Shown: one piece after another, positions 1 to 64,000 of the stretch | Position numbering within the stretch: position 1 is the first letter of the stretch | Layout: each line of letters starts with the position of its first letter | Origin: an uncultured Actinomycetota bacterium | Lineage (GTDB): Bacteria; Actinomycetota; Actinomycetes; Sporichthyales; Sporichthyaceae | NCBI GenBank assembly: GCA_963703165.1 | Contig: OY969798.1 | Coordinates: forward strand, 4,622,585 to 4,686,584 | Direction: 5' to 3' | DNA length: 64,000 nt | Position numbers and translations under genes: made by a program | The notes under the pieces: model-generated | Seen by the model: the letters and a program-made list of their open reading frames with translations, nothing else | What the model was told of the DNA's origin: nothing | Database searches by the model: none

Positions 1-926
1 CCCTGCTCGGCGTTGACGATGGACTTGTCGATGAGCCCGGCGAGGGTGTCGAGGATGGCTTCGCGCGGCAGTTCGGCGTCGGAGCACACCACCTCGGCCG
101 CGGCCAGGTCGAAGGAACCGGTGAAGATCGCGAGGCGCGCCCACAGCAGCTGCTCCGCGGGTGTGCACAGGTCGTGGCTCCAGTCGACCGTCGCGCGCAG
201 CGTGCGGTGGCGAGCCGGTGCAGTCCGCCCACCTTCGACGAGCAACGCGAAACGGTCCTCCAACCGGGCGGCGAGGTCCGTGACGGTCAGCACCCGCAGT
301 CGCACCGCGGCCAGTTCCAGGGCCAGCGGAATGCCCTCCAGTCGCTGACAGACCCGGGTGACCGCGTCGACGTTGGACGCGTCGACGACGAACCCGGGCA
401 CGACGGTGGCCGCACGCTCGGCGAACAGGCGCGCGGCCACCGGAATCTCCAGCGGGTCGATCCGCAGGAGGATCTCCCCGGTCACGCCGAGGCGCTGTCG
501 GCTGGTGGTGACGACGTGCAGCCGGTCGGCCGCGCGCAACAACTCATCGACGACGCCGGCCGTCCGGTCGAGCAGATGCTCGCAGTTGTCCAGGATCAGC
601 AGCACCCGCCGGCGTCGCAGGAACTCGATCAGCGTCGTCATCGGGTTGCGCGCCGAGCGCTGGGAGATGCCCAGGCTGTCCACGATCGTGTGCGGCAGCA
701 GAGCGGGGTCGGCCAGCGCGGCGAGCTCGACCAGCCACACACCGTCCGGGAAGCCGGCCGCGAGTTCGGCCGCTGCCTGCTGCGCCAGGCGGGTCTTGCC
801 GACCCCGCCGACGCCGGACAGCGTGATCAGGCGTCCCTCGCCGAGCAACAGGCAGATCTCGTCCAGCTCGTCCCGGCGCCCGACGAAGCTTGTGATCGGC
901 GCGGGTACGTTGCCGCGCCAGGCCAT
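1..926 (-). CDS. large ATP-binding transcriptional regulator, N-terminal NB-ARC/AAA ATPase portion (LuxR-LAL or SARP/TPR type); C-terminus lies outside the window
   Basis: Reverse-strand translation from the ATG at 926..924 gives MAWRGNVPAPITSFVGRRDELDEI...LSGVGGVGKTRLAQQAA (Walker A) ...LLILDNCEHLL (Walker B-like) ...RQRLGVTGE... and stays open to the window edge. It is absent from the ORF track because it runs off the window. Confidence 0.6.
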   Translation of the reverse strand, partial: MAWRGNVPAPITSFVGRRDELDEICLLLGEGRLITLSGVGGVGKTRLAQQAAAELAAGFPDGVWLVELAALADPALLPHTIVDSLGISQRSARNPMTTLIEFLRRRRVLLILDNCEHLLDRTAGVVDELLRAADRLHVVTTSRQRLGVTGEILLRIDPLEIPVAARLFAERAATVVPGFVVDASNVDAVTRVCQRLEGIPLALELAAVRLRVLTVTDLAARLEDRFALLVEGGRTAPARHRTLRATVDWSHDLCTPAEQLLWARLAIFTGSFDLAAAEVVCSDAELPREAILDTLAGLIDKSIVNAEQ

Positions 927-950
927 GCGTCGGGAAGCTAGCACCCCGGC

Positions 951-1397
951 GTGTCACCGGGCGGCCCTGGGAGTTTGCCGAATACTCGATGGATGCTCCC
1001 CATCGCCCGTTCCGGGGTGGTCCTGGCCGCCGCCGCGCTGGTCGTCGTCGCCGTCCCGACCGTCACCCGGGCCGAATCGGTGCCACGGGGCCGGTTGGTG
1101 GTCTGCAACCACGCGAGCTACATCCACAAGGTCTACGCCGACGGGCCCTCCAGCCGGCAGGAGGATCTGGCCGGGGAGTCGGACGAGTGCACGCATTGGC
1201 GGCCGGTGCTGCCCGGCAGGTACAGCGTCGGCTACGTCGCCCGGATCCCGTCGAACAAGAACCTCGTGTTCTCGGCACGGGTGAAGCACGGCGACAAGCT
1301 CTTCTACAAAAAGGTCAAGCCGTTCGGGTACGGCGTTGCCGTCCACGTCACCCCCGGTGAGGTCACTCGGATCGACTGGTTCGTCCGCCGAGCGTGA
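951..1397 (+). CDS. hypothetical small secreted protein
   Basis: The 148-aa ORF has a signal-peptide-like N-terminus (LPIARSGVVLAAAALVVVAVPTVTRAES). An internal Met at 993 is an alternative start. I see no recognisable domain. Confidence 0.35.
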   Translation: MSPGGPGSLPNTRWMLPIARSGVVLAAAALVVVAVPTVTRAESVPRGRLVVCNHASYIHKVYADGPSSRQEDLAGESDECTHWRPVLPGRYSVGYVARIPSNKNLVFSARVKHGDKLFYKKVKPFGYGVAVHVTPGEVTRIDWFVRRA

Positions 1398-1473
1398 GGC
1401 GCAGAGTCGCCGGATATCAACAAACCCTCAACATGATGGTGTCGGCACCGGCCCGTCTGCTTGGCTCCTCGTC

Positions 1474-2157
1474 ATGAGGCCCGGTCAGGTTCTGGTCGTC
1501 GACGATGACGACGGCATCCGCACGGTCGTGACCTGGCAGCTGGAGCGCGACGGCTTCGCGGTCGAGGTGGCCCCCGACGGGGAGAGCGCGCTGGCCCAAA
1601 TCGCGGCCTCGGCGCCCGACCTGGTGGTGCTCGACCTCTCCCTGCCCGGACTGAGCGGGCTCGACGTCCTGGCGCTGCTGCGCCGGGCCGGCGATCTCCC
1701 GGTCATCGTGCTGACGGCGCGCAGTGGCGAGAACGATCGCGTCCTGGGCCTGGACCTCGGGGCCGACGACTACCTGGTCAAGCCGTTCTCCACCTTGGAG
1801 CTCGCCGCGCGCATCCGTTCCGTCCTGCGCCGCAGCCAGTCCGCGGAGCCGTCCCTGTTCCTGGACTTCGGGCGGCTGATGATCGACCTGCGCTCCCACG
1901 AGGTCCGACGTGACTCCCAACGGGTGCAGCTCACCGCCAAGGAGTACGAGCTGCTCGTCTGCCTGGCCGGTTCGCCGCGCACTGCCTTCACCCGCGCCGA
2001 ACTGCTCAGTACCGTGTGGCGGTCCTCGCCCGAGTGGCAGCGCGACAGCACGGTGACCGAACACATCCACCGCCTCCGGCACAAACTGGAGGACGACCCG
2101 GCCCGCCCCCGCTGGATCTGCACGGTCCGCGGCTCGGGCTACCTCTTCGAACCGTGA
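1474..2157 (+). CDS. OmpR-family two-component response regulator
   Basis: Receiver motifs VLVVDDDDGIRTV...LVVLDLSLPGLSGLDV...VIVLTARSGENDRVLGLDLGADDYLVKPFS are followed by a winged-helix C-terminus (TAKEYELL...VRGSGY). I chose the ATG at 1474 (MRPGQVLVVDDD), which lies inside the longer ORF. Confidence 0.85.
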   Translation: MRPGQVLVVDDDDGIRTVVTWQLERDGFAVEVAPDGESALAQIAASAPDLVVLDLSLPGLSGLDVLALLRRAGDLPVIVLTARSGENDRVLGLDLGADDYLVKPFSTLELAARIRSVLRRSQSAEPSLFLDFGRLMIDLRSHEVRRDSQRVQLTAKEYELLVCLAGSPRTAFTRAELLSTVWRSSPEWQRDSTVTEHIHRLRHKLEDDPARPRWICTVRGSGYLFEP

Positions 2158-3815
2158 GCGTCGACCTCTACAGCAGCGTGCTCGACCTGCTGGTCTCCGG
2201 CGCACCCCAGCAGCGAGTGCTTGAAACGATCACCGGCGCCCTCGAGCACCTGATCCCCGGATCCCTGGCTGCGGTGCTACTCCTGGACCGGAAGGCCGGT
2301 GTCCTTCGCGTCGGGGCCGGACAATCTCTGCCGGCGCAGTGGATCGAGTTCATCGATCCCTGGCCCGTCGGCCCCGGAGTCGGGTCCTGCGGCGACGCCG
2401 CCCACACCATGCGCCGGGTCGTCACCGCCGACGTGACGACCGACCCGCGCTGGGACGGCTTCCGGGAACTCGGCATCGCCTGCGGGCTGCGCGCCTGCTG
2501 GTCGACGCCCATCGTGGACGGGCAGGGCGAACTGCTCGGGACCTTCGCGATTTATCACGACCGACCGCACAGCCCCACCGAGCAGGAACTGGAGCTGGTG
2601 GATCGGTGCACCCACCTGGCCGCGGTTGCCGTCGAGCACGCAGCCGTGCAGGCACAGCGCAGCCGCGCCATCGAGGCGGAAGTGGCGCAGCGGACGGCGG
2701 AGACGGCGAGCCGGGCCAAGTCGCAATTCCTGTCCGCCATGAGCCATGAATTGCGGACCCCGTTGACGGCTCTGCTCGGCTTCGCGGCGCTGTTGGACAC
2801 CCTGGAGCCGGATCGGCGGGTCACCGCGATCAACCGGATCCAGGAGGCTGCGAGTCACGTCGTGGCGATCCTCGACGACGTGCTGGACATTGCCGCGATC
2901 GAGGCGAGCGCCGTCACGTTCGAACCGGAGCCGATCGCGCTGGATCTCTTGGTGCGTGAGGTGCTGGAACTCGTCGGTCCGCTGGCTGCCGAACGCGATG
3001 TCACGCTCTCCTTGCACACCGAGGGCCCGTCGGTCACGGTCAGCGCCGACGCACGACGGGCGCGGCAGGTCCTGCTGAACTTGACCACCAATGCGATCAA
3101 GTACAACCGGGTCGGCGGTGCGGTGCGCGTCGAGGTGACTCGGCGTCAGGACCACGGCCTGGCAAGGGTCATCGACACCGGAGCCGGGATCGCGCGGGAC
3201 CAGCTCTGGCGTGCCTTCGTGCCCTTCGACCGGCTCGGCGCCGAACGCACGGGCACGCAGGGGTCGGGACTCGGCCTGTCGCTGTCCCGCGCACTCACCC
3301 AGGCCATGCACGGGGAGCTGATCCTCGACAGCGCGGTGGGGGAGGGCACCACCGCGGAGCTGCGCCTTCCGCTGGCGAGCCGGGGAGCTCCGGGGTCGCG
3401 AACCGAACGCGAGAGCCCCGAGCGGGGCGGCCTGGCCGTGCGCAAGGACGTCCGCGGCATCGTCGTGCACGTCGAGGACGACCCGATCTGCGCAGACCTG
3501 GTGATGGAGCTGTTCCGCTGTCGGCCCGCGGTGCACCTGGTCAGTTGCCCGACCGGGGCCGCAGGCCTCACCGCGGCGGGCAAGCTGGCGCCGGACCTGA
3601 TCCTGCTGGACCTGGATCTGCCCGACATGACGGGCGAGGAGTTCATCGCCGCCCTGTCGCACCCTGAATTCGACGGACCCCCGCCGCCGATCGCGATCCT
3701 CAGCGGGCGCCCCGCGCTGGCGCCGGGGAACCTGCCGACGTTCCGCAAGCCGGTCGTGGTCACGGATCTGCTCGCGCACGTGGACGAACGGCTGCGTTCG
3801 GTACAGCCCCGATGA
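2154..3815 (+). CDS. hybrid sensor histidine kinase (GAF - HisKA - HATPase_c - C-terminal receiver)
   Basis: The GTG at 2154 overlaps the TGA of the response regulator (GTGA). I read a GAF domain (PIVDGQGELLGTFAIYHDRPHSPTEQELELV), an H-box (SHELRTPLTALLGFAALL), N/G boxes (LNLTTNAIKYNRVGG...DTGAGI...GSGLGLSLS) and a C-terminal REC domain (IVVHVEDDPICADLVMELF...LILLDLDLPDMTGEEF). Confidence 0.8.
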   Translation: MSVDLYSSVLDLLVSGAPQQRVLETITGALEHLIPGSLAAVLLLDRKAGVLRVGAGQSLPAQWIEFIDPWPVGPGVGSCGDAAHTMRRVVTADVTTDPRWDGFRELGIACGLRACWSTPIVDGQGELLGTFAIYHDRPHSPTEQELELVDRCTHLAAVAVEHAAVQAQRSRAIEAEVAQRTAETASRAKSQFLSAMSHELRTPLTALLGFAALLDTLEPDRRVTAINRIQEAASHVVAILDDVLDIAAIEASAVTFEPEPIALDLLVREVLELVGPLAAERDVTLSLHTEGPSVTVSADARRARQVLLNLTTNAIKYNRVGGAVRVEVTRRQDHGLARVIDTGAGIARDQLWRAFVPFDRLGAERTGTQGSGLGLSLSRALTQAMHGELILDSAVGEGTTAELRLPLASRGAPGSRTERESPERGGLAVRKDVRGIVVHVEDDPICADLVMELFRCRPAVHLVSCPTGAAGLTAAGKLAPDLILLDLDLPDMTGEEFIAALSHPEFDGPPPPIAILSGRPALAPGNLPTFRKPVVVTDLLAHVDERLRSVQPR

Positions 3816-3992
3816 ATTCTCAACAACCGTTGAGAATGGTCAGTCGATCAATTGTTGTTGTTTCCTGCAGGAAGCCGGCGACGAAGTAATTACCTGTCTG
3901 CGCCACAGGTGATCTTGTGGCTGGCGGACCGGTTCTTCTAGTTTGGCCACAGCCGCCAGAAGGCGGCTTCAAATTAAGCCGAGAGGCACATC

Positions 3993-4490
3993 ATGGTCGG
4001 CGTCGCCCTGATGTTCACCGGAGCGGTGCTCCTGGTGAACGGGCTGGCTCTGTGCGGAAAAGTGGACGGCCCGAGCGTCGCGGTGTTCAACCTGATCGCG
4101 GGCTCCCTGAACGTCGGAGTGGGGATCCACTCCGGCCTCAACGGCAATCCCTTCGGCATGGGCCAACTCTTCCTGTTCGCGTTCACCTATCTGTGGATGG
4201 CGTGGAACGTCCTGGCCGGGGTCAGTGACTGGCGCGCCTTCGGCTGGTACTGCGGGTTCGTGGCCGTGATGGCGGTGCCCACCTCGTTGACCACCTACGC
4301 GGCGGACGCCCCGTGGTTCGGTGGGTTCTGGATGTCCTGGGCGGTGCTCTGGTACCTGTTCTTCCTCATGTTCGGCCTCGGCCTGAAGATCCGCGACATG
4401 TTCGCGGGCGTGACCACGGCGACGATCGGGATCGCGACGGCGATGGTTCCGGGCTATCTGATCGCCTCCGGCACCTGGGGAGGTGGCTGA
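3993..4490 (+). CDS. AmiS/UreI-family proton-gated amide/urea channel
   Basis: The 165-aa polytopic protein matches AmiS/UreI signatures as I remember them (MVGVALMFTGAVLLVNGLALCGKVDGPSVAVFN...LFLFAFTYLWMAWNVLAGVSDWRAFGWYCGFVAV...WAVLWYLFF). A GAGAGG ribosome-binding site sits about 8 nt upstream. Confidence 0.65.
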   Translation: MVGVALMFTGAVLLVNGLALCGKVDGPSVAVFNLIAGSLNVGVGIHSGLNGNPFGMGQLFLFAFTYLWMAWNVLAGVSDWRAFGWYCGFVAVMAVPTSLTTYAADAPWFGGFWMSWAVLWYLFFLMFGLGLKIRDMFAGVTTATIGIATAMVPGYLIASGTWGGG

Positions 4491-4494
4491 TCCC

Positions 4495-5142
4495 ATGCGC
4501 GTGACGACTTGTCAGTTGCGTAGGACCGGCGCGGTGCTCGCCGCGACCGGAGCGCTCGGTCTGCTGTGCGGCCCGGCCGCCGCCGACGTCAGTGTCGCCT
4601 CCGGCGACGTGACCGCCGGCAGCACGGGATTCGTGGGTCTTGCCGTGTCCACCGAACGCCTCGACGCCGCGACCAACCGCGTCGAGTTGCGGCTCCCGAT
4701 CGATCGGACCTTCGCCACGGTGGCCGCCGGCGCGAAGCCCGGCTGGGACGTCTCGCTGGCGCGCGTCGGCACGGAGGCGATCAGCGCGATCACCTGGACC
4801 GCGCAGACCGACGCCTACGCGATCCGCCCGGGCAACTTCGAGATGTTCTCCGTCAAGCTCGGCCCGATGCCGGCCGACGTCGACCAGTTCGCACTCTCCG
4901 CCGTGCAGTCCTACACCGACGGCCAGACCGCACCCTCGACCGTCATGGTGGCCGTCCTCCAGGACCCGGCGATGGTGCCAGCGGCTGCAGTAGCGGAGGC
5001 CGCTGCGGCCCCTGCCGTCGAGGAGCCGGACAACGCCGCCCGGGTGGCGGCAGGGCTCGCCGTCGGCGTGGTCTTCCTGCTGCTGGGCGTCCTCGTTGCC
5101 GCAGCGGTGAATCGCCGCGGACGACAGCCCGATCCGGTCTGA
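4495..5142 (+). CDS. YcnI-like DUF1775 cell-surface protein (signal peptide plus C-terminal TM anchor)
   Basis: Signal peptide MRVTTCQLRRTGAVLAATGALGLLCGPAAA is followed by a DUF1775-like beta-sandwich core (GFVGLAVSTERLDAATNRVELRLPIDRTFATVAAGAKPGWDVSLARVGTEAISAITWTA...FEMFSVKLGPMP), an Ala/Pro-rich linker and a C-terminal TM helix LAVGVVFLLLGVLVAAAV. It starts 5 nt after the channel gene. Confidence 0.55.
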   Translation: MRVTTCQLRRTGAVLAATGALGLLCGPAAADVSVASGDVTAGSTGFVGLAVSTERLDAATNRVELRLPIDRTFATVAAGAKPGWDVSLARVGTEAISAITWTAQTDAYAIRPGNFEMFSVKLGPMPADVDQFALSAVQSYTDGQTAPSTVMVAVLQDPAMVPAAAVAEAAAAPAVEEPDNAARVAAGLAVGVVFLLLGVLVAAAVNRRGRQPDPV

Positions 5143-5152
5143 CCCAGGCCCG

Positions 5153-6493
5153 TCAATCCCAGGGTTCGGGTTCCGGGAAGGTGATCGGAACCAGCAGGCC
5201 CTGTTGGAGTTTCCAGTAGTCGAGGCGCACGGTCCACCCGCGATGATGCACGTCGAAGTGGTGCCGATCGCAGAGCAGGACGCCGTTCTCCGCTGACGTT
5301 TCGCCGTGGTCCCTTGTCCAGTGCTTCCGGTGGTGCGCGACGCAGTCATGGGCCGGGACATCGCATCCGGGGAAGGTGCAGCCGGTGTGTCGCGGGCGAC
5401 GATTGCGGCCCAGATCGCCGGGGGCCAGATGCGGGTCGTACGGCCCACCGAGAGCGGCTTGCCGTGCGGGTCGAGCACGATCGGGGTGATCTCCGCGTCG
5501 CAGAGGTGGCGCTGCAGGGCGGCGAGGGTCAGTGCCCCGCCGGTGGCGAGCGCGGCCTTGGTGATGTGAACCTGGGGGCGACGTCCGCGGCTGGTGGGGA
5601 GCTTCCCGTGCCTGAGTTCGCTGCCGAAGATGTGCACCATCGCGTCCGCGCGACGCTGGCCGGGGGTGCGCGGGTCCGTACCGCCGTTGGGTTGCGGGTT
5701 CGGTGCGTCGAGGGCCGATGGCGGTCTTGGCGGCGGCGATGTTGTCCACGCGGTCGCGCCAGGTGATCGACGCGGTGCCGTCGTGGTGGTCGCGGTAGTT
5801 CACCCCACGGACGCGTTCGGCGTCCTCGTCGTCCTTGAGTTTCCCGTCCGGGTCGGCTGCGTCCTGCAGCGCTTGCCCGACCTTGCGCAGGTCGTCGGCG
5901 TTGAGTTCGGCGGCCTTCTGCAGCAGGAGGTCGCGGGCGAACTCGCGGTGCTCGGTGGAGGTCTTGGGCGGGAGCATGTCCAGGGCCTTCACGGTGACCC
6001 GGAACTGGTCCCAGTTCACGTCACCGGAGCCCAACGCGGCGCCGACGGCGGCGTGGGGGCCTTTGCGGGTGCAGGCGACGGCCAGTTTCGCGGTGGCACC
6101 CGCGGCGGCGGGGGTCTCGCGCAGGCGGTGGCGCAGCCAGGCTTTGGTGCTCTTCGCGCCGGAGACCTCGGCGGCCCCGCGTTCGGTCATCTCGGCGACG
6201 CTGACGAGGTGGGCGTACTGGAACCGGCCGCGCAGGCGGTGGGTGCGTTCGACCAGGTCGACGGACTCGGCGTCGGTCCCGCGCCACGCCTCGTTCGCCG
6301 CGGCCTGGAGGAAGTCCTCCAGAGCTGCTTCGAGCACGCCGAGGGCAGCGTTGGCCGGGCTGGCCATGTGCTCTCCGACGTTGTTGTCCATACCCGGAAC
6401 TCTAGAGAGACCCACCGACAAGTTTTCGCCCGGAATGGGGCCCCCAGATAAGAGATTCCCTATATTGCCTGAGGGATCCTGACGCTCTGTCAT
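5153..6493 (-). pseudogene. DUF222-HNH endonuclease (13E12-repeat family), reading frame switched twice internally
   Basis: The listed frame gives a DUF222 N-terminus and an HNH C-terminus (CTFPGCDVPAHDCVAHHRKHWTRDHGETSAENGVLLCDRHHFDVHHRGW), but an Arg/Pro-rich nonsense stretch between them. The conserved middle segment (ITKAALATGGALTLAALQRHLCDAEITPIVLDPHGKPLSVGRTTRIWPPAIWAAIVARD) is encoded in a different minus frame (ORF 4366..5640). This implies two compensating 1-nt indels near 5390 and 5650-5750. Confidence 0.5.
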
Positions 6494-6598
6494 CTATTTC
6501 CACGGCAACCACAAGGGGCACCTCAGGCACACCTTGCGCCCACCCGCGCAGAGCACCTGAACAGCACCCCAGACCCCACCGACCATGCTTCCGACGGC

Positions 6599-7303
6599 TT
6601 ACCGTCCGCGCGACACCAGCGCAGTCAGCCGCGAGGCGCGGCGACGCAGGTGTTCGACGGCTGTTCGTTCGTCCACTTCACCGCTGACGAACACCAGACA
6701 CAGAGCAGCCAGAGATCCGTCAGCGAACCGCAACGGCGTGGCCAACGCGCTCAGCCCGGGGATCACCTCGCCGGTGGTGCGCACGTAGCCGCTCTCGCGG
6801 GCCCAAGGGATCTCAGGGCGCTCGTCCGGTTGCGGGGGACCGGCGGCGAGGATCGCCAGGCCGGGTGCTCCGCGGTCGAGGCGATGGCGCTGGCCCGGGT
6901 TGTGGGAGACGTGGGCTCGGGACCGGCGTGGTTCGACCGACAACAGCGTCACGGCCTCGGTGCCACTGGGCACCACGAGGAACGCGGTGGCGCCTAGCTC
7001 GTCGGCCAACTCGGCCAGTTCCGGGGTCGCGGCCGCCGCGAGTTCGGTCCGCACCGCGCGGGCGAGCCCGGCGACGGCGAGGCCGAGGCGGTAGCGGCCG
7101 TCGGGTTCGCGCTCGAGGAACGCGCGGTCCTCCAGCGTGCGGACTATGCGGTACGCGATCGAGCGGTGCACGCCGGCGGTGGTGGCGATCTCCGCGACCG
7201 TGCGCGGCAGACCGTCCGCCAATAGCTCGAGGACGTCGAGGCCGCGTTCGAGCGTCTGCAGGCGGACGCCGGCGGGTGCAGGGGGCTCCGGTACGCTCGG
7301 CAT
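6599..7303 (-). CDS. IclR-family transcriptional regulator
   Basis: N-terminal HTH (VRLQTLERGLDVLELLADGLPRTVAEIATTAGVHRSIAYRIVRTLED) and a C-terminal IclR effector domain. The start is at 7303 (MPSVPEP) or 7324. It is divergent from the StyA-like gene with a 64-bp spacer. Confidence 0.8.
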   Translation of the reverse strand: MPSVPEPPAPAGVRLQTLERGLDVLELLADGLPRTVAEIATTAGVHRSIAYRIVRTLEDRAFLEREPDGRYRLGLAVAGLARAVRTELAAAATPELAELADELGATAFLVVPSGTEAVTLLSVEPRRSRAHVSHNPGQRHRLDRGAPGLAILAAGPPQPDERPEIPWARESGYVRTTGEVIPGLSALATPLRFADGSLAALCLVFVSGEVDERTAVEHLRRRASRLTALVSRGR

Positions 7304-7367
7304 CGTTCGCTCATAGAACAGCATGCTCGATATCAGAGCAAGTCCTGCTGCAGATCGGAGTGGCGCC

Positions 7368-8624
7368 ATGACCAACATCGGCATCATCGGAGCGGGTGTC
7401 TCCGCCCTGCACCTGGGCTTGCGACTACGGCAGCACGACATCCCGGTCACCATCTACGCCGAGAAGACAGCCGAGGACCTGACCGGCTCGAAGCTGATGA
7501 ACACCGTCGCGCACCACGCCCCGACCCTGGAGCGGGAACGCCAACTCGGGGTGCACCACTGGGACTCCGCCGAGTACGGCTACTTCTGTCATCACCACTA
7601 CGTCGGTGGGCCGCACCCCATGGCGTTCCGCGGAGACTTCCTCCGCGAGTCCAGCGCGATCGACTACCGGCTCTACCTGCCGCGGCTGATGGCGGACTTC
7701 GAGGAGCGGGGCGGGCGGATCGAGATGCGCGGCGGGATCCAGGCCGACGATCTGGACGGGCTCAGCGCACCGCACGACCTACTGGTGGTCGCGGCGGGCA
7801 AGGGCTCGCTCGGGGCGATGTTCCCCAGGCGCGCGGACAAGTCGCCGTACGACCGGCCGCAGCGGCGGCTGTGCGTCGGGCTCTATCGCGGGATCGCGGA
7901 GTCCGAGCCCAAGGGCGTCACGCTGAGCATCTCGCCGGGAAACGGCGAACTGGTCGAGATCCCCATCCTGACCTTCGAGGGCAAGGTCGCCGCCCTGCTC
8001 TTCGAGAACATCCCGGGCGGCGAACTGGAGATGCTCGCGGACCTCGACCAGGACGCCGACCCGCAGACGTTCGAGGCCACGATCCTCGGTGTGCTGGAGA
8101 AGCACTACCCGTTGACCTTCGAACGGGTGAACCGGGCCGAGTTCGGGCTGACGCGGCCTCAGGACCTCCTGCAGGGCGGGCTGATCCCGCACCTGCGCGC
8201 CGATTACGCCCCACTGGGCAACGGGAAGTTCGCCCTCGCCATGGGCGACGTGCACGCGCTCCACGACCCATTGGTGGGCCAGGGCGCGAACTCCGCGTCA
8301 CACAGCGCCTGGGCGGTCGGCGACGTCATCCTGGAGGACATCGGCTTCGACGAACTGTTCTGCCGACGAGTCGTCCGCCGTCGCTCCGAGGTCGTCGAGG
8401 CGACCATGGACTGGACCAACCTCATGGTCGGCCCCCCGACGCCTCACCTGTTGGCGATGCTGATCGCGATGGCGCAGAACAAGCAGGTCGCCGACGAGTT
8501 CACCGCCAACTTCGGGGCCACGGATCAGCAGTGGACGAACCTCGCGACTCCCGAGCGCACCGCCGCCTATCTGCGCGGCCACGGCATCGACATGGGCGAG
8601 CTTCTCGCCGCGGCGGGGATGTGA
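7368..8624 (+). CDS. StyA/IndA-like FAD-dependent epoxidase (group E flavoprotein monooxygenase, oxygenase component only)
   Basis: MTNIGIIGAGVSALHLGLRLRQHDIPVTIY...LMNTVAHHAPTLERER...YFCHHHYVGGPHPMAFRGDF...AIDYRLYLPRLMADFEERGGRIE...RRLCVGLYRGI...LVGQGANSASHSAWAVGDVIL matches the styrene monooxygenase StyA sequence as I remember it along its whole length. No StyB-like reductase gene is adjacent. Confidence 0.7.
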   Translation: MTNIGIIGAGVSALHLGLRLRQHDIPVTIYAEKTAEDLTGSKLMNTVAHHAPTLERERQLGVHHWDSAEYGYFCHHHYVGGPHPMAFRGDFLRESSAIDYRLYLPRLMADFEERGGRIEMRGGIQADDLDGLSAPHDLLVVAAGKGSLGAMFPRRADKSPYDRPQRRLCVGLYRGIAESEPKGVTLSISPGNGELVEIPILTFEGKVAALLFENIPGGELEMLADLDQDADPQTFEATILGVLEKHYPLTFERVNRAEFGLTRPQDLLQGGLIPHLRADYAPLGNGKFALAMGDVHALHDPLVGQGANSASHSAWAVGDVILEDIGFDELFCRRVVRRRSEVVEATMDWTNLMVGPPTPHLLAMLIAMAQNKQVADEFTANFGATDQQWTNLATPERTAAYLRGHGIDMGELLAAAGM

Positions 8625-8629
8625 GTGCG

Positions 8630-9601
8630 ATGAGTGCCAAGCCGTTCGCCTCCTCTGCCGACCTCACCGCGAAGACCGAGACCCTGGAGACCCTCGCCGA
8701 CGGCGTCTGGGCGTTGACCGCCGAGGGTGACCCGAACGTCGGCGCCATCGAGGGCAAGGACTTCGTCGTCGCCTTCGAGGCCCGGGCCACCCCGGCGGCG
8801 GCCCGAGACTGGTTGCGGCAGCTGCGTGAGCTGACCGACAAGCCCGTCAAGTATCTGATTCTCAGTCACTATCATGCTGTGCGGGTACTCGGGGCCAGCG
8901 CGTTCGACGCCGAGGTGATCGTCGCGCACGAGAACACTCGCAAGCTCATCGCGGAGCGGGGCAAGGAGGACTGGGACTCCGAATACGGCCGGATGCCGCG
9001 ACTGTTCAAGGAGCCGGAAGGGATCCCGGGACTCACGTGGCCCGATGTCACGTTCTCCGACAAGGTGACGATCGACCTCGGTGGGGACCGCGGCGAACTG
9101 GTGCTGCAGTACTGCGGCCGTGGGCACACGGCAGGTGACATCGTCGCGTGGTTGCCGCGGCAGCGGATCCTGTTCGCGGGGGACCTCGTCGAGGCACAGG
9201 CCGCGCTGTACACCGGGGACGCCTTCCACACCGACTGGTCCACCGGGACGTTGGACCGGGTCGGCGCCTTCGAGGCCGAGGTCGTCGTCGGGGGCCGCGG
9301 CATCGTGCCGCGCGGCCGCGAGGCGGTGGATGCCGCGATCGCGCAGACCCGGGACTTCCTGCTGGTGATGCGCCGTGAGGTCGGTGCTGCGCACACGGCC
9401 GGCGGGACGTTGCGCGACGCGTTCGAGGCGACCCACGCGGCCCTGGCGCCGCAGTACAGCCAGTGGCCGATCTTCGAGCACTGCCTGCCCTTCAACGTGC
9501 AGCGACTGTGGGACGAGTTCGACGGCGTCGACTGGCCCCGGATCTGGACCGCGCAGCGGGATCGCGAGGTCTGGGACCAGTTGCAGAGCGACCCGACGTG
9601 A
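8630..9601 (+). CDS. MBL-fold metallo-hydrolase
   Basis: ILSHYHAVRVLGASAF...GHTAGDIVAWLPRQRILFAGDLVE carries the HxHxDH-type metal site. The ATG at 8630 lies 5 nt after the StyA-like stop. Confidence 0.75.
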   Translation: MSAKPFASSADLTAKTETLETLADGVWALTAEGDPNVGAIEGKDFVVAFEARATPAAARDWLRQLRELTDKPVKYLILSHYHAVRVLGASAFDAEVIVAHENTRKLIAERGKEDWDSEYGRMPRLFKEPEGIPGLTWPDVTFSDKVTIDLGGDRGELVLQYCGRGHTAGDIVAWLPRQRILFAGDLVEAQAALYTGDAFHTDWSTGTLDRVGAFEAEVVVGGRGIVPRGREAVDAAIAQTRDFLLVMRREVGAAHTAGGTLRDAFEATHAALAPQYSQWPIFEHCLPFNVQRLWDEFDGVDWPRIWTAQRDREVWDQLQSDPT

Positions 9602-11175
9602 CACGAGCCGTTGCCGTCGTCGGCAACGGGCCGGTCGGGCAGACCACGGCTTTGCTGTTTGCGCGGTGGGGGCTGCGCGTGGTGCTGCTCGATGCGCGGC
9701 CGACACGGGATCGGGTCGGGTCGAAGGCGATCTGCCAGCAGCGGGATGTGCTTGATCTGTGGGATTCCCTCGGCGCGGGCTGTTTGGCGACCGAGGGACT
9801 GACGTGGACGACGGCTCGGACCTTCCATGGCGAGCGGGAGCTGCACCACTGGTCGTTCGTGGACCGTGGATCCTCACCGTTGCCACCGTTCGTGAACATC
9901 GGGCAGCACCGGACCGAACAAGTGCTGGACGAGCTCATTGCCCGTCAGCCCCTGATCGACGTGCGGTGGGGGTGCGAGGTCCTCGGGCTCGAGCAGGACC
10001 AGCACGGCGTCCGGTTGAGCTGCGCGGACGGTTCCGCGGTGGAGGTCGGTCACGCGGTGGTGGCAGCGGGGGCGCACGCCACTTCCTTGCGCGAGGCGTT
10101 GGGGGTGAGCTTCCTCGGCGAGACCTTCGCTGATCGGTTCCTCATCTGCGACATCCGCGTCGACCTTCCGGGGTGGGAGAGCGAGCGGCGGTTCTGGTTC
10201 TCCCCGCCGTGGAATCCGGACCGGCAGGTGCTGATTCATCCGACCCCGGACTCGGTGTTCCGCATCGACTGGCAGGTCCCGCCGGACTACGACCTCGCCG
10301 CGGACGAGGCGAGCGGGGGACTGGACCGTCGGATCCGCATGATCGTGGGGGAGCGGCCCTACGAGGTCGTGTGGCGCAGCGTGTATCGGTTCTCGTCGTT
10401 GGTGGTTGATCGCATGCGGGTCGGGAGGGTGCTGCTGGCCGGCGACGCCGCGCATCTGATGGCACCGTTCGGGGCGCGCGGGCTGAACTCCGGGGTCGCG
10501 GACGCGGAGAACGCGGCCTGGAAGATCGCCGCGGTCGAGCACGGCTGGGCGCCGAAAGAGTTGCTCGCGACCTACGACTTGGAACGTCGCGCCGCTGCCG
10601 TCGAGAACCTCGAGATCACCGGGGCGACGATGCGCTTCCTCGCGCCGGCGGACGCCGCGCAGTGGGAGGCGCGGCGGTTGGCGCTCGCGGATGCCGATGC
10701 GGATCCTGAGGCCGCAGCGCGCATCGACTCCGGGCGGTTCGCCGAGCCCTACTGGTACGTCGACTCGCCGCTGACCACATCCAGTGTCGACAGGCCGTTC
10801 GTGGGGCGACCGCCCAAGGGGCATGCACCGGCGCCGGGGCCGGGGGTACTGATCCCGGACCTGCCGATCTCCGACCCGCACCGGCCCGAGGTCACCCGGC
10901 TGCGGCAGCTCGTCCGTGACGGGGTGCTGGTGTTGGTGAGCGGGGGCTTCGATGTGCCTGCGCTGGGGGTCGCTGTGAAGGATGCGGTCGCGGCACCGAC
11001 CCGGACGCTCGCATTCACCGATCTCGTCGGTGGCAGCGATCTGGTCGCCATGGTGGCCGCAGGGCCGGACGAGGCGTGGGTGGTCCGGCCGGACGGGCAC
11101 ATCGCCGCCGTCGTGCGCGTGGGTGATGGCAGCGAGGCCGTGGTTGCGGCGGTCCGGCGGGCATGGGGGTTCTGA
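9598..11175 (+). CDS. FAD-binding aromatic-ring hydroxylase (PheA/TfdB/MhpA class A flavoprotein monooxygenase)
   Basis: The GTG at 9598 overlaps the MBL stop (GTGA). Motifs: GxGxxG (VAVVGNGPVGQTTALLFARWGLRVVLLD), the DG motif (HAVVAAGAH), and GD...G...N.G..DA (VLLAGDAAHLMAPFGARGLNSGVADAENAAWKIA). Confidence 0.8.
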   Translation: MTRAVAVVGNGPVGQTTALLFARWGLRVVLLDARPTRDRVGSKAICQQRDVLDLWDSLGAGCLATEGLTWTTARTFHGERELHHWSFVDRGSSPLPPFVNIGQHRTEQVLDELIARQPLIDVRWGCEVLGLEQDQHGVRLSCADGSAVEVGHAVVAAGAHATSLREALGVSFLGETFADRFLICDIRVDLPGWESERRFWFSPPWNPDRQVLIHPTPDSVFRIDWQVPPDYDLAADEASGGLDRRIRMIVGERPYEVVWRSVYRFSSLVVDRMRVGRVLLAGDAAHLMAPFGARGLNSGVADAENAAWKIAAVEHGWAPKELLATYDLERRAAAVENLEITGATMRFLAPADAAQWEARRLALADADADPEAAARIDSGRFAEPYWYVDSPLTTSSVDRPFVGRPPKGHAPAPGPGVLIPDLPISDPHRPEVTRLRQLVRDGVLVLVSGGFDVPALGVAVKDAVAAPTRTLAFTDLVGGSDLVAMVAAGPDEAWVVRPDGHIAAVVRVGDGSEAVVAAVRRAWGF

Positions 11176-11186
11176 CACGCGCCGAA

Positions 11187-11216
11187 GGCCGGCCCGGGAG
11201 GTGTCCCGGACCGGCC
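11187..11216. terminator. GC-rich hairpin between convergent genes (candidate bidirectional intrinsic terminator)
   Basis: GGCCGGCCCGGGAGGTGTCCCGGACCGGCC forms a nested stem-loop 12 nt after the hydroxylase stop and 20 nt before the stop of the minus-strand gene at 11236. Confidence 0.35.
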
Positions 11217-11235
11217 TGAGGCGTGCTGGTTGCTA

Positions 11236-12399
11236 CTACGAGGAAGCGATGACGCCACGAGCCTCGAAGTCGTAGGTGGTGCCACCGATCTGCAGGGCGT
11301 CGACCGCACCGTGGAACTGGGAGTCACGGCCCTTGCTGATCGCGACGCTGTAGATCGTGGCGTCCGGCACCGCGGCGAGAGCCTGGACCAGGGTGCAGCT
11401 GTTGGCCGCGCCGCAGTTGGTGTCGGTGCCGGTGCCGCCGGTGAAGTACCAGTACCCGTCGGTGGACGCGAACTGGGTCCACGCGTTGCTCGTCGCGGCC
11501 TTGGTCGGGACGAAGTTCAGGGTGCTGTAGGTGCGGCCGGGCAGGTTCGGGTCGACCTCGATGGCGATGTTCGGCAGGTTGCCGGCGCTGATCGCGTTGT
11601 TCTCGCCGGTCTGGTAGACCGAGAAGCTCGGCGAGCCGATGGAGGACAGGGCGTCACCGGCGAAGTCGACCTCGTTACCGAAGGCGGCCTTGTCCGCGGA
11701 GGTGCCCACGTTGATCTCGAGGCTTCCCTTGCCGGACGGCACGTCGGCCAGCGGGCCGGGGCCCTGACGCAGCTGCGAGGTGGCCGAGCCGATGACGTTG
11801 CGCAGGACGCTGCCCCAGTTGGAGTCCACGGCGGCGGAGGCCTCGAGGGCGTCGACACGGGAGTCCAGCGCGGCCAGGTCGGCGTTCACCGCGGCGAGGC
11901 CTGCAACCAGATCCTCGATCGTGCCCTCGGCGGCCTTGATGCGCAGGCGCAGGTTCTCGAGCGCGGTGTCGATCTGGGTGTCCTTGAGCTCGAGCGCGGC
12001 GATGTCGGCGGCCGTCGCGGTGTCAGCGGCCTGCAGGTCCTCGATGTTGCCGAACGCCTCGTCGAACGCCATGCCGACCAGCTCGGCGAAGCCCTCGAGG
12101 CCCTCGTTGAGCTCGTCACGGGCGTCGTCGGACAGGTCCTTGAGCTCGAGCGAGCCGTTGCGGACCTCGGTGCCGCGGACGGTGCCGTTCTCGATGTCGC
12201 GCCAGGTGACCGAGTTGGTCTTGATGTCGGCGCCGGAGACGGTGCCGTTCTTGATGTCCGCGCCGGAGAGCGAGTTGTTCTTGACGTCCTTGCCGGTGAT
12301 GAAACCGTCGGCGGCGGCGGTGCCACCGAGACCCAGGGCCACGACGCCGACGGCGACGGCGGCGATGACGGTCGGACGGCGCAGGTTGTTGAGCTTCAT
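11236..12399 (-). CDS. secreted repeat protein of unknown function (signal peptide, N-terminal short repeats, coiled coil, C-terminal beta-rich domain)
   Basis: MKLNNLRRPTVIAAVAVGVVALGLGGTAAA signal peptide; repeats GADIKNGTVSGADIKTNSVTWRDIENGTVRGTEVRNGSLELKDL; an Ala/Leu/Glu coiled coil; a C-terminal domain with conserved Cys (TDTNCGAANSCTL). No enzymatic motif. Confidence 0.5.
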   Translation of the reverse strand: MKLNNLRRPTVIAAVAVGVVALGLGGTAAADGFITGKDVKNNSLSGADIKNGTVSGADIKTNSVTWRDIENGTVRGTEVRNGSLELKDLSDDARDELNEGLEGFAELVGMAFDEAFGNIEDLQAADTATAADIAALELKDTQIDTALENLRLRIKAAEGTIEDLVAGLAAVNADLAALDSRVDALEASAAVDSNWGSVLRNVIGSATSQLRQGPGPLADVPSGKGSLEINVGTSADKAAFGNEVDFAGDALSSIGSPSFSVYQTGENNAISAGNLPNIAIEVDPNLPGRTYSTLNFVPTKAATSNAWTQFASTDGYWYFTGGTGTDTNCGAANSCTLVQALAAVPDATIYSVAISKGRDSQFHGAVDALQIGGTTYDFEARGVIASS

Positions 12400-12595
12400 T
12401 TCGTGTATCCCCCGTGTGAGTGTCTCTGTGCGCCGTTCCCAACCGGTCGGCGTTGAAGACAACTCTGCGGTGGATCACGAAGATCTACATCGGACGTGCG
12501 GCCCGTCCTGAATCATGTGAATGATGAGTCGCCATCCACCTTTCGGGTGAGATCGGATGAACGCCACCAGAAAGGAACCTGAGCGCCAGACCGGC

Positions 12596-13462
12596 TCAAC
12601 GCTCCCAAACGAGCGGGAAGAGGTCACTGTCGATGCGCTCGCCAGGCGTGAGGTCGGGCAGGTCGACGTGGCCCATGAGCTCGATGTTGCTCCAGGCGTC
12701 ACCGGGGTGCGGCGCCCAGCGCACGTCGTCGCCGGTGTAGACGAGCGTCGTCGCCCGGCGGGCCGTGCGCGCCACGTTGGCGGGGCTGCCGTGCACGGCA
12801 CGGGGGTGGTGCAGGATCACGTCGCCCGGCTCGCACTCGCCGATCAGCCACTCGTGGCGGTGGTACTCGGCGCCGAAGTCGGGGATGGCTTCGAAGCCCG
12901 CGTTGTCGTACACGGAGGCGACCGGGTTGGACTCCTTGAAGCTGCGCGCCCGGTAGATCGGCCCACGGTGCGAGCCCTTGAGGTAGTGCACGGCGCCGTT
13001 GCCGGTGTTCACCACGTCGAGCGGGATCCACAACCGGAGAACCTGATCACCCGTCACGGAGGTGTAGGGCTGATCCTGGTGAAACGGCGTCACCTTCTTC
13101 GAACCGACCTCGCGGGCGAAGATCTGGTCGAAATACAGGTTGAGCCGCTTGGTCGGGGCGAGCACCTGGCGGGCGATCTCCACGCCGGGGCCGGACAGGG
13201 CCCACGCCCGGTGCACCGGGTCGAGGCGCCAGGCATAGGTCAAGGTGAAGAAGCGAGGGCCGTCGCCGCCCGCGAAGTCCATCGAGGGCACGCTCTCGGC
13301 CTGCATCAGGCGATCGGTCGCGGCGCGCAGCGCCTCGATCCAGGACATGGGCAGGATTCGGCGCAGGACGGTCGCGCCGTCCCGCCGGTAGTCGGCGATC
13401 TCGCCCGGCCCGACATTGCGAAGCGGCCCCTCGGTCGGGGCTACCTGTATCGCTCCGGTCAT
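12596..13462 (-). CDS. PhyH-family Fe(II)/2-oxoglutarate dioxygenase
   Basis: HxD...H facial triad context (FHQDQPY...AVHYLKGSHRGP...ILHHPRAVHGSP) typical of the phytanoyl-CoA dioxygenase family. The ATG at 13462 is preceded by a GAAAGGA ribosome-binding site. Confidence 0.7.
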   Translation of the reverse strand: MTGAIQVAPTEGPLRNVGPGEIADYRRDGATVLRRILPMSWIEALRAATDRLMQAESVPSMDFAGGDGPRFFTLTYAWRLDPVHRAWALSGPGVEIARQVLAPTKRLNLYFDQIFAREVGSKKVTPFHQDQPYTSVTGDQVLRLWIPLDVVNTGNGAVHYLKGSHRGPIYRARSFKESNPVASVYDNAGFEAIPDFGAEYHRHEWLIGECEPGDVILHHPRAVHGSPANVARTARRATTLVYTGDDVRWAPHPGDAWSNIELMGHVDLPDLTPGERIDSDLFPLVWER

Positions 13463-13489
13463 CACACCCATAGGTCCTTTCAATCACCT

Positions 13490-13537
13490 GCGACGTCCGA
13501 CGAACACCGTCCTACGGGTCAGTTCGTCGGACGTCGC
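13490..13537 (-). terminator. perfect 16-bp-stem hairpin downstream of the alkene/CoM operon
   Basis: GCGACGTCCGACGAAC-N16-GTTCGTCGGACGTCGC lies 14 nt after the stop of the last operon gene (13551) on the minus strand, followed by a T-containing tract. Confidence 0.5.
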
Positions 13538-13550
13538 TTGCGCAGTGAGG

Positions 13551-14654
13551 CTATTTCGTCAGCTCGGCACGGACGATCGCAGCGCCGTCGGCCAGGGCAC
13601 GGAGCTTGTTCTGCGCGATCATGCGCGGCAGGTTGATCAGCCCACAGTCGGTGCCCAACCCGAGCCGTTCGGCCGGAACGAACTCCATGACCGAGCGGAT
13701 GCGGTCCGCGACCTCGTCGGCGGTCTCCGTGATCGTGCTCTTCACGTCGATGACGCCGGCCACGAACGGCTTGTCCCAGTTGGCGTCGGCCAGCGGCTTG
13801 AGGTCGTCGGGTCCGGTGCGGCCGACCTCGTAGTTCAACGCGGTCACGTTCAGTTGGGTCACCTGCGGGAAGACGGCCTGGGCGCGGTGGGTGCCTGCGT
13901 TGCGGTCGCGGCTGCCGAGCACCGAGGCGTTCCAGACGTCCTTCTCCGTGTCATCGGGCGCGTAGCCGGGCGTGCCCGAGTAGTTGCCCCAGCAGGTGTG
14001 CACCCAGACGTCGCAGCTGACGCCCTCGACCGCGGTGTTGAAGGCGTCGACCTCCCAGTCGCCCATCCCGTAGGGCCAGACGAACTCGTCCATCTGGATG
14101 ATGTCGCAGCCGTTGTCGGCCAACTGCTTGAAGTCCTCGTTGAGGGCCCTGCCGATGGCCTGGGAGAGCTTCTTGATGTCGCCGTAGTGCGTATCGGTCG
14201 CGGCGGCTGCCAACACGCCCACGCCGCAGTAGGAGACCTTCACCGGCTTCTTGGTCGCCTTGCGCACGGCGCGCAGCGTGGCGAGGTGGAACGGGTGCTC
14301 CCGTTTGACGTCGCCGACGCAGGTGGGGGAGTAGAGCGTCGAATAGATCGGCAGCGGGATGGGCGGGCCGGACATCTTGAAGCCGGTCATCCGCTCGTAG
14401 TAGTGGTACACGAAGCCGGCGTAGGCGCTGTCGCCGCCGAAGACCTTGCCGTCGGAGATGATGTCGATCCCCGACATCTCCTGGTCGTGCACGATCGCCA
14501 GCACCGCGTCCTCGAGCGCCTCACGGCTGATCGTGTCGTAGATGAACTCGCCCTTGGGGAAGGTCGCGAACGCCTGCCCGTCGTACCACCGCGGATTCGG
14601 GTAGTTGCCGACCATCGAGGTGGGCAGAAGGATGTCTTGATTTCCGACTCGCAT
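13551..14654 (-). CDS. etnE: MetE-like zinc alkyltransferase; candidate epoxyalkane:coenzyme M transferase (EaCoMT, XecA/EtnE-like)
   Basis: The 367-aa protein has the cobalamin-independent methionine synthase C-terminal fold and Zn ligands (IQMDE, VHTCWGNY, GTDCGL). The ATG at 14654 has a GAGGAG ribosome-binding site. The gene sits directly downstream of 2-KPCC and a short-chain dehydrogenase in the same operon. Confidence 0.6.
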   Translation of the reverse strand: MRVGNQDILLPTSMVGNYPNPRWYDGQAFATFPKGEFIYDTISREALEDAVLAIVHDQEMSGIDIISDGKVFGGDSAYAGFVYHYYERMTGFKMSGPPIPLPIYSTLYSPTCVGDVKREHPFHLATLRAVRKATKKPVKVSYCGVGVLAAAATDTHYGDIKKLSQAIGRALNEDFKQLADNGCDIIQMDEFVWPYGMGDWEVDAFNTAVEGVSCDVWVHTCWGNYSGTPGYAPDDTEKDVWNASVLGSRDRNAGTHRAQAVFPQVTQLNVTALNYEVGRTGPDDLKPLADANWDKPFVAGVIDVKSTITETADEVADRIRSVMEFVPAERLGLGTDCGLINLPRMIAQNKLRALADGAAIVRAELTK

Positions 14655-14676
14655 GGGGCCAGCTCCTCTGGATCGA

Positions 14677-15411
14677 TCAGATCGATGTCCATCCACCGTC
14701 GAGCACGACGGCGGATCCGTTCATGTACGAAAGCCTGCCGGTGGCCAGCAGGGTGATTGCCTCGGCGATGTCGTCGGGAGCGGCGACTCGACCGAGCGGA
14801 ACCTTCGTCTCGATTGCCTCCCGTAGTTCCGGAACGTCCAACCGCCAGGCGGTCATCGGGGTGTGCACCATCCCGGGGCAGATGGCATTGGACCGGATGC
14901 CGGACGGTCCGTAGTCAACCGCCAGCGACTTCGCGAACATCAGGGCGGCACCCTTCGAGGTCGTGTACGCGCAGCGTCCAGGGAAGGCCACCATCCCTGC
15001 CACGGACGCGACAGTGATGACGTGACCGGACCTGCGCTCGAGCATGCCGGGAAGCACGGCGCGTGCACAGAGGTACGGGCCGCGAACATTGACCGCGTGC
15101 ACCCTGTCCCACTCCTCGATCGGGGTGGTGTGACAGGGCCCGGCCGCCGGGGAGCCGGTGATCCCCGCGTTCGCGACGAGCACGTCGACCCGGCCGAACT
15201 CGCGGAGGACGGCCTCGAAGGCGCCGCCGACGCTCGCTGCGTCGGCGACATCGACCTGAGCGGAGAATGCGGCGGAGCCGGCGACCTGCTTCGCCGCGTC
15301 GGCGTCCAGGTCGAGCACAGCGACCTGGAGACCGTCGGCGATCAGGCGCGCGCATGCGGCTGCCCCGATGCCGGAGCCGCCACCTGTGACCACCGCGACC
15401 GCGGCACTCAC
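14677..15411 (-). CDS. short-chain dehydrogenase/reductase; candidate 2-hydroxyalkyl-CoM dehydrogenase
   Basis: TGGGSGIG Rossmann motif, NAG, and a YxxxK catalytic motif (CAYTTSKGAA). The GTG at 15411 overlaps the 2-KPCC stop (GTGA). Length is 244 aa. Confidence 0.7.
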   Translation of the reverse strand: MSAAVAVVTGGGSGIGAAACARLIADGLQVAVLDLDADAAKQVAGSAAFSAQVDVADAASVGGAFEAVLREFGRVDVLVANAGITGSPAAGPCHTTPIEEWDRVHAVNVRGPYLCARAVLPGMLERRSGHVITVASVAGMVAFPGRCAYTTSKGAALMFAKSLAVDYGPSGIRSNAICPGMVHTPMTAWRLDVPELREAIETKVPLGRVAAPDDIAEAITLLATGRLSYMNGSAVVLDGGWTSI

Positions 15412-17006
15412 AGGTCGGTGAGATCCGTGTTGCCGGCGCGCAACCGGGAGAGTTGGATGAAGTGCTCCGGGTTGAGGAACAGCTCGTTCATCCACCCGAT
15501 CTCGTCGATCGTGATGCCCTTCTTGATGAGGTAGTCCAGATACTGGAACGCGTCCTTGGCGCCCATGCCGACGTGGTGCGCGCCGAGCATGCGGCGCGAC
15601 TTGTTGTCGTAGATGCACTTCTGGAATCCGGTCAGTTCCGGCCGGGTGTGCGCGTAGAGCATGGTGCCCTCCGACAACGGCAGGCAGATCTCGTCGTTGC
15701 GGATGCCCTTGGGCGGCATCTGAATCACCGTGATGTCGCCGTACTGCTCCCGGGCCTCCTCCTCGGACAGACCTACCCAGGTGACCTCGTACGTGGTGTG
15801 CAGGAAGTCGGGGTACTCCGAGAAGTCGAACTCGATGTCCTCCCCGGCGATGTTGCGGGCCGCGGTGACGCCGCACTTGCGGGCCTTGAACATCTCCATC
15901 GGGGAGCCGATGAGGTCGCCGATCGCATACACGCCCGGGACGTTGGTCTGCATGCGGCCGTTGACCTTCACGAAGCCCTTCTCGTCCACCTCCACACCGA
16001 GGGTGTCGACGTAGATCTGCGAGGCCGGACGTTCGCCGGTGCCGATGAAGACGAACGAGGTCTCGAAGATTTTCTCGGACCCGTCGGCAAGGCGCACCCG
16101 GACACCGGTGACCGCGCCGTTGATGTCAGCTGTGTCGCCGAGGACCTCGAGCGGTTCGCAGCCCTCGACGATGTCGATGCCGCGCAGCTTCATGTTATCC
16201 ACGACGTAGGTCCGCAGGTCTTCGTCGACGTGGTGCATGCTCTGCGTCCGCATCAGCGGGCTGCGGGACAGGATCGTGGTCCGGCAGCCGGCCGCCTGGT
16301 AGAAGGAGCCGTACTCCATCGCCACCTTGGACCCGCCGATGATCACGCAGCTGTCCGGCTCGAAGTCCAGGCCCGGGTCGATCAGCGAGGCGAAGTCGTA
16401 AACCCCCGGCCTGTCGAGGCTCAGGCCCTTGATCTCCGGCGGGACGTAGGTGTGCGCGCCGGTGGCGAGGACGAGGTTGTCCGAGGTGAAGATCCGTCCG
16501 GCGGCCTCGACGCGGAACTTGCCGTCCTCCGGGGGGAGCACCGTGGCCCACGCGTTGAGAATGTACTCCATGTCCAGTTGTTCCTTGGACTGCCAGTTCA
16601 TGAAGGCGTGCGCGTTGTTCCGGCCGTTCTTGAACAGGTTGATCATGTCGACGATCGAGGCCCTGGACTCATCGAACTTGGGGAACCAGAAAGTGTCGGA
16701 GTTCCAGCGCATGTAATCCATCTCGCGCGCAGCCTCGGAGAAGAGATGGTGCGGGACGCAGGCCTGGTGGGGGCATGAGCCACCGAGGAACGGCCACTTC
16801 TCGACGATGAGCTGGCGCAGCTCGCGGGCTTGGGCGAATGCCGAGCCGAAGCGCCCACCGGCCCCACCGCCGACGTAGATGACGTCGTAGTGGGTGCCCT
16901 TCTCCGTGTGCACATTCTCCAGCGGCTCGGTGACCTCACCAACCTCCGCCTGGTGGATGAGGGTCTCCCACTCGGCCATCGTCAGGTGCGTCTCGCGCAG
17001 GTCCAT
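15408..17006 (-). CDS. xecC: NADPH:2-ketopropyl-CoM oxidoreductase/carboxylase (2-KPCC, DSOR family, XecC-like)
   Basis: QLIVEKWPFLGGSCPHQACVPHHLF redox disulfide, MEMFKARK, DFLHTTYEVTWVGLSEEEAR, and a C-terminus FQKCIYDNKSRRMLGAHHVGMGAKDAFQYLDYLIKKGITIDEIGWMNELFLNPEHFIQLSRLRAGNTDL. This C-terminus carries F-x4-H (FLNPEHF) in place of the usual DSOR His/Glu. All of this matches Xanthobacter 2-KPCC as I remember it. The ATG at 17006 is preceded by an AGGAAGGA ribosome-binding site. Confidence 0.75.
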   Translation of the reverse strand: MDLRETHLTMAEWETLIHQAEVGEVTEPLENVHTEKGTHYDVIYVGGGAGGRFGSAFAQARELRQLIVEKWPFLGGSCPHQACVPHHLFSEAAREMDYMRWNSDTFWFPKFDESRASIVDMINLFKNGRNNAHAFMNWQSKEQLDMEYILNAWATVLPPEDGKFRVEAAGRIFTSDNLVLATGAHTYVPPEIKGLSLDRPGVYDFASLIDPGLDFEPDSCVIIGGSKVAMEYGSFYQAAGCRTTILSRSPLMRTQSMHHVDEDLRTYVVDNMKLRGIDIVEGCEPLEVLGDTADINGAVTGVRVRLADGSEKIFETSFVFIGTGERPASQIYVDTLGVEVDEKGFVKVNGRMQTNVPGVYAIGDLIGSPMEMFKARKCGVTAARNIAGEDIEFDFSEYPDFLHTTYEVTWVGLSEEEAREQYGDITVIQMPPKGIRNDEICLPLSEGTMLYAHTRPELTGFQKCIYDNKSRRMLGAHHVGMGAKDAFQYLDYLIKKGITIDEIGWMNELFLNPEHFIQLSRLRAGNTDLTDL

Positions 17007-17017
17007 GGTTGTCCTTC

Positions 17018-18016
17018 CTAGGGCGTGGCAGGCGTCTCGACGACCACCGCTGGGGTGAAGGCGTCGAAATAGATGTTCCGAGGCCGCACGCCGGCGCCGG
17101 TCAACAGCGGCACAGCGGCGGAGATCATGGGGGGCGGACCGCACAGGTACACGTCGTGGCTCAGGGTCGGGGACCAAGCGGCGATCGCGTCGGTCACGAA
17201 ACCGCCGACAACCGGGTGGAACTCGAAGCCGGGAAGTCGATCGCCGATGGCTGCGATCTCCTCGACGAGGTACAGGTCGGCCTCGGTGCGCGCTCCGAAG
17301 AAGAAGGTGATCGGGCGGTCGAACGCTTTGTCGGCGCAGTCACGGAGCAGCGACAGGATCGGCGCGAGACCGGAGCCACCGGCGATCATCAGCACGGGGC
17401 GGTGCGACAGGCGGATCCGTAGCTGACCGTACGGGCCGTGAACTCGGACGGGGTCGCCGGCGGTGGCCGCGCCGAGGAAGCGGGAGAACGCCCCGTCCGG
17501 GTACAGCTTGACGATCAGGTCGACCCGATCGTCCTGAGCCGGCGCGTTCGCCAACGAGAACGTTCGGACCAGGCCCGACGCGGGGACCTCCACGTTGACG
17601 AACTGCCCGGCGACGAAGGGCATCCGTTCGCCGACGATGCTCAGCCGGATGGCGGCGATGTCCGCGGTCAAGTGCTCGATCGAGTCCACCACGGTGTCGT
17701 AGGGCCGTGAGGTGTCGCCGGAGAGAAACTCGCCCTCGGTCAGCCCGGTGGGGTCGACGTCGACGACACAGTCCTCCAGTGGCACGCTCGCGCAGGCGAG
17801 CATCAGATCCTCGGCCCGGTCCTCGCTCGTCAATGCGAACGAGGACCCGTGCTCTTCGACGTCGCCGTCGACCAGTCGCACCTTGCAGGTCCCGCAGCCG
17901 CCGTACTTGCAGCCGTACTTGAGTAGCAGGTTGTTGCGCAGAGCGCCCTCGAGCACGGTTTCGGTGTCCGCGCACTCATACGAGTGCCCGAACGGCTCGA
18001 TGGTGATCTGCGGCAT
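17018..18016 (-). CDS. etnD: alkene monooxygenase reductase component ([2Fe-2S] ferredoxin plus FNR-like FAD/NAD domains; AmoD/EtnD-like)
   Basis: Plant-type ferredoxin cysteines (CKYGGCGTCKV...LACASVP), then RxFS (RTFSLAN) and a GGSGLAP NAD-binding motif. The ATG at 18016 lies 5 nt after the alpha-subunit stop. Confidence 0.8.
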   Translation of the reverse strand: MPQITIEPFGHSYECADTETVLEGALRNNLLLKYGCKYGGCGTCKVRLVDGDVEEHGSSFALTSEDRAEDLMLACASVPLEDCVVDVDPTGLTEGEFLSGDTSRPYDTVVDSIEHLTADIAAIRLSIVGERMPFVAGQFVNVEVPASGLVRTFSLANAPAQDDRVDLIVKLYPDGAFSRFLGAATAGDPVRVHGPYGQLRIRLSHRPVLMIAGGSGLAPILSLLRDCADKAFDRPITFFFGARTEADLYLVEEIAAIGDRLPGFEFHPVVGGFVTDAIAAWSPTLSHDVYLCGPPPMISAAVPLLTGAGVRPRNIYFDAFTPAVVVETPATP

Positions 18017-18021
18017 CGGAC

Positions 18022-19524
18022 TCAGCCGGCCAACGGGTTGCGGATCTCGTACCCGATCGCGCGGATGTCGTCGATCGTCCACATGCGCGGCAGGTCGAGC
18101 ATCGGCTGACCGATCAGGGTGTGCCCGTCGGGGCGGACCCCGCCCATGTCGAGGATGACGTCGGCCAGGTCCCAACCGTGGTAGCGCTCCCAGAACTGCT
18201 TCCGGTGGCGGTAAGCCTCGGGCCAGTTGCTGAAGACCCACTCGCAGCCCTCGCTGCACAACGCGTAGTTCTTCCCGCCCAGGTCGACGATGCGGGCTTC
18301 GTTGCAGTCCAGGCGCGGCATCACGCACGGCATCTGGCAGACCTGGCAGATCGGCGGCAGCCCAGGGAGCTCCTGCAACATCAGCCGGCCTACGGCAGGA
18401 TCGGCGAGGGCGCGGTAGCCCTCCCAGTAGCCCTGGTAGTAACCGGACCACCCGGGATAGTTGTTCTCGAACCACTCGAAGTCCGCCGGACCGGGGGCGT
18501 CCATCCGCCAGAAGTTCAACGGCCAGATCGCCCCGAGCACCTGGGCGATGGTGTGGTGACCCCACGTCACATCGTTGGCCGCGGCGGCCAGGCGGGAGGG
18601 TGGACGGACCCCGAACTCGGAGAGCCGTTCGACGAAGCCGCCGACGAAGTCGTCGACGACCCATTCCTCCCACTGGTTCTTGTAGCTCCACGGCCGGACC
18701 TTCGAGCCGTACTCGGAGGCGAACCCGACGAGCAGGTCAAACAGGCGGTGGCTGTGCCAGAAGTGCCGGTCCAGCGACTTGTTGAGGATCGGGACGTTCT
18801 CCTCCTCTGCCAGCAGCATCATGATCGCGCCGTAGCCATTGGCCATGTGCCGGGCCTCGTCGGACTGGATCGACATCATGACGCTGGCCAGCGCGTTGTC
18901 GCCGTTGGCCACGGCGACCTGCGGTGTCGCCACGAGCAGGATGTTGGTGTACGCGGTTTCCACGACGATGTTGAGCGCGACGATGCAGTCCAGGGGGTCA
19001 CCGGTGTTGAAGTGCTGGAACTCCCCGATGGTGGCCTGGGTCGCGGGGTGCAGGTACATGGAGCGCTGCCCGACGTCCCACCCGGCTGGGTCGGGGGAGT
19101 TGCGCACGTAGTAGTTGCGCAGCGACATCTCCAACTGCGCGTGGCGTACCTCGTCGAGCATCTGGGCGTTATAGCCCTGGCGCATCTCCTGGTTGTCGAT
19201 CGCCGAGATGATCATCCCGCAGCCGGCGACGGCCTGGTACTCCGCGTTGGTGAGGATCGGCAGGACCGGCTTCATGATCTCGTTGAAGCGCGGCTCGGCG
19301 CGGGTTGCCTCACGCATCCGCACGGCGCCGTCGAGAAACGCATGGGTGCGGTCGTCCTTCTCAGCCTCCATCTTCATGTAGTCCCGGATCAGGACGCGGA
19401 ACGGATCCTTGCCCTTCTTCGGCAGTTTGAACTTCGTCTCGAACTTCGGGCGTGACGTGACCGAGGTGAAGTCCCAGTCGTAGGACTTCGTCTTCTCGTG
19501 CAGCGCGCTGAGACTCGATGGCAT
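18022..19524 (-). CDS. etnC: soluble di-iron alkene monooxygenase alpha (hydroxylase large) subunit (AmoC/EtnC-like)
   Basis: The 500-aa protein carries the two di-iron-carboxylate motifs (DEVRHAQLEM; SIQSDEARHMANGY). It is a soluble di-iron monooxygenase (SDIMO) alpha-fold protein. The ATG at 19524 is preceded by AGGACTGAGGAA. Confidence 0.85.
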   Translation of the reverse strand: MPSSLSALHEKTKSYDWDFTSVTSRPKFETKFKLPKKGKDPFRVLIRDYMKMEAEKDDRTHAFLDGAVRMREATRAEPRFNEIMKPVLPILTNAEYQAVAGCGMIISAIDNQEMRQGYNAQMLDEVRHAQLEMSLRNYYVRNSPDPAGWDVGQRSMYLHPATQATIGEFQHFNTGDPLDCIVALNIVVETAYTNILLVATPQVAVANGDNALASVMMSIQSDEARHMANGYGAIMMLLAEEENVPILNKSLDRHFWHSHRLFDLLVGFASEYGSKVRPWSYKNQWEEWVVDDFVGGFVERLSEFGVRPPSRLAAAANDVTWGHHTIAQVLGAIWPLNFWRMDAPGPADFEWFENNYPGWSGYYQGYWEGYRALADPAVGRLMLQELPGLPPICQVCQMPCVMPRLDCNEARIVDLGGKNYALCSEGCEWVFSNWPEAYRHRKQFWERYHGWDLADVILDMGGVRPDGHTLIGQPMLDLPRMWTIDDIRAIGYEIRNPLAG

Positions 19525-19535
19525 CTGTGGGTTCC

Positions 19536-19841
19536 TCAGTCCTTGAACCGGTCGGGTTGGATGTCTGCGTAGATGTCGACCCGGCCGTCGCCCACGACGA
19601 TGCGCCCGTAGTAGCTGGCCATGTTCACCAGGAAGATGCTGGTGTCGATGTCCCGCCCGGCGATGTCGGACAGCTCGGTCATGTCGAAGCTCAGGACGTC
19701 GTCGCACTCGATCTTGTAGAAGCAGTCGCGGAAGTCGATGACCGCGTTGGGCTGACTTTCCGTCACATGCTCGACGGCTGCCTGGGTGTCGGAGGAATTC
19801 ATCAAGGAGATCCCGACGCGGCGCTTGGTGGTGGTGCTCAT
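19536..19841 (-). CDS. etnB: monooxygenase coupling/effector protein (MmoB/DmpM family; AmoB/EtnB-like)
   Basis: The 101-aa protein MSTTTKRRVGISLMNSSDTQAAVEHVTESQPNAVIDFRDCFYKIECDDVLSFDM... Its ATG at 19841 overlaps the beta-subunit stop (ATGA). Confidence 0.7.
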   Translation of the reverse strand: MSTTTKRRVGISLMNSSDTQAAVEHVTESQPNAVIDFRDCFYKIECDDVLSFDMTELSDIAGRDIDTSIFLVNMASYYGRIVVGDGRVDIYADIQPDRFKD

Positions 19842-20875
19842 GCCGACATCCCTGCCTCGTCGAGCGCCTGGCGCTGACGCTCGAGAGAACGGGTCAACGC
19901 TTCTTTCGCGCCCGCCTCGTTGACGCCGGCCGCGGCGAAGGCGGCGAGGAATGCGGTGGCTGCCGCCTCGCAGCGCGGGCCCCAGTCGTCGAGCCAGCCT
20001 CCGATGACCTTGGCGTTGTCGCCGCCGGTGTCCGGGTCCGCACACACCAGGCGAACCAGGGCGGCCACCCCGGTGATGTGCCGGTCGGTGTCCCGGATGG
20101 CTCCGGCGAGCACCGCGGGGGTCGCGCCGTCGCCGGCGTGCGCGGCGCGGTGGCTGAACAACTCGCTCTTGGCCAGACTGCCCAGCAGGGGTTCGAACAC
20201 CAGCGTGGTGATCACCAGGGCCTCGACCCAGTCCTCGCAGGCCACCAGGTGCTCGACGAGTTCTCGGATCGGCACCAGCGCAGGGTCGGACATCCAGGCC
20301 TCGCGCGCACCGGCGTCGGTGAAGGACTCGTCGGACTCGCCGAGATGATCGAGATGGAAGACGATGTCCTGGAGCAGGCGCATCCGGTCCGCGGCCTGGA
20401 ACACCACGGTGAACTGCACGGTGTCCGACATGGCTTGCCGGACGCCGTAGGCCAGGGACAGGAAGAGCCCGTACTCGACGAACGGCCAGGCGGCGTAGAG
20501 CCGACCCAGCACCTCGTCACGCCACGGGCCGGCCGCACTCGTGCCGCCGGGGCGGGTGAGCACGGGCAGGGTCCGTGCGAGCGCCTGTTGGTCCTGATTC
20601 GTGGCGCTCACGAAGGGGCGTTGCCACATGCCCGCCGGGTCGCGGTAGTCCCGCCACATGCTTGTGCGCACCGCGCTGCTGTCGTCGCTCCACGGCGGGG
20701 TGCCGTCGTCGAAGCGCACCGGCCAGTCGATGTGCAGCCACTGCCCGGGATCCGACTGCTGGCCGATCGTGTACGACTCGTACTCACTGGGCTTCCGCCG
20801 CGCCGGGGTGAACCAGGTGAAATTTCGATCGCCGGAGAATTCCTCAGCCGTGTGGCCGGGCACCGTCGCCGTCAT
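19838..20875 (-). CDS. etnA: soluble di-iron alkene monooxygenase beta (hydroxylase small) subunit (AmoA/EtnA-like)
   Basis: The 345-aa SDIMO beta-type protein is first in the operon. The gene order beta, coupling, alpha, reductase is the group-4 alkene monooxygenase arrangement. Confidence 0.75.
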   Translation of the reverse strand: MTATVPGHTAEEFSGDRNFTWFTPARRKPSEYESYTIGQQSDPGQWLHIDWPVRFDDGTPPWSDDSSAVRTSMWRDYRDPAGMWQRPFVSATNQDQQALARTLPVLTRPGGTSAAGPWRDEVLGRLYAAWPFVEYGLFLSLAYGVRQAMSDTVQFTVVFQAADRMRLLQDIVFHLDHLGESDESFTDAGAREAWMSDPALVPIRELVEHLVACEDWVEALVITTLVFEPLLGSLAKSELFSHRAAHAGDGATPAVLAGAIRDTDRHITGVAALVRLVCADPDTGGDNAKVIGGWLDDWGPRCEAAATAFLAAFAAAGVNEAGAKEALTRSLERQRQALDEAGMSA

Positions 20876-21035
20876 GGACCGCCTCCTCGTTGAGGACCTC
20901 CGAGGTCAGTGACGCTAGACACGTGCAGAAGGGCGTTCCTCTACCGATCCGGATGAAGTTTGTAGGGGAGTGTCGATCGGTTCTTACTCCCATCCGGGGT
21001 AGACAGTGCCGGGGTAGGCGTGGCTGGATGACGGG
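20876..21035. promoter_or_regulatory. divergent promoter/operator region between the alkene monooxygenase operon and the GAF-PucR regulator
   Basis: The 160-bp spacer contains the inverted repeat GGGGAGTgtCGATCGgttcttACTCCC around a CGATCG core. Confidence 0.3.
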
Positions 21036-23166
21036 GTGACGCTGCTGGCTGCGCGGGTCGGAACGACCTGGCCCACGCTCATCGAGACCCTGCTCGGGTC
21101 GAGAGCTGCTGCCGTCTCGGCGCCGAGGGTCGTCACCGAGACCGTGGCCGAACTGGCCGAGGCGCAAACCGTGGGCATTGTCGAGTGGGTGCGTGACGTG
21201 CCGAGCGTCGTGCACGAGGTCGGGCCGCCGTTGACCTTGACCGTCCGCCCGCCGGCGGGCCGGGCGGATGTCGCCGGCGTTCCCGCGGTGGTCGTCCAGG
21301 TCGATGACCACCGGGACCTGGTGGTGTTGCGCCCGGCAGGCGCCCCGGCGTTCACCGCCGAGGAGGCTGCCGCCATCGAGGCGGTCAGCACACTGCTCGG
21401 GCACTCCGCGGCGTTCGGTCGCAGGGAAGCCGCGGAGACGTTGAACCGGCTTGCGCGGGAGATCGTCGGCACCCTCGACCTCGACCGGGTGCTGCTCTCG
21501 ATCGCCAACTCCGCCGCCCGGTTGCTGGCCTCCGAGGTCACCGGCGTGCTGCTCGTGCACGGTCCGCCCGATCGCCCGGAACTGCGCATGCGCTGCACCG
21601 TCGGGCACCACTCGCCGGAGACTGCCCGGCTACGCATCCCCGCCGGTCGAGGTATGGCCGGCAAGGTGCTGGAGACCGGACGGCCGGCCCGGGTGGACAA
21701 CTACGCGACGGCGGAGTCGATCACCAAGGACTACCTGCCGATCGCGATCGAGGAGGGCACGCACTCCGGCCTCGCCGTGCCCGTGCTCGACGCCGGCGGG
21801 GCGATCATCGGGGTCCTGGCCGCCTGGCGGATGCGCCCCTCGGTCTACACCGACGAGGACGAGCAGGTTCTCGTCTCCTTGGCCGGTCTCGCGTCCATCG
21901 GTCTGGTCAACGCGCGGGCCTACAGCGACCAGCAACGGGTGACCGCCGAACTGGAGGCCGCGCGCACGGAACTGGCCGACCGGCTGGCCATCTCCGACGA
22001 GGCGGTCTCGATCCACCGTCGGCTGACCGCGATCGCGGCCGAGGGGCAGGACCTGTCGCGGTTGGCCGTCGCCGTGCAGGAGATCGTCGACGGCCCCGTG
22101 GTGATTGTGCCCAGCAGCGACCGCTCGGGCGCGCGCTGGCCGCCCGGGGCCGACGTCCCGCGCGAGCAGGACAGCCGACCCCTGCGCGTCGTGGCAGCCG
22201 AGAGCGGAAGGCTCCGGGCCCGTCTGGGTCCGGGTACCCATCGAGGCCGCGGGAGTGCAGCACGGCGTCCTGCACGCGCGGCTGCCCGCCCGGCCGCGGC
22301 CGCGGGACGTCGTCACCCTCGAACAGTCCGCCGTGATCTGCGCCCTGTTGCTCGGCCACGAGGACGCCGTTGCCGCAGCCTCGGCCCGGTTGCGTTCGGA
22401 GTTCGTCTGGGACCTGCTGGAGGGCCGCGGCGACGCGGATCAGGACAACGCGCTGCGGGCGGTCGCACTCGGCCTGCGCCTGGCGTTCCCGGCTCGGCTG
22501 CTCCTGCTGCGTGGCCGAGGGTTGCGGGAACTGGGCCGGAGCGAGGGATGGACTGCCGAGCAGGCCGAACGCAACCGCATCTGGTGGGGTGGGCGGGTCG
22601 CCTCCGCCGTCGAGGAGTTGACCGGGCACCTGGTCCCCGTGGCGCACCGTGACGAGCACGTGATCGCCATCCTGCCCGCGGCGGATGCCACGGCGGCCCA
22701 CGCGGCGGCGGCGGCTGCCCGATGTCCGTTCGGCGACGTCGTGGTGCAGGGCGGGCTGAGCCGCGAGGTGCCGGGACCTGCCGGACTGCCGCAGGCGCTG
22801 CACGAGGCGCGCGTCGCACTGGCCGCGGTGCCCGCCGGTGCCGCGGTCATGCGTTTCGACGACCTGGGGGTGCTCCAGTTCCTGGTCGCGCCCTCGGGCG
22901 GGGAGGGCCTGCACGCCTTCGCGGCCGGCGTGCTGGGGGACCTGATCGCCTACGACCGCAAGCACGGCACGGAGCTGATCGCGACGCTGGACAGCTGGTT
23001 CGAGAACAGCTGCAGTGTCGCGGGCACGGCGCGGGCGATGCGGGTGCACACGAAGACGTTGGCGTATCGGCTCCGCCGGATTCAGGAGGTCTCGGGCCTG
23101 GATCTGACCGATCGTCAGCGCCGCCTGGACGTCGAACTGGCGTTGCGGGTTCTCGGCCCCACGTGA
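21036..23166 (+). CDS. GAF-domain PucR/CdaR-family transcriptional regulator (frame switch near 22215-22235)
   Basis: The N-terminal frame (21036..22652) has a GAF domain (LDLDRVLLSIANSAARLL...AIIGVLAAWRMRPSVYTDEDEQVLVSLAGLASIGLVNARAY). The C-terminal frame (22105..23166) has a PucR C-terminal HTH (MRVHTKTLAYRLRRIQEVSGLDL). The two overlap out of frame, which implies a 1-nt indel. The gene is divergent from etnA. Confidence 0.6.
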
Positions 23167-23241
23167 ACTGTCGGCGCATGGCGCCCCGACGACACGCGAA
23201 CGGCAGTTTTCTTTCGCGATCGTGGGGGTAGGAGCGGCCGC

Positions 23242-23796
23242 GTGCTGCTGCTGAGACTGCCCGGCGTGTCCTGCCCGGACGACGACACCGCGATGTTGCT
23301 GGACTGCGTGCTCGAGCAGGACCTTGCCCCGGGGGCGAAGGTTCTGGATCTCGGGACGGATCCCGGCCTGATGGCCGGCCTGCTGGAGCAGGCCGGGGCG
23401 GAGGACGTGTCCACCATCGACCTGGGGCGTCGGCTCGGGCGGGCCCGGCTGCGCAGCCGGCGGATGCGCGACCGCTTCGACCTCGTCGTGGCCAACGTCC
23501 CCTTCCTCGCCTGCGGCGTCGAGGGCCGCGGTCGCCTGGACCGCATCTGCCGCGCCGCGCCCCGTCTTCTGGCCGAGGGTGGCGCCCTGTGGCTCGTGCA
23601 ATCCGAACTGTGCGACCCGCAGCTCACGCTCGGCCACCTGGCCGGCTCCGGGCTGCAGGCGCGGATCGTCGAGCGGGGCGAGGTCGCCTTCGGGCCCGCC
23701 ATGTGGTCCCGTGCGGCCGCGTTGCGCGCGCAGGGACGCATCGGCTCCGACCAGTGCACCGAGGACATCGTGGTGATCCGTGCCACTCGGTCCTGA
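23242..23796 (+). CDS. Mtq2/HemK-like class I methyltransferase paralog with degenerate SAM and substrate motifs (likely inactive)
   Basis: It shares its N-terminus (VLLLRLPGV...DDT.LL) and overall fold with the gene at 26093. Motif I reads DLGTDPG (versus DIGTGTG) and motif IV reads NVPF (versus NPPY). It is about 30 aa shorter. Confidence 0.5.
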   Translation: MLLLRLPGVSCPDDDTAMLLDCVLEQDLAPGAKVLDLGTDPGLMAGLLEQAGAEDVSTIDLGRRLGRARLRSRRMRDRFDLVVANVPFLACGVEGRGRLDRICRAAPRLLAEGGALWLVQSELCDPQLTLGHLAGSGLQARIVERGEVAFGPAMWSRAAALRAQGRIGSDQCTEDIVVIRATRS

Positions 23797-24259
23797 CTGG
23801 CTGACGTAGCGTCAGTTCACATCTCGGCAAACTACTTGCCGGTAAAGCGAGCTGGGTCACACCGTGGGGTGGGTTACCCGTCGGTTGTGACGCGAGGCAT
23901 CCCGCTCGGCTCTTGGGGGGGCGCTGCGCCGATGCCAGCATGGGCGCATGACTTGGACCCTCGAACCCATTGCCGACGACCGGATGCGCCTGATGACCCG
24001 CGCGCTCGCGGTTCAGAAGTCTCGCCCCGACGTGTTGATCGACGGACGTACCTCTCTGCACCCGGCCTTCGACGACTGGACCTCGCACCAGGACCCGGCA
24101 GGTCCGGGCCTGCTCTGGGACAGCTCCGCGCTGGTCACCGCGGACTGAGCGCCACGGGTGGCCCCTGGTTTATCCACAGGGTGAATGGGGAGTCACCGGC
24201 CAGACGACGAACTCGAATCACCGGGGACCGTCGCTCGACCCGCATCAAAGGCCGGGCAC

Positions 24260-25039
24260 ATGACCCTCGCACCTGAAGTATTTGACGCGACGCTCTCCGA
24301 TGAGGACCTCTTCAAGGCCCTCCGTCAGGCGGACACGGCGGAACGGGAACGCATCCAGACCCTGCTGGTGGATCGATACAGCGGCCTGGTCCGGGCCATC
24401 GCGGCGCGTTACGCGAACCCGGGCGTCGAGGTGGAGGAGCTCCGCCAGGTCGGCTATGTCGGGCTGGTGCTCGCCATCCAACGCTTCGACGTCGAACGCG
24501 GCATCGACTTCACCGCCTTCGCACGGCCGACCATCACCGGTGAGATCCGGCGCTGGTTCCGGGACAAGCGCCGGTGGGTGCGGCTCCCTCGGCGTGTGCA
24601 GGAGACCAAGGCAGGCCTGACCGTGGCCAACGAGGTGCTCACCCACCAACTCGGCCGGTCCCCAACAGTCTCGGAGCTCGCGGCTCACCTGCACGTCGGC
24701 GAGGAACTCGTGCTCGAGGCAATCACGATCGACGACGCCTTCGTGGCGCTCTCGCTCGATGCGCCGGGGGGCGGGGACGACTCTGACGACTGGACGCTGG
24801 GGGACACCCTCGGAGCCCGCGACGAACGACTGGACCTGATGCTCGACGTCGCTGTCCTCGCGCCGCTGATCGCGGACCTTCCCGAGCGGGAGCGGTCCAT
24901 CCTGCAGATGCGTTTCGGGGACGAACTCACCCAGGCAGAGATCGGCCGCCGGTTGGGGTACTCGCAGATGCACATCTCGCGAATCCTCAACCAGATCTTC
25001 GAGACCCTGCGGGCAGGTCTGGCTGAAGCGGAGTCCTGA
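24260..25039 (+). CDS. group 3 sigma-70 factor (SigF/SigB-like alternative sigma factor)
   Basis: Region 2 (LVDRYSGLVRAIAARY...VGYVGLVLAIQRFDVERGIDFTAFARPTITGEIRRWFRD), region 3, and region 4 HTH (ERERSILQMRFGDELTQAEIGRRLGYSQMHISRIL). Confidence 0.8.
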   Translation: MTLAPEVFDATLSDEDLFKALRQADTAERERIQTLLVDRYSGLVRAIAARYANPGVEVEELRQVGYVGLVLAIQRFDVERGIDFTAFARPTITGEIRRWFRDKRRWVRLPRRVQETKAGLTVANEVLTHQLGRSPTVSELAAHLHVGEELVLEAITIDDAFVALSLDAPGGGDDSDDWTLGDTLGARDERLDLMLDVAVLAPLIADLPERERSILQMRFGDELTQAEIGRRLGYSQMHISRILNQIFETLRAGLAEAES

Positions 25040-26030
25040 GGGAGGAGTGGCCGGCTTCCCAGGAGGTCAGCAGATGAGCGTCGAGCCGGTCGTCCAAGGC
25101 TGTGGCGGCCGCCATGCCGAACAACACGTCCCCCGCCACGTCTGGCTCGGCGCCCATCAGTTCCTCGATCGCCTCGCGCATCACCCGTTCATGCACCGCG
25201 TCCGCGACCGCGTGTTCGGCGTAGAACCGTTCGGCCTCCGGACCGCCTTCGAGCCGGCGGACAACCTCGACCATTCGCTGCGAGCCCAGCGGCGAGGTCA
25301 ATTCGACCACCGCCAACTGGCCCAGCAGCGCACCGCGCAGGGCGCGGTGCAGACCGCACAGGGACATGAAGTTGACGACGGCCAGCATGGGCGCGGGTAC
25401 GACATCGACGTACGCCCCGTACTCGGGAGACAAATCGAATGCCCGCATCAGATCGGCGAACAACCTGCTGTGCATGCGATCCGGGCGCCCACCGCCGTAC
25501 TCGTCGAACTCGACGGCAGCCACCAACGCCTTCGCGGCGCCCTCCAATCGCGGCAGCACCCAGGCCTGCGGATCCGCCTCCTTCAGGTGATACAGGGAGC
25601 GGTGGACCAACACCTCGCGCAGTTGGTCCCGGTCGGGCCGGCGCAGCAGATGCGCTCCCACGCCGGTGGCGGAAGGGGGCCGACGCAGGTCGTCGAACTT
25701 GTCCCGCACGGCAGTGGCGGCGTCGCCACCGTCGGTGTGAACCTCGCCCCGGAGGGCTTGAAGGAAGCGATGCTCCAATTGCTTCCGCAAGGCTAGGACG
25801 CCGAGGTCCCATTCGCGTTCGGCATCGACCGTGACGAAACCTCGGTAGTGCAGCTCGTAGCAGACGTACAACGCGAGCTGAAGGTCCTCGGAGAACGGTG
25901 CGGCGTCACCCAGCCCAGCCGGCACCATGGCGACGTCGTGCCGCAGCGCGCCGATCAGTGTGCTCGATACAGGTCCGCGTGGTTGCGGCAGGGTGGGCGC
26001 CGCCACCGCGATCACAGGTGCCATGGTCAT
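24987..26030 (-). CDS. heme-oxygenase-like di-iron (HDO) redox enzyme family protein
   Basis: The 347-aa protein has paired E/H ligand motifs in helices (YVCYELHYRGF; QLEHRF; VEFDEYGGGRPDRMHSRLF; FYAEHAVADAVHERV). This matches the PF14518-type iron-containing redox enzyme pattern. Confidence 0.55.
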   Translation of the reverse strand: MTMAPVIAVAAPTLPQPRGPVSSTLIGALRHDVAMVPAGLGDAAPFSEDLQLALYVCYELHYRGFVTVDAEREWDLGVLALRKQLEHRFLQALRGEVHTDGGDAATAVRDKFDDLRRPPSATGVGAHLLRRPDRDQLREVLVHRSLYHLKEADPQAWVLPRLEGAAKALVAAVEFDEYGGGRPDRMHSRLFADLMRAFDLSPEYGAYVDVVPAPMLAVVNFMSLCGLHRALRGALLGQLAVVELTSPLGSQRMVEVVRRLEGGPEAERFYAEHAVADAVHERVMREAIEELMGAEPDVAGDVLFGMAAATALDDRLDAHLLTSWEAGHSSLRTPLQPDLPAGSRRSG

Positions 26031-26092
26031 GAGCGACCCCTACCCGGGAGAACCGAATACATCACGGTGGCCGGTCGGGGTAAGCGTTCCTA

Positions 26093-26743
26093 GTGCTACT
26101 ACTACGACTTCCCGGCGTCTACGAACCAGAGGCCGACACCCATCTGCTCATCGACTCCGTCCTTGCCGAGGGCATCCCGCCGCACGCCCATGCGCTCGAC
26201 ATCGGAACCGGCACCGGCCGGATCGCTCTTGCACTGAAGGCGTCGGGCGCCGCCCGCGTGCAAGCCGTCGACATCTCGCGTCGGGCCGTGCTCTCAGCAC
26301 GCGTCAACGCATTCCTGCACGGGCTTCCGTTGCGCGTTCGCCGCGGCGATGTGCTGGAGCGTGTAACCGATCGCTTCGACCTGATCGTGGCCAATCCGCC
26401 CTACGTTCCGAGCGACGACAAACTCCGTGTCCGCGACCGGACGAGGACGTGGCACGGGGGAGCGGACGGGCGGGCGATCCTGGACCGGGTCTGCCGTGAC
26501 GCGCCGGCGTTGCTTGCGCCGGGCGGTGTGCTGTGGATCGTGCACTCCGCGTTGTGCGGACCACAGACCACGCTCGACCAGTTGGAATCTGCCGGTCTGC
26601 GCGCGCGGATCGAGCGTAAGGAACGCATCCCGTTCGGACCGGTGCTGCGCTCGCACCTGGAGTGGCTGCGCAAGGAGGGATTGCTCGGACCGGAGGACGC
26701 GTCCGAGGAACTCGTGGTGATCCGGGCGGCTCGGGATGGCTGA
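26093..26743 (+). CDS. Mtq2/HemK-like (TIGR00537-type) class I SAM methyltransferase with intact DIGTGTG and NPPY motifs
   Basis: It starts at GTG 26093 (VLLLRLPGVYEPEADTHLL). Motif I is DIGTGTGRIA. Motif IV is ANPPYVP, the N5-glutamine/N6-adenine methyltransferase signature. Confidence 0.65.
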   Translation: MLLLRLPGVYEPEADTHLLIDSVLAEGIPPHAHALDIGTGTGRIALALKASGAARVQAVDISRRAVLSARVNAFLHGLPLRVRRGDVLERVTDRFDLIVANPPYVPSDDKLRVRDRTRTWHGGADGRAILDRVCRDAPALLAPGGVLWIVHSALCGPQTTLDQLESAGLRARIERKERIPFGPVLRSHLEWLRKEGLLGPEDASEELVVIRAARDG

Positions 26744-26951
26744 GCCCGGGGGGCGTGTGCGCGTGCGGGTCGACCCGGAGGGGCCGACATACGTCGACGG
26801 ACCGGTCGAGGTGACGACGGACGGTGGGGAGCCGTTGCTCGTCGATCGGTTCCGCGTCGCGATCTGCGCCTGCCGCCGATCCGCGCAATACCCGTTGTGC
26901 GACGGCAGTCACCAGGCCCTCGCTGTGGAACGAACGGAGGACTCTCGTTGA
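26736..26951 (+). CDS. CDGSH iron-sulfur domain protein (mitoNEET-like)
   Basis: The 71-aa protein has ICACRRSAQYPLCDGSH (C-x-C-x..-CDGSH). Its ATG overlaps the methyltransferase stop (ATGGCTGA). Confidence 0.6.
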   Translation: MAEPGGRVRVRVDPEGPTYVDGPVEVTTDGGEPLLVDRFRVAICACRRSAQYPLCDGSHQALAVERTEDSR

Positions 26952-27015
26952 CGTGCCTCGCTGATGAACTTGAGGGCACGACCCGCTGGAGCGATAAGTA
27001 CCGGGGCGCCGGGTA

Positions 27016-27750
27016 GTGGACTCTGTTGTGAGCGATGAAACAGTGGCGCAGGCGCTGGCCAGGCAGTTCTACGACCTGAACGATCATCTGCTGGCCGGCG
27101 GCAGCCGCGAGAGGGCGATGCAGCGCTTGGTCGAACTGGCAGTGGCGGCGGTGCCCGGGTGCGCCTGGGCAGGGGTGACGACCTATACGCCGTCCAAGGG
27201 GGCCAAGGGTCTGGCCAGCAGCGACCCGATCAGTGTCACGGTCGACGAGATTCAGCACGAACTGGATGAGGGCCCGTGCGTGACCGCCGCGGTGATCGAC
27301 AGCTTTGCCTCGGTGCAGGTGGAGGACATCGACAAGGAATCCCGCTGGCCGCGGTTCTGCGCCCTGGTCGCCGAACGGACGCCCGTGCGCAGCATCATGT
27401 CGTTCCACCTGACCGGAGACCAGGCTCCGGCCCGGTCTGCGCTGAATCTCTACGGACCGGAACCGCAAGTTTTCACCGGCGAGTCCTTCGACGTGGGCGC
27501 ACTGTTCGCCACACACGCCGGGGCGCTGATGCTGCACTCGTACAGCGCGCATCAGGTGACCAACCTGAACGCGGCCCTGACCAGCAGTCGAGAGATCGGG
27601 ATGGCCATCGGCATTCTGATGGCGATGCACAGAATCACCTCCGAAGAGGCCTTCGAGATGCTCAGCGTCGCCAGTCAGCATCTGAACCGAAAATTGCGCG
27701 ACGTGGCCGACGACGTCGCCCGGACGGGGACGCTTCCCGGAAGATGTTGA
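27016..27750 (+). CDS. GAF-ANTAR RNA-binding antitermination regulator
   Basis: A GAF domain is followed by an ANTAR helix bundle (SREIGMAIGILMAMHRITSEEAFEMLSVASQHLNRKLRDVADDV). Confidence 0.75.
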   Translation: MDSVVSDETVAQALARQFYDLNDHLLAGGSRERAMQRLVELAVAAVPGCAWAGVTTYTPSKGAKGLASSDPISVTVDEIQHELDEGPCVTAAVIDSFASVQVEDIDKESRWPRFCALVAERTPVRSIMSFHLTGDQAPARSALNLYGPEPQVFTGESFDVGALFATHAGALMLHSYSAHQVTNLNAALTSSREIGMAIGILMAMHRITSEEAFEMLSVASQHLNRKLRDVADDVARTGTLPGRC

Positions 27751-27773
27751 GCCAACGATAATGTGACTAGCCG

Positions 27774-29219
27774 TCAGAAGAGCCTGTTGATGTCCGCGAA
27801 GGGCTCCTTCAGCACCATGCCGGTACTGGTCAACTGGAACTCGCGTACGTGCTTGTCGTGGTCGGAGCCGCGCATCTTCAGCATCTGGATGCCGCGCTTC
27901 ATCTCCCCGCCCACCGGCACGTAATGCAGCAGCGTGATCGCGTCGCTGATCGTCGAGACGTGCAGTTCCCCGGCGCCGTCGGCGCTGAGGAAGTCCGTGA
28001 CGCTCGAGGTCACCATGCCGGCCATGGACTGCAACTTGATGTAGTACGTCAGCCCCAGCACATACTCCCGAAAGCTTTTCACCGTCGAGATCCGCTGCAG
28101 GGCGGTGAGGCTGTCGATGGCAACCCGATCCGGCGCGAACGTGTCGATGGTCGACTTCATCCGCTGCAGGTGATCCTCGAGTGAGGCTGCCTCAGGCGTC
28201 TCGGCAACGATGCACAGGCGCCCCGAGTCCTCCATCGCTTCCAGATCCAAGCCCCAGGCGGCGGCATTGCGAAGCAGTTGCGGGCGGCTCTCCTCGAAGG
28301 AATGCAGCAGGGCGCGCTGTCCGGCGCGCACCCCACCGGCGGCGAAGTGCGTGGCGAGGAAGGACTTGCCGGTGCCCGTGGGACCGGCGACCAGCCACAA
28401 CGACTTCTCGTACAGCCCGCCGTGCAGCATGTCGTCGAGCGCGGGCACCCCGCAGCTGATGCGCGTGGTGGAGGTCGTGTAACCCATGGAACTCACGGCC
28501 AACGGCACGATCGCGAGTCCGTCGTTGAGCAGAGTGAACAGGTGCTCGCCCCGCATGTGCGAGCAGCCGCGCATCTTCAGGATCTCGATGCTGCGGCGTC
28601 GCTTCTCGTGCTCCAAGGAGTTGCGCAGGATCGCGACGTTGTCCGCGACGAACTCCTCGAAGCCCAGCCGTCCGATGGGGCCGTAGTCATCCGACCGTTC
28701 GGTGGTGATCACCGACGTGACGCCCGCTTCTTCCAGCGTCTCGGCCAGGCGGAACAAGGTGCGCCGCGCAGGGGTGACGTCGTCGAACTGGGAGACCAGG
28801 GAGCCGATTGAGTCGATCGCGACGCGACGCGCGCCGACGCTCTCGATGGCGTGGGTGATCCGGCTCAGCAGCGGGGTCAGGTCGTAGTCGTTCCCGGAGA
28901 ACACTGTGTCGACCTGGCGGGGCGCGCCGTCGACGAAGAGCCACTGGTTGCGCTCCTCCCAACCGGGGATGTCCCAGCCGAAGGAGCGCATGTTGCGGCG
29001 GATGCCTTCGGGACGTTCCTCGAAGGTGACGAAGACGCCGGGCTCGTCGTCGGCGATCCCACCGGCCAGGAACTGGCACAACAGAACGGTCTTGCCGCTG
29101 CCTGCGGTGCCGGCGACCAGCGTCAGCCGGTTGCGCGGCAGGCCACCGTAGGTGATCAGATCCAGCCCGGGGATGCCGGCGTCGATGCGATCCAGCTCAG
29201 TGGTACCAGCTGACCTCAC
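27774..29219 (-). CDS. kaiC: KaiC-family double RecA-fold ATPase/autokinase
   Basis: Two RecA/KaiC domains, each with a Walker A (GTAGSGKT; GPTGTGKS) and Walker B motif. Length is 481 aa. The GTG at 29219 lies 1 nt after the upstream PP2C-KaiB stop. Confidence 0.85.
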   Translation of the reverse strand: MRSAGTTELDRIDAGIPGLDLITYGGLPRNRLTLVAGTAGSGKTVLLCQFLAGGIADDEPGVFVTFEERPEGIRRNMRSFGWDIPGWEERNQWLFVDGAPRQVDTVFSGNDYDLTPLLSRITHAIESVGARRVAIDSIGSLVSQFDDVTPARRTLFRLAETLEEAGVTSVITTERSDDYGPIGRLGFEEFVADNVAILRNSLEHEKRRRSIEILKMRGCSHMRGEHLFTLLNDGLAIVPLAVSSMGYTTSTTRISCGVPALDDMLHGGLYEKSLWLVAGPTGTGKSFLATHFAAGGVRAGQRALLHSFEESRPQLLRNAAAWGLDLEAMEDSGRLCIVAETPEAASLEDHLQRMKSTIDTFAPDRVAIDSLTALQRISTVKSFREYVLGLTYYIKLQSMAGMVTSSVTDFLSADGAGELHVSTISDAITLLHYVPVGGEMKRGIQMLKMRGSDHDKHVREFQLTSTGMVLKEPFADINRLF

Positions 29220-29220
29220 G

Positions 29221-30228
29221 TCAGATCCCTTCCTCGGTCGCCGGAGTCACCGGAAGTTGCAGAGCCCGGGCCAGAACCAGCGGGGAATCGAACCACCCGA
29301 TCACGCGGACCGGGGGTTCCGGCACGGCACGCAGGACCGTGGGTGCGGCGAGTACCCCGGCCTCCTCGGTCATCGCGAACTTGGATGTCACGTCGATGAC
29401 CTCGACCGACAGCTCGATGTCCCGCACGACGGTCTCCAGTTGGGAGAGCGTCTCCAGCAGCGATCGGGTCCGCATATCGCGCGGATCCACGTAGGCCCGC
29501 AACAGGACGCGGCCGGTAGGCGGAGGGGGCAGGTCGATCGAGGTGCGGTTGGCCTCGACAGCCATCTGTACCGACACCACGGTGGCGTCGTCCCTCGGTT
29601 GGCCGAGGGCGTCGGTCGCGCGGCGGGCGAACTCCGAGGCCCACGCGGCCGCGCCGCCGATCCCGTTGCAGGCCTCGACCAGCGAGGCGATCGCCTCGGC
29701 GGTGTCCACGCCGGGTCGGTCCACGAGTCCGTCGGTGTAGAGAAACATCGCGGTGTCCGGAGCCAGGTCGTGGGCGAACTCCTTGCGCGAGTCGCCGGGT
29801 GCCCCGAGCGGTGGCCCGGCGACGCCGTCGAACAGTTCGACCCGAATGTTGTTGACGAAGATGAGGGGCGGATGGCCTGCGTTCGCGACCCGGACCACGC
29901 GGGCGGCCGGGTCGAGCACCGCGCAGATCAATGTGGCGACGTGGTCCCCGCCGCGAGCCTCCATGGCCGCGTCGAGCTCGGCGAGGACGGCAGAAGGTTC
30001 CTGGGTCTTGCGCAAGGTTCGGCGGACGCGGAAGCGCAGATCCTCCGCGGCGGACGCGGCGTCGGGGCCGATTCCGGTCGCGTCCCCGATGACGACGGCG
30101 ACCCGACCATCGTGCAGATCCACGACCTCGTGCAGGTCGCCGCCGGAGTCGGTAGGCGTCGGGCGCCAACACACCTCGATGACCACGCTCTGCATGTCCA
30201 TCGTGGTGGTGCGCCAGCGTCTGGGCAT
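29221..30228 (-). CDS. PP2C (SpoIIE/RsbU-type) serine phosphatase fused to a C-terminal KaiB-like domain
   Basis: PP2C motifs GDATGIG and DGLVD. The C-terminal 95 aa (VLLRAYVDPRDMRTRSLLETLSQLETVVRDIELSVEVIDVTSKFAMTEEAGVLAAPTVLRAVPEPPVRVIGWFDS) align with cyanobacterial KaiB as I remember it (LYVAG...VIDV...LAEE..ILATPTL..VLP.PVRRIIGDLSD). The ATG at 30228 has a GGAG ribosome-binding site. Confidence 0.7.
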   Translation of the reverse strand: MPRRWRTTTMDMQSVVIEVCWRPTPTDSGGDLHEVVDLHDGRVAVVIGDATGIGPDAASAAEDLRFRVRRTLRKTQEPSAVLAELDAAMEARGGDHVATLICAVLDPAARVVRVANAGHPPLIFVNNIRVELFDGVAGPPLGAPGDSRKEFAHDLAPDTAMFLYTDGLVDRPGVDTAEAIASLVEACNGIGGAAAWASEFARRATDALGQPRDDATVVSVQMAVEANRTSIDLPPPPTGRVLLRAYVDPRDMRTRSLLETLSQLETVVRDIELSVEVIDVTSKFAMTEEAGVLAAPTVLRAVPEPPVRVIGWFDSPLVLARALQLPVTPATEEGI

Positions 30229-30887
30229 CTCAGGTCTCCATGCGGGCGTCAGCCGCGCACGGTGGACGCGTAGTCCGGACCTGCCGCACCACGTCACTCC
30301 TCCCGGGTCATCACCGATCCGCGGCATTGTGGCTCACTCGGCGCGCTGCCCGCTGCGGCGTACGGCACACGGAAGAGCTGTGTTGCGTATGTCTCCCCAG
30401 GTCAGGGAGAGGATCAGAAGACCGGGCCGACGTCCGCGGCGACGATGTCGTCCAAGGCGGGTTCGGCCACCGCGGCGGCGGCCGGGCGAGGCAGGGCCAG
30501 CGTCAGGCCCGAGGCGGCCAGTCCGGCTAGCAGGGTGCGACGGCTCGGCGCGATCACACCGCTAGCTTACACCGTAAGTCTGTGTGGTGAGGATCGTTCC
30601 GGATCGCTCAGAACGGCAGGCGGCGACCGCTCGGCGAACGACGATCCACCTCGAATTGCGGGCGCGGGCGTGCGGGTCGGCGGATCTGGATCTGGTTGGA
30701 CATCGAAGCTCCCCGTCCTCGGCATCCTGACCTCCTCCGGTGCGGCCCGACCCTGGTGCCGGGAGTCAAATACTTCCCAGTAGGCCTGGGGATCAATCCG
30801 CTTGTGAGTAGGTCGTTTCTTGCATGAAGTACACGGGGTGCTTGTTTCGGCTGAAGTCACCGACTGTGAACTCTTATGACCACGCAA

Positions 30888-32000
30888 TCAGCCGCTGTCA
30901 CGATTGGCCAGATACAGCCAGATTCCGACGCCGACGATGATCGCGCCGAGTATCGACGCAAGGGTGATCTTGACCCAGCTGTAGGGCCGCTGGCCGTGCA
31001 CCTCGCCGGTGACGCCGTTGACGAATACCTGGAACGGCTTCTGCTGGAACATCACCACCAGCAGGAACAGCGGGAGCAGCAGGTGTCGGTAGGTCTGGCC
31101 CAGCCACGCCGTCGACATCGAGTGGATGCGTTGCTGGTCGCCGCCGATGTCGTGCTTGACCGCCGAGGTGATCTCCTCGGTCATCCGCCCCTGTGCGCTG
31201 CTGTGGCACTCGGCCAGCGAGCGCTCATAGGTCCGGGACACGGCACCGGCCAGATACTCGCGCCGGAAGCCGCGCGCGTCGCCCGTGGGCCACGGTTCGA
31301 GGTCACGTAGCCGATCGGTGTCCAGCGAGGTGTCGGCCCCGATCGCGACGTCGTCGAAGCCGAGATCGACGGTGCCCGAGGCGTGCCGCCAGACGGTGTA
31401 GGTCTCGGTGCGCTGGTTCTGCCCGGACCCGACGACGCGGGTGTGAGTGTCGCCGCGCTCGCCGCTGTACTCGGTGGAGGTCTGCGTGTCGAAGGTGAAG
31501 AACGGCAGGTACACCGCGGAGAACGAGCCGGTGGTGGAGTACTTCTTGAAGGCGTTCGGCGCGAACCACCGCTTCTTGATCCACGCCTCGACCTGCGTCT
31601 TGGCCTCGGGTTGATCCATCCCGAACGGCACCACCCCGTCGACGGGCAGACGCGCCGGCGAGGCGTGGATGTCGCTGCGTTGCACCGGGCTCGCGCAGTA
31701 CGGGCAGCGGGTGGCCGTGAGGGTGCCGCTGAAGCCGATGGTGCCTGCGCAGTTCGGGCAGGTCAGTTCCTGCTCCGGACCCGCCTCGCCCGGCGCCGCG
31801 ACGGCGGCGTCCGGATCGGCGAGAGTCGCCTCGAGGTCGCGCTCGGCGGGGCGTTCGCCGTCGTCGACGACCGGCTCCTGTCGACCGCAGTTCGGGCACA
31901 CCAGGGCCTGGGCGCGGCCCGCGAACACGAACCCGCCGCCGCAGGACGGACACCCGAAGGTGACCGAGGACAGGGGTGGTGGGGTGGGACCGTCGGTCAC
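30888..32000 (-). CDS. double zinc-ribbon membrane protein (partner of the SPFH protein)
   Basis: The GTG at 32000 overlaps the SPFH gene stop (GTGA). It has two C4 ribbons (CPSC..CPNC; CPNC..CPYC), a soluble domain and two C-terminal TM helices. In the track it is merged into the 741-aa ORF. Confidence 0.5.
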   Translation of the reverse strand: MTDGPTPPPLSSVTFGCPSCGGGFVFAGRAQALVCPNCGRQEPVVDDGERPAERDLEATLADPDAAVAAPGEAGPEQELTCPNCAGTIGFSGTLTATRCPYCASPVQRSDIHASPARLPVDGVVPFGMDQPEAKTQVEAWIKKRWFAPNAFKKYSTTGSFSAVYLPFFTFDTQTSTEYSGERGDTHTRVVGSGQNQRTETYTVWRHASGTVDLGFDDVAIGADTSLDTDRLRDLEPWPTGDARGFRREYLAGAVSRTYERSLAECHSSAQGRMTEEITSAVKHDIGGDQQRIHSMSTAWLGQTYRHLLLPLFLLVVMFQQKPFQVFVNGVTGEVHGQRPYSWVKITLASILGAIIVGVGIWLYLANRDSG

Positions 32001-33113
32001 TGCGAGGGCACCGGCGGGGGCGGGATCGGCGGGGGAGTCGTGAACAACCCGGCGAGCTGGGCGACCGACGACGCGGCCGCCCATCCGGCCATGCCCGTCG
32101 TCCACACGAGAGTGCTCGGCGTCAGCTGACCCGACGCAACGGCGCCGCGCAGTTGATCGAGGTTGAACGGGCCGGTCGGTTGGCCGCCCGACTCCACGTG
32201 GAACAGGACACCGATCGGCGGCGGTGTGGCAGCCGACGCCAGGCTGCTCGCCATCTGCTGGCCCGAGCGCCAGGCCGACACCCGCCCCGACCATCGAGCC
32301 GGCACCGCCACCCTGATTTTCCGCGGCGGCCAGCGTCGCGTCCGCGGCGCGGACCTGGGCCAACCGTCCGACGTCGCCGACGTTCTGGACGTAGCCCCGG
32401 GTCTCGATGCCCTTGGCGACGCCGGCGGTCATGGCCGCGGTGATCTCGTCTGGCAGCGACACGTTCATCGCGATCGAGTCGATGGCCAGCCCGAACTCGT
32501 CGTCGACGCGCTCCGCGACCATCGCGCGCAGCTTGTCGGCCAGCTCGGCGTTCTTGTGCTGCAGATCGATCGCACTCACGCCGGCACCGCCCATGAGGTC
32601 GGCGAACGCGGTCGCGATCAGGCGACGCAGCAGTTCGGTGAGTTCCTCGAGCTCGACGGCACTGTCCGTGCCGATGACCTGGCGCAGGAAGATCTCCGGG
32701 TCGGCGATCCGCAGCACGCACAGGCCGTTGGCGCGGAGCGGAATCGTGCCGAACTCGGCGTCGCGGATGACGATCGGTTGTGGCGTTCCCCAGCGCAGGT
32801 CGGTGACCGGGCGGGTGTTGATGAAGTAGACCTCGGAGCGGAACGGGGATTTGAACCCGTGCTTCCACCCCTGCAGCGTCGACAGGACCGGGAGCGCCTC
32901 GGTGGCCAGCTCGTAGTTGCCTGGGCCGAACCGGTCCGCCAGCGAACCGCGGTAGACGAACACGGCCTGCTGGCCCTCGCGCACGATCAGCTGCGCGCCG
33001 TTCTTGATCTCGTTGTTGTAGCGAGGGAAGCGCCAGGCGAGCGTGCTGCGTGAGTCATCGATCCACTCGATGATGTCGACCAGTTCGCCCTTGATCTTGT
33101 CGATCAGCCCCAT
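31997..33113 (-). CDS. SPFH/band-7 domain protein with C-terminal DUF4339 (GYF-like) domain; frame switch near 32255-32275
   Basis: The N-terminal SPFH domain (MGLIDKIKGELVDIIEWIDDSRSTLAWRFPRYNNEIKNGAQLIVREGQ...) and Gly-rich linker are in the 33113 frame. The C-terminal DUF4339 (GGQPTGPFNLDQLRGAVASGQLTPSTLVWTTGMAGWAAASSV) and the stop are in the 32311..31997 frame. Confidence 0.55.
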
Positions 33114-33176
33114 GCCGGCCTCCCCATGCGCGTGGTCACGTCTTCCGCGCCACCCTAACGAGAGGCAGGGGCGGGC

Positions 33177-33674
33177 CTACGGGAACAGCACATGACCCCG
33201 ATACGTGCAGACGGTTCCGCTGGGATTGCTGTCACTGCAGGCCCGGTACCAGGCACTCTCACGGGACAGCTGTCCGGTGGTTCCCTCCGACTGCGCGATG
33301 CGTCCCTCGTCCGGGTTCCCCAGGTTGTCCGTCGTCTCCAGCCAGACCGTGGCCGTCGGGTCGACCACCCAGGCAGGCACCTTCTCGACCTTCTGCACCG
33401 TCTTACCGTTCTTGTCCTTCGCCTCCACGGTCCGCTCCGCGAAGCCTTGCTTCACCACTGACGCACCCACCAACACGGTGGAACCGTCGGCGGCCAGCTG
33501 CATACGCAGCTCGCGGCCGTCGTCGAAGTAACCGACACAATCCTTGCCCTCCGTCGCCGGACGGCTGACGCAGGCCGGCGCGGGCTCGACGGTCGGCTCG
33601 GCCGCGGCGGCCGTTCCGGCGGCCAGAGCGGCCACGGCGAGCGCGGCCGCGAGGGACAGATGAGCCATGGTCAT
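33177..33674 (-). CDS. hypothetical secreted protein
   Basis: Signal peptide MTMAHLSLAAALAVAALAAGTAAAA. Four Cys residues. No known domain. Confidence 0.4.
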   Translation of the reverse strand: MTMAHLSLAAALAVAALAAGTAAAAEPTVEPAPACVSRPATEGKDCVGYFDDGRELRMQLAADGSTVLVGASVVKQGFAERTVEAKDKNGKTVQKVEKVPAWVVDPTATVWLETTDNLGNPDEGRIAQSEGTTGQLSRESAWYRACSDSNPSGTVCTYRGHVLFP

Positions 33675-33799
33675 GAGCGATCCTTCCCGTTCCGGGAACG
33701 CCACCACGCGCGAACCGTGGTCGGCGGACCAGTTCGCGTTGGGCCAGGAGCTTATGGGTCAGCGCGGCGCTCCGGTAGCCGTCACCTGCGCGGCTTCCA

Positions 33800-34394
33800 G
33801 CAGGCGGGCGCCCGCGCTCGCCGCCCACGCCTGCGCGGGTCATGCGCCAGCGCCAGTGCTCACCGGTGTGGCAGGGATGATCGCCTCCCCGGGCGCCGCC
33901 GACGTGCAGGTAGCCCAGCTTCGCCGGGATCGCGCCGCTCGCCGTGTTGGCCGGGTCGTGATGGATCTCGACGAGGTTCACCTCGGGCACGTCCAGGGCG
34001 ACCGCGGTCAGGGCGGCAGCGGCCAGGCCGGCGATGCCCTTGCCGACGTGCGCCGCGGCGATCCAGTACCCGATCTCCAGGGCGTCGGGGCCGAGTCGGG
34101 CGTGCAGACCACAGGTGCCGAGCACGGTGCCCGCGCGCGTTGCGCACGACGTAGGGGGCATCGATGACCGGTCCTTCGTCGCCTCACGCCGGCGCGGACG
34201 ATGAAGTCGACGACAGTTGCACGCGAGAAGTCGTGCGTCCACTCCATCCAGGGCCGCAGGTGCTCCAGCGAGGCGCTGATTGCCTCGAACAGCTCGTCCT
34301 CGTCGGCGGCGCACAGCCGACGCAGCGTCAGATCACCGGCGGTGACGCGCATCGGCAGGAGGAACCGTGGCGCGTCCGGCGGTGTCGAGGGCAT
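33800..34394 (-). pseudogene. GNAT (RimJ/RimL-like) N-acetyltransferase, frame-switched; 3' end uncertain
   Basis: The N-terminus (MPSTPPDAPRFLLPMRVTAGDLTLRRLCAADEDELFEAISASLEHLRPWMEW) is in one frame. The acetyl-CoA-binding core (GTCGLHARLGPDALEIGYWIAAAHVGKGIAGLAAAAL...LVEIHHDPANTASGAIPAKLGY) is in another, without an intervening stop. Confidence 0.35.
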
Positions 34395-34670
34395 GAAGCC
34401 CATGCTCCCCGCGGGATCCCGCGGGGAGCAACGCATTTCCCCTCCGTGGCGCAGCGGGAGCGATCAGGCGGGGCGGCGCTCCACGCTGTCGATGCCGCTC
34501 TCCATGATCGAGGCGAACTCGAAGCAGATCCGTCGGTCGGCGGCCAGGACCTGCTCCATGAGGTCGAAGGTGTACTCGACGGCCTCGGTCGGACGCAGCA
34601 CCGCTGCGGGCAGGAACGCGCGGAATGTCTCGGTGCTCGCGGACTCGGAGCATCCGATCGCCGGCCACGC

Positions 34671-36239
34671 TCAGCCGAGCACGATCTCCCGCAGCGCCGA
34701 GCGCAACAACGTGGCGGTCTCGTCCCAGGAGCGAGCCTGCGCCGCGCCGTCCTCGCGCTCGAGGTCGCCGTCGGTCTCGTCCGCGGACTTGCGCCACTGG
34801 GTGGACATCGCCTCGCAGTCGGCGATCAGGTTCAGCACCAGACGACGGTCGTGGCCGCAGATCCGGGCGACCTCGGCAGGGGTCAGCGTGCCGTCGTCGG
34901 CGGTCAGTTCGACGATCGTCAGCAACGCAGGGTGGCCGGCCTCGTCCGCGGACTCCGTGACCGGCGGTGCGGACTCGGCCTCCTCGAAGAATCGCCGCCC
35001 GCCGACCTCGGCGCGGAGCCGATCGTCCAGTTCGTCGGCCATCCCCATCATCAGGGTGACCGCCCACACGAGCAGCTCCGGGACGAACGGCTCGCACCAC
35101 AACTCGTGCGTGGCCAGGACGCGCCCGCCGCTCCAGGTCAACTTGGCGAAGCGGATTCTGTTGTTGGCCCGGTTGATCCGCTCCAGCGCGAGCACATCGC
35201 CGGAGGCGCCGACCAGCAGGGGCGAGAACAGCTCGACGACCGGAACCTCGCCGACCACGCGGATGAAGACCATCGCGCTGCCGGACCGGATCGGAATGTC
35301 CCCGTCCTCGTCACGCACTATCGGCTGGTTGAAGTGCGCCGCGAGGGTGGCTGCCACCTTGGTCCGCAGGTCGTCGCCGTTGTTTCCTGAGGGTGCATCA
35401 GGTCCGGGCAGGCCGGGCAGGTCCAGGAATGAAGGGTGCGGGACGTCGAAAATCTCCCGGGCGGTACGCACGATCAGGTCCACGAGGGCGTCGTTGGTCT
35501 CACCGGCGAGGGCGGCCACGAAGTTCGAGGACCCCTCCGCCCATTCGTCACCCGCAACGGCCGTCGGGGCCGTCCAGCCCAGGGCGACCAGCGCTGCCTG
35601 ACGGGCTTCGGACAGTTGTAGGCGAATGTCCAGATACTGGTTGCCGGACACCTCGGCGTGCAGGCGGTCACCGTCGGAACCGAGCACCTGGATGCTGGGC
35701 GCGGCGCCCTGCAGATCGGCCGGTTCCAGCGCGGTCGGCAGGCCGATGATCAGCGAGTCGGGCGCTCCCAGCTCGCCGAGGGAGACGCTCAGGCGTTCCG
35801 CGAAGGCGGACCAGGCCGACTCCACGGAGGCGTCGAGGTCGAAGGCGCCCGGCCGGCGCAGGCCCGTCGGCTCGGGGGAGTCCGCGGCCGGCAGCGTCTC
35901 CTCGCCCAGGTCGTGGAAGGCGATCAGGACGGTGCGCCGCAGCCGTTCCGCGTTGCGGCAGCTGGCCAGGTAACGCGCGTCGTCGTCGATCGCGAGGTCC
36001 CCGAGGCCGGCGCCGCGCAACTCACCGACCACCCAGGTCCGTGCGACGTCGTCGCGGCGCAGCCACCCGTCGCGCAGCGTGACCCACAGGTCCCGGACGA
36101 ACTGGGTCGTGGGGATCACCCCGTAGCGGCGCCGTAACGCCACCAGGGTGTCCCCGCTCAGTTCGAGGGACCTGGACACCTCGTCAAGGATCTCACCGGG
36201 CACGGACTCCCAGCGGAAGCGACTTTGCACGTCGCACAT
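34671..36239 (-). CDS. hypothetical acidic cytoplasmic protein (possibly tandem YbjN-like domains)
   Basis: The 522-aa ORF is from the ATG at 36239. I see no motif I can name with confidence. Confidence 0.4.
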   Translation of the reverse strand: MCDVQSRFRWESVPGEILDEVSRSLELSGDTLVALRRRYGVIPTTQFVRDLWVTLRDGWLRRDDVARTWVVGELRGAGLGDLAIDDDARYLASCRNAERLRRTVLIAFHDLGEETLPAADSPEPTGLRRPGAFDLDASVESAWSAFAERLSVSLGELGAPDSLIIGLPTALEPADLQGAAPSIQVLGSDGDRLHAEVSGNQYLDIRLQLSEARQAALVALGWTAPTAVAGDEWAEGSSNFVAALAGETNDALVDLIVRTAREIFDVPHPSFLDLPGLPGPDAPSGNNGDDLRTKVAATLAAHFNQPIVRDEDGDIPIRSGSAMVFIRVVGEVPVVELFSPLLVGASGDVLALERINRANNRIRFAKLTWSGGRVLATHELWCEPFVPELLVWAVTLMMGMADELDDRLRAEVGGRRFFEEAESAPPVTESADEAGHPALLTIVELTADDGTLTPAEVARICGHDRRLVLNLIADCEAMSTQWRKSADETDGDLEREDGAAQARSWDETATLLRSALREIVLG

Positions 36240-36368
36240 CCTGGCAGGCGGGTCCGAGGGGACAGGTTTAGGGGTTTTCCCCGTCGTCCGGGGCGGGTTT
36301 GAGTTCCTACGGTGAGGTAAGAGCTGGAGCAAACCGGCCACGCCCGACTGGTTCTGCCGATCGGAGTC

Positions 36369-36941
36369 ATGGTGCCTGCACGCGCCGAAGTGTCCGCGGT
36401 TCCTACGCCCGTACGCCCGGTGAGCACGATCGCGTCTGTCTTCCTTCGCCGCGTCGCTCGCCTTCGGCTTGCCCACCTCGCGGCAGGGTTGCTCGGGGCC
36501 GTCACAGCCGTCGGCATGACCGTCCTGCTGATCGTCGGGGCGTTCGCCGCTGCTCTGCTGGTCAGTCGGGTGCAGGACACCAGCCCTGGCGCCTTGGCCT
36601 CAGGCTTGGCCTCGGACGCCGCACCGGTCAGCGTCATCGGTGCTCTGCTGCTGTCCGCGATCGTGGTGACGGCCTTCGCCTGCGGCGGCTACGTCGCTGC
36701 CCGGCTGGCCGGTGGCGGCGCGCGGGCCCAGGCGGTGGCGGTGTGGACGTGGGCCGTCCTGCTCCCGGTGTTCTTCGCGCTCGCCGCGCTGCTGTCGTCC
36801 GCCCGCGACGTGGTCACCGCACTACGACCTGACGGTGCCGCGGCGCTGCTGATGGCGACCTTGGCCACGATGGCCCTGCTCGGTGCGCTGCTGGGCGGGG
36901 AGAGCGCCCGCCTGTCCTCACGGATCCAGGCCTGCGAATGA
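36369..36941 (+). CDS. hypothetical integral membrane protein
   Basis: Four or five hydrophobic helices. The stop overlaps the PBP start (ATGA). Confidence 0.45.
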   Translation: MVPARAEVSAVPTPVRPVSTIASVFLRRVARLRLAHLAAGLLGAVTAVGMTVLLIVGAFAAALLVSRVQDTSPGALASGLASDAAPVSVIGALLLSAIVVTAFACGGYVAARLAGGGARAQAVAVWTWAVLLPVFFALAALLSSARDVVTALRPDGAAALLMATLATMALLGALLGGESARLSSRIQACE

Positions 36942-39130
36942 GGCCCGACCGGTTCCGCCGGCGGGTCGCGGTGCTCGCGGCGGCGTTGCTGCTCCCGGCG
37001 ACCCTCTCGCTCTACTCGTTGACCAGTTCCGGCGCGGTCGCGCTGGCGGACTGGATGCCGGAGGACGCGCTCGGGGTCGAGTTGCCGGCCCGCTCGACGG
37101 TGTTGGCTGCCGACGGCTCGGTGCTGGCCACCTTCTTCGAACAGGACCGCATCCTGGTCGGGTTGGACGCGATCTCGCAGCCGATGAAGGACGCGGTCAT
37201 CGCCATCGAGGACGCGCGGTTCTACGAGCACGGGGCCCTCGACCCGGTCGCCCTGCTGCGCGCCGCGGCGGCGAACCTCGCCGCCGGCGAGGTCCGCGAG
37301 GGAGCGTCGACGCTCACTCAGCAGTACGCGAAGCAGGCCCTGGTCCACGAGGCCGACGACGACCAGGGGCGCAAGGCGGCCACCGAGATCAGCTTCTCGC
37401 GCAAGATGCGCGAACTCGGTCACGCGTTGGCCCTGGAGCAGGACCTCAGCAAGGACGAGATCCTCTCCCGGTACCTGAACATCGTGTACTTCGGGAACAG
37501 TGCCTGGGGGATCGAGGTCGCGGCACAGCGTTACTTCGGAATCCGGGCGATCGATCTCAGCGTGCCTCAGGCCGCTCTGTTGGCAGGCGTGATCAAGGGC
37601 CCCGTCAACTACGACCCGGTGGTGCACCCGCAGGCCGCGCTGGAGCGCCGCAACCTGGTGCTGGATCGGATGGTCGGGACGGGCGCCCTGGACCCGGCCA
37701 CAGCGAGCGCGTACAAGAACTCCGACCTCGGTCTGGAGGTGACCCGCCCGGAGCTCGGGTGCGCGGCGTCCGCGCATCCGTTCTTCTGTGACTACGTCCT
37801 GGCCGAGGTGCGGGCGATGCCGGCGCTCGGCAACACGTCGGCCGAACGCGTGCATCGCCTGCTGACTGGTGGGCTGACGGTGTACACCACCCTCGACCCG
37901 AAGATCCAGGACGGTGCGGACCGTGCCGTCCGCGCCCGGGTGCGTCCGGACCAGGAGCACGGCGCCGCGATCGTGATGACCGAACCCGGCACCGGGGCGG
38001 TGCGTGCCCTCGCGCTGAGCCGGGACTACGGCAAAGGCCCCGGGCGGACCGAGGTGAACTGGGCGTTGGACGCGACCCAGAGCGGCAGCCACGGATTCCA
38101 GGCCGGCTCGACCTTCAAACCGTTCCTGCTCGCCGCCGCCGCAGCCCGCGGCATCGGGCCGAAGACACGATTCGACGCCCCTGGCGCTGCCACGTTCACC
38201 GACTTCCGCCAGTGCGACGGCACGGCGAAGTTTCCCGCCTACCGCGTCGCGAACTATGACGGGCGGTCACACGGTCGCATCGACATGGCGACCGCGACGG
38301 TCCGGTCGGTCAACACCTGGTTCATGCGCCTGGAAGAACGGATCGGCCTCTGCGACGGTCCCGCGCTGGCCGAGAAGATGGGCCTGCGCCGAGCGGACGG
38401 GCAACCGCTGAGCCGGGTGCCGTCGTTCGTGCTCGGCGTCGACGAGGTGTCCCCGTTGCGGATGGCCGAGGCGTACGCGACCCTCGCCGCTCGGGGAAAC
38501 CACTGCACTTCCCACGCGATCTCCGCCATTCGAGATGCCTCCGGGAACGACCTGCCGGGAATCTCGCCGCACTGCGTGCAGGCGATGCCCCCCGATGAGG
38601 CGGACGCGGTCAGCGATCTGCTGCGCAAGGTCGTCGACGGCCCCGACACGCGACGAACCGGACGGGCGATGACCCTGGGCTCGGTGCGTGCTGCCGGCAA
38701 GACCGGCACCACCAACGACGCGACCGCCGTCTGGTTCGTCGGTTTCACCGACCGCCTCGCCACTGCGGTCTGGGCTGGGCACCCGGACGTGACGCGCCCG
38801 CTGCGCAACATCCGGGTCGGGGACCGGGTCTACGAGAAGCTCACCGGCGGCGCCCTGCCGGGGCCGATCTGGGCCGACGCCATGGCTGTCGCGCTCGACC
38901 TTCCCGCCGACGTCGCAGAACGCGAGGCCCTGGTTCCGCCGGAGCTTCTGGTGGCGCCCCCGAAGCCCGACAAGGACAAGGCGCGCCGACACGAGGACGA
39001 GTTCGAGGACTACGGCAACGGCCGTCAGCGAGATGGGGAAGACGAGCGGGACGAGGACTCCGAGGACGCCGACGACTACGAGCGCGCGGACTATCCCTGG
39101 GACTACTCCTGGCTGGACAACTTCGACTGA
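36938..39130 (+). CDS. ponA: class A penicillin-binding protein (glycosyltransferase plus transpeptidase, PBP1)
   Basis: GT51 motifs (AVIAIEDARFYEHGALD; GASTLTQQYAKQ). Transpeptidase motifs STFKP...SVN...KTGTT. N-terminal TM anchor. Acidic C-terminal tail. Confidence 0.85.
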   Translation: MRPDRFRRRVAVLAAALLLPATLSLYSLTSSGAVALADWMPEDALGVELPARSTVLAADGSVLATFFEQDRILVGLDAISQPMKDAVIAIEDARFYEHGALDPVALLRAAAANLAAGEVREGASTLTQQYAKQALVHEADDDQGRKAATEISFSRKMRELGHALALEQDLSKDEILSRYLNIVYFGNSAWGIEVAAQRYFGIRAIDLSVPQAALLAGVIKGPVNYDPVVHPQAALERRNLVLDRMVGTGALDPATASAYKNSDLGLEVTRPELGCAASAHPFFCDYVLAEVRAMPALGNTSAERVHRLLTGGLTVYTTLDPKIQDGADRAVRARVRPDQEHGAAIVMTEPGTGAVRALALSRDYGKGPGRTEVNWALDATQSGSHGFQAGSTFKPFLLAAAAARGIGPKTRFDAPGAATFTDFRQCDGTAKFPAYRVANYDGRSHGRIDMATATVRSVNTWFMRLEERIGLCDGPALAEKMGLRRADGQPLSRVPSFVLGVDEVSPLRMAEAYATLAARGNHCTSHAISAIRDASGNDLPGISPHCVQAMPPDEADAVSDLLRKVVDGPDTRRTGRAMTLGSVRAAGKTGTTNDATAVWFVGFTDRLATAVWAGHPDVTRPLRNIRVGDRVYEKLTGGALPGPIWADAMAVALDLPADVAEREALVPPELLVAPPKPDKDKARRHEDEFEDYGNGRQRDGEDERDEDSEDADDYERADYPWDYSWLDNFD

Positions 39131-39152
39131 GTGGTGCGATGTGCCCGCGCCG

Positions 39153-39959
39153 TCATGGTGCCGACGCCGCCGCGCTCGGTCCGTCAGCAGCGCCGTCCAG
39201 CACCGGGTTGCGCGAGCCACCGGGCAGCAGAGGCAGTTGGCCGGTGCGTTCCACATCGACGGCGATGTCGCGGAGCTTGCGGTTGAGCTGCTGGCTGGCT
39301 GCGCTCAACTGCGCGAAGGCCTGCTCCGACGTGATGAGCTGACGAGCCATCAGAATTCCCATGGCGGTGCCGATCTGGCGCGAGGACTGCAGGGCGGTCT
39401 CCAGGTTCGCCACGTCACGGGCATGCAGGGTGTTCTGCAGGGCCAGCGTGGCGAACGGGGCGAAAATTGCCCCCATCGCGCCGTCCAGCTCGGTGAAGGT
39501 GTCCAGTTCCTCGGAGTAGAAGTTCAGCGCTCCGCGGTCGTCGCCCGCGAGGATCAGCTTCACGCCGAGCATGCTGCGCACGGGGGTCTGCTCCACGCAC
39601 GCGCGCGTGAACGTCGGCCATCGGTCGTCGGTGATCAGATCGGGGGAACGCACGACCTCGCCGGACTGCGGGTCGTCCTCGCTCGCCTGCAGACAGGGAC
39701 CCTCGCCGGTGGCGTACTGCAGGGCATCCACCTGCAGGGGGACCGGTCCGGTGGCGGCGACCGTCTCCGGGCGGCGATTCGGCCGGATCAGGGTCAGACC
39801 GCAGTGCTGCGCGCTGGGCACAGCCCGCGCGGCGAACTGCACGACTCGATCGGGCGTCAAGGGCCCGCTTCGTGCGGCGACCGACAGGGCGGCCGCAAGC
39901 TCATCGAAGTGCTCGCTGAGCTGCCCCGACAGGGCGGCGTCGTCCTTCGGGCTGGACAT
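39153..39959 (-). CDS. GAF-ANTAR RNA-binding regulator (second paralog)
   Basis: GAF domain plus ANTAR (SRQIGTAMGILMARQLITSEQAFAQLSAASQQLNRKLRDIAVDV). ATG at 39959. Confidence 0.7.
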   Translation of the reverse strand: MSSPKDDAALSGQLSEHFDELAAALSVAARSGPLTPDRVVQFAARAVPSAQHCGLTLIRPNRRPETVAATGPVPLQVDALQYATGEGPCLQASEDDPQSGEVVRSPDLITDDRWPTFTRACVEQTPVRSMLGVKLILAGDDRGALNFYSEELDTFTELDGAMGAIFAPFATLALQNTLHARDVANLETALQSSRQIGTAMGILMARQLITSEQAFAQLSAASQQLNRKLRDIAVDVERTGQLPLLPGGSRNPVLDGAADGPSAAASAP

Positions 39960-40063
39960 GTCTCGACCTTCTGCGCTTCTGAGGAACCGGGTGCCGCGGT
40001 TGGTTCCACGGTGGGCACTGCGCGCGACAGCGTAGCCGGCCGCCGGTTTTCCTGCGGGGGCAC

Positions 40064-41902
40064 CTACGCAGGTTCGAAGGCTCCGGCGGCGCAGCGGTCG
40101 GGGCCACCGCTGCCGGGGCGGGCGACTCCGCGTTGGTCGGTGCCGAAGGCTCCGGTGCACAGGCCGCTGAGCACGGTCACGGCGGTGGCCGCCGGGCTGT
40201 CCGGGGCGACCGCGCGGGTGCGGGTGAGTCCACCGTTGTTCGCGAGCCCGCCCAGGCCGGCTCCGACCTCGGGGATGACGCGGCTTCCGGCGCCTGCGCG
40301 GACGCACGTCGTGTCGGAGGCGACGTTCCACCCGGCATCGATCAGTGGCGCGTTGAGCAGCAGGCAGTCGCTCGAGGTCCCGTTGTCGAACAGCGAGGCC
40401 GCCAGCGTCGTCGGGGCGTTGCTCACCAGACCCGCGGCGGTCTCGCTGGGCATTCCCGAGGTCCCCGAGGTGCTGCCCTTGCCTCCTGCGCCTGCCGCGC
40501 CGCCGAGGGCGCCGACGTTGGCCACGGCCGTCACGTGCATCGCGCTGTTGGTCATCGTCGCTGTGGGCCCGGCCAACATGATCAGGCCCGCAGCGACACT
40601 GCCGCCATCCCCACCGTCGCCGCCGGCCCTGGACCGCCCGACCCGCGCCAGGCCCGCCCGCCCGCCGGCGCCACCGGCTCCGGCGCGGTTGCCGCTGAAC
40701 GTGCTGTCGGAGAACCCGGTCACGGCCACGGTGCTCGAGGTGGTGGCCACGGTGCCCATGGCGGCGCCGCCGTTGCCACCGCGTCCGCCGTTGCCCGCGG
40801 GCAGGTAGGGGGAGGAGGTCCCACCCGGTCCGCCCACTCCGCCGACCGCGCCGCGGTGTCCGGACAGCGTGCTGCCGTCGACGGACAACTGCGGGCCCAG
40901 GTAGCTGATCCCGACGGCATCCCCGCCCTGACCGCCCTCGCCGCCGCTCGCGCCAGGCTTGCCCGCCACACCCTTGCCGCCGCGGCCGCCCCGGTTCCCG
41001 CTCAGTTCGGAATCGACGAACTCAGCTTTCGCGTCCGGTGCCGCCGTGTGGATGGTGGTCGAGTACGCGTCGCCGCCCCCGGCTCCGGTCCCGCCTCGCC
41101 CGCCGCGCAGGCCGCCGATCTCGCTCGCGACGACCCGCAGGCGACCGTCGGTGTTGACCCCGATCGCGGAGCCCCCCGCGCCGCCCAGCAGCGCGCTACG
41201 TGGACCGCGCGACCCGGAGCCGCCCGCGCCGCCACGCAGGTCGGTGATCCGCACGCCGTGGAGTTCCGTCGGACCGCCGATGCGGTCGATTCCGTACACC
41301 GATCCGCCCTCGCCTCCGGTGGTGTCCGTGGCGGCAGCGCCCTGTCCCCCGGTCAGTCGGTCGATGCGGACGTCGCTCACCTGCAGCAGGGCGGTTCCCG
41401 CCGCCTTGATGCCGGTCACGTAGGACCCGTGCCCGCCGCTGCCCGGCACCGCGTCGAAGCCGTGACCGGTGATCCGCAGCCCCTCCACGCGGACCGGGCG
41501 CTCGAAACCGGCGGCGATGGTCAGGGCCACCACTTCGGTGCTCTCGGGCAGCGGGGCCAGCAGGGTCGTGGCCGCGGAGCCGGCGCCGGCGATCGCCAAC
41601 GAGGCGAGCGACCCACGGCTGATGTGCACGCCGCCGTCGCGGGCGAAGAACGTGCCCGGTCCGATGCGGATGACGACGTCCCGCCCGGTCGCGGCGGGAC
41701 CCGCCGCGAGGTCGACGGCCTGCTGCAGATTGCGGCACGCGTGCGTCGAATCAAGGCAGTCGTTGTCCTGGGATCCCTCGCTCGCGACGAAAAGTTCGTA
41801 CGGGATCACAGCGGCCGACGCCGACGTCACGGGCAGCCCGGCGATGAGCATCGCGGCCAGCGCGATCACCGTTCGACGAATCCTGAGGGGGGCAGGGATC
41901 AC
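40064..41902 (-). CDS. secreted Gly-rich right-handed beta-helix protein (choice-of-anchor-Q-like)
   Basis: The GTG at 41902 gives signal peptide VIPAPLRIRRTVIALAAMLIAGLPVTSASA. Then an N-terminal CxxxxC module, long GGxGGxG-type repeats, and the C-terminus CAAGAFEPA. Confidence 0.5.
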   Translation of the reverse strand: MIPAPLRIRRTVIALAAMLIAGLPVTSASAAVIPYELFVASEGSQDNDCLDSTHACRNLQQAVDLAAGPAATGRDVVIRIGPGTFFARDGGVHISRGSLASLAIAGAGSAATTLLAPLPESTEVVALTIAAGFERPVRVEGLRITGHGFDAVPGSGGHGSYVTGIKAAGTALLQVSDVRIDRLTGGQGAAATDTTGGEGGSVYGIDRIGGPTELHGVRITDLRGGAGGSGSRGPRSALLGGAGGSAIGVNTDGRLRVVASEIGGLRGGRGGTGAGGGDAYSTTIHTAAPDAKAEFVDSELSGNRGGRGGKGVAGKPGASGGEGGQGGDAVGISYLGPQLSVDGSTLSGHRGAVGGVGGPGGTSSPYLPAGNGGRGGNGGAAMGTVATTSSTVAVTGFSDSTFSGNRAGAGGAGGRAGLARVGRSRAGGDGGDGGSVAAGLIMLAGPTATMTNSAMHVTAVANVGALGGAAGAGGKGSTSGTSGMPSETAAGLVSNAPTTLAASLFDNGTSSDCLLLNAPLIDAGWNVASDTTCVRAGAGSRVIPEVGAGLGGLANNGGLTRTRAVAPDSPAATAVTVLSGLCTGAFGTDQRGVARPGSGGPDRCAAGAFEPA

Positions 41903-42117
41903 CCAGTAGGGACGCGGCGCGCGGGCGCTCGGTGCCGTCGCTCGCCCAAGTGGGGCCGTGTAGGTGACGGGACATGTCCGGAACGTGCGGGCGTGACGGA
42001 TCGGTCCCTCACCGCCCTTGTTCGCCGAACCTCCGGCCCCCACTGATGATCTTGGCAGCGCGGGATGTCCTCTGTCGGCCTCAAGATCACCTGCAGTGTC
42101 CAAAATCCGCACGTGGC

Positions 42118-43776
42118 TCAGCAGGCCGGGCGGGTGGTCATCGCTCCGCACAGATCGCCGTCCGATCGACCGTCCGGGGCCTCGTCGTCCCCGCCGTCGC
42201 CGGATGGTCCGGAACCCCCGCCGCCCGACATGCTCGGGGTGGGTTCGAACGCGCCGGCAGCGCAGGGGGAGCCCAGCCGTGGCACTCCGCGTTGGTCGGC
42301 TCCCTCGCACAGCGGCCCGTCGGTCACCGCGGTGGCGGCGATGCTGTCGCGCCGGATGGAAATGGTGCGGGTCGTTCCGGGCGGGTTCGGTGCCAACGCC
42401 CCCAGGACGTTGTCTCCGGAGAACACGACCCCGAACTCGGTCGTGTCGGGCACGGAGACGGTGGTGAAGGGGCACGGTCCCACGCCGATCACGTTGAACC
42501 CACCGTCGCTGAGGATGTCCAGGTTCGGATCGGCAACCTGGCAGTTGACCTGATTGCTCAGCAGCGACGCCGACATGATGACGGTGGACGGCTGGATCAC
42601 GTTGCCGCCGATCACAAGACCGGCGTCGTAGACGGCATCGGCACCGGGGGCGCCCAGAGAACCGCCCGCGCCGCCCGAGCCGACGGGCCCGGCGGCGTTG
42701 TTCACGATCGTCACATGGCGGAGGTCGCCGTTGCCGGCGTCCTCGACCCATACCCCAGCACCTGATCCGGCTTGACCGCCCGCACCGCCGGGAGCGGTCG
42801 TGGCCGCTCCGCCCGTTCCGCCCGCTCCGCCGGCGTTGAACGCGAACGTGCTGTCGGTGACGTCGACGGCCGCCCCGTCGACGTAGAGGCCGGCACCGTC
42901 CCCGCCCCCGCCGCCCGCCCCGCCGAGAACTGCGTTGGTGGACTGGGCCCCGCCGTCCCCGCCCGCGCCGCCGACGATCGAGGCGAAGGTCGAGTTGTCG
43001 ATGGTGAGGGCGCCGGTGCCGAAGTGATCGACCCCGTAGGCGTCCCCGCCGAGCCCGCCCGGGTCGCCCTCCGTGCCGCCCTCGCCCGCCCCCGCTGCAC
43101 CGCCGACCACATCTCTGATCTCGGTGTTGGTGATCTCGACAGGACTCGTGCCGCCGATGGAGATCCCGATGGTGTCGCCGCCCCCCTCGCCCGCACCGTT
43201 CAGCCCCTCTTCGTCCCTACCGTCCCCGCCGGCGAGGTCCTCGATGAGCACACCGCGGACGGTTGCCAGGCTGCCGCCGTAACCGGCGCGAATGCCGGTC
43301 ACGTCAGCGCGGAAGCCGGGGGTCCCGCCGGCGGCGATGCGCAGGTCGGCGATGGTGACCGGAAAGTTGGCGCTGTCCTCGACCGCCGTGTAGGCGAAGC
43401 TGCCGTACACCGCGGTCCGTAACGTCGTGCCCACCAGGGGGTTGTCGTCGGTACCCGCACCGATGATGGTCAGCGACTGGACGCTGCCCTCGTCGGTGGG
43501 GATGCGGACCGTAAATTCTGGGACGTAGTCGCCGGCCGCGATCCGGATGGTGATGTCGCCCGTCAGGTCGAGGGCCTCGTTCACGGCATGCTGGACGGTG
43601 GCGCAGGGATCCGCCGCGACCTGGCAGTTGTTGGTCGTGTCGCTGCCGGTGTCGTCGACCCAGAGCGTCTCGTTCGCCGCGTACGCCGAGGGGGCGAACA
43701 GGGCGCCCAGGCCCGCAATGGAAAGAGTGACGACGAGACCGGTGGCGGGACGGCGACGCGCGTGAGACTGAGGCAT
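42118..43776 (-). CDS. secreted Gly-rich right-handed beta-helix protein (paralog of 40064..41902)
   Basis: Signal peptide MPQSHARRRPATGLVVTLSIAGLGALFAPSAYA. N-terminus LWVDDTGSDTTNNCQVAADPCATVQHAVNEA. GGAGG repeats. ...CAAGAFEP followed by a Gly/Ser tail. Confidence 0.55.
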   Translation of the reverse strand: MPQSHARRRPATGLVVTLSIAGLGALFAPSAYAANETLWVDDTGSDTTNNCQVAADPCATVQHAVNEALDLTGDITIRIAAGDYVPEFTVRIPTDEGSVQSLTIIGAGTDDNPLVGTTLRTAVYGSFAYTAVEDSANFPVTIADLRIAAGGTPGFRADVTGIRAGYGGSLATVRGVLIEDLAGGDGRDEEGLNGAGEGGGDTIGISIGGTSPVEITNTEIRDVVGGAAGAGEGGTEGDPGGLGGDAYGVDHFGTGALTIDNSTFASIVGGAGGDGGAQSTNAVLGGAGGGGGDGAGLYVDGAAVDVTDSTFAFNAGGAGGTGGAATTAPGGAGGQAGSGAGVWVEDAGNGDLRHVTIVNNAAGPVGSGGAGGSLGAPGADAVYDAGLVIGGNVIQPSTVIMSASLLSNQVNCQVADPNLDILSDGGFNVIGVGPCPFTTVSVPDTTEFGVVFSGDNVLGALAPNPPGTTRTISIRRDSIAATAVTDGPLCEGADQRGVPRLGSPCAAGAFEPTPSMSGGGGSGPSGDGGDDEAPDGRSDGDLCGAMTTRPAC

Positions 43777-43834
43777 TGCCGGATGGTGGGACCTGAGGGA
43801 GCCTCAGGAAAGGGCCGAGCGGGTGGTACCGATG

Positions 43835-47458
<3,624 letters not shown>

Positions 47459-47469
47459 GTGGCGTCCTG

Positions 47470-47625
47470 TCTCGGGGTCCGCGCCCCGGATCGGCGGATC
47501 GGCGACCGGGAGTTCCTGGCTTCCGGGCTGGGCCCGGTCACAGTCGCGGGACGGCACCGGCCTCGAACCGGTTTCCTCCGCTGGTCGTCGATGAACTGCG
47601 GCAACTCTGACACACCGGCCAGTCG
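47470..47625 (-). promoter_or_regulatory. candidate cobalamin (B12) riboswitch in the cobN 5' leader
   Basis: Minus-strand leader: GGAGGAAACCGGTTCGAGGCCGGTGCCGTCCCGCGACTGTGACCGGGCCCAGCCCGGAAGCCAGGAACTCCCGG. The core GGAA.CCGGT..GA..CCGG..C.GTCCCGC.ACTGT and a B12-box-like GCCAGGAACTCCC follow the cobalamin riboswitch consensus. Confidence 0.5.
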
Positions 47626-47699
47626 GGCCCCGCGTCTACGCTGGGGCTGCGGCGCCTTGCGACCGCGGCGAGCAGGAGAACGGGTCAGGAGCGCGACGG

Positions 47700-48272
47700 A
47701 TGTCGTTGTCGGTGGTGAGTGACACGCTCACGCGGGAGCAGCTCGCGCGGGGGGCGTCGGTTCGCATACCGATGACGTGGGAAGAGTGGCAGGCCCTCGG
47801 CGAGACCAAGCACTTCGAATGGTCCGAGGGAGTCCTGTACGTGAACCCGCCGAATCGTTGGCATGTACTCGTGGCCAAGCGCCTCACTCGCCTGCTGGAC
47901 GACGTCGCCCCACCGGGGACGGTCGCCTACCCGGAGTGGGGACTGCGCACGACCGGTGGCGACTTCGAACCGGACATCATGCTTGCGGCCGAGGACCAAG
48001 CCGACGTCGAGCATTACACGACGGTGATACCTCTGCTCGTGGTGGAGGTCGGGTCGCCCACCACTCGCGATCTGGACAAACAATTGAAGTTCTCGGCCTA
48101 CGCGCAAGCAGGCGTCTCCTGGTACTGGATTGTCGATCGCGACCTGCTCACCGTGTACGAGAACGTCGACGGCACGTTCGTGGAGCGCCAGCGGGTCGAG
48201 GCCGGTTCGCCGCAGAACACGGTGGGGCCCGTCGGTCTGCTGCTCGACCCGAGCACCCTCACCGACCGCTGA
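47700..48272 (+). CDS. Uma2-family (DUF820) PD-(D/E)XK endonuclease
   Basis: Typical Uma2 layout (EWQALGETKHFEWSEGVLYVNPP...PDIMLAAED...LLVVEVGSPTTRDLD...KFSAYAQAGVSWYWIVD). Confidence 0.65.
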   Translation: MSLSVVSDTLTREQLARGASVRIPMTWEEWQALGETKHFEWSEGVLYVNPPNRWHVLVAKRLTRLLDDVAPPGTVAYPEWGLRTTGGDFEPDIMLAAEDQADVEHYTTVIPLLVVEVGSPTTRDLDKQLKFSAYAQAGVSWYWIVDRDLLTVYENVDGTFVERQRVEAGSPQNTVGPVGLLLDPSTLTDR

Positions 48273-48319
48273 CTTCTGCGGCGGGCGATGGCGTGGCTAC
48301 TCCTCCGTAGGATTCGGGG

Positions 48320-49213
48320 GTGACCGCCCCCTCCACCCGCCGCTCCGGGCCCGACCTCTGTCCTGGGGTCCGGTCCGTGTGGTCGGCGGCCGACGGGGGA
48401 CTGGCGCGGGTCCGGATCCCCGGCGGGCGACTCTCCGCCGATCAGCTGCGCCTGCTTGCCGACGCTGCTGACGACCTCGGCAACGGGCTCCTGGAGCTCA
48501 CCGTCCGCGCGAACGTGCAGGTCCGCGGGTTGAGTGCCGGGCGTGAGCAGGATCTCGCTGCCAGGTTGCGGGTCGGCGGACTGCTGCCCAGCGACACCCA
48601 CGACCGCGTCCGCAACATTCTCGGCTCGCCGCTGGCCGGCGGCGGACGGTCGCGGACCTGATCTCTACCCTCGACGAGGAACTCTGCGACCGGCCCGCGC
48701 TCGAGGCGCTGCCCGGCCGATTCCTCTTCGCCCTCGATGACGGCTCAGCCGACGTCGCCGCGCTCGGGGCGGACGTCGGGGCCGATCGTCGTCGGGGGGT
48801 CTGTTCGCGCTGCTGCTCGGTGGCGCGCCGTGCGGCCGGTGGGTCGCTGCACGAGGACGTCGTCGCGACGCTGCTGGCGGCCGCCGAGGCGTTCCTCGAC
48901 GAACGCGGTGCGCAGTGCTCGCCGGCCTGGCGTCTCGCCGGAATTGACTGACGGACCGTCACGGGTGCTCGCAGGCGTCGCCCAGCGTGTGTCGCTGGCT
49001 GACGCAGGAACGGCGGTTCCCGACCTGTCGGAGCCGAACGCGCCGAGCGGTCCCGAGGTCGTCGAGGTGCCGGACGGCAGGCTGACCAGTGCGCGGGCCC
49101 GGGAGATCGCGGCCATGGGCGACGACCTTCGGGTGACGCCGTGGCGCAGCATCGTCGTGCCGGCGCCTGTTGACCGCAGGGAACACGCATCGCAAGGTGG
49201 GGGAGTGAAGTGA
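48320..49213 (+). pseudogene. cobG: precorrin-3B synthase CobG, multiply frame-switched and/or truncated
   Basis: N-terminal segment GGLARVRIPGGRLSADQLRLLADAADDLGNGLLELTVRANVQVRGL (48320..48661). The middle segment TVADLISTLDEELCDRPALEALPGRFLFALDDGSADVAALGADVG is readable only in another frame. The C-terminal segment VPDGRLTSARAREIAAMGDDLRVTPWRSIVVPA is back in the first frame. Total length is only about 298 codons. Its stop overlaps the cobH start (GTGA). Confidence 0.45.
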
Positions 49214-49849
49214 GTACCGAGTTGGACTACGTGCGCGACGGGACGGAGATCTACCGCCGCTCGTTCGCGACCATCCGGGCCGAGGCGAACCTCGACCGGC
49301 TGCCGCCGGACGTCGCGCAGGTCGCCGTGCGCATGATTCATGCGTGCGGCATGGTCGACCTCGTCGATGATCTGAGGTGGAGTCAGAACGTGGTGGGTGC
49401 CGCGCGGGCGGCCCTCCGCAACGGTGCTCCGATCCTGTGTGACGCGACCATGGTGGCGTCCGGTATCACCCGCAAGCGGTTGCCCGCCGACAACGAGATC
49501 CTCTGTCTGCTCAGCGACCCGCAGGTTCCCGAGCTGGCCGCGGCGATGGGCAACACGCGTTCGGCTGCCGCCGTCGATCTGTGGGGCGACCGCCTGGGCG
49601 GTGCGGTGGTGGCCTTCGGCAATGCGCCCACTGCCCTGTTCCGACTGCTGGAGCTGCTCGCCGACGGCGCCCCGCGTCCGGCCGCGGTGCTCGGGCTGCC
49701 CGTCGGCTTCATCGGGGCCGCGGAGTCCAAGGACGCGTTGGCGGCAAGTCGACCAGGAGTACCTGCTGGTTCGTGGTCGCCGCGGGGGATCGGCCATGGC
49801 CGTCGCCGCCATCAATGCCATCGCCCACGAGCAGGAGCTGCCGGTATGA
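49210..49849 (+). CDS. cobH: precorrin-8X methylmutase CobH (1-nt frame switch near 49745)
   Basis: The first about 178 aa ([55 protein letters not shown]...) are in the 49210 frame. The conserved C-terminus [28 protein letters not shown] is in the 49397..49849 frame, and its TGA overlaps the cobIJ ATG. Confidence 0.65.
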
Positions 49850-51366
49850 CAGGCACCTTGTACGGCGTAGGGCTGGGGCCGGGCGACCCCGAGCTGGTGA
49901 CGGTCAAGGCGGCCCGGTTGCTCGCGAGCGCGGAGGTCATCGCGTTCCACTCCGCCCGACACGGCAACAGCGTGGCGCGCGGGATCGCGGAGGAGTACCT
50001 CAACGGCAACCAGGTCGAGGAACCCCTTCGGTATCCGGTGACAGTCGAGACCACCGACCACCCCGGCGGGTACCGCGGCGCGCTCGAGGAGTTCTACGAC
50101 GACGCGGCCGCACGCCTCGCCGTCCATCTGGACGACGGCCGCGACGTGGTCGTGCTCTGCGAGGGCGACCCGCTCTTCTACGGCTCCTATATGCATCTGC
50201 ACAAGCGCCTGGCCGACCGGTACCCAGCGGTCGTCGTCCCCGGTGTGACCTCGGTGGCCGGCGCCGCGGCGGAACTGGGCCGCCCGCTGGTCGAGGGCGA
50301 GGAGGTGCTGACGATCCTGCCCGGAACCCTGCCGCCGACCGTGCTCGCCGAACGCCTGGCCGCAGCCGACTCGGTGGCCATCATGAAGCTGGGTCGCACC
50401 TTCACCGGGGTGCGCGACGCCCTCGCGGCATCCGGGCGCCTCGACGAGGCCTGGTACATCGAGCGAGCGACCACCGATCGGCAGCGCATCGCACCGTTGA
50501 GCGAGGTCGAGCCGGCGAGCGTGCCCTACTTCTCCCTTGCGCTGCTCCCGAGCAAGCTCTCGCCGGGACTGCGTGCGGCCGCCGCCCCCGATGCGGTCGA
50601 GCAGATCGCGACCGGGCGGGGCGAGGTCGTCGTGGTCGGCCTCGGGCCGGCCGGGCGGGACTGGCTGACCCCGCAGGCACAAGCCGCGCTGTCCGCGGCG
50701 GAGGATCTCGTCGGCTACGGCCCGTACCTGGACCGCGTTCCGCCCAACCCGCGCCAACGCCGCCACGCCTCGGACAACCAGGTGGAGGACGTCCGCGCCG
50801 AGTTCGCCCTCGATCTGGCCCGGCGTGGGCGCCGCGTCGCCGTTGTCTCCTCCGGGGACCCCGGCATTTTCGCGATGGCCGCCGCGGTGCTCGAGGCCGC
50901 CGAGGGCCAGGAGTACAAGGACGTCCCGATCCGGGTGCTGCCCGGACTGACCGCCGCGGCCGCCGTGGCCAGCCGGGTCGGCGCCCCGCTCGGCGGTGAC
51001 TTCTGCGTGCTCTCGCTGTCCGACCGACTCAAGCCGTGGGAGCTCATCGAGAAGCGCTTGTCCGGTGTGGCCGCCGCCGATCTGGTCATCGCCATCTACA
51101 ACCCCGCCTCGAAGTCCCGGACCTGGCAGTTGGCCCGGGCCCAGGAACTGCTGCTGGAGCACCGGGGACCGGACACCCCGGTCGTCATCGGGCGCGACGT
51201 CGGTGGCCCGGCCGAGCGGATCGTGGTGCGTACCCTCGCCGACCTCGACCCCACCGAGGTCGACATGCGGTGCCTGCTGATCGTCGGCTCCTCGACCACC
51301 CGGCTGCTCACCCGCGGCGACGGATCGGTCGCCGTTCTGACGCCCCGTCGCTGCACCCCCGCCTGA
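49846..51366 (+). CDS. cobIJ: fused precorrin-2 C20-methyltransferase / precorrin-3B C17-methyltransferase CobIJ
   Basis: Two tetrapyrrole methylase domains ([26 protein letters not shown]...; [24 protein letters not shown]...). Length is 506 aa. ATGA overlap with cobH. Confidence 0.85.
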
Positions 51367-51616
51367 GGGATATTTGCGCCACCGCAAGCACCGAGGAGTC
51401 ACACCAGGTGACCGGTATCGTGCACATCGTGACCCCTGCGACGAGGCGGCTGAATGACGTGCAGTCACGCACGTCCAAATGGTGCGAATGGGCCGTTGAC
51501 GTGCGGAAACGTACCTGTGGCAATTGGCAGACAGGTTCGTTCGGCAGCGCGCGGGACGATCTTCGGTCACCCTGTTCGGTGGGGACGCACCTGGTAAGAG
51601 GGGAGCTAGCAGTCGC

Positions 51617-52618
51617 ATGAGCGCGCCGATTTTGGTCACCGGCGGTACGGGGATGCTCGGGCGTCTGCTGGTCCGCGAACTTCTGGAGCGAGGCCGCGAG
51701 GTTCGCGTGCTGAGCCGCAAGCCGCAGCCCGGTGTGCCCGCCGGAACGCCCGCCGCTCCCGGTGAGGCGCACTGGTTCGTCGGCGACCTGCACTCCGGTC
51801 TCGGCCTGCCCGCAGCGCTCGACGGCGTCACCTCGGTGGCGCATTGCGCGGTCGGCAGTCGCGGCGACGCCCAGATGGGCGCGCAACTGATGATCGCCGC
51901 GTCCCGCGCCGGCAACCCGCACATCGTGTTCCACTCCGCCACCGGCGCCGAGGCGATCCGCAGCAACTACTACCGGGACAAGCGCGCGATGGAGCGCCTG
52001 CTCGAGGACGGCTCGCTGCCGTGGACCGTCCTGCGCACCACCCACATGCACGAGGTGATCGAGGCAGGCCTGGCCCACGCCGCCCGGCTCCCGCTCATGC
52101 GCGTGGCCTCCGACGAGAAGTTCCAGCCGGTCGCCGGCGACGAGGTTGCCGTGCGCCTGGCCGACTGGTGCACCGGCATCATCCCCGGCCACCACGTGCC
52201 GTCGCTGGCCGGCCCGCAGGCGCTCACCGCGCTCGAGCTGGCCGAGATCTGGCTCAAGGAGAACCGCAAGACCCGCAAGCTCGTGGCGATGAAGCTGCCC
52301 GGCACCGAGCACGAGGGCTGGCGCATCGGCGCGCACCTGCTCGGCCCGGAGCGCATGGTCGGCGACCAGACCTTCGTCGAGTTCCTGGTCGCGAACCGTG
52401 AAGGTCAGCTGGCCGACGAGGAGTCGCGCAAGGTCTCCAAGGCCGCCGCGAAAGAGGCCGAGAAGGCCGCCGAGCGCGAGGCCAAGGAGGCAGTGAAGGC
52501 CGAGAAGGCCGCCCGCGAGGAGCAGAAGGCCGCCGAGAAGGCAGCCCGCGCGGCCGAGAAGGACAAGCGGTCGAGCACCGAGCGGTCCGGCAACGACCCG
52601 GCGCCGCACGCGGGTTGA
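51617..52618 (+). CDS. NmrA-like NAD(P)-binding protein with Lys/Glu/Ala-rich C-terminal tail
   Basis: ILVTGGTGMLGRLLVRELLERG Rossmann motif. C-terminal low-complexity KAAAKEAEKAAEREAKEAVKAEKAAREEQKAAEKAARAAEKDK. An AAGAGGGGAG ribosome-binding site precedes the ATG at 51617. Confidence 0.6.
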   Translation: MSAPILVTGGTGMLGRLLVRELLERGREVRVLSRKPQPGVPAGTPAAPGEAHWFVGDLHSGLGLPAALDGVTSVAHCAVGSRGDAQMGAQLMIAASRAGNPHIVFHSATGAEAIRSNYYRDKRAMERLLEDGSLPWTVLRTTHMHEVIEAGLAHAARLPLMRVASDEKFQPVAGDEVAVRLADWCTGIIPGHHVPSLAGPQALTALELAEIWLKENRKTRKLVAMKLPGTEHEGWRIGAHLLGPERMVGDQTFVEFLVANREGQLADEESRKVSKAAAKEAEKAAEREAKEAVKAEKAAREEQKAAEKAARAAEKDKRSSTERSGNDPAPHAG

Positions 52619-52620
52619 GC

Positions 52621-53352
52621 TCAGCTCTCCAGCCACTGCAGCGCGGTGGGCACGTCGGCGACGACAGTGACGTCCGCGTCGGGCAGCGGCGGTCTGTCGA
52701 CCATGACCACCGGAATGCCGCGCTCGCGGGCGACGGTCAGCTTGGCCGCGGTCAGGTCGCCACCGCTGTCCTTGGTCACCAGCACCCCGATGCCGTGTCG
52801 CTCGAGCAGCTCGCGTTCGGAGTCGAGGTCGTAGGGGCCGCGGGCGAGCAGGACCTCATGGTCGGCGGGCAGGGGCGGCTCGGGCGGGTCGACGGCGCGG
52901 ATCACGAAGCGGTGCGGCAGGTCGGCGAAGGTTGCCAGGCCCCCGCGGCCGGTGGTCAGCAGCACCGGGCCGGGGTGCTCCCGCAGCGCGGCGGCGGCGG
53001 CGGGCATGTCCGGGACACGGTGCCACCGGTCCTCGGGGCCCTCGCGCCAGCCGGGCCGGCGCAGTACCAGCAGGGGGATGCCGGTGAGTTCGCAGGCCGT
53101 GACCGCCGACGCGCTGATTCGGGCGGCGAAGGGATGGGTTGCGTCGACGACGGCGCGCACGCACTCCGTGCGAAGCCAGGCCGCCAGGCCCTCCGGTCCA
53201 CCGAACCCGCCGATGCGGACCTCGCCGAGGGGGAGTAACGGGTCGGAAACCCTACCGGCGAGGGAACTGACGACCCGTCCGGTGTTGCGATCGGCCAGCA
53301 CCCGGGCCAGCGCGCGAGCCTCGCCCGTACCGCCGAGGATCAGCACCGTCAC
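52621..53352 (-). CDS. cobK: precorrin-6A reductase CobK
   Basis: MTVLILGGTGEARALARVL... CobK/CbiJ family. Its stop lies 2 nt before the NmrA-like gene end (convergent). Its ATG overlaps the cobM stop. Confidence 0.8.
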   Translation of the reverse strand: MTVLILGGTGEARALARVLADRNTGRVVSSLAGRVSDPLLPLGEVRIGGFGGPEGLAAWLRTECVRAVVDATHPFAARISASAVTACELTGIPLLVLRRPGWREGPEDRWHRVPDMPAAAAALREHPGPVLLTTGRGGLATFADLPHRFVIRAVDPPEPPLPADHEVLLARGPYDLDSERELLERHGIGVLVTKDSGGDLTAAKLTVARERGIPVVMVDRPPLPDADVTVVADVPTALQWLES

Positions 53353-54095
53353 AGGGTGCGGTCCCGCTCCGCGCTGTACAGATGGCTGTCGCAGAACTGA
53401 CCGGCGCCCAGCACGGCACCCACGAGGATGACGGCGGTGCGTCGGACGTCGGCGGCGCGTACCCGCTCGGCGATGTCGGCCAGTGTCCCGCGCAGCACCA
53501 GTTCGTCCGGGCGGCTGGCCCGCGCGACCACAGCGACCGGTGTCGCGGGGGCGTAGTGGGGGAGCAGGTCCGCGACGACGGTCTCGATGTCCTGCACCGC
53601 CAGATGCAGCGCCAGGGTGACTCCGCTGCGGGCGAGGGTCGCGAGGTCCTCGCCCGGAGGCATCGGCGTGGAGCGCTTCGAGATGCGCGTGAGCAGCACC
53701 GACTGGCCGATGCCGGGCACGGTCAACTCACGGGCCAGGGTCGCGGCCGCGGCGGCGTAGGCCGGCACGCCCGGTGTCACGTCGTAGGGGACACCGGCGG
53801 CGTCGAGGCGGCGCATCTGCTCGGCCATCGCGGAGTACAGCGACGGATCTCCGGAGTGCAGCCGGGCGACGTCGTGGCCGGCGACGTGGGCCGCGACCAA
53901 CTCGGCGACGATCGCGTCCAGGTCCAGATGCGCCGTGTCGACGAGCCGGGCCCCCGGCGGGCACCAGGTGAGCATCTCCGCCGGGACCAAGGCCCCCGCG
54001 TAGAGGCACACCGGCGACGTCGCGATCAGGTCGCGGCCGCGCAGGGTGATCAGATCCGCGGCTCCAGGGCCGGCGCCGATGAAGTGGACCGTCAC
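53349..54095 (-). CDS. cobM: precorrin-4 C11-methyltransferase CobM
   Basis: The GTG at 54095 overlaps the cobL stop (GTGA). VTVHFIGAGPGAADLITLRGRDLI... tetrapyrrole methylase. Confidence 0.85.
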   Translation of the reverse strand: MTVHFIGAGPGAADLITLRGRDLIATSPVCLYAGALVPAEMLTWCPPGARLVDTAHLDLDAIVAELVAAHVAGHDVARLHSGDPSLYSAMAEQMRRLDAAGVPYDVTPGVPAYAAAAATLARELTVPGIGQSVLLTRISKRSTPMPPGEDLATLARSGVTLALHLAVQDIETVVADLLPHYAPATPVAVVARASRPDELVLRGTLADIAERVRAADVRRTAVILVGAVLGAGQFCDSHLYSAERDRTL

Positions 54096-55309
54096 TTGGT
54101 CACGGTCCACTGCGTGACCGGGTGCGCGGCCTGCCATCCGGAGAACCGGCCCAGGGCCACCGCGCGGGAGATCTCGAGGCGCACCAGATCGCCGCCGAGC
54201 CGTCCCGCGTGCTCCACGACCACGGCCTCGGTCTGCAACGTGACGGCGTTGACGACCATCCGCCCACCGGGGGCCAGCGCCGCCCAACACCGGTCGAGCA
54301 GGAGCGGGTCGCTCCCACCCCCACCGACGAACACCGCGTCCGGGGCGGGCAGGCCGGCCAGTGCCACAGGGGCCTCCCCGAGCACGACCTGCAGGTCGGG
54401 CACACCGAGGCGGGACGCGTTCCCGGTGATACGGGCCGCTCGCTCCGCGTGCCGCTCCACGGCGATCGCCTTCGCCCCGACCGCGGCGCGCATCCATTCG
54501 ATGCCGACGCTGCCCGCCCCGCCGCCGATGTCCCAGAGCAGCGCTCCGGGCAGCGGCACCAGGCGGGCCAGGGTCAACGTCCGGATCTCGCGCTTGGTGA
54601 GCTGACCGTCGTGCTCGAAGGCCTCGTCCGGAAGACCGGTCCGGCCCAGGACGGCGCTCGGGTCGTCGGCCAGGACCTCGACGGCCACCACGTTGAGCGG
54701 GTCGAAGCCGGCCTCGGGCGCCTTCAGATCACCCGCGGTGCCCGCGGTGATCCGCTCGCCCGGTCCGTCCAGTTGCTCCAGCACCCACAACCGGCTCGCA
54801 CCGTAGCCGGCGTCGGCGAGTACGGCGCGCACCGCGTCCGGGGTGGTTGCCCCAGAGCTCAGCACCAGCACCCGCGCGCCCGGCGACAGATCGGCTCGCA
54901 GCTTGTCCAGCGGACGCCCGACCGCCGAACGGACCGTCAGATCCTCTGTGGACCAGCGCAGGCGCGCGCAGGCCAGTGACACGGATCCGGGGTGCGGCAC
55001 CACCTCGACGGCGTCCGCACCGAGGAGCCGGACCAGTGTCGAGCCGATGCCGTAGAACATCGGGTCCCCGCTGGCCAGGACGCACACGCGTAGACCCGCC
55101 AGCGTCTCCAGGACCGCCGGCAGGTTCTCCGCGGGGCGCGACGGCAGCGGTACCCGCAGCCCCGGCAGTGGCGCAGGCAGGTACGCCAGTTGCCGCTCGC
55201 TGCCGATCACCGCGTCGGCCGAGGCCACGGCGGTGCGGGCCGGGCCGGTCAGCCCGTCCCACCCGTCGGCCCCGATACCGACGACGACGATCGCCGCGAC
55301 CTCGGTCAT
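54092..55309 (-). CDS. cobL: precorrin-6Y C5,15-methyltransferase (decarboxylating) CobL
   Basis: MTEVAAIVVVGIGADGWDGL... CbiE-like domain plus a CbiT-like domain (LWDIGGGAGSVGIE). Its ATG overlaps the upstream PPOX gene stop (ATGA). Confidence 0.85.
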   Translation of the reverse strand: MTEVAAIVVVGIGADGWDGLTGPARTAVASADAVIGSERQLAYLPAPLPGLRVPLPSRPAENLPAVLETLAGLRVCVLASGDPMFYGIGSTLVRLLGADAVEVVPHPGSVSLACARLRWSTEDLTVRSAVGRPLDKLRADLSPGARVLVLSSGATTPDAVRAVLADAGYGASRLWVLEQLDGPGERITAGTAGDLKAPEAGFDPLNVVAVEVLADDPSAVLGRTGLPDEAFEHDGQLTKREIRTLTLARLVPLPGALLWDIGGGAGSVGIEWMRAAVGAKAIAVERHAERAARITGNASRLGVPDLQVVLGEAPVALAGLPAPDAVFVGGGGSDPLLLDRCWAALAPGGRMVVNAVTLQTEAVVVEHAGRLGGDLVRLEISRAVALGRFSGWQAAHPVTQWTVTK

Positions 55310-55740
55310 GCGCGTCCGAGCATCCGCTCGAGCTTGAGAAGGATGACGATGCGCTCCGGGTTCGGCCCCGGGACGCGGTATCGGAGGCCGTAGCGGCGCT
55401 CGGCCTCCGCGACATCCCCGGGATCGGCGGAGATCGTCGCCCGACCCTCCGCCGTGGTCCACCGGCCGCCGTCGATCTGACACACCGCGACCGGCGCCCC
55501 GGCAGGGCCGGCCGCCATGATCTGACGGACCTTCAGCGACCCTCGACCGGCGATGATCCGCACCAGCCCCGCCTCCGGGTCGAGCGTCGCCCCGACGGCC
55601 ACGACGTGCGGGCGCCCGTCGGCGTGCAGGGTCGTCAACGAGCACAGGTGCCGTTCGGACCAGAACGCGATCAAGGCCGGATCGTCGAACGCGATGCCGG
55701 GGGAGCGCCGCCGTACCGGGCTGATCACGGGATCGCTCAC
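55306..55740 (-). CDS. PPOX-class (pyridoxamine-phosphate-oxidase-fold) putative F420-dependent enzyme
   Basis: Split-barrel PNPOx-fold signature (GIAFDDPALIAFWSERHLCSLTTLHADGRPHVVAVGATLDP...RIIAGRGSLKVRQI...). The GTG at 55740 overlaps the cobF stop (GTGA). An alternative ATG lies at 55782. Confidence 0.6.
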   Translation of the reverse strand: MSDPVISPVRRRSPGIAFDDPALIAFWSERHLCSLTTLHADGRPHVVAVGATLDPEAGLVRIIAGRGSLKVRQIMAAGPAGAPVAVCQIDGGRWTTAEGRATISADPGDVAEAERRYGLRYRVPGPNPERIVILLKLERMLGRA

Positions 55741-56498
55741 GTGGTGGTCCGTCGTCGCAGGAGGTAGCTGTCCATGATCCATCCCTTGCGGTCGCGGGCC
55801 GCGGCCCGGAGTTCGCCAATCTCCGTCTTGCATTCCTGCAGGTCCCCGGCGACGAGCAGCTCGTCCGGCATGCCGAGGTAGGCCCCCCAGTAGATGTCCA
55901 GGTCGGTGTCGAGCAGTTTCTCGAACGCCCCGGACCCGTCGAGCATCACGAGGATGTCGTCCAGTTCGGCGGGCATGCCGCCGAGCAGTCGCCGACCTGT
56001 GGTCACGTGCACAGGCTCGCCGAGGCCGGTGAAGGTCACCTGATGGGCCGCGGCGAGCACCTGCAGGCTGGTGATGCCCGGGACGACGTGCGTTGCGAAT
56101 TCCGTGACCCCACGCGCCCGCACCCGGTCCAGCACCCGCAGGGTGCTGTCGTAAAGCGCGGGGTCGCCCCAGACGAGGATGCCGCCGGACTCCTCAGGAC
56201 CGAGCGACGCCGCGATCGCCTCCTCGAAGGCGATGGCCCGCAGGTCGTACCAGTCGTTGACCGCGCCGGGGTAGTCGGCGGCAGCGCGGTCGCGCGACTG
56301 CTCGGGGATCGTTACCAACCGGTAGGGCCGGGTGATGTGCCGGCGACAGATCTCCTCGCGCACCGCGACGAGTTCCGCGGTAGGCGCTCCCTTGTCGACG
56401 ACGAACACCACGTCGAGGTCGCCCAGCACCCGGACCGCCTGCAGGGTCAGTTGCTCGGGGTCGCCGGAGCCGATGCCGATCACATGAACGTTACGCAC
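55737..56498 (-). CDS. cobF: precorrin-6A synthase (deacetylating) CobF
   Basis: VRNVHVIGIGSGDPEQLTLQAVRVL... tetrapyrrole methylase fold. The start is assigned to the GTG at 56498 by comparison with CobF N-termini. The longer upstream ORF extension is Arg-rich nonsense. Confidence 0.7.
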   Translation of the reverse strand: MRNVHVIGIGSGDPEQLTLQAVRVLGDLDVVFVVDKGAPTAELVAVREEICRRHITRPYRLVTIPEQSRDRAAADYPGAVNDWYDLRAIAFEEAIAASLGPEESGGILVWGDPALYDSTLRVLDRVRARGVTEFATHVVPGITSLQVLAAAHQVTFTGLGEPVHVTTGRRLLGGMPAELDDILVMLDGSGAFEKLLDTDLDIYWGAYLGMPDELLVAGDLQECKTEIGELRAAARDRKGWIMDSYLLRRRTTT

Positions 56499-56711
56499 CG
56501 GTACACCTTGCCGGCCACGCTCCGAGCAGGTACTCGGCGCATCTGTCGTGTCGCCGCCGTCACGCTCCAAAGAGCCATGTGTTGTCGCCGCCGTCACTGC
56601 GCCGACCCGGGCACGCCAATAGGGTCGAGGGAGGCATCGATCGCGCTTGGCACGCCCCGCCCGTGCTCAGCGGTCGCCGGTTTCGTCCCCGGCCGGAAGA
56701 AAGAGGCACAG

Positions 56712-59700
56712 GTGTTCGAGCGCATTGCCATCGTCAACCGCGGCGAGGCGGCCGTCCGTCTGATCCGCGCCGTGCGGGAGCTGAACGAGGAACGCGGGCT
56801 GAACATCCGCACCGTTGCGATGCACACCGAGGGTGAGCGTTCGGCAATGTTCGTGCGCCAGGCCGACGAGGCCGTCCTGCTGCAGCCCAGCAAGACGGCC
56901 TCGGTCCCTTATCTGGACTACGCCGAACTGGAGCGGGCGTTGGTCGCCTGCGGTGCCGACGCGGTCTGGGTCGGCTGGGGCTTCGTGTCCGAGCACCCCG
57001 CCTTCGTCGAGGTCTGCGACCGGCTGGGCATCAACTTCATCGGTCCCAAGGCCGACGCCATGCGTCTGCTCGGGGACAAGATCGAGGCCAAGCTCGTCGC
57101 CGAGCGCGTCGGGGTCCCGGTCGCCGCGTGGAGCGGCGCGGGCAGCGTCGAGTCATACGCCGACGCGCAACGGCACGCCTCGGCCATCGGCTACCCCCTG
57201 ATCATCAAGGCCAAGGCCGGCGGCGGCGGGCGCGGCATCCGCAAGGTGATGGAGCCCTCCGAACTGCAGGCCGCCTTCGAGGGCGTCAAGACCGACGCCG
57301 CCCGCTACTTCGGCGACGACGGCGTGTTCCTCGAGGCCCTGGTGACCGGCGGGCGCCACGTCGAGGTGCAGATCATCGCCGACAAGCACGGCAACGTCTG
57401 GGCACCCGGCGTGCGTGACTGCTCCATCCAACGACGCAACCAGAAGATCATCGAGGAGTCCGCCTCCCCGGTGCTCACCCCCGAGCAGTCACTCGAGTTG
57501 CGCCGGGTCTCGATCGAACTCATCAAGGAGGTCGGCTACCACGGTGCGGGCACCGTCGAGTACCTCTACGACCCGGTCCGTAAGACCTTCGCGTTCCTCG
57601 AGGTCAACACCCGGCTGCAGGTCGAACACCCGATCACCGAGGCGGCCACCGGCATCGACCTGGTGAAGCTGCAGATCCTTCTCGCCGCGGACGAGGCGCT
57701 GGCGGGGGAGTGCCCGCCGGAACTGCGCCACGCCATCGAGATCCGGCTCAACGCGGAGGACCCCGACAACGGCTTCTCGCCGGCGCCCGGCAAGGTCGTC
57801 TTCCTGGACTTCCCGCAGGGTCCCGGTATCCGCGTCGACTCCGGCATCGCGCAGGGCGACGTGATTCCGCAGGAGTTCGACTCGATGGTCGCCAAGATCA
57901 TCGCCATCGGGGTCGACCGGAACGAGGCGCTGGCCCGACTGCGCCGCGCGCTGCGCGACACCACAGTGGTCATCGAGGGCGGCACCACCAACAAGTCCTT
58001 CGTGCTCGACCTGCTCAGCCGCGCCGAGGTGCTCTCCGGCTCGGCGGACACCGCGTGGTTGGACCGCACGGGCCTGGACAGCAAGACCCTGCCCGCCCAC
58101 GCCGATGTCGCGCTCTACGCCGTGGCGATCGACGTCTACGCCCACGAGGAAGCGGTGGAACGCGAGGCGTTCCTCGCCTCGGCACGTGGCGGTCGCCCGC
58201 AGGCCAATCACGCCATCGGTCGCGACGTCGAGGTTCGGTACCGCGGTCAGAACTACAAACTGACGGTCAATCAGCTCGCGCCGAACCGGTACCGGATCAC
58301 TGTGGCGGGCACGAGCGTGGAGGCCCGGGTGGACCGGCAGGGCCGGTTCCTGTTCCGGCTCTCCGTCGCCGGCAAGGTCCACCGGATCGTGCTCGCACGT
58401 GGGGCGGCCGATCACCTCGTCGAGGTCGACGGCATCAGCCACCGCGTCGCCCGCGACGAGGGCGGCGTCATCCGTGCCTCGGCACCCGCGGTCATCGTCT
58501 CGCTGCCGGTCAAGGTCGGGGACACCGTCGAGGCCGGGGCCACCGTCGCCGTGCTCGAGGCGATGAAGATGGAGACCCCGATCCTCGCGCCGGTCTCCGG
58601 GCGGGTGCGCGACGTGTTCGCCGTCGCCAACTCGCAGGTCCCCGCGGGCACCCCGCTGCATGCGCATCGACCCGGACTCCACCGACACCGGCCCGTCGGA
58701 CGCCCCCGTGGTGGCCTTCGAGACGGACGGCGCCACCGAGGTCGACCCGCGTACCCATGCCACCGAACTGCTGGGTTCGCTGCGCGCCCTGGTCACCGGC
58801 TACGACATCACCGCCAAGGACGGCCGGGCGCTGGTCTCCGACTACTCCGCGGTGCGCAAGTCGCTACCTGCCGACGACGCGGAACTGCTCGCCGCCGAGC
58901 TGAGTCTGCTCACCGTGTTCGCCGACGTCGCCGAGATGTCGCGTAACAAGCCGGTGGCCGAGGAGGAGCACTCCGACACGCGTGTGCACAGCCCGCGCGA
59001 GCATCTGCACTCCTACCTGCAGTCCCTCGACCTGGAGCGCGAAGGCCTGCCGGACTCCTTCCGCACGCGCCTGACCCGGGTGTTGGCCCACTACGGGGTG
59101 TCCGACCTGGAGCCCACGGGGCGCCTCAAGGACGCTGTCTTCCGCGTGTTCCTGGCTCTGGAGCGCACCGAGTCGCAGGTACCGGTCGTCAACGCGATGC
59201 TCGAGCGCTGGATGGACGTCGCAGATGTCACCGCGGCGCACGACGCCCTCGCCGAGGTTCTCGAGCGGCTCGTGGTGGCCACTCAGATTCGCTACCCGGT
59301 GATCGCCGACGTGGCCCGGGCCGTGCGCTACCGCTACTTCGACAAGCCGCTGCACATGGCGGCCCGCCAGTCCGAGATCTCCCGCGTCCGGGAGCAGCTC
59401 GGGTACCTCGTGCAGAACCCGGCCGCGCCCGACCGGGCCGACCGCGTCGAAGCGATGGTCGTCTCCCCGGAGCCGGTCATCGGGCTGATGAGCGAGTGGA
59501 TCGGCACCGGTACGGCCGACCTCGGTCCGCTGCTGGAGGTCCTGACCCGCCGGTACTACCGCTCCCGCGAGCTGGAGAACGTGCGGTTGTTCGAGCACGG
59601 TCTGCGCCAGATGGTCACCGCCGACTTCGAGCTCAACGCGAATCGGCTCTATCTGATCAACACCGTCGGCGACTTCAGCGAACTTGCGGCGTTGGCCGCA

Positions 59701-62220
59701 TCGGTCGCCGAGGTGGCGGAGGGCACCGCGGCCTTCGAGCCGCGCACGCTGGTCGTGGACATCTACCTGTCCTGGGCCGACGCCCCCGCCGACCAGGGCC
59801 AGGTCGCCGCGGCGTTGCGGGACGCTCTCGCGGAGCTACCGCTGCCGGACACGCTGCGTCGCGTCACCATCGGTGTCGCGGGCGAACTTGCCGCACGGGC
59901 GCACTATCTGACGTTCCGTCCGATCGAGGGCAGCCTCCAGGAGGACCGCCTCATCCGCGGCCTGCACCCGCTGGTGGCACAGCGCCTGGACCTGGCTCGG
60001 TTGAAGAATTTCGAACTGACCCGCCTGCCTGCCGACGAGGGTGTCTACCTGTTCAGGGCCGTCGGCCGGGAGAACCCGGAGGACGAACGACTCATCGCCC
60101 TCGGCGAGATCCGCGACGTCCACCCGTTGCGCGACGCGGCCGGCCGAGTGCTGGCCGTGCCCACGGTGGAGCGCGTCCTCGGTGGTTGCGTGGAGGCGAT
60201 CCGGGCGGAGCATTCGCAGCTGCCGGCAAAGCGACGTGCGGAGTCCAACCGCATCGTGCTCTCGGTCGCCCCGACCGCGAAGGTGCCGCTGGCGGAGATG
60301 CACCACGTGGTGCGCAACCTGGTTCCCATGACCGCCGGTGCGGGCCTCGAGGAGGTCATGGTCGTCGGTCGGCTGCAGGAGGCGGACAACGTCGAGGCCC
60401 ACGAGGTCGCGGTGCTGATCTCCTACCGCCACGGTGCAGGCGTGCAGATCTCGGTCACCGAACGGCCGAAGGAGCCGCTCCCGCCGCTGGACGAGTACGC
60501 GATGAAGGTGCGCTCCTCGGCCGCCCGCGGCACCATCTATCCCTACGAACTCGTCAAGATGCTGGTCGGCGAGAACGGCAACTTCGTCGAGCACGATCTC
60601 GACGACGACGGGACGCTCGTCCCGGTGCGTCGTGCCCCCGGCAAGAACAAGGCGGGCATCGTCGCGGGCCTGGTCACGACCCCGACCGAGCGCTACCCGG
60701 AGGGCATGACCCGGGTGATCCTGCTCGGCGACCCGACGAAGTCTCTGGGCTCGGTGGCCGAGGCCGAGTGCCACCGCGTCTGCGCCGCGTTGGACCTGGC
60801 CGAGTCCAAGGGCTACCCCGTCGAGTGGTTCGCCCTGTCCTCCGGTGCCCGCATCTCCATGGAATCCGGCACGGAGAACATGGACTGGGTCTCCCGTGCA
60901 TTGCGCCGGATCATCGAGTTCACCCAGGCCGGCGGCGAGGTCAACGTCGTCGTCGCGGGCATCAACGTCGGTGCCCAGCCGTACTGGAACGCCGAAGCCA
61001 CGATGCTCATGCACACCAAGGGCATCCTGGTGATGACGCCGGACTCGGCGATGGTGCTGACCGGCAAGCACTCACTGGACTACGCGGGCGGTGTTTCCGC
61101 CGAGGACAACTTCGGCATCGGTGGCTACGACCGCGTCATGGGCCCGAACGGTCAGGCGCAGTACTGGGCGCCGAACATGACCGCCGCCATCCACATCCTC
61201 TTCACCCACTACGAGCACGCCTACCGGGCGCCGGGGGAGCGCTTCCCCCGTCAGGCCTCGACGACCGACCCGCGCGAGCGGGATGTGCGCGACTACCCGC
61301 ATGTGCACCCAGGCAGCGACTTCACCCGGGTCGGGGACATTTTCTCGGAGGAGAAGAACGGCGAACGCAAGAAGCCCTTCGACATCCGCACCGTGATGCG
61401 TGCGGTCTCCGACGCCGATCACGCGGTGATGGAGCGGTGGGCCGGCATGGCCGACGCGGACACCTCGGTGGTGTTCGACGCGCACCTCGGCGGTATCCCG
61501 GTGCAGCTGATCGGCATCGAGTCCAAGCCGATCCCGCGTCGGGGCTACCTACCCAAGGACGGACCGGACATCTGGACCGGCGGCACGTTGTTCCCGATGT
61601 CGTCGAAGAAGACCGCGCGCGCCATCAACGCCGCCAGCGGTGTGCGTCCGCTGGTGGTGCTGGCGAACCTCTCCGGCTTCGACGGCTCACCGGAGTCGCT
61701 GCGCAACACCCAGCTCGAACTCGGCGCCGAGATCGGCCGGGCCATCGTGAACTTCGACGGCCCGATCGTCTTCACCGTCATCTCCCGCTACCACGGTGGT
61801 GCCTTCGTGGTGTTCTCCGGCGCGTTGAACGAGAACATGGAGGTCATCGCCGTCGAAGGCTCCTACGCCTCGGTGCTCGGTGGTGCGCCGGCGGCGGCCA
61901 TCGTGTTCGTCGGTGAGGTGCGCAAGCGCACCAACTCGGACCCCCGGATCAAGGAGCTCGAGGCGGCGCTGGCCGCTGCCGAGGGTTCGGCGGCGGCGGC
62001 CTTGCGGGTGGAGCTCGCCGACCTGCGCAACACCGTGCGGATCGAGAAGCTCGGGGAGGTCGCGGACGAGTTCGAGAGCATCCATGACATCCGTCGGGCG
62101 CAGAAGGTCGGCTCGGTACACACGATCATCGCGGCGTCGGACCTGCGTCCGTACCTGATCAGCGCAGTCGAGCGGGGCATGGCCCGCACGCTCGGAACCG
62201 CTCCTGACCAAGGCATCTGA
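56712..62220 (+). CDS. eukaryote-like single-chain acyl-CoA carboxylase (biotin carboxylase - BCCP - central domain - carboxyltransferase), frame switch near 58655
   Basis: The GTG at 56712 is preceded by an AAGAGG ribosome-binding site. BC domain (FERIAIVNRGEAAVRLIRAV...). BCCP domain (ATVAVLEAMKMETPILAPVSGRV). After a 1-nt frame change at about 58655, a long central domain. Then an ACC-type CT domain (GIVAGLVTTPTERYPEGMTRVILLGDPT...MLMHTKGILVMTPDSAMVLTGK). Combined length is about 1835 aa. Confidence 0.65.
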
Positions 62221-62288
62221 CCCTCCGACAGGAATGGTGAATGGCCGGGCGGCCACCACCGCCCGGCCATTCACTGTCGAGCTGTCGG

Positions 62289-63146
62289 TCAGACCGCCGG
62301 CGCCGACGACGGGGAGACGTCGCCGTGCTTCGCGCCGTTCTTGTGCGGCTGCTCGACCTTCGCGTGGCCCTTGCCGATCTTGGCATCGGTGTCGTCGGCG
62401 TCGGTGTCGTCGCCTGCTGCCTTCTTGACCTGGCCGGGGGCGGTGGCCTTGCCCTTGCCGGCGGCAGGCTGGCCGTCCTCCTTCAGCTGGCCGGGAGCGG
62501 TCGCCTTGCCCTTGCCGGCGGCAGGCCGGCCGTCCTCCTTCAGCTGGCCGGGAGCGGTCGCCTTGCCGTTCTCGCCGTCCTCCTCCGCCGCGGTGACCGG
62601 GCTCTCGACCGGCGCGACAGGAGTGGTGCCGAGAATGCCGAGGCAGAAGGCGGACACCTGCTCCGGTCCGCCGGCGGCCGTGATGAGGCGCGCGAACGCG
62701 GTGCTGTCGGCAGCCTTGCCGGGGTTCTTCAGCGCGTTGCCCTCGGTGGCCGCGGTGCACAGTCCGCTCCAGTCCCGGACCTTGGTCTCCTTGGCGGCCT
62801 TCTCCGCCTTGGCCTTCTTCGCGGCCTTCGCTTCCGAGCCGACGATCGGGGTGTCCGACGGGACGGGAAGGGCGCCGGTGCCGGCTGCCAGTGCGACGCC
62901 ACCCATTCCGGTGACGGCGATGGTCAGCGCGGCGGCCTTGACGGTGAGTACGCGGGCGACACGGTTCATGAAGGGAACGCTCCTCGGGTCGTGGACTTCT
63001 CGCCGAGCCGCCCGGAACGCTGCCAGCGCGGCAGCCTCACCCCGCATGTCCGCGGGGGACGCCGGCGCGGCCGCGGCCTGCAGCAGCTCGGCGAGGCGCT
63101 CCGACGGGGCGTCGGAGCGGAACGGGGGAATCGGCTCGGTGTTCAT
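62289..63146 (-). CDS. putative anti-sigma factor (membrane-spanning, with tandem 19-aa repeats)
   Basis: Its ATG overlaps the ECF sigma stop (ATGA). Central TM helix (VKAAALTIAVTGMGGVALAA). Repeat GKGKATAPGQLKEDG(R/Q)PAA occurs three times. Confidence 0.5.
   Translation of the reverse strand: MNTEPIPPFRSDAPSERLAELLQAAAAPASPADMRGEAAALAAFRAARREVHDPRSVPFMNRVARVLTVKAAALTIAVTGMGGVALAAGTGALPVPSDTPIVGSEAKAAKKAKAEKAAKETKVRDWSGLCTAATEGNALKNPGKAADSTAFARLITAAGGPEQVSAFCLGILGTTPVAPVESPVTAAEEDGENGKATAPGQLKEDGRPAAGKGKATAPGQLKEDGQPAAGKGKATAPGQVKKAAGDDTDADDTDAKIGKGHAKVEQPHKNGAKHGDVSPSSAPAV
62425..62576. repeat. 57-bp tandem repeat (about 2.5 copies) inside the anti-sigma factor gene
   Basis: The unit GGCCGGGAGCGGTCGCCTTGCCCTTGCCGGCGGCAGGC(T/C)GGCCGTCCTCCTTCAGCT is repeated head-to-tail. 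Confidence 0.5.
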
Positions 63147-63781
63147 CTCACTTCCTTCAGCGCATCGGCCTGGATTTCTGTCACACCTGGCTCCTCGGCG
63201 AGCACCTGAGCCAGCCGCGCCAGGCCCCGTGAGGCGCAGGTACGCACCGCTCCGGCCTTCTTGCCGAGCACGTCAGCCGCGCTCTGAGCGTCCAGTCCCA
63301 CGACGACGCGCAGCAGCACGGCCTCCGCCTGGTCCTGGGGCAGCGTCGCGATCAGTGCCAGCGCACGATCGGTGCTGATCCGTTCGGCCACCGCTTCCAG
63401 TACGTCATCGGACGCCATCGGTTCCGGTACCGCGTCGAGTTCGAGGTCGGACAGTTGTGGGCGACTACGGGCACGGCGTAGGTGGTCCAGCGCCCGGTTG
63501 CGCGCGATGGTCGCACTCCAGGCGCGAAAGGCCCGCCCGTCCCCGGAGAACTTCGGCAGGTCCCGCACGATCTGCAGCCACGCCTCGGCCGCGACGTCCT
63601 CCGCCTCGGAGCCGACGAGCGCGCCGAGGTAGCGCACCAGGCCGGCGGCAACCGTCCGGTAGACGACGATGAAGGCGACCTCGTCTCCGCCGGCCGCGGC
63701 GAGGACGGCGGCCGTCAGAGCGGCGCCGCGATCCTCGGTCGAGGTCTCGGATTGCTCGGGCGAGCGACGTTGGCGCAGCAC
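63143..63781 (-). CDS. ECF (group 4) sigma-70 factor
   Basis: Region 2 (AEAWLQIVRDLPKF) and region 4 HTH (QDQAEAVLLRVVVGLDAQSAADVLGKKAGAVRTCASRGLARL). Length is 212 aa. Confidence 0.8.
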   Translation of the reverse strand: MLRQRRSPEQSETSTEDRGAALTAAVLAAAGGDEVAFIVVYRTVAAGLVRYLGALVGSEAEDVAAEAWLQIVRDLPKFSGDGRAFRAWSATIARNRALDHLRRARSRPQLSDLELDAVPEPMASDDVLEAVAERISTDRALALIATLPQDQAEAVLLRVVVGLDAQSAADVLGKKAGAVRTCASRGLARLAQVLAEEPGVTEIQADALKEVR

Positions 63782-64000
63782 GCCGTGGCACCTCCTCGGA
63801 CGGACAGGGCGTATCGGTCGGACGCCGTCCGGGGGTGGCGCGTTGCATCGCAGCCGGGAAACAGGTCGTCCGGAGGATGCGTGGATGGTCCGTTCGGCTG
63901 ACGGTCAGGCAATTGCCGGCGAGATTCTGACCGTCACTCAGGCACGCGGGTTGGTCCCCGTACGGGGGCATCTTCACCCCCTTCTTACTCGGTTCTTCCG

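Follow-up and report, generated by a model that had tools for sequence, protein, structure and literature searches.

Several conserved genes in the genome of an uncultured Sporichthyaceae bacterium change reading frame without losing their coding content, which raises the question of whether these genes are decaying in the organism or were broken during assembly. The DNA analyzed (in the following, the window) comprises 64,000 nt of a 5.2-Mb single-contig genome, most likely produced by long-read metagenome assembly, the platform being our inference.

Frame breaks in seven conserved genes

A first-pass annotation had listed nine frame switches, and all nine were found again and are backed by homology (split Pfam profiles, homologues changing frame). 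They fall, however, in seven genes, not in "at least eight" as stated there. With four further events, 13 frame-breaking indels were found: two in an HNH/DUF222 gene, one in a GAF-PucR regulator, one in an SPFH gene, three in a GNAT gene (one of them tentative), four in cobG, and one each in cobH and a long carboxylase gene. In all seven genes, an edit of 1–2 nt per site yields a full-length ORF colinear with its homologues, and at each junction both flanking segments align end to end with one and the same homologue. This colinearity, together with Pfam matches which become single and full-length after repair, shows that the frame switches are far more than chance would produce. The GC3 signal is kept in all segments of the broken genes, and the repaired genes show typical 4-nt stop/start overlaps.

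The DUF222/HNH endonuclease gene (5153–6367, minus strand) is divided into three frame segments. Its DUF222 profile is split (positions 5–164 and 194–306) over two frames and two ORFs, with the HNH motif in the third segment, and two edits give a single DUF222 match (5–306 of 306, 102.6 bits). According to the frame reading, site 1 (5712–5716) carries one extra base in GGCCCTCG (coding strand); removal of one C leads to KTAIGLDAPNPQPNGGTDPRTPGQRRADA, consistent with the DUF222 profile. Site 2 (5385–5390) is probably a 2-nt gain of AC in GACACACC, or else a 1-nt loss. Without AC, the translation reads ARD-TG-CTFPGC, with the RDxxC spacing seen in L060 (RDGHC), the sole homologue examined, whose ORF matches the window gene in frame −2 and then in frame −1. 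The description of the events as single-base switches thus holds for 12 of them but apparently not for this one.

The SPFH gene (Band_7_1 and GYF_2; 31997–33113, minus strand) is hidden in a 741-aa false fusion with the downstream gene (30888–33113), and its C-terminal GYF_2 domain sits in another frame before repair. In Tsukamurella, the homologue (382 aa) and the gene after it (365 aa) are separate. After repair, Band_7_1 and GYF_2 (61.6 bits) are both recovered, and the stop codon overlaps the GTG of the next gene as GTGA. Frame reading points to one extra base in CTCGGGCCAGC (32260–32264), the exact base being uncertain because the site lies in a linker region; the passage from ...GVGLALG in the first frame to QQMASSLASAATPPPIGVLFHVE in the second parallels ...GMAMGQQFAQ... 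in Tsukamurella.

Three or four frame segments make up the GNAT (Acetyltransf_3) gene (33759–34403, minus strand). The Acetyltransf_3 profile matches at positions 61–137 only before repair, and at 2–137 of 138 in one stretch afterward (70.7 bits). Two sites, 53 nt apart, are firm: one extra base in GGCGTG[A]GGCGAC (34184–34186; three-frame reading), with the junction ...VVDFIVRAGV to GDEGPVIDAPYVVRNA, and one extra base in GCGCGCGGG (34130–34138; frame reading), with the junction ...YVVRNAR to GTVLGTCGLHARLGPDALEIGYW. A third, tentative site near the 3′ end is an extra C in ATGACCCGCG (33837–33839), placed by frame reading. Its removal gives ...WRMTAQAWAAS...GAPR*, with a stop codon (33759–33761) just upstream of the next gene, and a GC3-based Viterbi path switches frame close by, at 33834/33835.

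The gene most heavily affected is cobG (precorrin-3B synthase; 48320–49213, plus strand), with five frame segments. The matches of more than 40 homologous ORFs change frame near 48640–48650 and again near 48940. In two relatives, cobG is unbroken: that of L081 (329 aa) was called intact, and that of L001 gave a single-frame match. Using frameshift-aware alignment and DNA phase analysis, we placed four sites. One base is missing at GGACGG^TCG (48647–48650), and one G is missing from a G-run, here G6 (48794–48799), where an added G gives ADRRRGGLFALLLGGAPCGRWV, in agreement with the homologue's FALLLGARPVGRWV. At the third site, GTCGC[T]GCACGAG (48848–48849), there is one base too many (T or G): L001 has GGGTCGC-GCGCGAGG (W V A R E D V V) here, and W V A H E D V V is the reading of the repaired window. 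The fourth, an extra G in GCC[G]GAATTG (48940–48941), was located by the frame change of L045 and the alignment, and its repaired reading is AWRLAELTDGPSRVLA.

Directly downstream, cobH (precorrin-8X methylmutase; 49210–49849, plus strand) forms the second false fusion, a 718-aa ORF with cobIJ (49210–51366); in a relative, cobH is a separate gene of 213 aa. Approximately 25 homologues pass from frame 1 to frame 2 at 49749, where an extra T is found in GGCAAG[T]CGACC and the DNA alignment with L001 has a single-base gap. The repair extends the CbiC match from 1–171 to 1–195 of 196 positions (245 bits), and the new stop codon overlaps the cobIJ ATG at 49846 (ATGA).

The long single-chain acyl-CoA carboxylase (BC-BCCP-ACC_central-CT; 56712–62220, plus strand) is divided into two ORFs with its Pfam domains split between them, whereas among the 120 best homologues almost every one is a single protein of about 1,830 aa. 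In tblastn, the match runs in frame 3 to 58658 and resumes in frame 1 at 58660, the position of an extra A in CCGCTGC[A]TGCGCATC which creates an ATG resembling a start codon. Without this A, the sequence reads AGTPLLRIDPDS, homologues all having ...AGxPLLR(I/L/V)D..., and the ORF has 1,835 aa with zero internal stops. Identity to the closest homologue is 90% upstream and 86% downstream of the break, and the same gradient is seen in other homologue pairs.

Intact alleles in an independent assembly

The seventh broken gene encodes a GAF-GGDEF_2-PucR (HTH_30) regulator (21036–23166, plus strand), which is divergent from an alkene monooxygenase operon. Its Pfam domains are divided between two ORFs in the window, while full-length homologues have 709–744 aa (among them PmoR, 53% identity). 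The break is an extra C in GGAAGG[C]TCCGGG at 22212. Independent data were available as the Logan assembly of run ERR12037361, in which four contigs correspond to about 13.6 kb of the window and reach two of the 13 coding sites, 22212 and the first cobG site. The comparison was based on protein sequences and gene coordinates and thus covers amino-acid and length differences, as opposed to synonymous differences and exact bases. The Logan protein P0121 is an intact ORF of 709 aa and corresponds to window nt 21036–22211 plus 22213–23163, with zero other amino-acid differences, and by the gene coordinates the window is exactly 1 nt longer across the regulator. Likewise, the first cobG break is absent in Logan: the ORF starting at the equivalent of 48320 stays open for at least 159 codons until the contig ends at about the second site, as opposed to a stop after 113 codons in the window. 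In both genes, it is the Logan version whose ORF is intact, so that an intact allele of the regulator, and one without the first cobG break, are documented in independent data.

Apart from such breaks, seven proteins with a total of 2,568 aa are exactly identical in the two assemblies, six by exact look-up (345, 184, 190, 418, 241, and 481 aa) and the 709-aa regulator after removal of its frameshift. Three single-base length differences were found, namely 22212, the first cobG site, and an intergenic spacer (30229–30887; 659 nt in the window vs. 658 nt on the Logan contig with KaiC). Indels over amino-acid substitutions therefore stand at 3:0 over 13.6 kb, i.e., for these seven proteins and at the protein level, length differences occur without amino-acid substitutions.

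These results bear on genuine, very recent decay, according to which 13 real frameshifts would have made non-functional pseudogenes of the regulator, cobG, cobH, the carboxylase, and the three other genes. In its favor, the lesions are concentrated in few genes, as in multi-hit pseudogenes. In addition, the source annotation apparently leaves these genes untranslated, given that no partial regulator or carboxylase products with 100% identity occur among the homologues even though the searched collection includes this genome. However, the same population holds an intact regulator and a cobG reading past its first break with 2,568 aa otherwise identical, and a 3:0 excess of indels is not an evolutionary pattern. 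Fixation of the lesions in the population was not borne out, with intact alleles in ERR12037361 at two of two testable sites. No nonsense mutation or larger deletion was seen, no in-frame stop in the repaired genes, and no truncated Pfam domain match among the approximately 53 genes of the window. Neither was relaxed constraint found in cobG and cobH, which after repair are no more diverged than their relatives among themselves: repaired cobH shares 87% identity with each of two relatives (85% between those two), and repaired cobG 69–71% (72.5% between those two). Furthermore, the other genes of the cob operon are intact in the window, as is the alkene operon. Real decay in actinobacterial genomes, e.g., that of Mycobacterium leprae, combines frameshifts with nonsense mutations, deletions, and raised substitution rates, common to all isolates. 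As in M. leprae pseudogenes, the frameshifted remnants of conserved genes in the window are still recognizable by homology, but they carry 1–2 nt indels only, show no rate acceleration, and have an intact allele in the population. We therefore consider decay of these genes very improbable.

In contrast, residual consensus errors in a long-read metagenome assembly, with the genes intact in the organism, explain these observations with high probability. Nanopore-only MAG assemblies are known to contain indels that cause frameshifts, above all at low coverage (PMC9262707; PMC12313526). Similar to such Nanopore or PacBio CLR consensus errors, single-base length errors split conserved full-length ORFs in our window, are fixed by a homologue-guided one-base edit, and, where testable, are absent from Logan; moreover, the source contig has 5.2 Mb, and a sister contig shows the same. 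This sister, ENA contig_82395 (with a Flye-style name), is the closest large relative and has about ten single-base indels at places unbroken in the window, resulting, for example, in a split PhyH, a KaiC shortened to 218 aa, and a fusion of hydroxylase and reductase; the single-base indel density of this long-read contig is comparable to or above that of the window. ORF splitting by residual long-read indels is what IDEEL measures, and proovframe and Homopolish correct such errors.

Base context, direction, and clustering of the indels

Most switches had been thought to lie in GC homopolymer-like runs, which did not withstand inspection: the three example motifs each gain a C, T, or A matching neither neighbor. 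In five of the 13 events, the inserted base differs from both its neighbors (22212 C, 34184 A, 48848 T, 49749 T, and 58660 A), and the G6 of cobG is the only long run. Seven of the 12 single-base events touch a run of 2–3 identical bases, where the base composition alone would lead one to expect about 49% by chance. A homopolymer-length error of the 454, Ion Torrent, or Nanopore type was rejected, given that run contact is near chance, only one long run is affected, and five insertions lie outside runs.

Insertions account for ten or eleven of the 13 events. Natural bacterial mutation is biased toward deletions, and the excess of insertions counts against decay because it is opposite to this bias. 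Textbook Nanopore errors are deletions in homopolymers of four or more bases. The events in the window differ from these in being patchy and mostly insertions, with five non-homopolymer cases and a single long run, an observation contrary to the error reading.

The sites are strongly clustered in patches (P about 1e-5), namely in the HNH gene, the GNAT gene, and cobG/cobH. Multi-hit real pseudogenes would cluster too, which is a further observation contrary to the error reading. As a guess, the patchiness may stem from local low coverage or collapsed strain variation. Since the errors are patchy and not tied to one motif, "systematic", as the first-pass annotation called them, is an overstatement, while their attribution to indel errors instead of gene decay stands, with intact alleles in Logan, no nonsense mutation seen, no extra divergence, a predominance of insertions, and indels in the sister contig.

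No common or slippery motif was seen across the site contexts read, which is also relevant to programmed recoding, i.e., ribosomal frameshifting or transcriptional slippage restoring the frame in vivo. Programmed +1/−1 frameshift sites, such as those of prfB, dnaX, and IS3 transposases, are shared by homologues and come with slippery or stimulatory signals. The conserved protein segments in adjacent frames resemble these systems, and conservation of the downstream segments is the sole point in favor of recoding. Each homologue examined, however, encodes its protein in one frame, the sites share no motif, and an unshifted regulator occurs in the same population. For 13 programmed frameshift events spread over seven unrelated genes, we know of no precedent. 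Recoding is effectively ruled out by the intact regulator allele and the single-frame homologues, and its probability is negligible.

Consequences for the affected genes

Decay is frequent in two of the gene classes concerned, HNH/DUF222 elements and accessory GNATs. Most events might be consensus errors, with real pseudogenes or strain-variable alleles confined to one or two multi-hit accessory genes (DUF222/HNH, GNAT). Degradation is common in selfish HNH elements, the change at 5385–5390 resembles AC dinucleotide slippage, possible as a real mutation, and the HNH and GNAT sites lie outside Logan coverage. The repaired HNH and GNAT genes have no exact Logan match either, but this is uninformative because Logan is patchy and a match needs the right start codon. 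On the other hand, a strong third-position GC signal is present in every HNH and GNAT segment, and both genes reach clean full-length domain matches after minimal edits, with no stop codon or other damage. Such a mixture appears very unlikely.

Taking consensus error as the preferred explanation for all sites, the consensus would have kept residual small indel errors, mostly 1-nt insertions, and 13 of them in coding sequence would have broken seven genes and created the two false fusion ORFs. We infer the same kind of error at the other eleven sites as at the two covered by Logan. As the 13 indels are almost certainly consensus errors, the apparent pseudogenes of the window are not to be believed. 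This justifies the earlier caution that every pseudogene call, including that of the alkene-operon regulator, for which Logan has an intact 709-aa ORF, be regarded as provisional.

It is very improbable that the clusters (HNH, GNAT, and cobG/cobH) mark real strain heterogeneity, with a sub-population carrying recent inactivating indels, whose haplotype was taken up by the long-read consensus, and the intact haplotype by the k-mer assembly. If true, the genes inactivated in this sub-population would be accessory ones and cobG, i.e., the oxygen-dependent step. Under the preferred explanation, consensus error, the organism itself most likely keeps intact copies of all seven genes and, in particular, most likely carries an intact GAF-PucR regulator of its alkene monooxygenase operon.

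Frame breaks in seven genes

Homologue alignments, Pfam splits and frame reading confirmed all nine single-base frame switches listed in the first-pass annotation. The affected genes number seven, not eight as it had counted, and the breaks amount to 13 sites, more than it listed. The HNH/DUF222 gene (minus strand) has junctions at 5712–5716 and 5385–5390; DUF222 positions 5–164 and 194–306 fall in separate ORFs, and the segment with the HNH motif is back in the first frame. These junctions were set by direct three-frame reading and Pfam, as frameshift-aware alignment to the distant ORF of a related locus (L060) scored negative. The GAF-PucR regulator (plus strand) is broken near 22205–22225, with GAF in one ORF and GGDEF_2 and HTH_30 in the next. 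For the SPFH gene (minus strand), frameshift-aware alignment assigned the C-terminal domain to another frame, and the sequence itself locates the shift in CTCGGGCCAGC at 32260–32264. Acetyltransf_3 positions 61–137 of the GNAT gene (minus strand) lie in one frame and the N-terminal part in another; the gene has two +1 events 53 nt apart (34184–34186 and 34130–34138). A third GNAT event is probable in ACCCGCG at 33837–33839, since removal of one base puts the stop just ahead of the next gene and a frame change in the third-position GC (GC3) model coincides.

In cobG (plus strand), over 40 homologous ORFs of related loci match frame 2 up to about 48640, frame 1 from about 48650 and frame 2 again near 48940. 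Frameshift-aware alignment with the intact 329-aa cobG of the related MAG locus L081 resolved four breaks: −1 at 48647 (site 1), −1 at 48795 in a G6 run (site 2), +1 at 48849 (site 3) and +1 at 48941 (site 4). The same four were recovered by mod-3 phase tracking of the DNA against L081 and a second related MAG contig, L001. In cobH (plus strand), approximately 25 homologues leave frame 1 and continue in frame 2 at 49749–49757, where the alignment with L001 shows a single extra T. Every homologue of the long carboxylase (plus strand) aligns in frame 3 as far as 58658 and continues in frame 1 at 58660, and the conserved PLLRIDPD is restored once the A is deleted from CTGC[A]TGCGC. The inserted A at 58660 places an in-frame ATG right at the junction, and consequently the downstream 1,186-aa ORF resembles a gene of its own that begins with a regular start codon.

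After undoing 1–2 nt per site, Pfam matches became single and full-length (DUF222 5–306 of 306, Acetyltransf_3 2–137 of 138, CbiC 1–195 of 196), and the repaired SPFH protein carries Band_7_1 and GYF_2, the latter visible only after the edit. No internal stops were seen in the repaired genes. The restored stops of cobH and SPFH overlap the next start codon (ATGA and GTGA, respectively), an arrangement usual in coupled genes. By deleting these stops, the frameshifts create two false fusion ORFs, namely cobH-cobIJ (718 aa, 49210–51366) and SPFH joined to a zinc-ribbon membrane protein (741 aa, 30888–33113); in Tsukamurella, by comparison, a 382-aa SPFH homologue is followed by a separate 365-aa gene.

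All same-strand frame changes in the GC3 path and all phase changes against four related loci were searched for further breaks in the window, and none was found; three stretches without a close relative (1.4–4, 8.6–12.5 and 41.8–43.8 kb) were checked by Pfam coverage and GC3 only. What remains are frame changes at gene boundaries, layouts that naturally comprise two genes, and breaks that belong to the relative and not to the window. The last applies to the hydroxylase alpha N-terminus at 19447, PhyH, SDR, the reductase and KaiC. Also rejected were IclR (6599–7324; intact with a short IclR_C, and identical in the independent Logan assembly of run ERR12037361), the MBL/FAD monooxygenase pair at 9600 (separate genes), the ORF upstream of the PBP gene (36489–36941; same two-frame layout in L001) and antisense "shadow" matches at 54.7–55.7 kb. 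The ORFs at 40064–41974 and 42118–43710 (minus strand) are not one split gene: they are adjacent paralogues, approximately 40% identical via their L001 homologue and without a Pfam match.

Comparison with an independent assembly

The Logan assembly represents the same population as the window. Searching with the repaired regulator retrieved from it a 709-aa protein (P0121) with 100% identity over 100% of the query. P0121 is the translation of window positions 21036–22211 plus 22213–23163 with no other difference, which places one extra C in the window at GGAAGG[C]TCCGGG. The corresponding 4,478-nt Logan contig matches the window in the coordinates of the flanking 345-aa and 184-aa genes, and within the regulator the window has exactly 1 nt more. 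Thus, the earlier caution about declaring the regulator of the alkene operon inactive was justified: an intact allele exists, from which the window differs by a single base.

Three other Logan contigs of this run correspond to parts of the window. On the first, which contains Uma2 and the 5' part of cobG, the cobG ORF stays open for 159 codons or more before the contig ends, compared with 113 codons in the window; hence, cobG site 1 is absent there. This contig ends at about 48797, inside the G6 run (48794–48799) of site 2, which would fit reads disagreeing on the length of the run. Another carries IclR and StyA. In the third, with KaiC, SpoIIE-KaiB and ANTAR, a non-coding spacer measures 658 nt versus 659 nt in the window (30229–30887), which suggests indel differences outside genes as well. 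According to exact look-ups, the 345-, 184-, 190-, 418-, 241- and 481-aa proteins are identical between the genome of the window and Logan. Over approximately 13.6 kb, we therefore count 0 amino-acid differences in 2,568 residues and 3 single-base length differences, and the Logan version is the one agreeing with all homologues. Length changes without amino-acid changes are what consensus error leaves behind, and not what divergence does.

Exact look-up of the repaired cobH, carboxylase, SPFH, HNH, GNAT and cobG gave no match; such a match would require the correct start codon and the correct residue at the junction, and the Logan contigs are patchy and 1.6–5 kb long. A literature search on ERR12037361 found nothing.

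Constraint, sister contig and error profile

Two relatives share 85% identity in cobH, and the repaired window protein reaches 87% with each of them; for repaired cobG, identity to the relatives is 69–71%, compared with 72.5% for the relatives themselves. By these identities, constraint is relaxed on neither gene. The carboxylase is 90% identical to its nearest homologue before the break and 86% after it, and other homologue pairs show the same gradient. Base gains make up 10 or 11 of the 13 events; bacterial mutation is deletion-biased.

A 210-kb ENA contig with a Flye-style name (ERZ25039588 contig_82395) is the nearest large relative. Over approximately 20 kb it carries about ten indels of one base each at places where the window is intact, and splits or fusions affect its genes for PhyH, SDR, reductase, hydroxylase alpha, KaiC and NB-ARC (e.g., PhyH split into 153 + 74 aa, KaiC cut to 218 aa, hydroxylase and reductase fused to 723 aa). 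Frame-breaking errors occur at about 1 per 5 kb in the window and 1 per 2–3 kb in contig_82395. Such indel behaviour is known from Nanopore-only metagenome assemblies of modest coverage, and contig_82395 behaves as described for them (PMC9262707; PMC12313526). We infer that the window itself may come from a metagenome project of this kind.

The first-pass annotation had attributed most breaks to GC homopolymer-like runs, which does not hold: at the three motifs it quoted, the extra C, T or A stands between unlike bases, and two more sites (34184, 48848) have an inserted base unlike its neighbours. Seven sites touch runs of 2–3 identical bases, close to the share that random insertion at this composition would give (approximately 49%); only 48794–48799 is a long run. 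One of the 13 events, at 5385–5390 in the HNH gene, looks like the gain of an AC dinucleotide. As errors also lie outside homopolymers, about 40% of them would escape a correction limited to homopolymers. Around the sites, local G+C shows no more than a mild increase.

The sites are clustered, with 10 pairs within 400 nt compared to 0.97 expected (P ~1e-5) and seven genes affected compared to approximately 11 expected (P = 0.003). Clustering would also be expected if the broken genes were really decaying through multiple hits. For cobG, however, this is contradicted by the Logan contig without site 1 and by the absence of rate acceleration. Our guess is that the clusters reflect local low coverage or collapsed strain variation. 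In sum, there is good support for reading the breaks as sequence errors; it is direct at two coding sites and one spacer, and indirect elsewhere. The frame switches are real, had been understated, and are an artefact of a known kind.

Gene content and consequences for annotation

Third-position GC modelling and Pfam scans (59 candidate ORF segments) give about 53 genes at approximately 70% G+C over the 64 kb. Exact look-ups place the window's own proteins on one 5,196,240-nt contig (NCBI and ENA). The nearest relatives are uncultured Sporichthyaceae (CobN 85% identical to L001, the carboxylase 87% to P0001 of L081); Sporichthya polymorpha reaches only about 71%. Megablast of 50 kb of the window against a plasmid collection gave distant matches only (72–78%), from which the SPFH homologue was taken; the region of pNOCA01 examined contained no monooxygenase genes.

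The alkene monooxygenase/epoxide-CoM genes lie at 12.6–20.9 kb, with the GAF-PucR regulator divergent from them. Together (12596–23166) they make up a complete cluster for alkene/epoxide degradation in a genome of the Sporichthyaceae, comprising PhyH, an EtnE-like Meth_synt_2 protein, SDR, a 2-KPCC-like disulfide oxidoreductase (77% nucleotide identity to genes on plasmids of Nocardioides JS614 and Mycolicibacterium NBB4), reductase, hydroxylase alpha, MmoB and hydroxylase beta; the regulator is 53% identical to PmoR of Mycobacterium sp. M156. Further genes are a KaiC/SpoIIE-KaiB pair, SPFH, GNAT and a class A PBP. Within the pair (27774–30228), a SpoIIE phosphatase-KaiB fusion (335 aa) immediately precedes KaiC (481 aa, two KaiC domains), and a GAF-ANTAR regulator adjoins them; both genes of the pair are intact with equal lengths in Logan, where the KaiC sequence is identical. 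The cobalamin cluster comprises cobN, cobG-H-IJ and cobK-M-L. Between cobN and cobG lies a Uma2-family endonuclease gene (47700–48272), in place of which L081 has only a 42-aa remnant ORF. A single-chain acyl-CoA carboxylase of approximately 1,830 aa is also encoded.

The biological interest of the frame breaks is low and their value practical. Automatic annotation would list cobH-cobIJ and SPFH-zinc-ribbon as novel fusion proteins; these two apparent fusions and the seven "pseudogenes" should not be interpreted. Pseudogene counts, coding-density figures and claims of "gene loss" will be inflated for the 5.2-Mb genome as well as for sister contigs, contig_82395 among them. Annotation should regard both the alkene monooxygenase regulator and the aerobic cobalamin pathway as intact.

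Follow-up and report, generated by a model that had tools for sequence, protein, structure and literature searches.

A probable seven-gene operon linking a group-4 alkene monooxygenase to coenzyme M-dependent epoxide carboxylation in a Sporichthyaceae-like actinobacterium

Layout of the locus

The window analysed here (the whole 64-kb stretch of DNA) carries seven open reading frames on the minus strand, contained exactly in 13551-20875. The first four encode the parts of a soluble di-iron monooxygenase (SDIMO): a PmoA/AmoA/EtnA-like hydroxylase β subunit (19838-20875; 345 aa, ATG start; Pfam Phenol_Hydrox, 6.8e-50), a coupling/effector protein of the MmoB/DmpM family (19536-19841; 101 aa; MmoB_DmpM, 3.9e-21), the hydroxylase α subunit (18022-19524; 500 aa) and an NADH:ferredoxin-type reductase (17018-18016; 332 aa; Fer2, FAD_binding_6 and NAD_binding_1). 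These are followed by a 2-KPCC-like protein (15408-17006; 532 aa; Pyr_redox_2 and Pyr_redox_dim), an XecD-like SDR of the R-type 2-hydroxypropyl-CoM dehydrogenase kind (14677-15411; 244 aa, GTG start) and, last, a MetE-like protein resembling the EaCoMT enzymes EtnE and XecA (13551-14654; 367 aa; Meth_synt_2). Pfam domains agree with the assignment for every product, and the order is the one given in the first-pass annotation. Third-position GC lies between 0.83 and 0.94 in all seven frames, which argues that they are real coding sequence, and no additional ORF fits among the four monooxygenase genes.

The junctions are tight, as that annotation had also described. The β gene has GGAGG 8 nt ahead of its ATG, and its stop codon is overlapped by the start of the coupling-protein gene as ATGA. 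The coupling protein and α are separated by 11 nt containing GAGGAA, α and the reductase by 5 nt, and the reductase and 2-KPCC by 11 nt containing GGAAGGA. The SDR start overlaps the 2-KPCC stop codon as GTGA, and the 22 nt between SDR and transferase contain GAGGAG.

Starting 13 nt past the last stop codon, and so just outside the genes whose end it had been said to mark, is the perfect 16-bp GC-rich hairpin of the earlier description (minus strand, 13490-13537; arms 13490-13505 and 13522-13537, 16/16 complementary, 16-nt loop). Its predicted folding energy is -38.8 kcal/mol (z = -5.0 against shuffles). Of two related Sporichthyaceae MAGs, L004 keeps the hairpin at the same place with two compensatory changes as read by eye, and L003 has a different, 10-bp hairpin there. 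The element is probably a transcript end or a stabilising structure. No T-tract was found after it and a PhyH gene begins 67 nt further on along the same strand, so transcriptional read-through is possible.

Upstream, a putative divergent promoter/operator region (20876-21035, minus strand) contains a -10-like TAGCGT (20917-20912) and GTCTACCCCGGATGGGAGTA (21004-20985), both kept in seven related loci including the pmo locus of Mycolicibacterium chubuense NBB4. Beyond it, on the plus strand, lies a CdaR-family regulator gene (21033-23166) with GAF, GGDEF_2 and PucR-HTH domains by Pfam. The gene is split by a +1 frameshift near 22190-22210, and tblastn with an intact 722-aa orthologue matched it in two parts, one in frame 3 and the other in frame 1. 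L003, L004 and the related loci L083, L085, L086 and L088 have it as one unbroken ORF. With the regulator frameshifted, expression of the operon is something that we infer.

A single transcript probably serves all seven genes, a reading suggested by the overlaps, the short gaps, the conserved upstream region and the downstream hairpin. It seems very improbable that the monooxygenase and CoM-pathway genes are merely adjacent, in several transcription units with internal promoters, the hairpin being a protein-binding palindrome or REP-like element. The hairpin does lack a T-tract, SDR and EaCoMT genes lie elsewhere in related lineages, so the modules are separable, and start sites could conceivably fit into the gaps of 11 and 22 nt. 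Against this, with two junctions overlapping by 4 nt and the others spanning 5-22 nt there is no space for a normal promoter, a scan of 12400-21400 (weak for actinobacteria) found no sigma-70-like promoter, and the run from β through coupling protein, α and reductase to 2-KPCC is conserved in NBB4, L083, L085, L086, L003 and L004.

Predicted enzymes

The α subunit shares 75% identity with Mycobacterium M156 PmoC, a characterised propene monooxygenase. It is 74.5% identical to NBB4 PmoC, 64% to PE-TB08W AmoC and 58% to JS614 EtnC (57-59% across EtnC sequences). These values exceed the group-4 cut-off of at least 50% identity to members (PMC11825192), and in a neighbour-joining tree without bootstrap α joins the Pmo/Amo sequences, apart from Etn. 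All six di-iron ligands are kept (residues aligned to MmoX E114, E144, H147, E209, E243 and H246). The β subunit and reductase are 63% and 60% identical to their NBB4 pMYCCH.01 Pmo counterparts. The group-4 alkene monooxygenase that had been claimed, with an α phylogeny suggested as a check, is thus borne out by identity and tree alike, and its predicted subgroup is the propene one (Pmo/Amo), not Etn. Clade membership does not fix the growth substrate, since the substrates accepted by NBB4's Pmo and Etn enzymes overlap over C2-C8 (PMC8784404).

The 2-KPCC-like protein matches the Xanthobacter enzyme (PDB 1MO9) with 49% identity, 525 bits and E = 1.5e-156. Lipoamide, glutathione and mercuric reductases score at most 116 bits, over 400 bits lower, and an ordinary DSOR identity, raised earlier as the refuting outcome, was rejected. 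Equivalents of R56, C82, H84, C87, H137, M140, M361, R365, F501, H506 and Q509 are kept in the 1MO9 alignment; they include the CoM sulfonate-binding R56 and R365 and the substrate-surrounding H137 and M140/M361. The redox-active CxxxxC is present (CPHQAC, aligned with C82/C87), and the His-Glu dyad of DSORs is replaced by Phe501...His506 (ELFLNPEHF, aligned with ELFLNPTHF of 1MO9), two positions that are invariant in 15 homologues. With all tested family signatures kept, the product of 15408-17006 is a 2-KPCC by sequence, and its catalysis is predicted.

The transferase shares 72-73% identity with the EtnE proteins of NBB4 and JS614, 45.5% with XecA and about 32% with the next class, the MetE-like or methionine-synthase-like proteins. 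This falls on the EaCoMT side of the gap between more than 65% identity to EtnE and less than 35% to methionine-synthase-like proteins (gap from PMC11507031). Within the MetE-like catalytic domain the zinc motif His-x-Cys...Cys (H219-x-C221 and C337) is invariant in the alignment with XecA and EtnE. The first-pass assignment to EaCoMT withstood its own check: a genuine methionine synthase was rejected.

The SDR scores 244.5 bits against the R-HPCDH structure 2CFC and 147.9 bits against the S-HPCDH structure 4GH5, and is 49.8% identical to XecD and 40% to XecE. Equivalents of the catalytic S142, Y155 and K159 and of the sulfonate-binding R152 and R196 are all kept in the 2CFC alignment. The enzyme is R-type by sequence and would be expected to share that stereochemistry. 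No second XecD/XecE-like gene was found anywhere in the 64-kb window, which thus lacks the Xanthobacter-type pair of R- and S-specific dehydrogenases. Both enzymes are present in Xanthobacter Py2 and PE-TB08W, which degrade propene (PMC6440738). With one dehydrogenase, of R type, S-epoxide would go unhandled.

Proposed pathway and its significance

We propose, with good though incomplete confidence, that the genes form a self-contained operon for the catabolism of a short-chain, gaseous 1-alkene, propene being the likeliest, in the chromosome of a Sporichthyaceae-like soil actinobacterium. The transcript would run from the conserved promoter beside the divergently oriented GAF-PucR gene to the hairpin. 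The group-4 monooxygenase (β, coupling protein, α and reductase) would use NADH and O2 to convert the alkene to its epoxide, and the zinc enzyme EaCoMT would join epoxide and CoM to give 2-hydroxyalkyl-CoM. The single R-type SDR would oxidise this with NAD+ to 2-ketoalkyl-CoM. 2-KPCC, with NADPH, would then cleave the thioether reductively and carboxylate the enolate, so that propene would yield acetoacetate and CoM would be regenerated. The gene context would allow a module that uses another thiol in place of CoM, but the conserved sulfonate-binding arginines make this unlikely.

The principal alternative, which we consider unlikely, is that the substrate is ethene (or vinyl chloride) and that the 2-KPCC homologue acts on 2-ketoethyl-CoM, a reaction proposed for JS614 and JS60 and, to our knowledge, never demonstrated. 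It would account for the single SDR, since 2-hydroxyethyl-CoM is achiral and one dehydrogenase would be enough. The CoM-pathway enzymes are also closer to those of JS614 and NBB4 (EaCoMT 72%, 2-KPCC 74-79%, SDR 64%) than to those of Xanthobacter (45-50%), but greater identity to actinobacterial proteins may be mere host phylogeny. NBB4 Pmo oxidises ethene too (PMC8784404). However, α belongs with the Pmo/Amo sequences (identity 75% with PmoC and 57-59% with EtnC), and the regulator is a Pmo-type GAF-PucR protein, not the EtnR1/EtnR2 MEDS pair. Also missing are the CoA-transferase pair and the acyl-CoA ligase encoded on the flanks of etnEABCD in both JS614 and NBB4: no CoA-transferase or ligase homologues were found in the 64-kb window. 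In the etnEABCD type these genes are adjacent and etnE lies directly upstream of etnA; here the transferase comes last. Propene remains our preferred substrate.

The first-pass annotation described a complete route from alkene to β-ketoacid. This stands for the catalytic steps alone: tblastn with the JS614 comA/xcb set found no CoM-biosynthesis genes in the 64-kb window, and the linked comA/xcb genes of the Xanthobacter type are absent from it. None were found near the operon in L003, L004, L086 or L087 either. Cofactor supply is therefore unproven; the comA/xcb genes may lie elsewhere in the genome. Together with the regulator frameshift, this gives some room to a decaying or silent remnant, perhaps in a cell that does not make CoM, or to an epoxide-detoxification or co-metabolic module; methanotrophs use CoM-dependent epoxide modules for detoxification without growth (PMC11507031). 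We regard this as improbable. None of the seven structural genes is broken; their third-position GC is native-like and their catalytic residues are conserved, and the regulator is intact beside orthologous operons in four other assemblies. Its single indel here falls in a linker of low conservation, and an assembly error could account for it. The locus is a new arrangement of an already known pathway and is probably functional.

The genes past the monooxygenase are hardly described in the actinobacterial propene oxidisers (Mycobacterium M156, NBB4 Pmo, Rhodococcus/Gordonia B-276). This locus physically joins a Pmo-type enzyme to all three CoM-pathway enzymes, probably in one transcript, and bears on whether one R-type dehydrogenase is sufficient for propene assimilation if the monooxygenase is highly R-selective. 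At 7.3 kb the cassette is compact and could be moved whole into a test host such as Mycolicibacterium smegmatis, given a supply of CoM. A bolder suggestion, which we advance tentatively and would not favour as it stands, is that it forms a minimal portable alkene-to-β-ketoacid module of uncultured Sporichthyaceae in soil, separate from the genes for CoM biosynthesis and CoA transfer, in which a strictly R-selective monooxygenase makes one dehydrogenase enough. Group-4 monooxygenases and 2-KPCC homologues have a much wider distribution among uncultured Actinomycetota, Chloroflexota and Dormibacterota than published work shows. If the suggestion is true, the spread in soil metagenomes would make group-4 alkene oxidisers a far commoner sink for propene and ethene of biogenic origin than one would judge from the ~22 sequences catalogued in 2025.

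Comparison with known systems

All the enzyme kinds are known; their arrangement in one seven-gene operon with the transferase last has no description in cultured strains. The order had been called unrecognised. It is not unique: the first five genes already occur in this order on NBB4 pMYCCH.01 and all seven in uncultured soil actinobacteria. The layouts given earlier for etnEABCD (etnE first, other CoM enzymes elsewhere) and for Xanthobacter xec (transferase first, two dehydrogenases) match public records.

The closest cultured relatives are the pmoABCD clusters of M156 and NBB4 pMYCCH.01, which share the β-coupling-α-reductase order (α 74.5-75% identical). In NBB4 a CdaR/GAF-type regulator gene is also divergent and the promoter-region motifs are common to both; this regulator has the GAF part only. 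A same-strand 2-KPCC gene (79% identical) follows the reductase (PMC8784404). There, however, the cluster ends, and it lies on a plasmid, whereas the locus described here looks chromosomal. The NBB4 R-type SDR is encoded ~5.5 kb away on the opposite strand, where genes for CoA-transferase and CoM biosynthesis adjoin it. Examination of a 29.5-kb stretch of pMYCCH.01 turned up no EaCoMT gene, and tblastn of the plasmid collection placed the NBB4 EaCoMT on pMYCCH.02.

The etnEABCD clusters of Nocardioides JS614, Mycolicibacterium JS60 and NBB4 pMYCCH.02 likewise have a group-4 monooxygenase in the same four-gene order, a 72% identical EaCoMT, and 2-KPCC-like and SDR homologues on the same replicon. 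In contrast to the present locus, they have the transferase ahead of the monooxygenase and genes for CoA-transferase and ligase upstream; 2-KPCC and SDR are encoded kilobases away on the opposite strand, the regulators are a MEDS and PucR pair (EtnR1/EtnR2) and α is just 57-59% identical.

Xanthobacter autotrophicus Py2 (xecABCDE with xamoABCDEF) shares the chemistry and the three enzyme families (EaCoMT 45.5%, 2-KPCC 49%, R-HPCDH 50% identical). In both, R-HPCDH (xecD) directly follows 2-KPCC (xecC) with a 4-nt overlap, and monooxygenase genes are nearby on the same strand. Py2 differs in its six-gene group-1 monooxygenase, a transferase that comes first, an extra S-specific dehydrogenase, CoM-biosynthesis genes directly downstream and an oppositely oriented gene between monooxygenase and xec genes.

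Among uncultured lineages, the identical seven-gene operon recurs, together with the regulator, on two independent contigs from soil metagenomes (L086 and L087), with α 92% identical. Synteny extends to the MAGs L003 and L004, at a nucleotide identity of about 83%, except for one extra luciferase-like (LLM) gene between 2-KPCC and SDR. In L085 the EaCoMT and SDR genes lie upstream on the opposite strand, with CoM-biosynthesis genes downstream, and L089 and L090 have the order EaCoMT-β-coupling-α-2-KPCC-SDR-SDR, without a reductase gene. Gene order is fluid within this operon family, and related lineages shuffle the same parts.

Gene content and enzyme assignment

Seven consecutive minus-strand genes, delimited by an ORF scan and start-codon assignment, fill positions 13551-20875. 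They encode the monooxygenase beta subunit (19838-20875, 345 residues), coupling protein (19536-19841, 101 residues), alpha subunit (18022-19524, 500 residues) and reductase (17018-18016, 332 residues), then a DSOR-type protein (2-KPCC; 15408-17006, 532 residues), a short-chain dehydrogenase (SDR; 14677-15411, 244 residues) and a MetE-like protein (the epoxyalkane:CoM transferase, EaCoMT; 13551-14654, 367 residues). From beta to EaCoMT the six junctions are an ATGA overlap, gaps of 11, 5 and 11 nt, a GTGA overlap and a gap of 22 nt; Shine-Dalgarno-like purine runs lie upstream of every non-overlapping start. The order and tight junctions described in the first-pass annotation are thus borne out by the ORF scan, the start codons and the Pfam domains, which agree with each of the seven assignments. 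None of the seven proteins received an equivalog-level name from NCBIfam.

A full-length alignment of the alpha subunit with MmoX shows each of the six di-iron ligands conserved. Its identity is 75% with PmoC of Mycobacterium sp. M156, 74.5% with its counterpart from plasmid pMYCCH.01 of Mycolicibacterium chubuense NBB4 and 64% with AmoC of Halieaceae strain PE-TB08W, but only 57-59% with EtnC of Nocardioides JS614 and NBB4. A search for an identical alpha sequence returned no record. A neighbour-joining tree (without bootstrap) groups it with Pmo/Amo and apart from Etn, in keeping with the group-4 membership originally proposed. Judged by its sequence, it falls within group 4 into subgroup C, that of the propene monooxygenases, in the scheme of a 2025 SDIMO review (PMC11825192). 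That review counted only 22 group-4 sequences; among the matches listed here, homologues of alpha at least 50% identical form about 95 clusters (90% identity), most of them of soil or freshwater metagenome origin.

The DSOR-type protein scores 525 bits against Xanthobacter 2-KPCC (1MO9) and at most 116 bits against any other flavoprotein disulfide reductase. It keeps the 1MO9 residues R56, C82, H84, C87, H137, M140, M361, R365, F501, H506 and Q509, which are invariant across 15 homologues. The gap in score and the retention of F501 and H506 speak against an ordinary DSOR that has lost the signature. Similarly, the MetE-like protein is 72-73% identical to EtnE (NBB4, JS614) and 45.5% to XecA, whereas the next class of match, annotated as methionine synthase, reaches only about 32%, so a genuine methionine synthase is also contradicted; XecA and EtnE share its H219-x-C221 and C337 without exception. 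The SDR, the only XecD/XecE-like gene in the window, matches R-HPCDH (2CFC) with 244.5 bits and S-HPCDH (4GH5) with 147.9 bits, and retains S142, Y155 and K159 together with both sulfonate-binding arginines, R152 and R196. The operon components are, at the level of sequence, members of known families, each carrying every defining feature that can be tested there.

Regulator, operon ends and flanking genes

A gene for a regulator with GAF, GGDEF_2 and PucR-HTH domains lies upstream of the operon and divergent from it (21033-23166, plus strand); it is the CdaR-type regulator known from its place beside pmoABCD of NBB4 and M156 (PMC8784404). In the window copy, a net +1 indel near 22190-22210, within a linker of low conservation, breaks the gene into two reading frames (21033-22187 and 22171-23163). 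The regulator is one ORF of 710-750 residues in two Sporichthyaceae MAG loci (L003, L004), a soil metagenome contig (L086) and three other related loci (L083, L085, L088), and the frameshift may be an assembly error or a real pseudogene. The regulator by pmoA on pMYCCH.01 (locus L002, 11503-12426) corresponds only to the GAF portion (residues 14-296) of the full-length, 722-residue regulator, and has an IS1380 transposase gene near it.

Seven loci, NBB4 among them, share conserved motifs in the 160-bp region between operon and regulator. One, TAGCGT, stands 37 nt upstream of the ATG and fits the actinobacterial TANNNT -10 pattern; a second is GTCTACCCCGGATGGGAGTA. A scan for consensus promoters and terminators gave nothing useful, the consensus being ill-suited to high-GC actinobacteria.

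At the other end, the perfect 16-bp hairpin reported earlier is indeed present: the inverted repeat (13490-13505 and 13522-13537, 16-nt loop) begins 13 nt past the last stop codon and folds with -38.8 kcal/mol (z = -5 against shuffles), without a T-tract. L004 keeps a hairpin at the same position, with what by eye look like two compensatory changes, and L003 has a different 10-bp hairpin in the same place. This shared position supports a probable role in ending or stabilising the transcript. Some read-through may occur, since a PhyH-family dioxygenase gene (12596-13483, minus) follows the hairpin on the operon strand, 67 nt past the last stop codon of the operon.

PhyH and luciferase-like (LLM) genes also stand beside the regulator in two further Sporichthyaceae loci, L089 (2674-4493) and L090 (2662-4481); both kinds look like accessories that recur with Pmo-type clusters. 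The operon strand carries, downstream of PhyH, a 408-residue ORF (11236-12462, minus) with a strong coding GC3 of 0.93 and no match in Pfam or NCBIfam; L004 conserves it, with 69% of the nucleotides identical. A few kb beyond the operon are genes for an FAD aromatic-ring hydroxylase (9463-11175, plus) and a StyA-like flavin epoxidase (7317-8624, plus; NCBIfam StyA, 517 bits, just below the cut-off of 550); positions 6940-10869, which span the whole epoxidase gene and the greater part of the hydroxylase gene, are conserved in L004.

The operon neighbours are chromosomal in character (penicillin-binding protein, KaiC, SPFH protein, two-component systems). The KaiC-family ATPase gene adjoins a SpoIIE phosphatase gene with a C-terminal KaiB domain (27774-30333, minus). 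Operon GC is the minimum of the window (66.4% vs 70.1%), which suggested recent horizontal acquisition; GC3, however, is 0.83-0.94, like that of adjoining genes, and there is no clear compositional signal. Among plasmids, the only megablast match of the operon was to its 2-KPCC gene, at about 77%.

Predicted pathway and substrate

The reading with the best support is that the operon serves to assimilate a short 1-alkene by a CoM-dependent route. The alkene would be epoxidised, CoM would add to the epoxide, the product would undergo NAD-dependent oxidation, and NADPH-dependent reductive carboxylation would then release CoM. Retention of the sulfonate-binding arginines in both 2-KPCC and SDR argues that the thiol would be CoM, made elsewhere in the genome. 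Tblastn of the 64-kb window with JS614 queries for the CoM-biosynthesis set, CoA-transferases, ligase and MEDS regulator found none of them, the lone exception being the PucR HTH part of the JS614 regulator, which matches the divergent regulator gene.

Propene, converted to acetoacetate, is the favoured substrate. The grounds can be listed as (i) the Pmo/Amo affiliation of alpha; (ii) the Pmo-type regulator; (iii) the lack of the CoA-transferase and ligase genes that ethene clusters typically carry as a module. Alkene monooxygenases favour the R-epoxide. The single R-type dehydrogenase fits the high stereoselectivity of these monooxygenases noted in the 2025 review (PMC11825192). Ethene, the main rival, would be served equally well by that dehydrogenase, 2-hydroxyethyl-CoM being achiral, and it is the three points just listed that favour propene. 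For the substrate, the stereochemistry, co-transcription and the supply of CoM we rely on inference.

Gene order in relatives and known systems

A 2-KPCC profile scan of species-representative genomes returned 235 matching places, mostly in Actinomycetota with some in Chloroflexota and Dormibacterota, and the seven proteins were mapped on the best 80 loci (L003-L082; homologues 59-92% identical). Within 10 kb, most of these 80 lack a group-4 monooxygenase, and CoM-biosynthesis genes accompany about 37 of them.

L003 and L004 carry the full operon order, syntenic with window positions 6940-23784 at about 83% nucleotide identity, with an extra LLM gene between 2-KPCC and SDR (about 10045-11000 in L004). 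L086 and L087, contigs from separate soil metagenome projects, hold exactly the seven genes in the exact order with the same divergent regulator, and their alpha subunit is 92% identical to that of the window. No CoM-biosynthesis genes were found near the operon in any of these four loci.

Other relatives are arranged otherwise. L089 (7382-14649) and L090 (7329-14690) have the regulator, then EaCoMT-beta-coupling-alpha-2-KPCC-SDR-SDR, in which no reductase gene separates alpha from 2-KPCC; in L085, EaCoMT and SDR lie on the opposite strand, upstream, and CoM-biosynthesis genes lie downstream; a Chloroflexota MAG (L022) reads SDR-SDR...EaCoMT-beta-coupling-alpha-reductase-2-KPCC; and in Kribbella orskensis (L015) 2-KPCC comes first. 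The core that recurs across this Pmo-type clade reads beta-coupling-alpha-(reductase)-2-KPCC, and SDR and EaCoMT behind it are specific to one lineage.

A literature search, which did not extend to the original NBB4 monooxygenase paper, found no account of this arrangement or of alkene oxidation in Sporichthyaceae. The etnEABCD and xec layouts given in the first-pass annotation agree with public records, but the order does not stand alone, given NBB4, the MAGs and the metagenomes. In JS614 and on NBB4 pMYCCH.02, genes for CoA-transferase and then one for a ligase precede etnE-etnABCD, with 2-KPCC-like and SDR genes kilobases off. Xanthobacter Py2 has xamoABCDEF, an oppositely oriented gene, xecA-(xecB)-xecC-xecD-xecE and then CoM-biosynthesis genes. 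NBB4 pMYCCH.01 shares beta-coupling-alpha-reductase-2-KPCC with the window, in the same order and strand, but ends there; no SDR or EaCoMT remnants were found after its 2-KPCC gene, and the roughly 840 bp 3' of that gene (L002 18336-19179) hold no listed gene. The arrangement is already in public MAGs and metagenomes, unremarked, and partly foreshadowed on pMYCCH.01. Compared with xec, the window operon lacks an S-dehydrogenase and linked CoM synthesis and places the transferase last; nor does it match etnEABCD. The alkene/CoM pathway is a known one, here in a new organisational form.

What the first reader, a model, noticed from the sequence alone, without database searches (positions are those of the whole stretch)
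15408..17006. 2-KPCC homolog retains the carboxylase-specific F-x4-H substitution of the DSOR catalytic dyad
The C-terminus reads ...NELFLNPEHFIQLSRLRAGNTDLTDL. Canonical disulfide oxidoreductases have His-x4-Glu there. 2-KPCC replaces the dyad with Phe-x4-His to suppress protonation and favour carboxylation. The motif, the CPHQAC redox disulfide and the N-terminal extension are all visible in the translation.
Basis: partly seen in the sequence, partly recalled or inferred. Interest (0 to 1): 0.5.

Follow-up and report, generated by a model that had tools for sequence, protein, structure and literature searches.

The report
Ordinary 2-KPCC carboxylase in alkene operon

Summary
Window 15408-17006 (minus strand) is one 532-aa CDS. 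It matches Xanthobacter 2-KPCC (PDB 1MO9) at E=1.5e-156 over its full length (50% identity); the next-best solved protein, a lipoamide dehydrogenase, scores 1e-32. CPHQAC (C78/C83) aligns with C82/C87, and F510/H515 align without gaps with F501/H506. In an alignment with 24 canonical disulfide reductases, F510 falls in the catalytic-His column and H515 in the Glu column. The N-terminal extension of about 33 residues and the roughly 14-residue insertion are present, as are the residues equivalent to R56, H84, H137, M140 and R365.

The dyad is not special to this gene. F is kept in 123/123 close homologues and H in 122/123, and 83 of 84 copies in species-representative genomes have both.

The gene lies in a nine-gene operon: group-4 alkene monooxygenase beta, coupling, alpha and reductase, then 2-KPCC, an R-HPCDH-like dehydrogenase, an epoxyalkane:CoM transferase and a PhyH dioxygenase. 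The layout is propene-type, as in Mycolicibacterium NBB4 pmoABCD. The host appears to be a Sporichthyaceae-like actinobacterium, and the flanks look chromosomal.

Oddities: the 64 kb holds no CoM-biosynthesis genes and no S-type dehydrogenase, and the regulator is frameshifted. This is a new member of a known kind, of low interest.

The parts
15408..17006 (-). 2-KPCC homologue, a 532-aa NADPH:2-ketoalkyl-CoM oxidoreductase/carboxylase. C78/C83 (CPHQAC) are encoded at 16758-16775 and F510...H515 (FLNPEH) at 15462-15479.
14677..15411 (-). Short-chain dehydrogenase of 244 aa, R-2-hydroxypropyl-CoM dehydrogenase-like. Its GTG start overlaps the 2-KPCC TGA stop (GTGA).
   Evidence: PDB 2CFC (R-HPCDH) scores E=1.1e-71, against 3.6e-42 for 4GH5. 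The equivalents of S142, R152, Y155, K159 and R196 are all conserved in the printed alignment. Start codon; Pfam.
13551..14654 (-). Epoxyalkane:coenzyme M transferase (EtnE/XecA family, MetE-like). The likely start is the ATG at 14654; the ORF is open from the GTG at 14696. The HxC...C zinc motif is visible (VHTCWG, GTDCGL).
   Evidence: Pfam Meth_synt_2. tblastn gives 72.6% to the pNOCA01 copy, 71.9% to the NBB4 EtnE gene and 45.5% to Xanthobacter '2-hydroxypropyl-CoM lyase'. Translation; the L003 orthologue starts MRVGNQDILLP.
12596..13483 (-). PhyH-family Fe(II)/2-oxoglutarate dioxygenase and last gene of the operon. Its role is unknown.
   Evidence: Pfam PhyH 2.3e-23. Best solved relative is MysH at 1.2e-29. 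Homologues lie near 2-KPCC genes in L002, L038 and L062. A terminator-like hairpin sits at 12604-12581.
17018..18016 (-). Alkene monooxygenase reductase (2Fe-2S ferredoxin plus FAD/NAD domains), 332 aa.
18022..19524 (-). Alkene monooxygenase hydroxylase alpha subunit (group 4 SDIMO), about 500 aa.
   Evidence: Pfam Phenol_Hydrox. It is 74.5% identical to the NBB4 pMYCCH.01 alpha subunit (pmoABCD), against 57.8% and 56.6% to EtnC of JS614 and NBB4.
19536..19841 (-). Monooxygenase coupling/effector protein (MmoB/DmpM family), 101 aa.
   Evidence: The L002 orthologue carries PF02406.
19838..20875 (-). Alkene monooxygenase hydroxylase beta subunit, 345 aa, first gene of the operon.
21036..23166 (+). 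Divergently transcribed GAF + PucR/CdaR-type regulator, split into two reading frames by one extra base near 22200.
   Evidence: tblastn of the intact 717-aa L002 orthologue hits 21036-22208 (frame 3) and 22180-23163 (frame 1). Pfam HTH_30 and GGDEF_2 match the 3' part.

Best explanation
The gene encodes a true member of the 2-ketopropyl-CoM oxidoreductase/carboxylase family (EC 1.8.1.5 type). It is the last enzyme of a coenzyme-M-dependent pathway for short-chain alkene assimilation, and the pathway steps are encoded in one operon; coenzyme M supply is not encoded in the window.

Inferred sequence of events:
1. The group-4 soluble di-iron monooxygenase (beta, coupling, alpha, reductase) epoxidises propene, and probably other C2-C4 alkenes.
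2. The EtnE/XecA-type zinc transferase opens the epoxide with coenzyme M.
3. The R-HPCDH-like dehydrogenase oxidises the 2-hydroxyalkyl-CoM to the 2-ketoalkyl-CoM.
4. The flavoenzyme takes electrons from NADPH through FAD to the C78/C83 disulfide. The interchange thiol cleaves the thioether. The enolate is carboxylated by CO2 to a beta-keto acid (acetoacetate from propene), and CoM is released.

F510 replaces the proton-donating His of ordinary disulfide reductases, so the enolate is not protonated to acetone. H515 replaces the Glu and stabilises the carboxylated product.

Shown here: homology, residue equivalence and gene context. Inferred: the chemistry and the substrate.
For: - **Homology.** Full-length match to Xanthobacter 2-KPCC at E=1.5e-156, more than 120 orders of magnitude better than any other solved DSOR. 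An AF2 model (pLDDT 79) has the 2-KPCC crystal structures as top Foldseek hits at about 1e-53, against 1e-31 for lipoamide dehydrogenases.
- **Residues.** Equivalents of R56, C82, H84, C87, H137, M140, R365, F501, H506 and Q509 are all conserved, and they are invariant or nearly so in 123 family members.
- **Dyad position.** F510 and H515 fall in the canonical His and Glu columns.
- **Structural extras.** The N-terminal extension and the ~14-residue insertion in the dimerisation domain are present. PMC9062435 lists these, with Phe501-His506, as the 2-KPCC-defining features.
- **Operon.** The start of the R-HPCDH-like SDR overlaps the 2-KPCC stop. An EaCoMT gene lies downstream and a four-gene group-4 SDIMO upstream.
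- **Propene-type organisation.** The alpha subunit is 74.5% identical to NBB4 PmoC against about 57% to EtnC. NBB4 pmoABCD is likewise followed directly by a 2-KPCC homologue. EaCoMT is clustered with HPCDH and 2-KPCC, with no CoA-transferase or synthetase nearby, which are the criteria of PMC6440738. The divergent CdaR/GAF regulator matches the pmoABCD arrangement (PMC8784404).
Against: - No enzyme from this actinobacterial clade was assayed here.
- The closest named homologues, at 75-80% identity, come from ethene and vinyl-chloride degraders (JS614, JS60, NBB4 pMYCCH.02), whose 2-KPCC-like proteins have no demonstrated reaction.
- 2-KPCC phylogeny follows host taxonomy rather than the etn or pmo type, so the protein itself does not reveal its substrate.
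- The 64-kb window has no CoM-biosynthesis genes.
- There is only one, R-type, dehydrogenase. The relatives L002 and L003 carry a second SDR, and the L003 copy, the only one tested, was weakly S-HPCDH-like.
- The regulator is frameshifted, so the operon may not be fully functional in this strain.
Confidence: 0.8

Rival explanations
1. Same enzyme family, but the physiological pathway is ethene or vinyl-chloride assimilation. The enzyme would act on 2-ketoethyl-CoM, as the proposed 'CoM reductase/carboxylase' that gives malonate semialdehyde, rather than on 2-ketopropyl-CoM.
For: - The nearest cultured homologues, at 75-80% identity, are in the ethene/VC degraders JS614, JS60, M. vinylchloridicum and NBB4.
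- EtnE is about 72% identical to the JS614 and NBB4 copies but only 45.5% to Xanthobacter XecA.
- Only one dehydrogenase is present, and that is sufficient for achiral 2-hydroxyethyl-CoM.
- NBB4 PmoABCD oxidises C2-C8 alkenes (PMC8784404).
Against: - The SDIMO alpha subunit groups with the propene subgroup: 74.5% to PmoC against about 57% to EtnC (subgroups from PMC11825192).
- EaCoMT is not upstream of the monooxygenase genes as it is in etnEABCD.
- No CoA-transferase or acyl-CoA synthetase genes lie nearby, although they accompany the ethene clusters (PMC6440738).
Confidence: 0.15
2. The gene is intact, but the pathway is decaying or silent in this strain and the carboxylase currently has no physiological role.
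For: - The divergent regulator is split by a 1-base insertion relative to the intact L002 orthologue.
- No CoM-biosynthesis genes occur anywhere in the 64 kb, whereas about 35 of the 82 other loci have them within 10 kb.
- The second SDR found in L002 and L003, and the LLM oxidoreductase gene found in L003 and L004, are both missing here.
Against: - All eight structural genes are full-length, with GC3 of 0.87-0.92 where it was measured (the SDR and reductase were not picked up by that scan) and conserved catalytic residues.
- The frameshift may be a sequencing error.
- The close relatives L002-L004 also lack linked CoM genes, so the genes may simply lie elsewhere in the genome.
Confidence: 0.12
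3. It is an ordinary pyridine-nucleotide disulfide reductase, such as a lipoamide dehydrogenase, a mercuric or glutathione reductase or a CoM-disulfide reductase, and its resemblance to 2-KPCC is only superfamily-level.
For: - Pfam sees only the generic Pyr_redox_2 and Pyr_redox_dim domains.
- The top NCBIfam hits are the lipoamide dehydrogenase and MerA models.
- Public annotation calls the homologues 'NAD(P)/FAD-dependent oxidoreductase' or 'dihydrolipoamide dehydrogenase'.
Against: - All NCBIfam hits are far below their curated cut-offs: 168 bits against 409 for lipoamide dehydrogenase and 157 against 454 for MerA.
- The His-Glu dyad is absent.
- Identity to canonical DSORs is about 30%, against 50% to 2-KPCC.
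- The gene context is the epoxide-carboxylase set.
Confidence: 0.01

Closest known systems
Xanthobacter autotrophicus Py2 2-KPCC (XecC; PDB 1MO9, 1MOK, 2C3C, 3Q6J, 7MGN, 7MGO)
   Same: Full-length homologue at 50% identity. It shares the redox cysteines, the Phe-x4-His dyad, the equivalents of H84, H137, M140, R56 and R365, the N-terminal extension and the insertion in the dimerisation domain. It is also clustered with EaCoMT and an R-HPCDH-type dehydrogenase.
   Different: - CPHQAC instead of CPHNAC, W instead of F142, and E instead of T505. These are the majority states in the actinobacterial family, and Xanthobacter is the outlier.
- The partner monooxygenase is a group-4 SDIMO rather than the Xanthobacter Xamo type.
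- There is no S-HPCDH and no linked CoM-biosynthesis genes.
Mycolicibacterium chubuense NBB4 plasmid pMYCCH.01: pmoABCD followed by a 2-KPCC homologue (WP_014805420.1)
   Same: Same gene order of beta, coupling, alpha, reductase, then 2-KPCC, with a divergent GAF/CdaR regulator. The alpha subunit is 74.5% identical and the 2-KPCC 80%.
   Different: - In NBB4 the SDRs, CoA-transferase and CoM-biosynthesis genes lie on the other side of 2-KPCC on a megaplasmid, and no EtnE gene is annotated in the 24 kb inspected.
- Here SDR, EtnE and PhyH follow directly in the same operon.
- The flanks here look chromosomal: cobalamin synthesis, a PBP and a sigma factor.
2-KPCC homologues of ethene and vinyl-chloride degraders (Nocardioides JS614 pNOCA01, Mycolicibacterium rhodesiae JS60, M. 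vinylchloridicum)
   Same: 75-80% identity, the same dyad and CPHQAC, and an adjacent R-HPCDH-like SDR.
   Different: Those clusters use etnEABCD, with the transferase upstream of the monooxygenase, plus CoA-transferase/synthetase and linked CoM biosynthesis. Their monooxygenase alpha subunits are only about 57% identical to this one.
Canonical class I disulfide reductases (glutathione reductase, dihydrolipoamide dehydrogenase, MerA)
   Same: Same fold and the same FAD, NADPH and dimerisation domains, with a CxxxxC redox centre.
   Different: - They have a His-x4-Glu dyad where this protein has Phe-x4-His.
- They lack the ~33-residue N-terminal extension and the ~14-residue insertion.
- Identity is about 30%.

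Membership tests
2-KPCC (NADPH:2-ketopropyl-CoM oxidoreductase/carboxylase) family | DSOR fold with FAD, NADPH and dimerisation domains, and closer to 2-KPCC than to any other DSOR | tested here: met
   Pfam Pyr_redox_2 and Pyr_redox_dim. phmmer gives 1MO9 at 1.5e-156, next 1.9e-32. Foldseek of the AF2 model gives 2-KPCC at 1e-53, next 1e-31.
2-KPCC (NADPH:2-ketopropyl-CoM oxidoreductase/carboxylase) family | Redox-active cysteine pair C82/C87 (CxxxxC) | tested here: met
   C78 and C83 in CPHQAC, invariant in 123/123 sequences.
2-KPCC (NADPH:2-ketopropyl-CoM oxidoreductase/carboxylase) family | Phe501/His506 in place of the DSOR His/Glu catalytic dyad (called '2-KPCC-defining residues' in PMC9062435) | tested here: met
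   F510 and H515 align without gaps to F501 and H506. They fall in the His column (22/24) and the Glu column (24/24) of canonical DSORs.
2-KPCC (NADPH:2-ketopropyl-CoM oxidoreductase/carboxylase) family | Extended N-terminus and a 13-residue insertion relative to glutathione reductase (PMC9062435) | tested here: met
   45 residues precede the GxGxxG glycine, against 7-15 in 24 canonical DSORs. An insertion of about 14 residues (KGIRNDEICLPLSEG region) is absent from all canonical sequences. The C-terminal extension was not separately evaluated against GR.
2-KPCC (NADPH:2-ketopropyl-CoM oxidoreductase/carboxylase) family | CoM-sulfonate-binding arginines (R56, R365) and the H84/H137 pair that stabilises the enolate, plus M140. 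These residue roles come from my own knowledge of the Xanthobacter crystal-structure papers. | tested here: met
   R52, H80, H133, M136 and R376 are at the equivalent columns, each invariant in 123/123 sequences. Only conservation was tested, not function.
2-KPCC (NADPH:2-ketopropyl-CoM oxidoreductase/carboxylase) family | Genomic association with epoxyalkane:CoM transferase and 2-hydroxypropyl-CoM dehydrogenase | tested here: met
   An R-HPCDH-like SDR (2CFC, 1.1e-71) and an EtnE/XecA homologue lie immediately downstream in the same operon.
2-KPCC (NADPH:2-ketopropyl-CoM oxidoreductase/carboxylase) family | Catalyses NADPH- and CO2-dependent conversion of 2-ketopropyl-CoM to acetoacetate + CoM | not testable with these tools
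   Requires an enzyme assay.
2-KPCC (NADPH:2-ketopropyl-CoM oxidoreductase/carboxylase) family | The host can make coenzyme M (comA plus xcbB-E type genes) | tested here: inconclusive
   tblastn with the five JS614 CoM-biosynthesis proteins found nothing in the 64-kb window or within 10 kb of the orthologues in L002-L004. The rest of the genome is not available.
Group 4 soluble di-iron alkene monooxygenase, propene subgroup (AmoABCD/PmoABCD) | Four genes in the order beta, coupling, alpha, reductase, with alpha at least 50% identical to group members (criteria of PMC11825192) | tested here: met
   The gene order is 20875 to 17018 on the minus strand. Alpha is 74.5% identical to NBB4 PmoC and about 57% to EtnC. 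No formal tree with AmoC of strain B-276 was built.
Canonical disulfide reductases (lipoamide dehydrogenase, glutathione reductase, MerA) | His-x4-Glu catalytic dyad, and a score above the curated family cut-offs | tested here: not met
   The protein has Phe and His at the dyad columns. All NCBIfam equivalog scores are well under half their cut-offs, for example 168 bits against 408.8.

The most novel reading that the evidence does not exclude
The window may show a compact, chromosomally integrated alkene-to-beta-keto-acid operon (monooxygenase, 2-KPCC, R-HPCDH, EaCoMT and a PhyH dioxygenase) in Sporichthyaceae, a lineage not known to oxidise alkenes. The operon is unlinked from CoM biosynthesis.

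332 species-representative genomes across Actinomycetota, Chloroflexota and Dormibacterota carry 2-KPCC relatives. Of the best 80 loci inspected, most have CoM-biosynthesis genes but no monooxygenase nearby. Together this would mean that CoM-dependent reductive carboxylation is far more widespread in soil bacteria, and less tied to catabolic plasmids, than the roughly 22 known group-4 monooxygenase hosts suggest.
Probability: 0.3. Interest if true: 0.4.

Novelty: new member of a known kind. Interest (0 to 1): 0.15.

Why it matters
Practically, the finding corrects an under-annotation. NCBIfam has no model for this family, and public records call these proteins 'NAD(P)/FAD-dependent oxidoreductase' or 'dihydrolipoamide dehydrogenase'. 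The dyad plus the gene context lets them be named as CO2-fixing 2-ketoalkyl-CoM carboxylases.

Biologically, it adds a Sporichthyaceae-type actinobacterium, with an apparently chromosomal operon, to the short list of hosts of group-4 alkene monooxygenases with the CoM pathway. A 2025 review counted only 22 such sequences, mostly on plasmids.

It does not change what is understood about the enzyme's mechanism.

Tried and rejected
- **Sequence-only alignment of the dyad to glutathione reductase.** HMMER local alignments to GR and DLDH stop before or at the motif, and 'NPE' could be mis-aligned with 'HPT'. This was resolved with a global L-INS-i alignment against 24 canonical representatives and with the PDB variant sequences.
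- **Using 2-KPCC phylogeny to tell propene from ethene.** Rejected, because the NBB4 pmo-linked and etn-linked copies cluster together by host.
- **Looking for CoM-biosynthesis genes in the window.** None were found.
- **The 408-aa ORF downstream (11236-12462) as a pathway gene.** Rejected. It has no family hits and looks like a secreted or anchored repeat and coiled-coil protein.
- **Promoter and terminator scan of the operon.** No sigma-70-like promoters were found, and terminator-like sites were no more frequent than in shuffles.
- **First structure-prediction attempt.** It was repeated with alignment A2.
- **The AF2 monomer model.** It is only moderately confident (pLDDT 79, low around the active-site loop 72-81). 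It was used only for fold ranking, not for residue geometry.
Full report
**1. What is at the coordinates**

Window 15408-17006 is exactly one minus-strand CDS of 532 codons plus a stop. The ATG is at 17006, preceded by GGAAGGA, and lies 12 bases downstream of the stop of the upstream gene. The N-terminus (MDLRETHLTMAEW...) matches the start of the homologues, with D2 nearly invariant and W13 invariant.
- The protein ends ...NELFLNPEHFIQLSRLRAGNTDLTDL.
- FLNPEH is encoded at 15462-15479.
- CPHQAC is encoded at 16758-16775.

**2. Is it a 2-KPCC homologue, and are Phe and His at equivalent positions?**

Yes. The homology evidence is:
- phmmer against all PDB sequences gives Xanthobacter 2-KPCC (1MO9) at E=1.5e-156 over residues 3-531 against 6-522. 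The best other protein, a lipoamide dehydrogenase, scores 1.9e-32.
- Identity to the Xanthobacter enzyme is 50%.
- The last 60 residues align without gaps, NELFLNPEHFIQLSRLRAG against DELFLNPTHFIQLSRLRAG, so F510=F501 and H515=H506.
- The PDB holds the engineered variants 7MGO (ELHLNPTHF, F501H) and 7MGN (ELHLNPTEF, F501H/H506E), which fix which two residues the field treats as the dyad.

Local alignments to ordinary disulfide reductases stop short of the motif. I therefore aligned the protein globally with 24 full-length canonical representatives from the 1.8-billion-protein library. F510 falls in the column that is His in 22 of 24, and H515 in the column that is Glu in 24 of 24.

The same alignment shows two further features:
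- 45 residues precede the FAD-binding glycine, against 7-15 in canonical enzymes.
- An insertion of about 14 residues in the dimerisation domain is absent from all canonical sequences.

PMC9062435 lists these, with Phe501-His506, as the features that distinguish 2-KPCC from glutathione reductase.

An AF2 model (pLDDT 79, pTM 0.82) finds the 2-KPCC crystal structures first, at about 1e-53 and TM 0.72-0.74. Lipoamide dehydrogenases follow at 1e-31.

**3. Other catalytic residues**

The equivalents of Xanthobacter R56, C82, H84, C87, H137, M140, R365 and Q509 are all present. Each is invariant in 123 sequences: the 120 best database homologues plus Xanthobacter, JS614 and the query. The roles of these residues (sulfonate binding, enolate stabilisation) are from my knowledge of the crystal-structure papers; only their conservation was tested here.

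**4. How special is the dyad?**

It is not special.
- Phe is kept in 123/123 close homologues and His in 122/123.
- In 84 copies found in species-representative genomes, which were selected by two other motifs, 83 have both residues.
- 332 species representatives encode a relative. They include Kribbella, Amycolatopsis, Pseudonocardia, Mycobacterium, Chloroflexota and Dormibacterota.

**5. Surroundings**

The gene is the fifth of a tightly packed minus-strand operon:

| Gene | Coordinates |
|---|---|
| Monooxygenase beta | 19838-20875 |
| Coupling protein | 19536-19841 |
| Monooxygenase alpha | 18022-19524 |
| Reductase | 17018-18016 |
| 2-KPCC | 15408-17006 |
| SDR (start overlaps the 2-KPCC stop as GTGA) | 14677-15411 |
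| Epoxyalkane:CoM transferase | 13551-14654 |
| PhyH-family dioxygenase | 12596-13483 |

- **SDR.** It is R-HPCDH-like: 2CFC scores 1.1e-71 against 3.6e-42 for the S-enzyme 4GH5. The catalytic S/Y/K residues and both sulfonate-binding arginines (R152, R196) are conserved.
- **Transferase.** It is about 72% identical to the JS614 and NBB4 EtnE genes and 45.5% to Xanthobacter '2-hydroxypropyl-CoM lyase'.
- **Regulator.** A GAF + PucR/CdaR regulator is transcribed divergently at 21036-23166.

**6. Propene-type or ethene-type?**

Several lines point to propene:
- The alpha subunit is 74.5% identical to the alpha subunit of NBB4 pMYCCH.01, against 57.8% and 56.6% for EtnC of JS614 and NBB4.
- That NBB4 cluster is pmoABCD, assigned to the propene subgroup of group 4 (PMC8784404, PMC11825192). 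It too is followed directly by a 2-KPCC homologue and preceded by a divergent GAF/CdaR gene.
- PMC6440738 separates the two organisations. In propene users, EaCoMT sits with HPCDH and 2-KPCC, and no CoA-transferase or synthetase lies near the monooxygenase. In ethene users, etnE lies upstream of etnABCD with CoA-transferase and synthetase genes nearby. The window fits the first pattern.

The 2-KPCC protein itself does not discriminate, because the pmo-linked and etn-linked NBB4 copies cluster together by host. I therefore favour propene, and perhaps other C3-C4 alkenes, at moderate confidence. Ethene remains a rival.

**7. Host and location**

- The best homologues are from Sporichthyaceae metagenome-assembled genomes at 91-92% identity.
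- Three related contigs (L002-L004) share the operon. Parts of the flanking genes are shared too: the regulator on all three, StyA on L002 and L004, and the sigma factor, methyltransferase, DUF1775 and AmiS on L002.
- The rest of the window encodes cobalamin biosynthesis, a class A PBP, a sigma factor, a KaiC-like ATPase and an acyl-CoA carboxylase.
- The locus therefore looks chromosomal, whereas most described group-4 clusters are on plasmids (PMC11825192). No paper in the library links Sporichthyaceae to alkene oxidation.

**8. Oddities**

- No CoM-biosynthesis genes occur in the 64 kb or within 10 kb of the three closest orthologues, although about 35 of the 82 other loci have them adjacent.
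- The second SDR is missing. L002 and L003 both carry one after EtnE; the L003 copy, the only one searched, has 4GH5 as top PDB hit at 1.9e-53, only marginally ahead of other SDRs.
- The LLM-class oxidoreductase gene that L003 and L004 carry between 2-KPCC and the SDR is also missing here.
- The regulator is split into two frames by one extra base near 22200, relative to the intact 717-aa L002 orthologue.

These features could mean a streamlined operon, a decaying one, or a sequencing error.

**9. Verdict**

The observation and the interpretation are both correct. The gene is a new, uncharacterised member of a known enzyme family in a recognisable pathway operon. Its hallmark dyad is the family norm, so interest is low.

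Noticed in passing
window 21036-23166 (+): The divergent GAF + PucR/CdaR regulator of the operon is split into two reading frames by a single extra base near 22200 (GCCGAGAGCGG against GCCGAG-GCCGG in the intact L002 orthologue). It is either a pseudogene or a sequencing error.
   Followed up: partly
whole window 1-64000; L002-L004: No coenzyme M biosynthesis genes (comA, xcbB-E) lie anywhere in the window or within 10 kb of the three closest orthologous operons. About 35 of the 82 other 2-KPCC loci have them adjacent.
   Followed up: partly
window 13484-13550 compared with L002:13470-14249 and L003:10722-11462; L003:7824-8772 and L004:10042-11002: Gene content varies among close relatives. 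L002 and L003 have a second SDR after EtnE; the L003 copy, the only one searched, is weakly S-HPCDH-like. L003 and L004 have an LLM-class, F420-type oxidoreductase between 2-KPCC and the SDR. The window has neither.
   Followed up: partly
window 12596-13483 (-): A PhyH-family Fe/2OG dioxygenase is the last gene of the operon. Its best solved relative is MysH (1.2e-29). Homologues recur near 2-KPCC genes in L002, L038 and L062. Its role in a CoM pathway is unknown.
   Followed up: partly
window 6599-8624: A StyA-like styrene monooxygenase (NCBIfam StyA 517 bits, cut-off 550) sits with a divergent IclR regulator about 4 kb from the operon. No StyB was seen. Its position is syntenic in L002 and L004, so it may be a second epoxidising enzyme near the CoM genes.
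   Followed up: no
L005:17930-19507: A Sporichthyaceae MAG carries a second 2-KPCC paralogue at 55% identity, with CPHEAC and the C-terminus NELFLNDLIPQLCRLRAG. The Phe is kept but the His506 equivalent is lost.
   Followed up: no
proteins P0122, P0129, P0140: More distant DSOR clades show intermediate states.
- P0122 (46% identity) and P0129 (40%) keep F-x4-H and the FIQLSRL tail, but they lack H84 and part or all of the N-terminal extension.
- P0140 (36%) has His/Met at the dyad columns.
P0122 and P0129 may be uncharacterised carboxylase-like relatives.
   Followed up: no
loci L003-L082: 2-KPCC relatives occur in 332 species-representative genomes across Actinomycetota, Chloroflexota, Dormibacterota and others. 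Only 8 of the 82 fetched loci have a group-4 monooxygenase within 10 kb, so many may serve other CoM-dependent routes.
   Followed up: partly
window 15408-17006 and homologues: NCBIfam has no model for this family: all hits are far below their cut-offs. Public records name the homologues generic oxidoreductase or dihydrolipoamide dehydrogenase, which is a systematic under-annotation.
   Followed up: yes
window 11236-12462 (-): A 408-aa ORF with very high GC3 (0.93) has no family hits. It has an N-terminal hydrophobic anchor, short Gly/Ser/Asp repeats and an Ala/Leu-rich central stretch that looks coiled-coil-like (not tested). A 55% homologue follows EtnE in L004.
   Followed up: no
window 27774-30327 (-): A KaiC-like double ATPase lies next to a fused SpoIIE phosphatase-KaiB-domain protein. 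It is unrelated to the finding.
   Followed up: no

What the first reader, a model, noticed from the sequence alone, without database searches (positions are those of the whole stretch)
20876..23166. Divergent GAF-PucR regulator of the alkene operon, with a candidate operator and an internal frame switch
A GAF-domain PucR/CdaR-family regulator starts 160 bp from etnA on the opposite strand. This is the typical layout for a substrate-responsive activator. The spacer holds the inverted repeat GGGGAGTgtCGATCGgttcttACTCCC. The regulator ORF switches frame near 22215-22235 (GAF part in one frame, HTH part in another), so as sequenced it would be inactive.
Basis: partly seen in the sequence, partly recalled or inferred. 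Interest (0 to 1): 0.5.

Follow-up and report, generated by a model that had tools for sequence, protein, structure and literature searches.

The report
PmoR-type alkene operon regulator, frameshift artefact
This is an ordinary member of an already described family of regulators (PmoR) that sits back-to-back with a propene/ethene-type monooxygenase operon; its "frame switch" is one extra base that is most likely an assembly error, and the proposed inverted-repeat operator is no better than chance.

Summary
A 160-nt spacer (20876-21035) separates the monooxygenase beta-subunit gene from a divergent GAF + PucR/CdaR regulator. Its reading frame changes at 22212.

The interpretation needs three corrections.

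(1) The frame switch is a single extra C at 22212. An independent Logan assembly (run ERR12037361) carries the same locus one base shorter. It encodes an intact 709-aa protein identical to both halves. The window, from a 5.2-Mb contig, has at least five more frame breaks in three other genes. An assembly indel is therefore much likelier than a pseudogene.

(2) The inverted repeat has 6-nt arms. 56% of shuffled spacers contain one as good, and its left arm is not conserved in any of nine related spacers. Three other blocks are conserved across ten loci: GACGCTAG (a minus-strand TANNNT -10), CGGATGAAGTT, and TACTCC-N5-GGGGTA.

(3) The operon is pmo-type, not etn-type. The alpha subunit is 74.5% identical to NBB4 PmoC and 57% to EtnC. 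The regulator is 53% identical over its full length to PmoR of Mycobacterium M156 and 28% to EtnR1. No MEDS (EtnR2-like) partner is in the window.

The divergent CdaR/GAF regulator layout was already described for pmoABCD. This is a new member of a known, still uncharacterised kind. Interest is low.

The parts
19838..20875 (-). Beta subunit (pmoA/etnA-like, 345 aa) of a four-component soluble di-iron alkene monooxygenase; first gene of the operon
   Evidence: Pfam Phenol_Hydrox E=6.8e-50. NCBIfam aromatic/alkene monooxygenase hydroxylase subunit beta. 63% identical to NBB4 PmoA region and 38% to the NBB4 EtnA region.
13554..19841 (-). Rest of the operon: coupling protein (19539-19841), alpha subunit (18025-19524), reductase (about 17021-18016), 2-KPCC-like disulfide oxidoreductase (15411-17006), SDR (14680-15399), EtnE-like Meth_synt_2 epoxyalkane:CoM-transferase-type protein (13554-14654)
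   Evidence: Pfam hits. Each maps in a single frame to the genes of L003/L004. Alpha subunit is 74.5% identical to NBB4 PmoC, 57.8% to JS614 EtnC and 56.6% to NBB4 EtnC.
20876..21035 (.). 160-nt divergent intergenic spacer
   Evidence: The Logan contig of the same locus has the same 160-nt spacing.
20882..20888 (-). Shine-Dalgarno GAGGAGG of the beta-subunit gene
   Evidence: Read directly from the sequence; 6 nt upstream of the ATG. Inference.
20911..20918 (-). Conserved block 1, GACGCTAG. On the minus strand it contains TAGCGT (20917->20912), a TANNNT-type -10 candidate for the operon promoter
   Evidence: G, A, C, G, T, A, G are invariant in 10 related spacers. Assignment as the -10 is an inference. 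No TTGACA/TATAAT-type promoter was found by the consensus scan.
20938..20960 (.). Conserved block 2, CCTCTACCGATCCGGATGAAGTT (core CGGATGAAGTT at 20950-20960). It lies about -33 to -55 from the inferred start site and is a candidate proximal activator site
   Evidence: GAT and flanking positions are invariant in 10 loci. The block is present even where the divergent gene is a 2-KPCC-like gene (L006) or absent (L005). Function is inferred.
20966..20991 (.).
   Evidence: 6-nt arms. At chance level. Left arm not conserved.
20985..21005 (.). Conserved block 3, TACTCCCATCCGGGGTAGAC. It contains an imperfect dyad TACTCC-N5-GGGGTA (20985-21001) and is the best candidate regulator-binding site
   Evidence: T-CTCC is invariant in 10 loci. 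The dyad is 5/6 in the window and L001-L004, 6/6 in L005 (TACTCC-GCAGT-GGAGTA), and weaker in L011, L012 and NBB4. It is the only such site in the window. Binding is not tested.
21036..22211 (+). Regulator, first frame (residues 1-392): N-terminal GAF-like domain (aa 1-123), GAF (aa 134-290), long signalling helix (aa 273-335), first part of the PucR-type module
   Evidence: Pfam GAF_2 E=1e-15. 100% identical to P0001 residues 1-392. AlphaFold model with mean pLDDT 82. Tandem-GAF proteins are among the best PDB fold matches. The start codon position is conserved (ATG in L001/L002).
22212..22212 (+). Extra C that shifts the frame (AGG-C-TCC)
   Evidence: P0001 reads ...AAESGRSGPVWV.... Only removal of this C gives that translation. 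The gene is 2131 nt here and 2130 nt in the Logan contig.
22213..23166 (+). Regulator, second frame (residues 393-709 plus stop): GGDEF_2 domain (about 22429-22824) and PucR HTH_30 (about 22975-23151)
   Evidence: Pfam GGDEF_2 E=6.9e-10 and HTH_30 E=2.4e-20. 100% identical to P0001 residues 393-709.

Best explanation
The region encodes a PmoR-type one-component transcription factor of 709 aa when the extra base is removed. Its parts, in order, are:
- a tandem GAF-like sensor;
- a long signalling helix;
- a PucR/CdaR-type GGDEF-like domain;
- a C-terminal HTH.

It is transcribed divergently from a pmoABCD-type alkene monooxygenase / coenzyme-M epoxide operon.

Most likely mechanism (inferred, not shown). 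The GAF module binds an inducer. By analogy with EtnR1/EtnR2 this is more likely the epoxide than the alkene. The HTH dimer then binds conserved sites upstream of a promoter with a TANNNT -10 (TAGCGT, 20917->20912) and no recognisable -35. The candidate sites are block 3, TACTCC-N5-GGGGTA at about -80 to -96, and block 2, CGGATGAAGTT at about -45 to -55. Binding activates the operon and probably also controls the regulator's own gene.

The frame switch is one inserted C at 22212. It is most probably a consensus error of the long-read-type assembly that gave the 5.2-Mb source contig, so the real gene is intact.
For: Family and layout:
- 53% identity over the full length to PmoR of Mycobacterium sp. 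M156, with the same Pfam architecture.
- The same divergent arrangement with the beta-subunit gene occurs in L001-L004, L011, L012 and NBB4 pMYCCH.01.
- More distant members (about 35% identical) sit next to 2-KPCC-like epoxide-pathway genes.
- The review PMC8784404, section 7.3, describes this layout for pmoABCD of NBB4 and M156.

Activator and epoxide analogy:
- EtnR1 shares the GGDEF_2 + HTH_30 module. It is an activator that responds to ethylene oxide and not to ethylene (PMC11197473).

Artefact reading:
- P0001 is intact and 100% identical.
- The Logan contig is colinear: 160-nt spacer, 2130-nt gene, 76 nt to the next gene.
- The flanking proteins occur on a 5,196,240-bp contig that does not carry the intact protein.
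- Codon signature and sequence downstream of the shift show no decay.
- Further frame breaks lie in the DUF222-HNH gene (two), the GNAT gene (two) and the fused carboxylase (one). For the carboxylase, homologue P0068 reads straight across the junction.

Regulatory sites:
- Three blocks are invariant or nearly so in 10 spacers whose regulators are 53-86% identical.
Against: - No experiment exists for any PmoR-type protein. Activator versus repressor, the inducer and the binding sites are all inferred.
- The extra C is not in a homopolymer run, which is the commonest context of long-read indels.
- I could not read the Logan contig's DNA or any reads, so a real minority or majority allele cannot be excluded.
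- NBB4 shows that pmoR can be genuinely truncated.
- Blocks 1-3 also persist in L005, where no divergent gene is called. Part of their conservation may therefore serve the regulator's own promoter rather than the operon's.
- The dyad in block 3 weakens in the most distant loci: 3/6 in L012 and NBB4.
Confidence: 0.7

Rival explanations
1. The frameshift is real. In this organism pmoR was recently inactivated by a 1-nt insertion, so the operon is silent, constitutive, or controlled by another factor.
For: - The window sequence carries the insertion.
- The insertion is not in a homopolymer.
- In Mycolicibacterium chubuense NBB4 the orthologous gene keeps only the first ~292-307 residues, next to an IS1380 transposase. 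Natural loss of this regulator therefore occurs.
Against: - An identical intact allele exists with identical flanks in an independent assembly.
- The 317 codons after the shift are 100% identical to that allele and keep full codon bias.
- At least five other frame breaks in three other genes lie in the same 64 kb. One is in a large acyl-CoA carboxylase. Two genes carry pairs of shifts a few dozen to a few hundred nt apart. This is the signature of consensus indels.
Confidence: 0.2
2. The inverted repeat GGGAGT-N14-ACTCCC (20966-20991) is the operator of the regulator.
For: - It lies in the divergent spacer.
- Its right arm coincides with the most conserved block, T-CTCC.
Against: - The arms are only 6 nt. 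56% of shuffled spacers have an equal or better repeat.
- The left arm is different in every one of nine related spacers and lies in the least conserved stretch.
Confidence: 0.05
3. The protein works like EtnR1: it is the DNA-binding half of a two-protein sensor and needs a MEDS-domain partner (EtnR2-like) encoded elsewhere.
For: - EtnR1 alone gives no response (PMC11197473).
- One relative (L006/L007, 61% identical) has a MEDS + HATPase_c_2 gene immediately downstream.
Against: - tblastn with NBB4 EtnR2 and with the L006 MEDS protein finds nothing in the 64-kb window. It also finds nothing in L001-L004, L011, L012 or NBB4 pMYCCH.01 near pmoR.
- PmoR-type proteins carry a clear GAF plus an extra N-terminal GAF-like domain. 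EtnR1 shows neither in Pfam.
- Identity to EtnR1 is only 28%.
Confidence: 0.15
4. The shift is a programmed +1 ribosomal frameshift at the rare AGG codon.
For: The shift site follows an AGG codon. AGG is rare in high-GC actinobacteria and known to provoke +1 slippage in E. coli (general knowledge).
Against: All 30+ full-length homologues, including the 100% identical one, are single-frame. No conservation of a shift means no programme.
Confidence: 0.01

Closest known systems
PmoR of Mycobacterium sp. M156 (UniProt Q5QJ55; P0020), regulator gene next to propene monooxygenase pmoABCD
   Same: - 53% identity over 711 aligned residues.
- Same Pfam architecture, GAF + GGDEF_2 + HTH_30.
- Same divergent placement next to a four-gene group-4-type monooxygenase (PMC8784404).
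   Different: - Different host lineage. The nearest relatives of the window's protein are Sporichthyaceae MAGs.
- PmoR itself has never been characterised beyond sequence, so function is not anchored by it.
MYCCH_RS26755 (pmoR remnant) of Mycolicibacterium chubuense NBB4 plasmid pMYCCH.01
   Same: - Divergent from pmoABCD.
- The upstream spacer shares blocks GACGCTAG, CGGAT and CTCCCAT.
- The window's alpha subunit is 74.5% identical to the NBB4 one.
   Different: The NBB4 gene encodes only the GAF part, 307 aa. That is a genuine truncation, whereas the window's break is one base and probably an artefact.
EtnR1/EtnR2-Petn of M. chubuense NBB4 (ethylene oxide-responsive activator pair)
   Same: - EtnR1 shares the PucR-type GGDEF_2 + HTH_30 module.
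- Both control alkene/epoxide CoM-pathway genes.
- It supplies the only experimental evidence for this group: an activator induced by the epoxide.
   Different: - 28% identity only.
- EtnR1 needs the MEDS protein EtnR2, and none is found here.
- The etnR genes are co-oriented within the operon, not divergent.
- EtnR1 lacks the N-terminal ~130-aa domain.
CdaR (E. coli) / PucR (B. subtilis) family activators
   Same: C-terminal HTH_30 and GGDEF-like domain. Weak NCBIfam matches to CdaR, AdeR and PmfR cover the HTH region only.
   Different: - Those proteins have no GAF sensor.
- They have different ligands (sugar diacids, purine catabolites) and different known boxes.
- Scores are far below the NCBIfam cut-offs (38 vs 612 bits for CdaR), so this is not an equivalog.

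Membership tests
PucR/CdaR family of transcription regulators | C-terminal PucR-type helix-turn-helix (Pfam PF13556 HTH_30) | tested here: met
   E=2.4e-20 on the second frame and 5.1e-20 on P0001 residues 647-705, above the gathering score.
PucR/CdaR family of transcription regulators | GGDEF-like middle domain (PF17853) | tested here: met
   E=6.9e-10 / 2.5e-09, 37.8-39.6 bits against a cut-off of 24.5.
PmoR-type regulators (GAF + PucR next to pmoABCD) | Full-length similarity to PmoR of M156 with the same domain order | tested here: met
   53% identity over 711 columns, E=0. The same five Pfam hits.
PmoR-type regulators (GAF + PucR next to pmoABCD) | Divergent position next to the beta-subunit gene of a four-component (beta, coupling, alpha, reductase) alkene monooxygenase that is nearer to Pmo than to Etn | tested here: met
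   Gene order. Alpha subunit 74.5% to NBB4 PmoC against 56.6-57.8% to EtnC.
PmoR-type regulators (GAF + PucR next to pmoABCD) | Inducer-dependent control of the pmo promoter | not testable with these tools
   No experiment exists for any member (PMC8784404).
EtnR1/EtnR2 two-protein system | Adjacent MEDS-domain partner (EtnR2) | tested here: not met
   tblastn with NBB4 EtnR2 and with the L006 MEDS protein against the window: the best E-values are 0.31 and 0.011, over short spurious stretches.
EtnR1/EtnR2 two-protein system | Close similarity to EtnR1 (known members are 73-78% identical; 'divergent homologs' are 44-59%) | tested here: not met
   28% identity over 488 columns. Ranges are from PMC8784404.
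Genuine pseudogene | Disruption present in the organism's DNA, not only in one assembly | tested here: inconclusive
   An independent assembly has the intact, otherwise identical gene. Reads could not be inspected.
Programmed ribosomal frameshift | Frame shift conserved among homologues | tested here: not met
   All full-length homologues are single ORFs.
Operator-type inverted repeat | Dyad symmetry beyond chance and conserved in orthologous spacers | tested here: not met
A different dyad (TACTCC-N5-GGGGTA) is conserved in the closer relatives only.

The most novel reading that the evidence does not exclude
PmoR-type proteins would be self-contained, tandem-GAF one-component sensors of short-chain epoxides or alkenes. 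Unlike EtnR1 they would need no MEDS partner. They would act through the conserved TACTCC-N5-GGGGTA and CGGATGAAGTT elements defined here. The invariant Cys435, or the mostly conserved Cys187 (23 of 28 sequences), could be the residue that the electrophilic epoxide alkylates. This would give a single-gene part for propene or epoxypropane biosensors.
Probability: 0.3. Interest if true: 0.45.

Novelty: new member of a known kind. Interest (0 to 1): 0.2.

Why it matters
There are three small practical gains.

1. The apparent pseudogene should not be taken as evidence that this organism has lost control of its alkene pathway. The source assembly seems to carry roughly one indel per 10 kb in this window, so other 'split' genes in it need the same caution.
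2. The regulator belongs to the PmoR group, for which no experiment exists. The ten-locus footprint gives concrete sites and a promoter model to test: a -10 TAGCGT, CGGATGAAGTT, and TACTCC-N5-GGGGTA.
3. The closest characterised system (EtnR1/EtnR2) was turned into an ethylene-oxide biosensor. A single-protein PmoR sensor would therefore be a useful part if it works alone.

None of this is surprising to a specialist.

Tried and rejected
- Megablast of 19800-23400 against PLSDB plasmids gave no match.
- The sigma-70 consensus and terminator scan of the spacer found nothing.
- I looked for a MEDS partner with two queries. None is in the window.
- I looked for further copies of the conserved motifs in the window. 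TACTCC-N5-GGGGTA occurs only at the spacer. The two CGGATGAAGTT one-mismatch hits lie inside coding regions and are taken as chance.
- I considered a direct-repeat reading of blocks 2 and 3 (GTTCCTCTACCGATCCGG / GTTCTTACTCCCATCCGG, 72% identical, 45 nt apart). The similarity does not hold in the other loci beyond 'TC-GG', so I did not adopt it.
- I considered heme or redox sensing because DevS GAF domains are among the best PDB sequence hits. The scores are weak (E about 1e-5) and generic for GAF, so no claim is made.
- The DNA of the Logan contig could not be fetched because the sample file is too large. The position of the extra base therefore rests on the protein sequence and on gene lengths.
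- The scan of species-representative genomes did not return the source genome, only two Sporichthyaceae MAGs at 82% identity.
- A literature search for Sporichthyaceae + alkene monooxygenase found nothing.
Full report
**What is in the sequence**

On the minus strand, 19838-20875 encodes a 345-aa Phenol_Hydrox protein. It is followed by:
- an MmoB/DmpM coupling protein;
- a 500-aa hydroxylase alpha subunit;
- a Fer2/FAD/NAD reductase;
- a 2-KPCC-like pyridine-nucleotide disulfide oxidoreductase;
- an SDR;
- a Meth_synt_2 (EtnE-type) protein.

This is a four-component alkene monooxygenase followed by coenzyme-M-type epoxide pathway genes. On the plus strand, after exactly 160 nt, an ORF starts at GTG 21036.

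Pfam places GAF/GAF_2 in the frame of 21036-22652. It places GGDEF_2 and the PucR HTH_30 domain in the frame of 22105-23166. The GC content of the three codon phases changes register at about 22206. A simple frame-segmentation of the whole window puts the change at 22193/22194, with the first frame staying open for 459 nt beyond it.

**The frame switch is one extra C and probably not biological**

I joined the two halves and searched with the result. This returned P0001, a 709-aa protein from a Logan assembly of run ERR12037361. It is 100% identical to both halves and reads ...VVAAESGRSGPVWVRV... across the junction. The window reads gag agc gga agg C tcc ggg ccc. Removing the C at 22212 is the only single-base change that gives that peptide.

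The Logan contig (4478 bp) is colinear with the window:
- a 345-aa beta subunit;
- a 160-nt spacer;
- a 2130-nt gene, against 2131 nt here;
- 76 nt to the same 184-aa methyltransferase-like gene.

The flanking proteins, but not the intact regulator, also occur on a 5,196,240-bp contig held by NCBI and ENA. This is evidently the window's source. All other full-length homologues are single ORFs, which excludes a programmed shift.

I then asked whether the window has other frame breaks.
- *Operon and neighbours.* In 13.5-29 kb, all other genes map in one frame to their counterparts in L003 and L004.
- *DUF222-HNH gene.* Its Pfam profile is split between two frames, positions 5-164 and 194-306. 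It returns to the first frame for the HNH motif.
- *GNAT gene.* It changes frame twice within about 60 nt near 34130-34190.
- *Fused acyl-CoA carboxylase.* It changes frame at 58659/58660 (CTG-C-ATG). Homologues such as P0068 read PAGAPLLRIDP straight across that junction. The source's own gene call (P0077, 744 aa) stops there.

That makes six or so indels in 64 kb, some of them in pairs. The 317 codons downstream of the regulator's shift show no decay. This points to consensus errors in a long-read-type assembly rather than to pseudogenes.

I could not inspect reads, and the extra C is not in a homopolymer. A real, very recent mutation therefore remains possible, at about 0.2.

**What the regulator is**

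The repaired protein is 53% identical over its full length to PmoR of Mycobacterium sp. M156 and has the same domain order. It is 82-86% identical to proteins of Sporichthyaceae MAGs. It is only 28% identical, over 488 columns, to EtnR1 of M. chubuense NBB4.

The alpha subunit is 74.5% identical to NBB4 PmoC and 57% to the EtnC proteins. The system is therefore pmo-type rather than etn-type.

[quoted passage not shown] NCBIfam has no model for it. There are only sub-threshold matches of the HTH region to AdeR, CdaR and PmfR.

An AlphaFold model built on 28 homologues (mean pLDDT 82, pTM 0.41) shows:
- an N-terminal alpha/beta domain (residues 1-123);
- the GAF domain;
- a 60-residue helix;
- the PucR-type module and HTH.

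Among the best Foldseek matches in the PDB are tandem-GAF proteins (PDE2A/5A, CyaB2) and phytochrome-GGDEF enzymes. The sensor is therefore best described as tandem GAF-like.

No MEDS (EtnR2-like) protein is encoded in the window or next to pmoR in most related loci. One relative, L006/L007, has a MEDS + HATPase_c_2 gene downstream.

**The proposed operator**

The repeat has only 6 complementary bases per arm. Of 2000 dinucleotide-preserving shuffles of the spacer, 56% have at least one such repeat with a loop of 20 nt or less.

I aligned the spacer with those of nine related loci, whose regulators are 53-86% identical. They comprise four Sporichthyaceae-type contigs, L005, L006, L011, L012 and NBB4. 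The left arm (20966-20971) falls in the most variable stretch.

Three blocks are conserved instead:
- *Block 1, GACGCTAG (20911-20918).* On the minus strand it reads TA[G/A/T]CGT in all ten loci. This fits the actinobacterial TANNNT -10 and lies about 30 nt upstream of the beta-subunit ATG, with a GAGGAGG ribosome-binding site in between.
- *Block 2, CCTCT...CGGATGAAGTT (20938-20960).*
- *Block 3, TACTCC-N5-GGGGTA(GAC) (20985-21005).* This imperfect dyad is perfect in L005 (TACTCC-GCAGT-GGAGTA) and weakens in the most distant loci.

The blocks travel with the regulator even where the divergent gene is a 2-KPCC-like gene (L006) or where none is called (L005).

There is no recognisable -35. That is usual for activator-dependent promoters.

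**How it most likely works**

*Shown:*
- the domain architecture;
- orthology to PmoR;
- conserved divergent linkage to alkene/epoxide genes;
- conserved upstream blocks.

*Inferred:*
- The protein is an activator. The only tested relative of the module, EtnR1, is an activator that responds to ethylene oxide and not to ethylene (PMC11197473).
- The GAF module binds the inducer.
- Blocks 2 and 3 are its binding sites, at about -45 and -89 from a start site near 20905.
- It also controls its own promoter.

Whether it needs a partner protein is open. The absence of a MEDS gene and the presence of a fuller sensor module favour a one-component mode.

**Verdict**

This is a correctly spotted but ordinary regulator of a known, uncharacterised kind. 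Its two distinctive claims, a pseudogene and an operator repeat, do not hold up. The useful by-products are the ten-locus promoter footprint and a warning about indels in the source assembly.

Noticed in passing
window 5150-6500 (minus strand): The DUF222-HNH ('13E12-type') gene is broken by two frame shifts, near 5713 and 5389. DUF222 profile positions 5-164 are in one frame and 194-306 in another. The HNH motif is back in the first frame.
   Followed up: partly
window 33740-34380 (minus strand): The GNAT acetyltransferase is split. The N-terminal part is in one frame, about 20 residues are in a second, and Acetyltransf_3 positions 61-137 are in a third. That is two shifts within about 60 nt, near 34190 and 34130.
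   Followed up: partly
window 56683-62220 (plus strand), junction at 58659/58660: A single-chain acyl-CoA carboxylase (biotin carboxylase, BCCP, ACC_central, carboxyltransferase) is split by one extra base (CTG-C-ATG). Homologues read PL(L/M)RIDP straight through. The source's own gene call (P0077, 744 aa) ends there.
   Followed up: yes
L008 (NC_018022.1, M. chubuense NBB4 pMYCCH.01) 8977-9900: The pmoR gene of NBB4 (MYCCH_RS26755) encodes only the first ~292-307 residues, the GAF part, of M156 PmoR (83% identical). No HTH part follows. An IS1380 transposase lies about 1.4 kb downstream. The published table lists it simply as 'CdaR; GAF domain'.
   Followed up: partly
L003 4134-6305 and 3943-4191 (ENA ERZ25039588 contig_82395): In this related 210-kb contig the alpha subunit and part of the reductase are called as one 723-aa fusion, with an 82-aa leftover. 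This looks like a frame error in that assembly too.
   Followed up: no
L006/L007 10249-11220: A relative of the regulator (61% identical) is divergent from a 2-KPCC-like gene instead of a monooxygenase. Directly downstream it has a protein that combines a MEDS domain with an HATPase_c_2 (anti-sigma-kinase-like) domain. This is a possible link between the PmoR-type and EtnR1/EtnR2-type systems.
   Followed up: no
window 47490-47626 (minus strand): A cobalamin riboswitch (Rfam RF00174, 37.7 bits) lies upstream of the long minus-strand ORF 43835-47557. Tetrapyrrole methylase (cobalamin biosynthesis-type) genes lie at 53.3-56.6 kb.
   Followed up: no
window 23242-23796 and 26093-26743: Two paralogous small MTS-type methyltransferase genes (about 39% identical) flank a sigma-70-family factor gene (24185-25039), a Haem_oxygenas_2 'iron-containing redox enzyme' gene (24987-26030, minus strand) and a CDGSH-type small ORF. 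The first paralogue follows the regulator in L003 and in the Logan contig as well.
   Followed up: no
window 6599-11175: A second oxygenase cluster: an IclR regulator (minus strand) divergent from a styrene-monooxygenase StyA-like protein (Smoa_sbd), a metallo-beta-lactamase-fold protein and a FAD_binding_3 aromatic-ring hydroxylase.
   Followed up: no
P0001 residues 187 and 435 (window about 21594-21596 and 22339-22341): Cys435 is invariant in 28 family members and Cys187, in the GAF domain, is present in 23 of 28. Epoxides are electrophiles, so either could be a site of covalent sensing. This is pure speculation.
   Followed up: no
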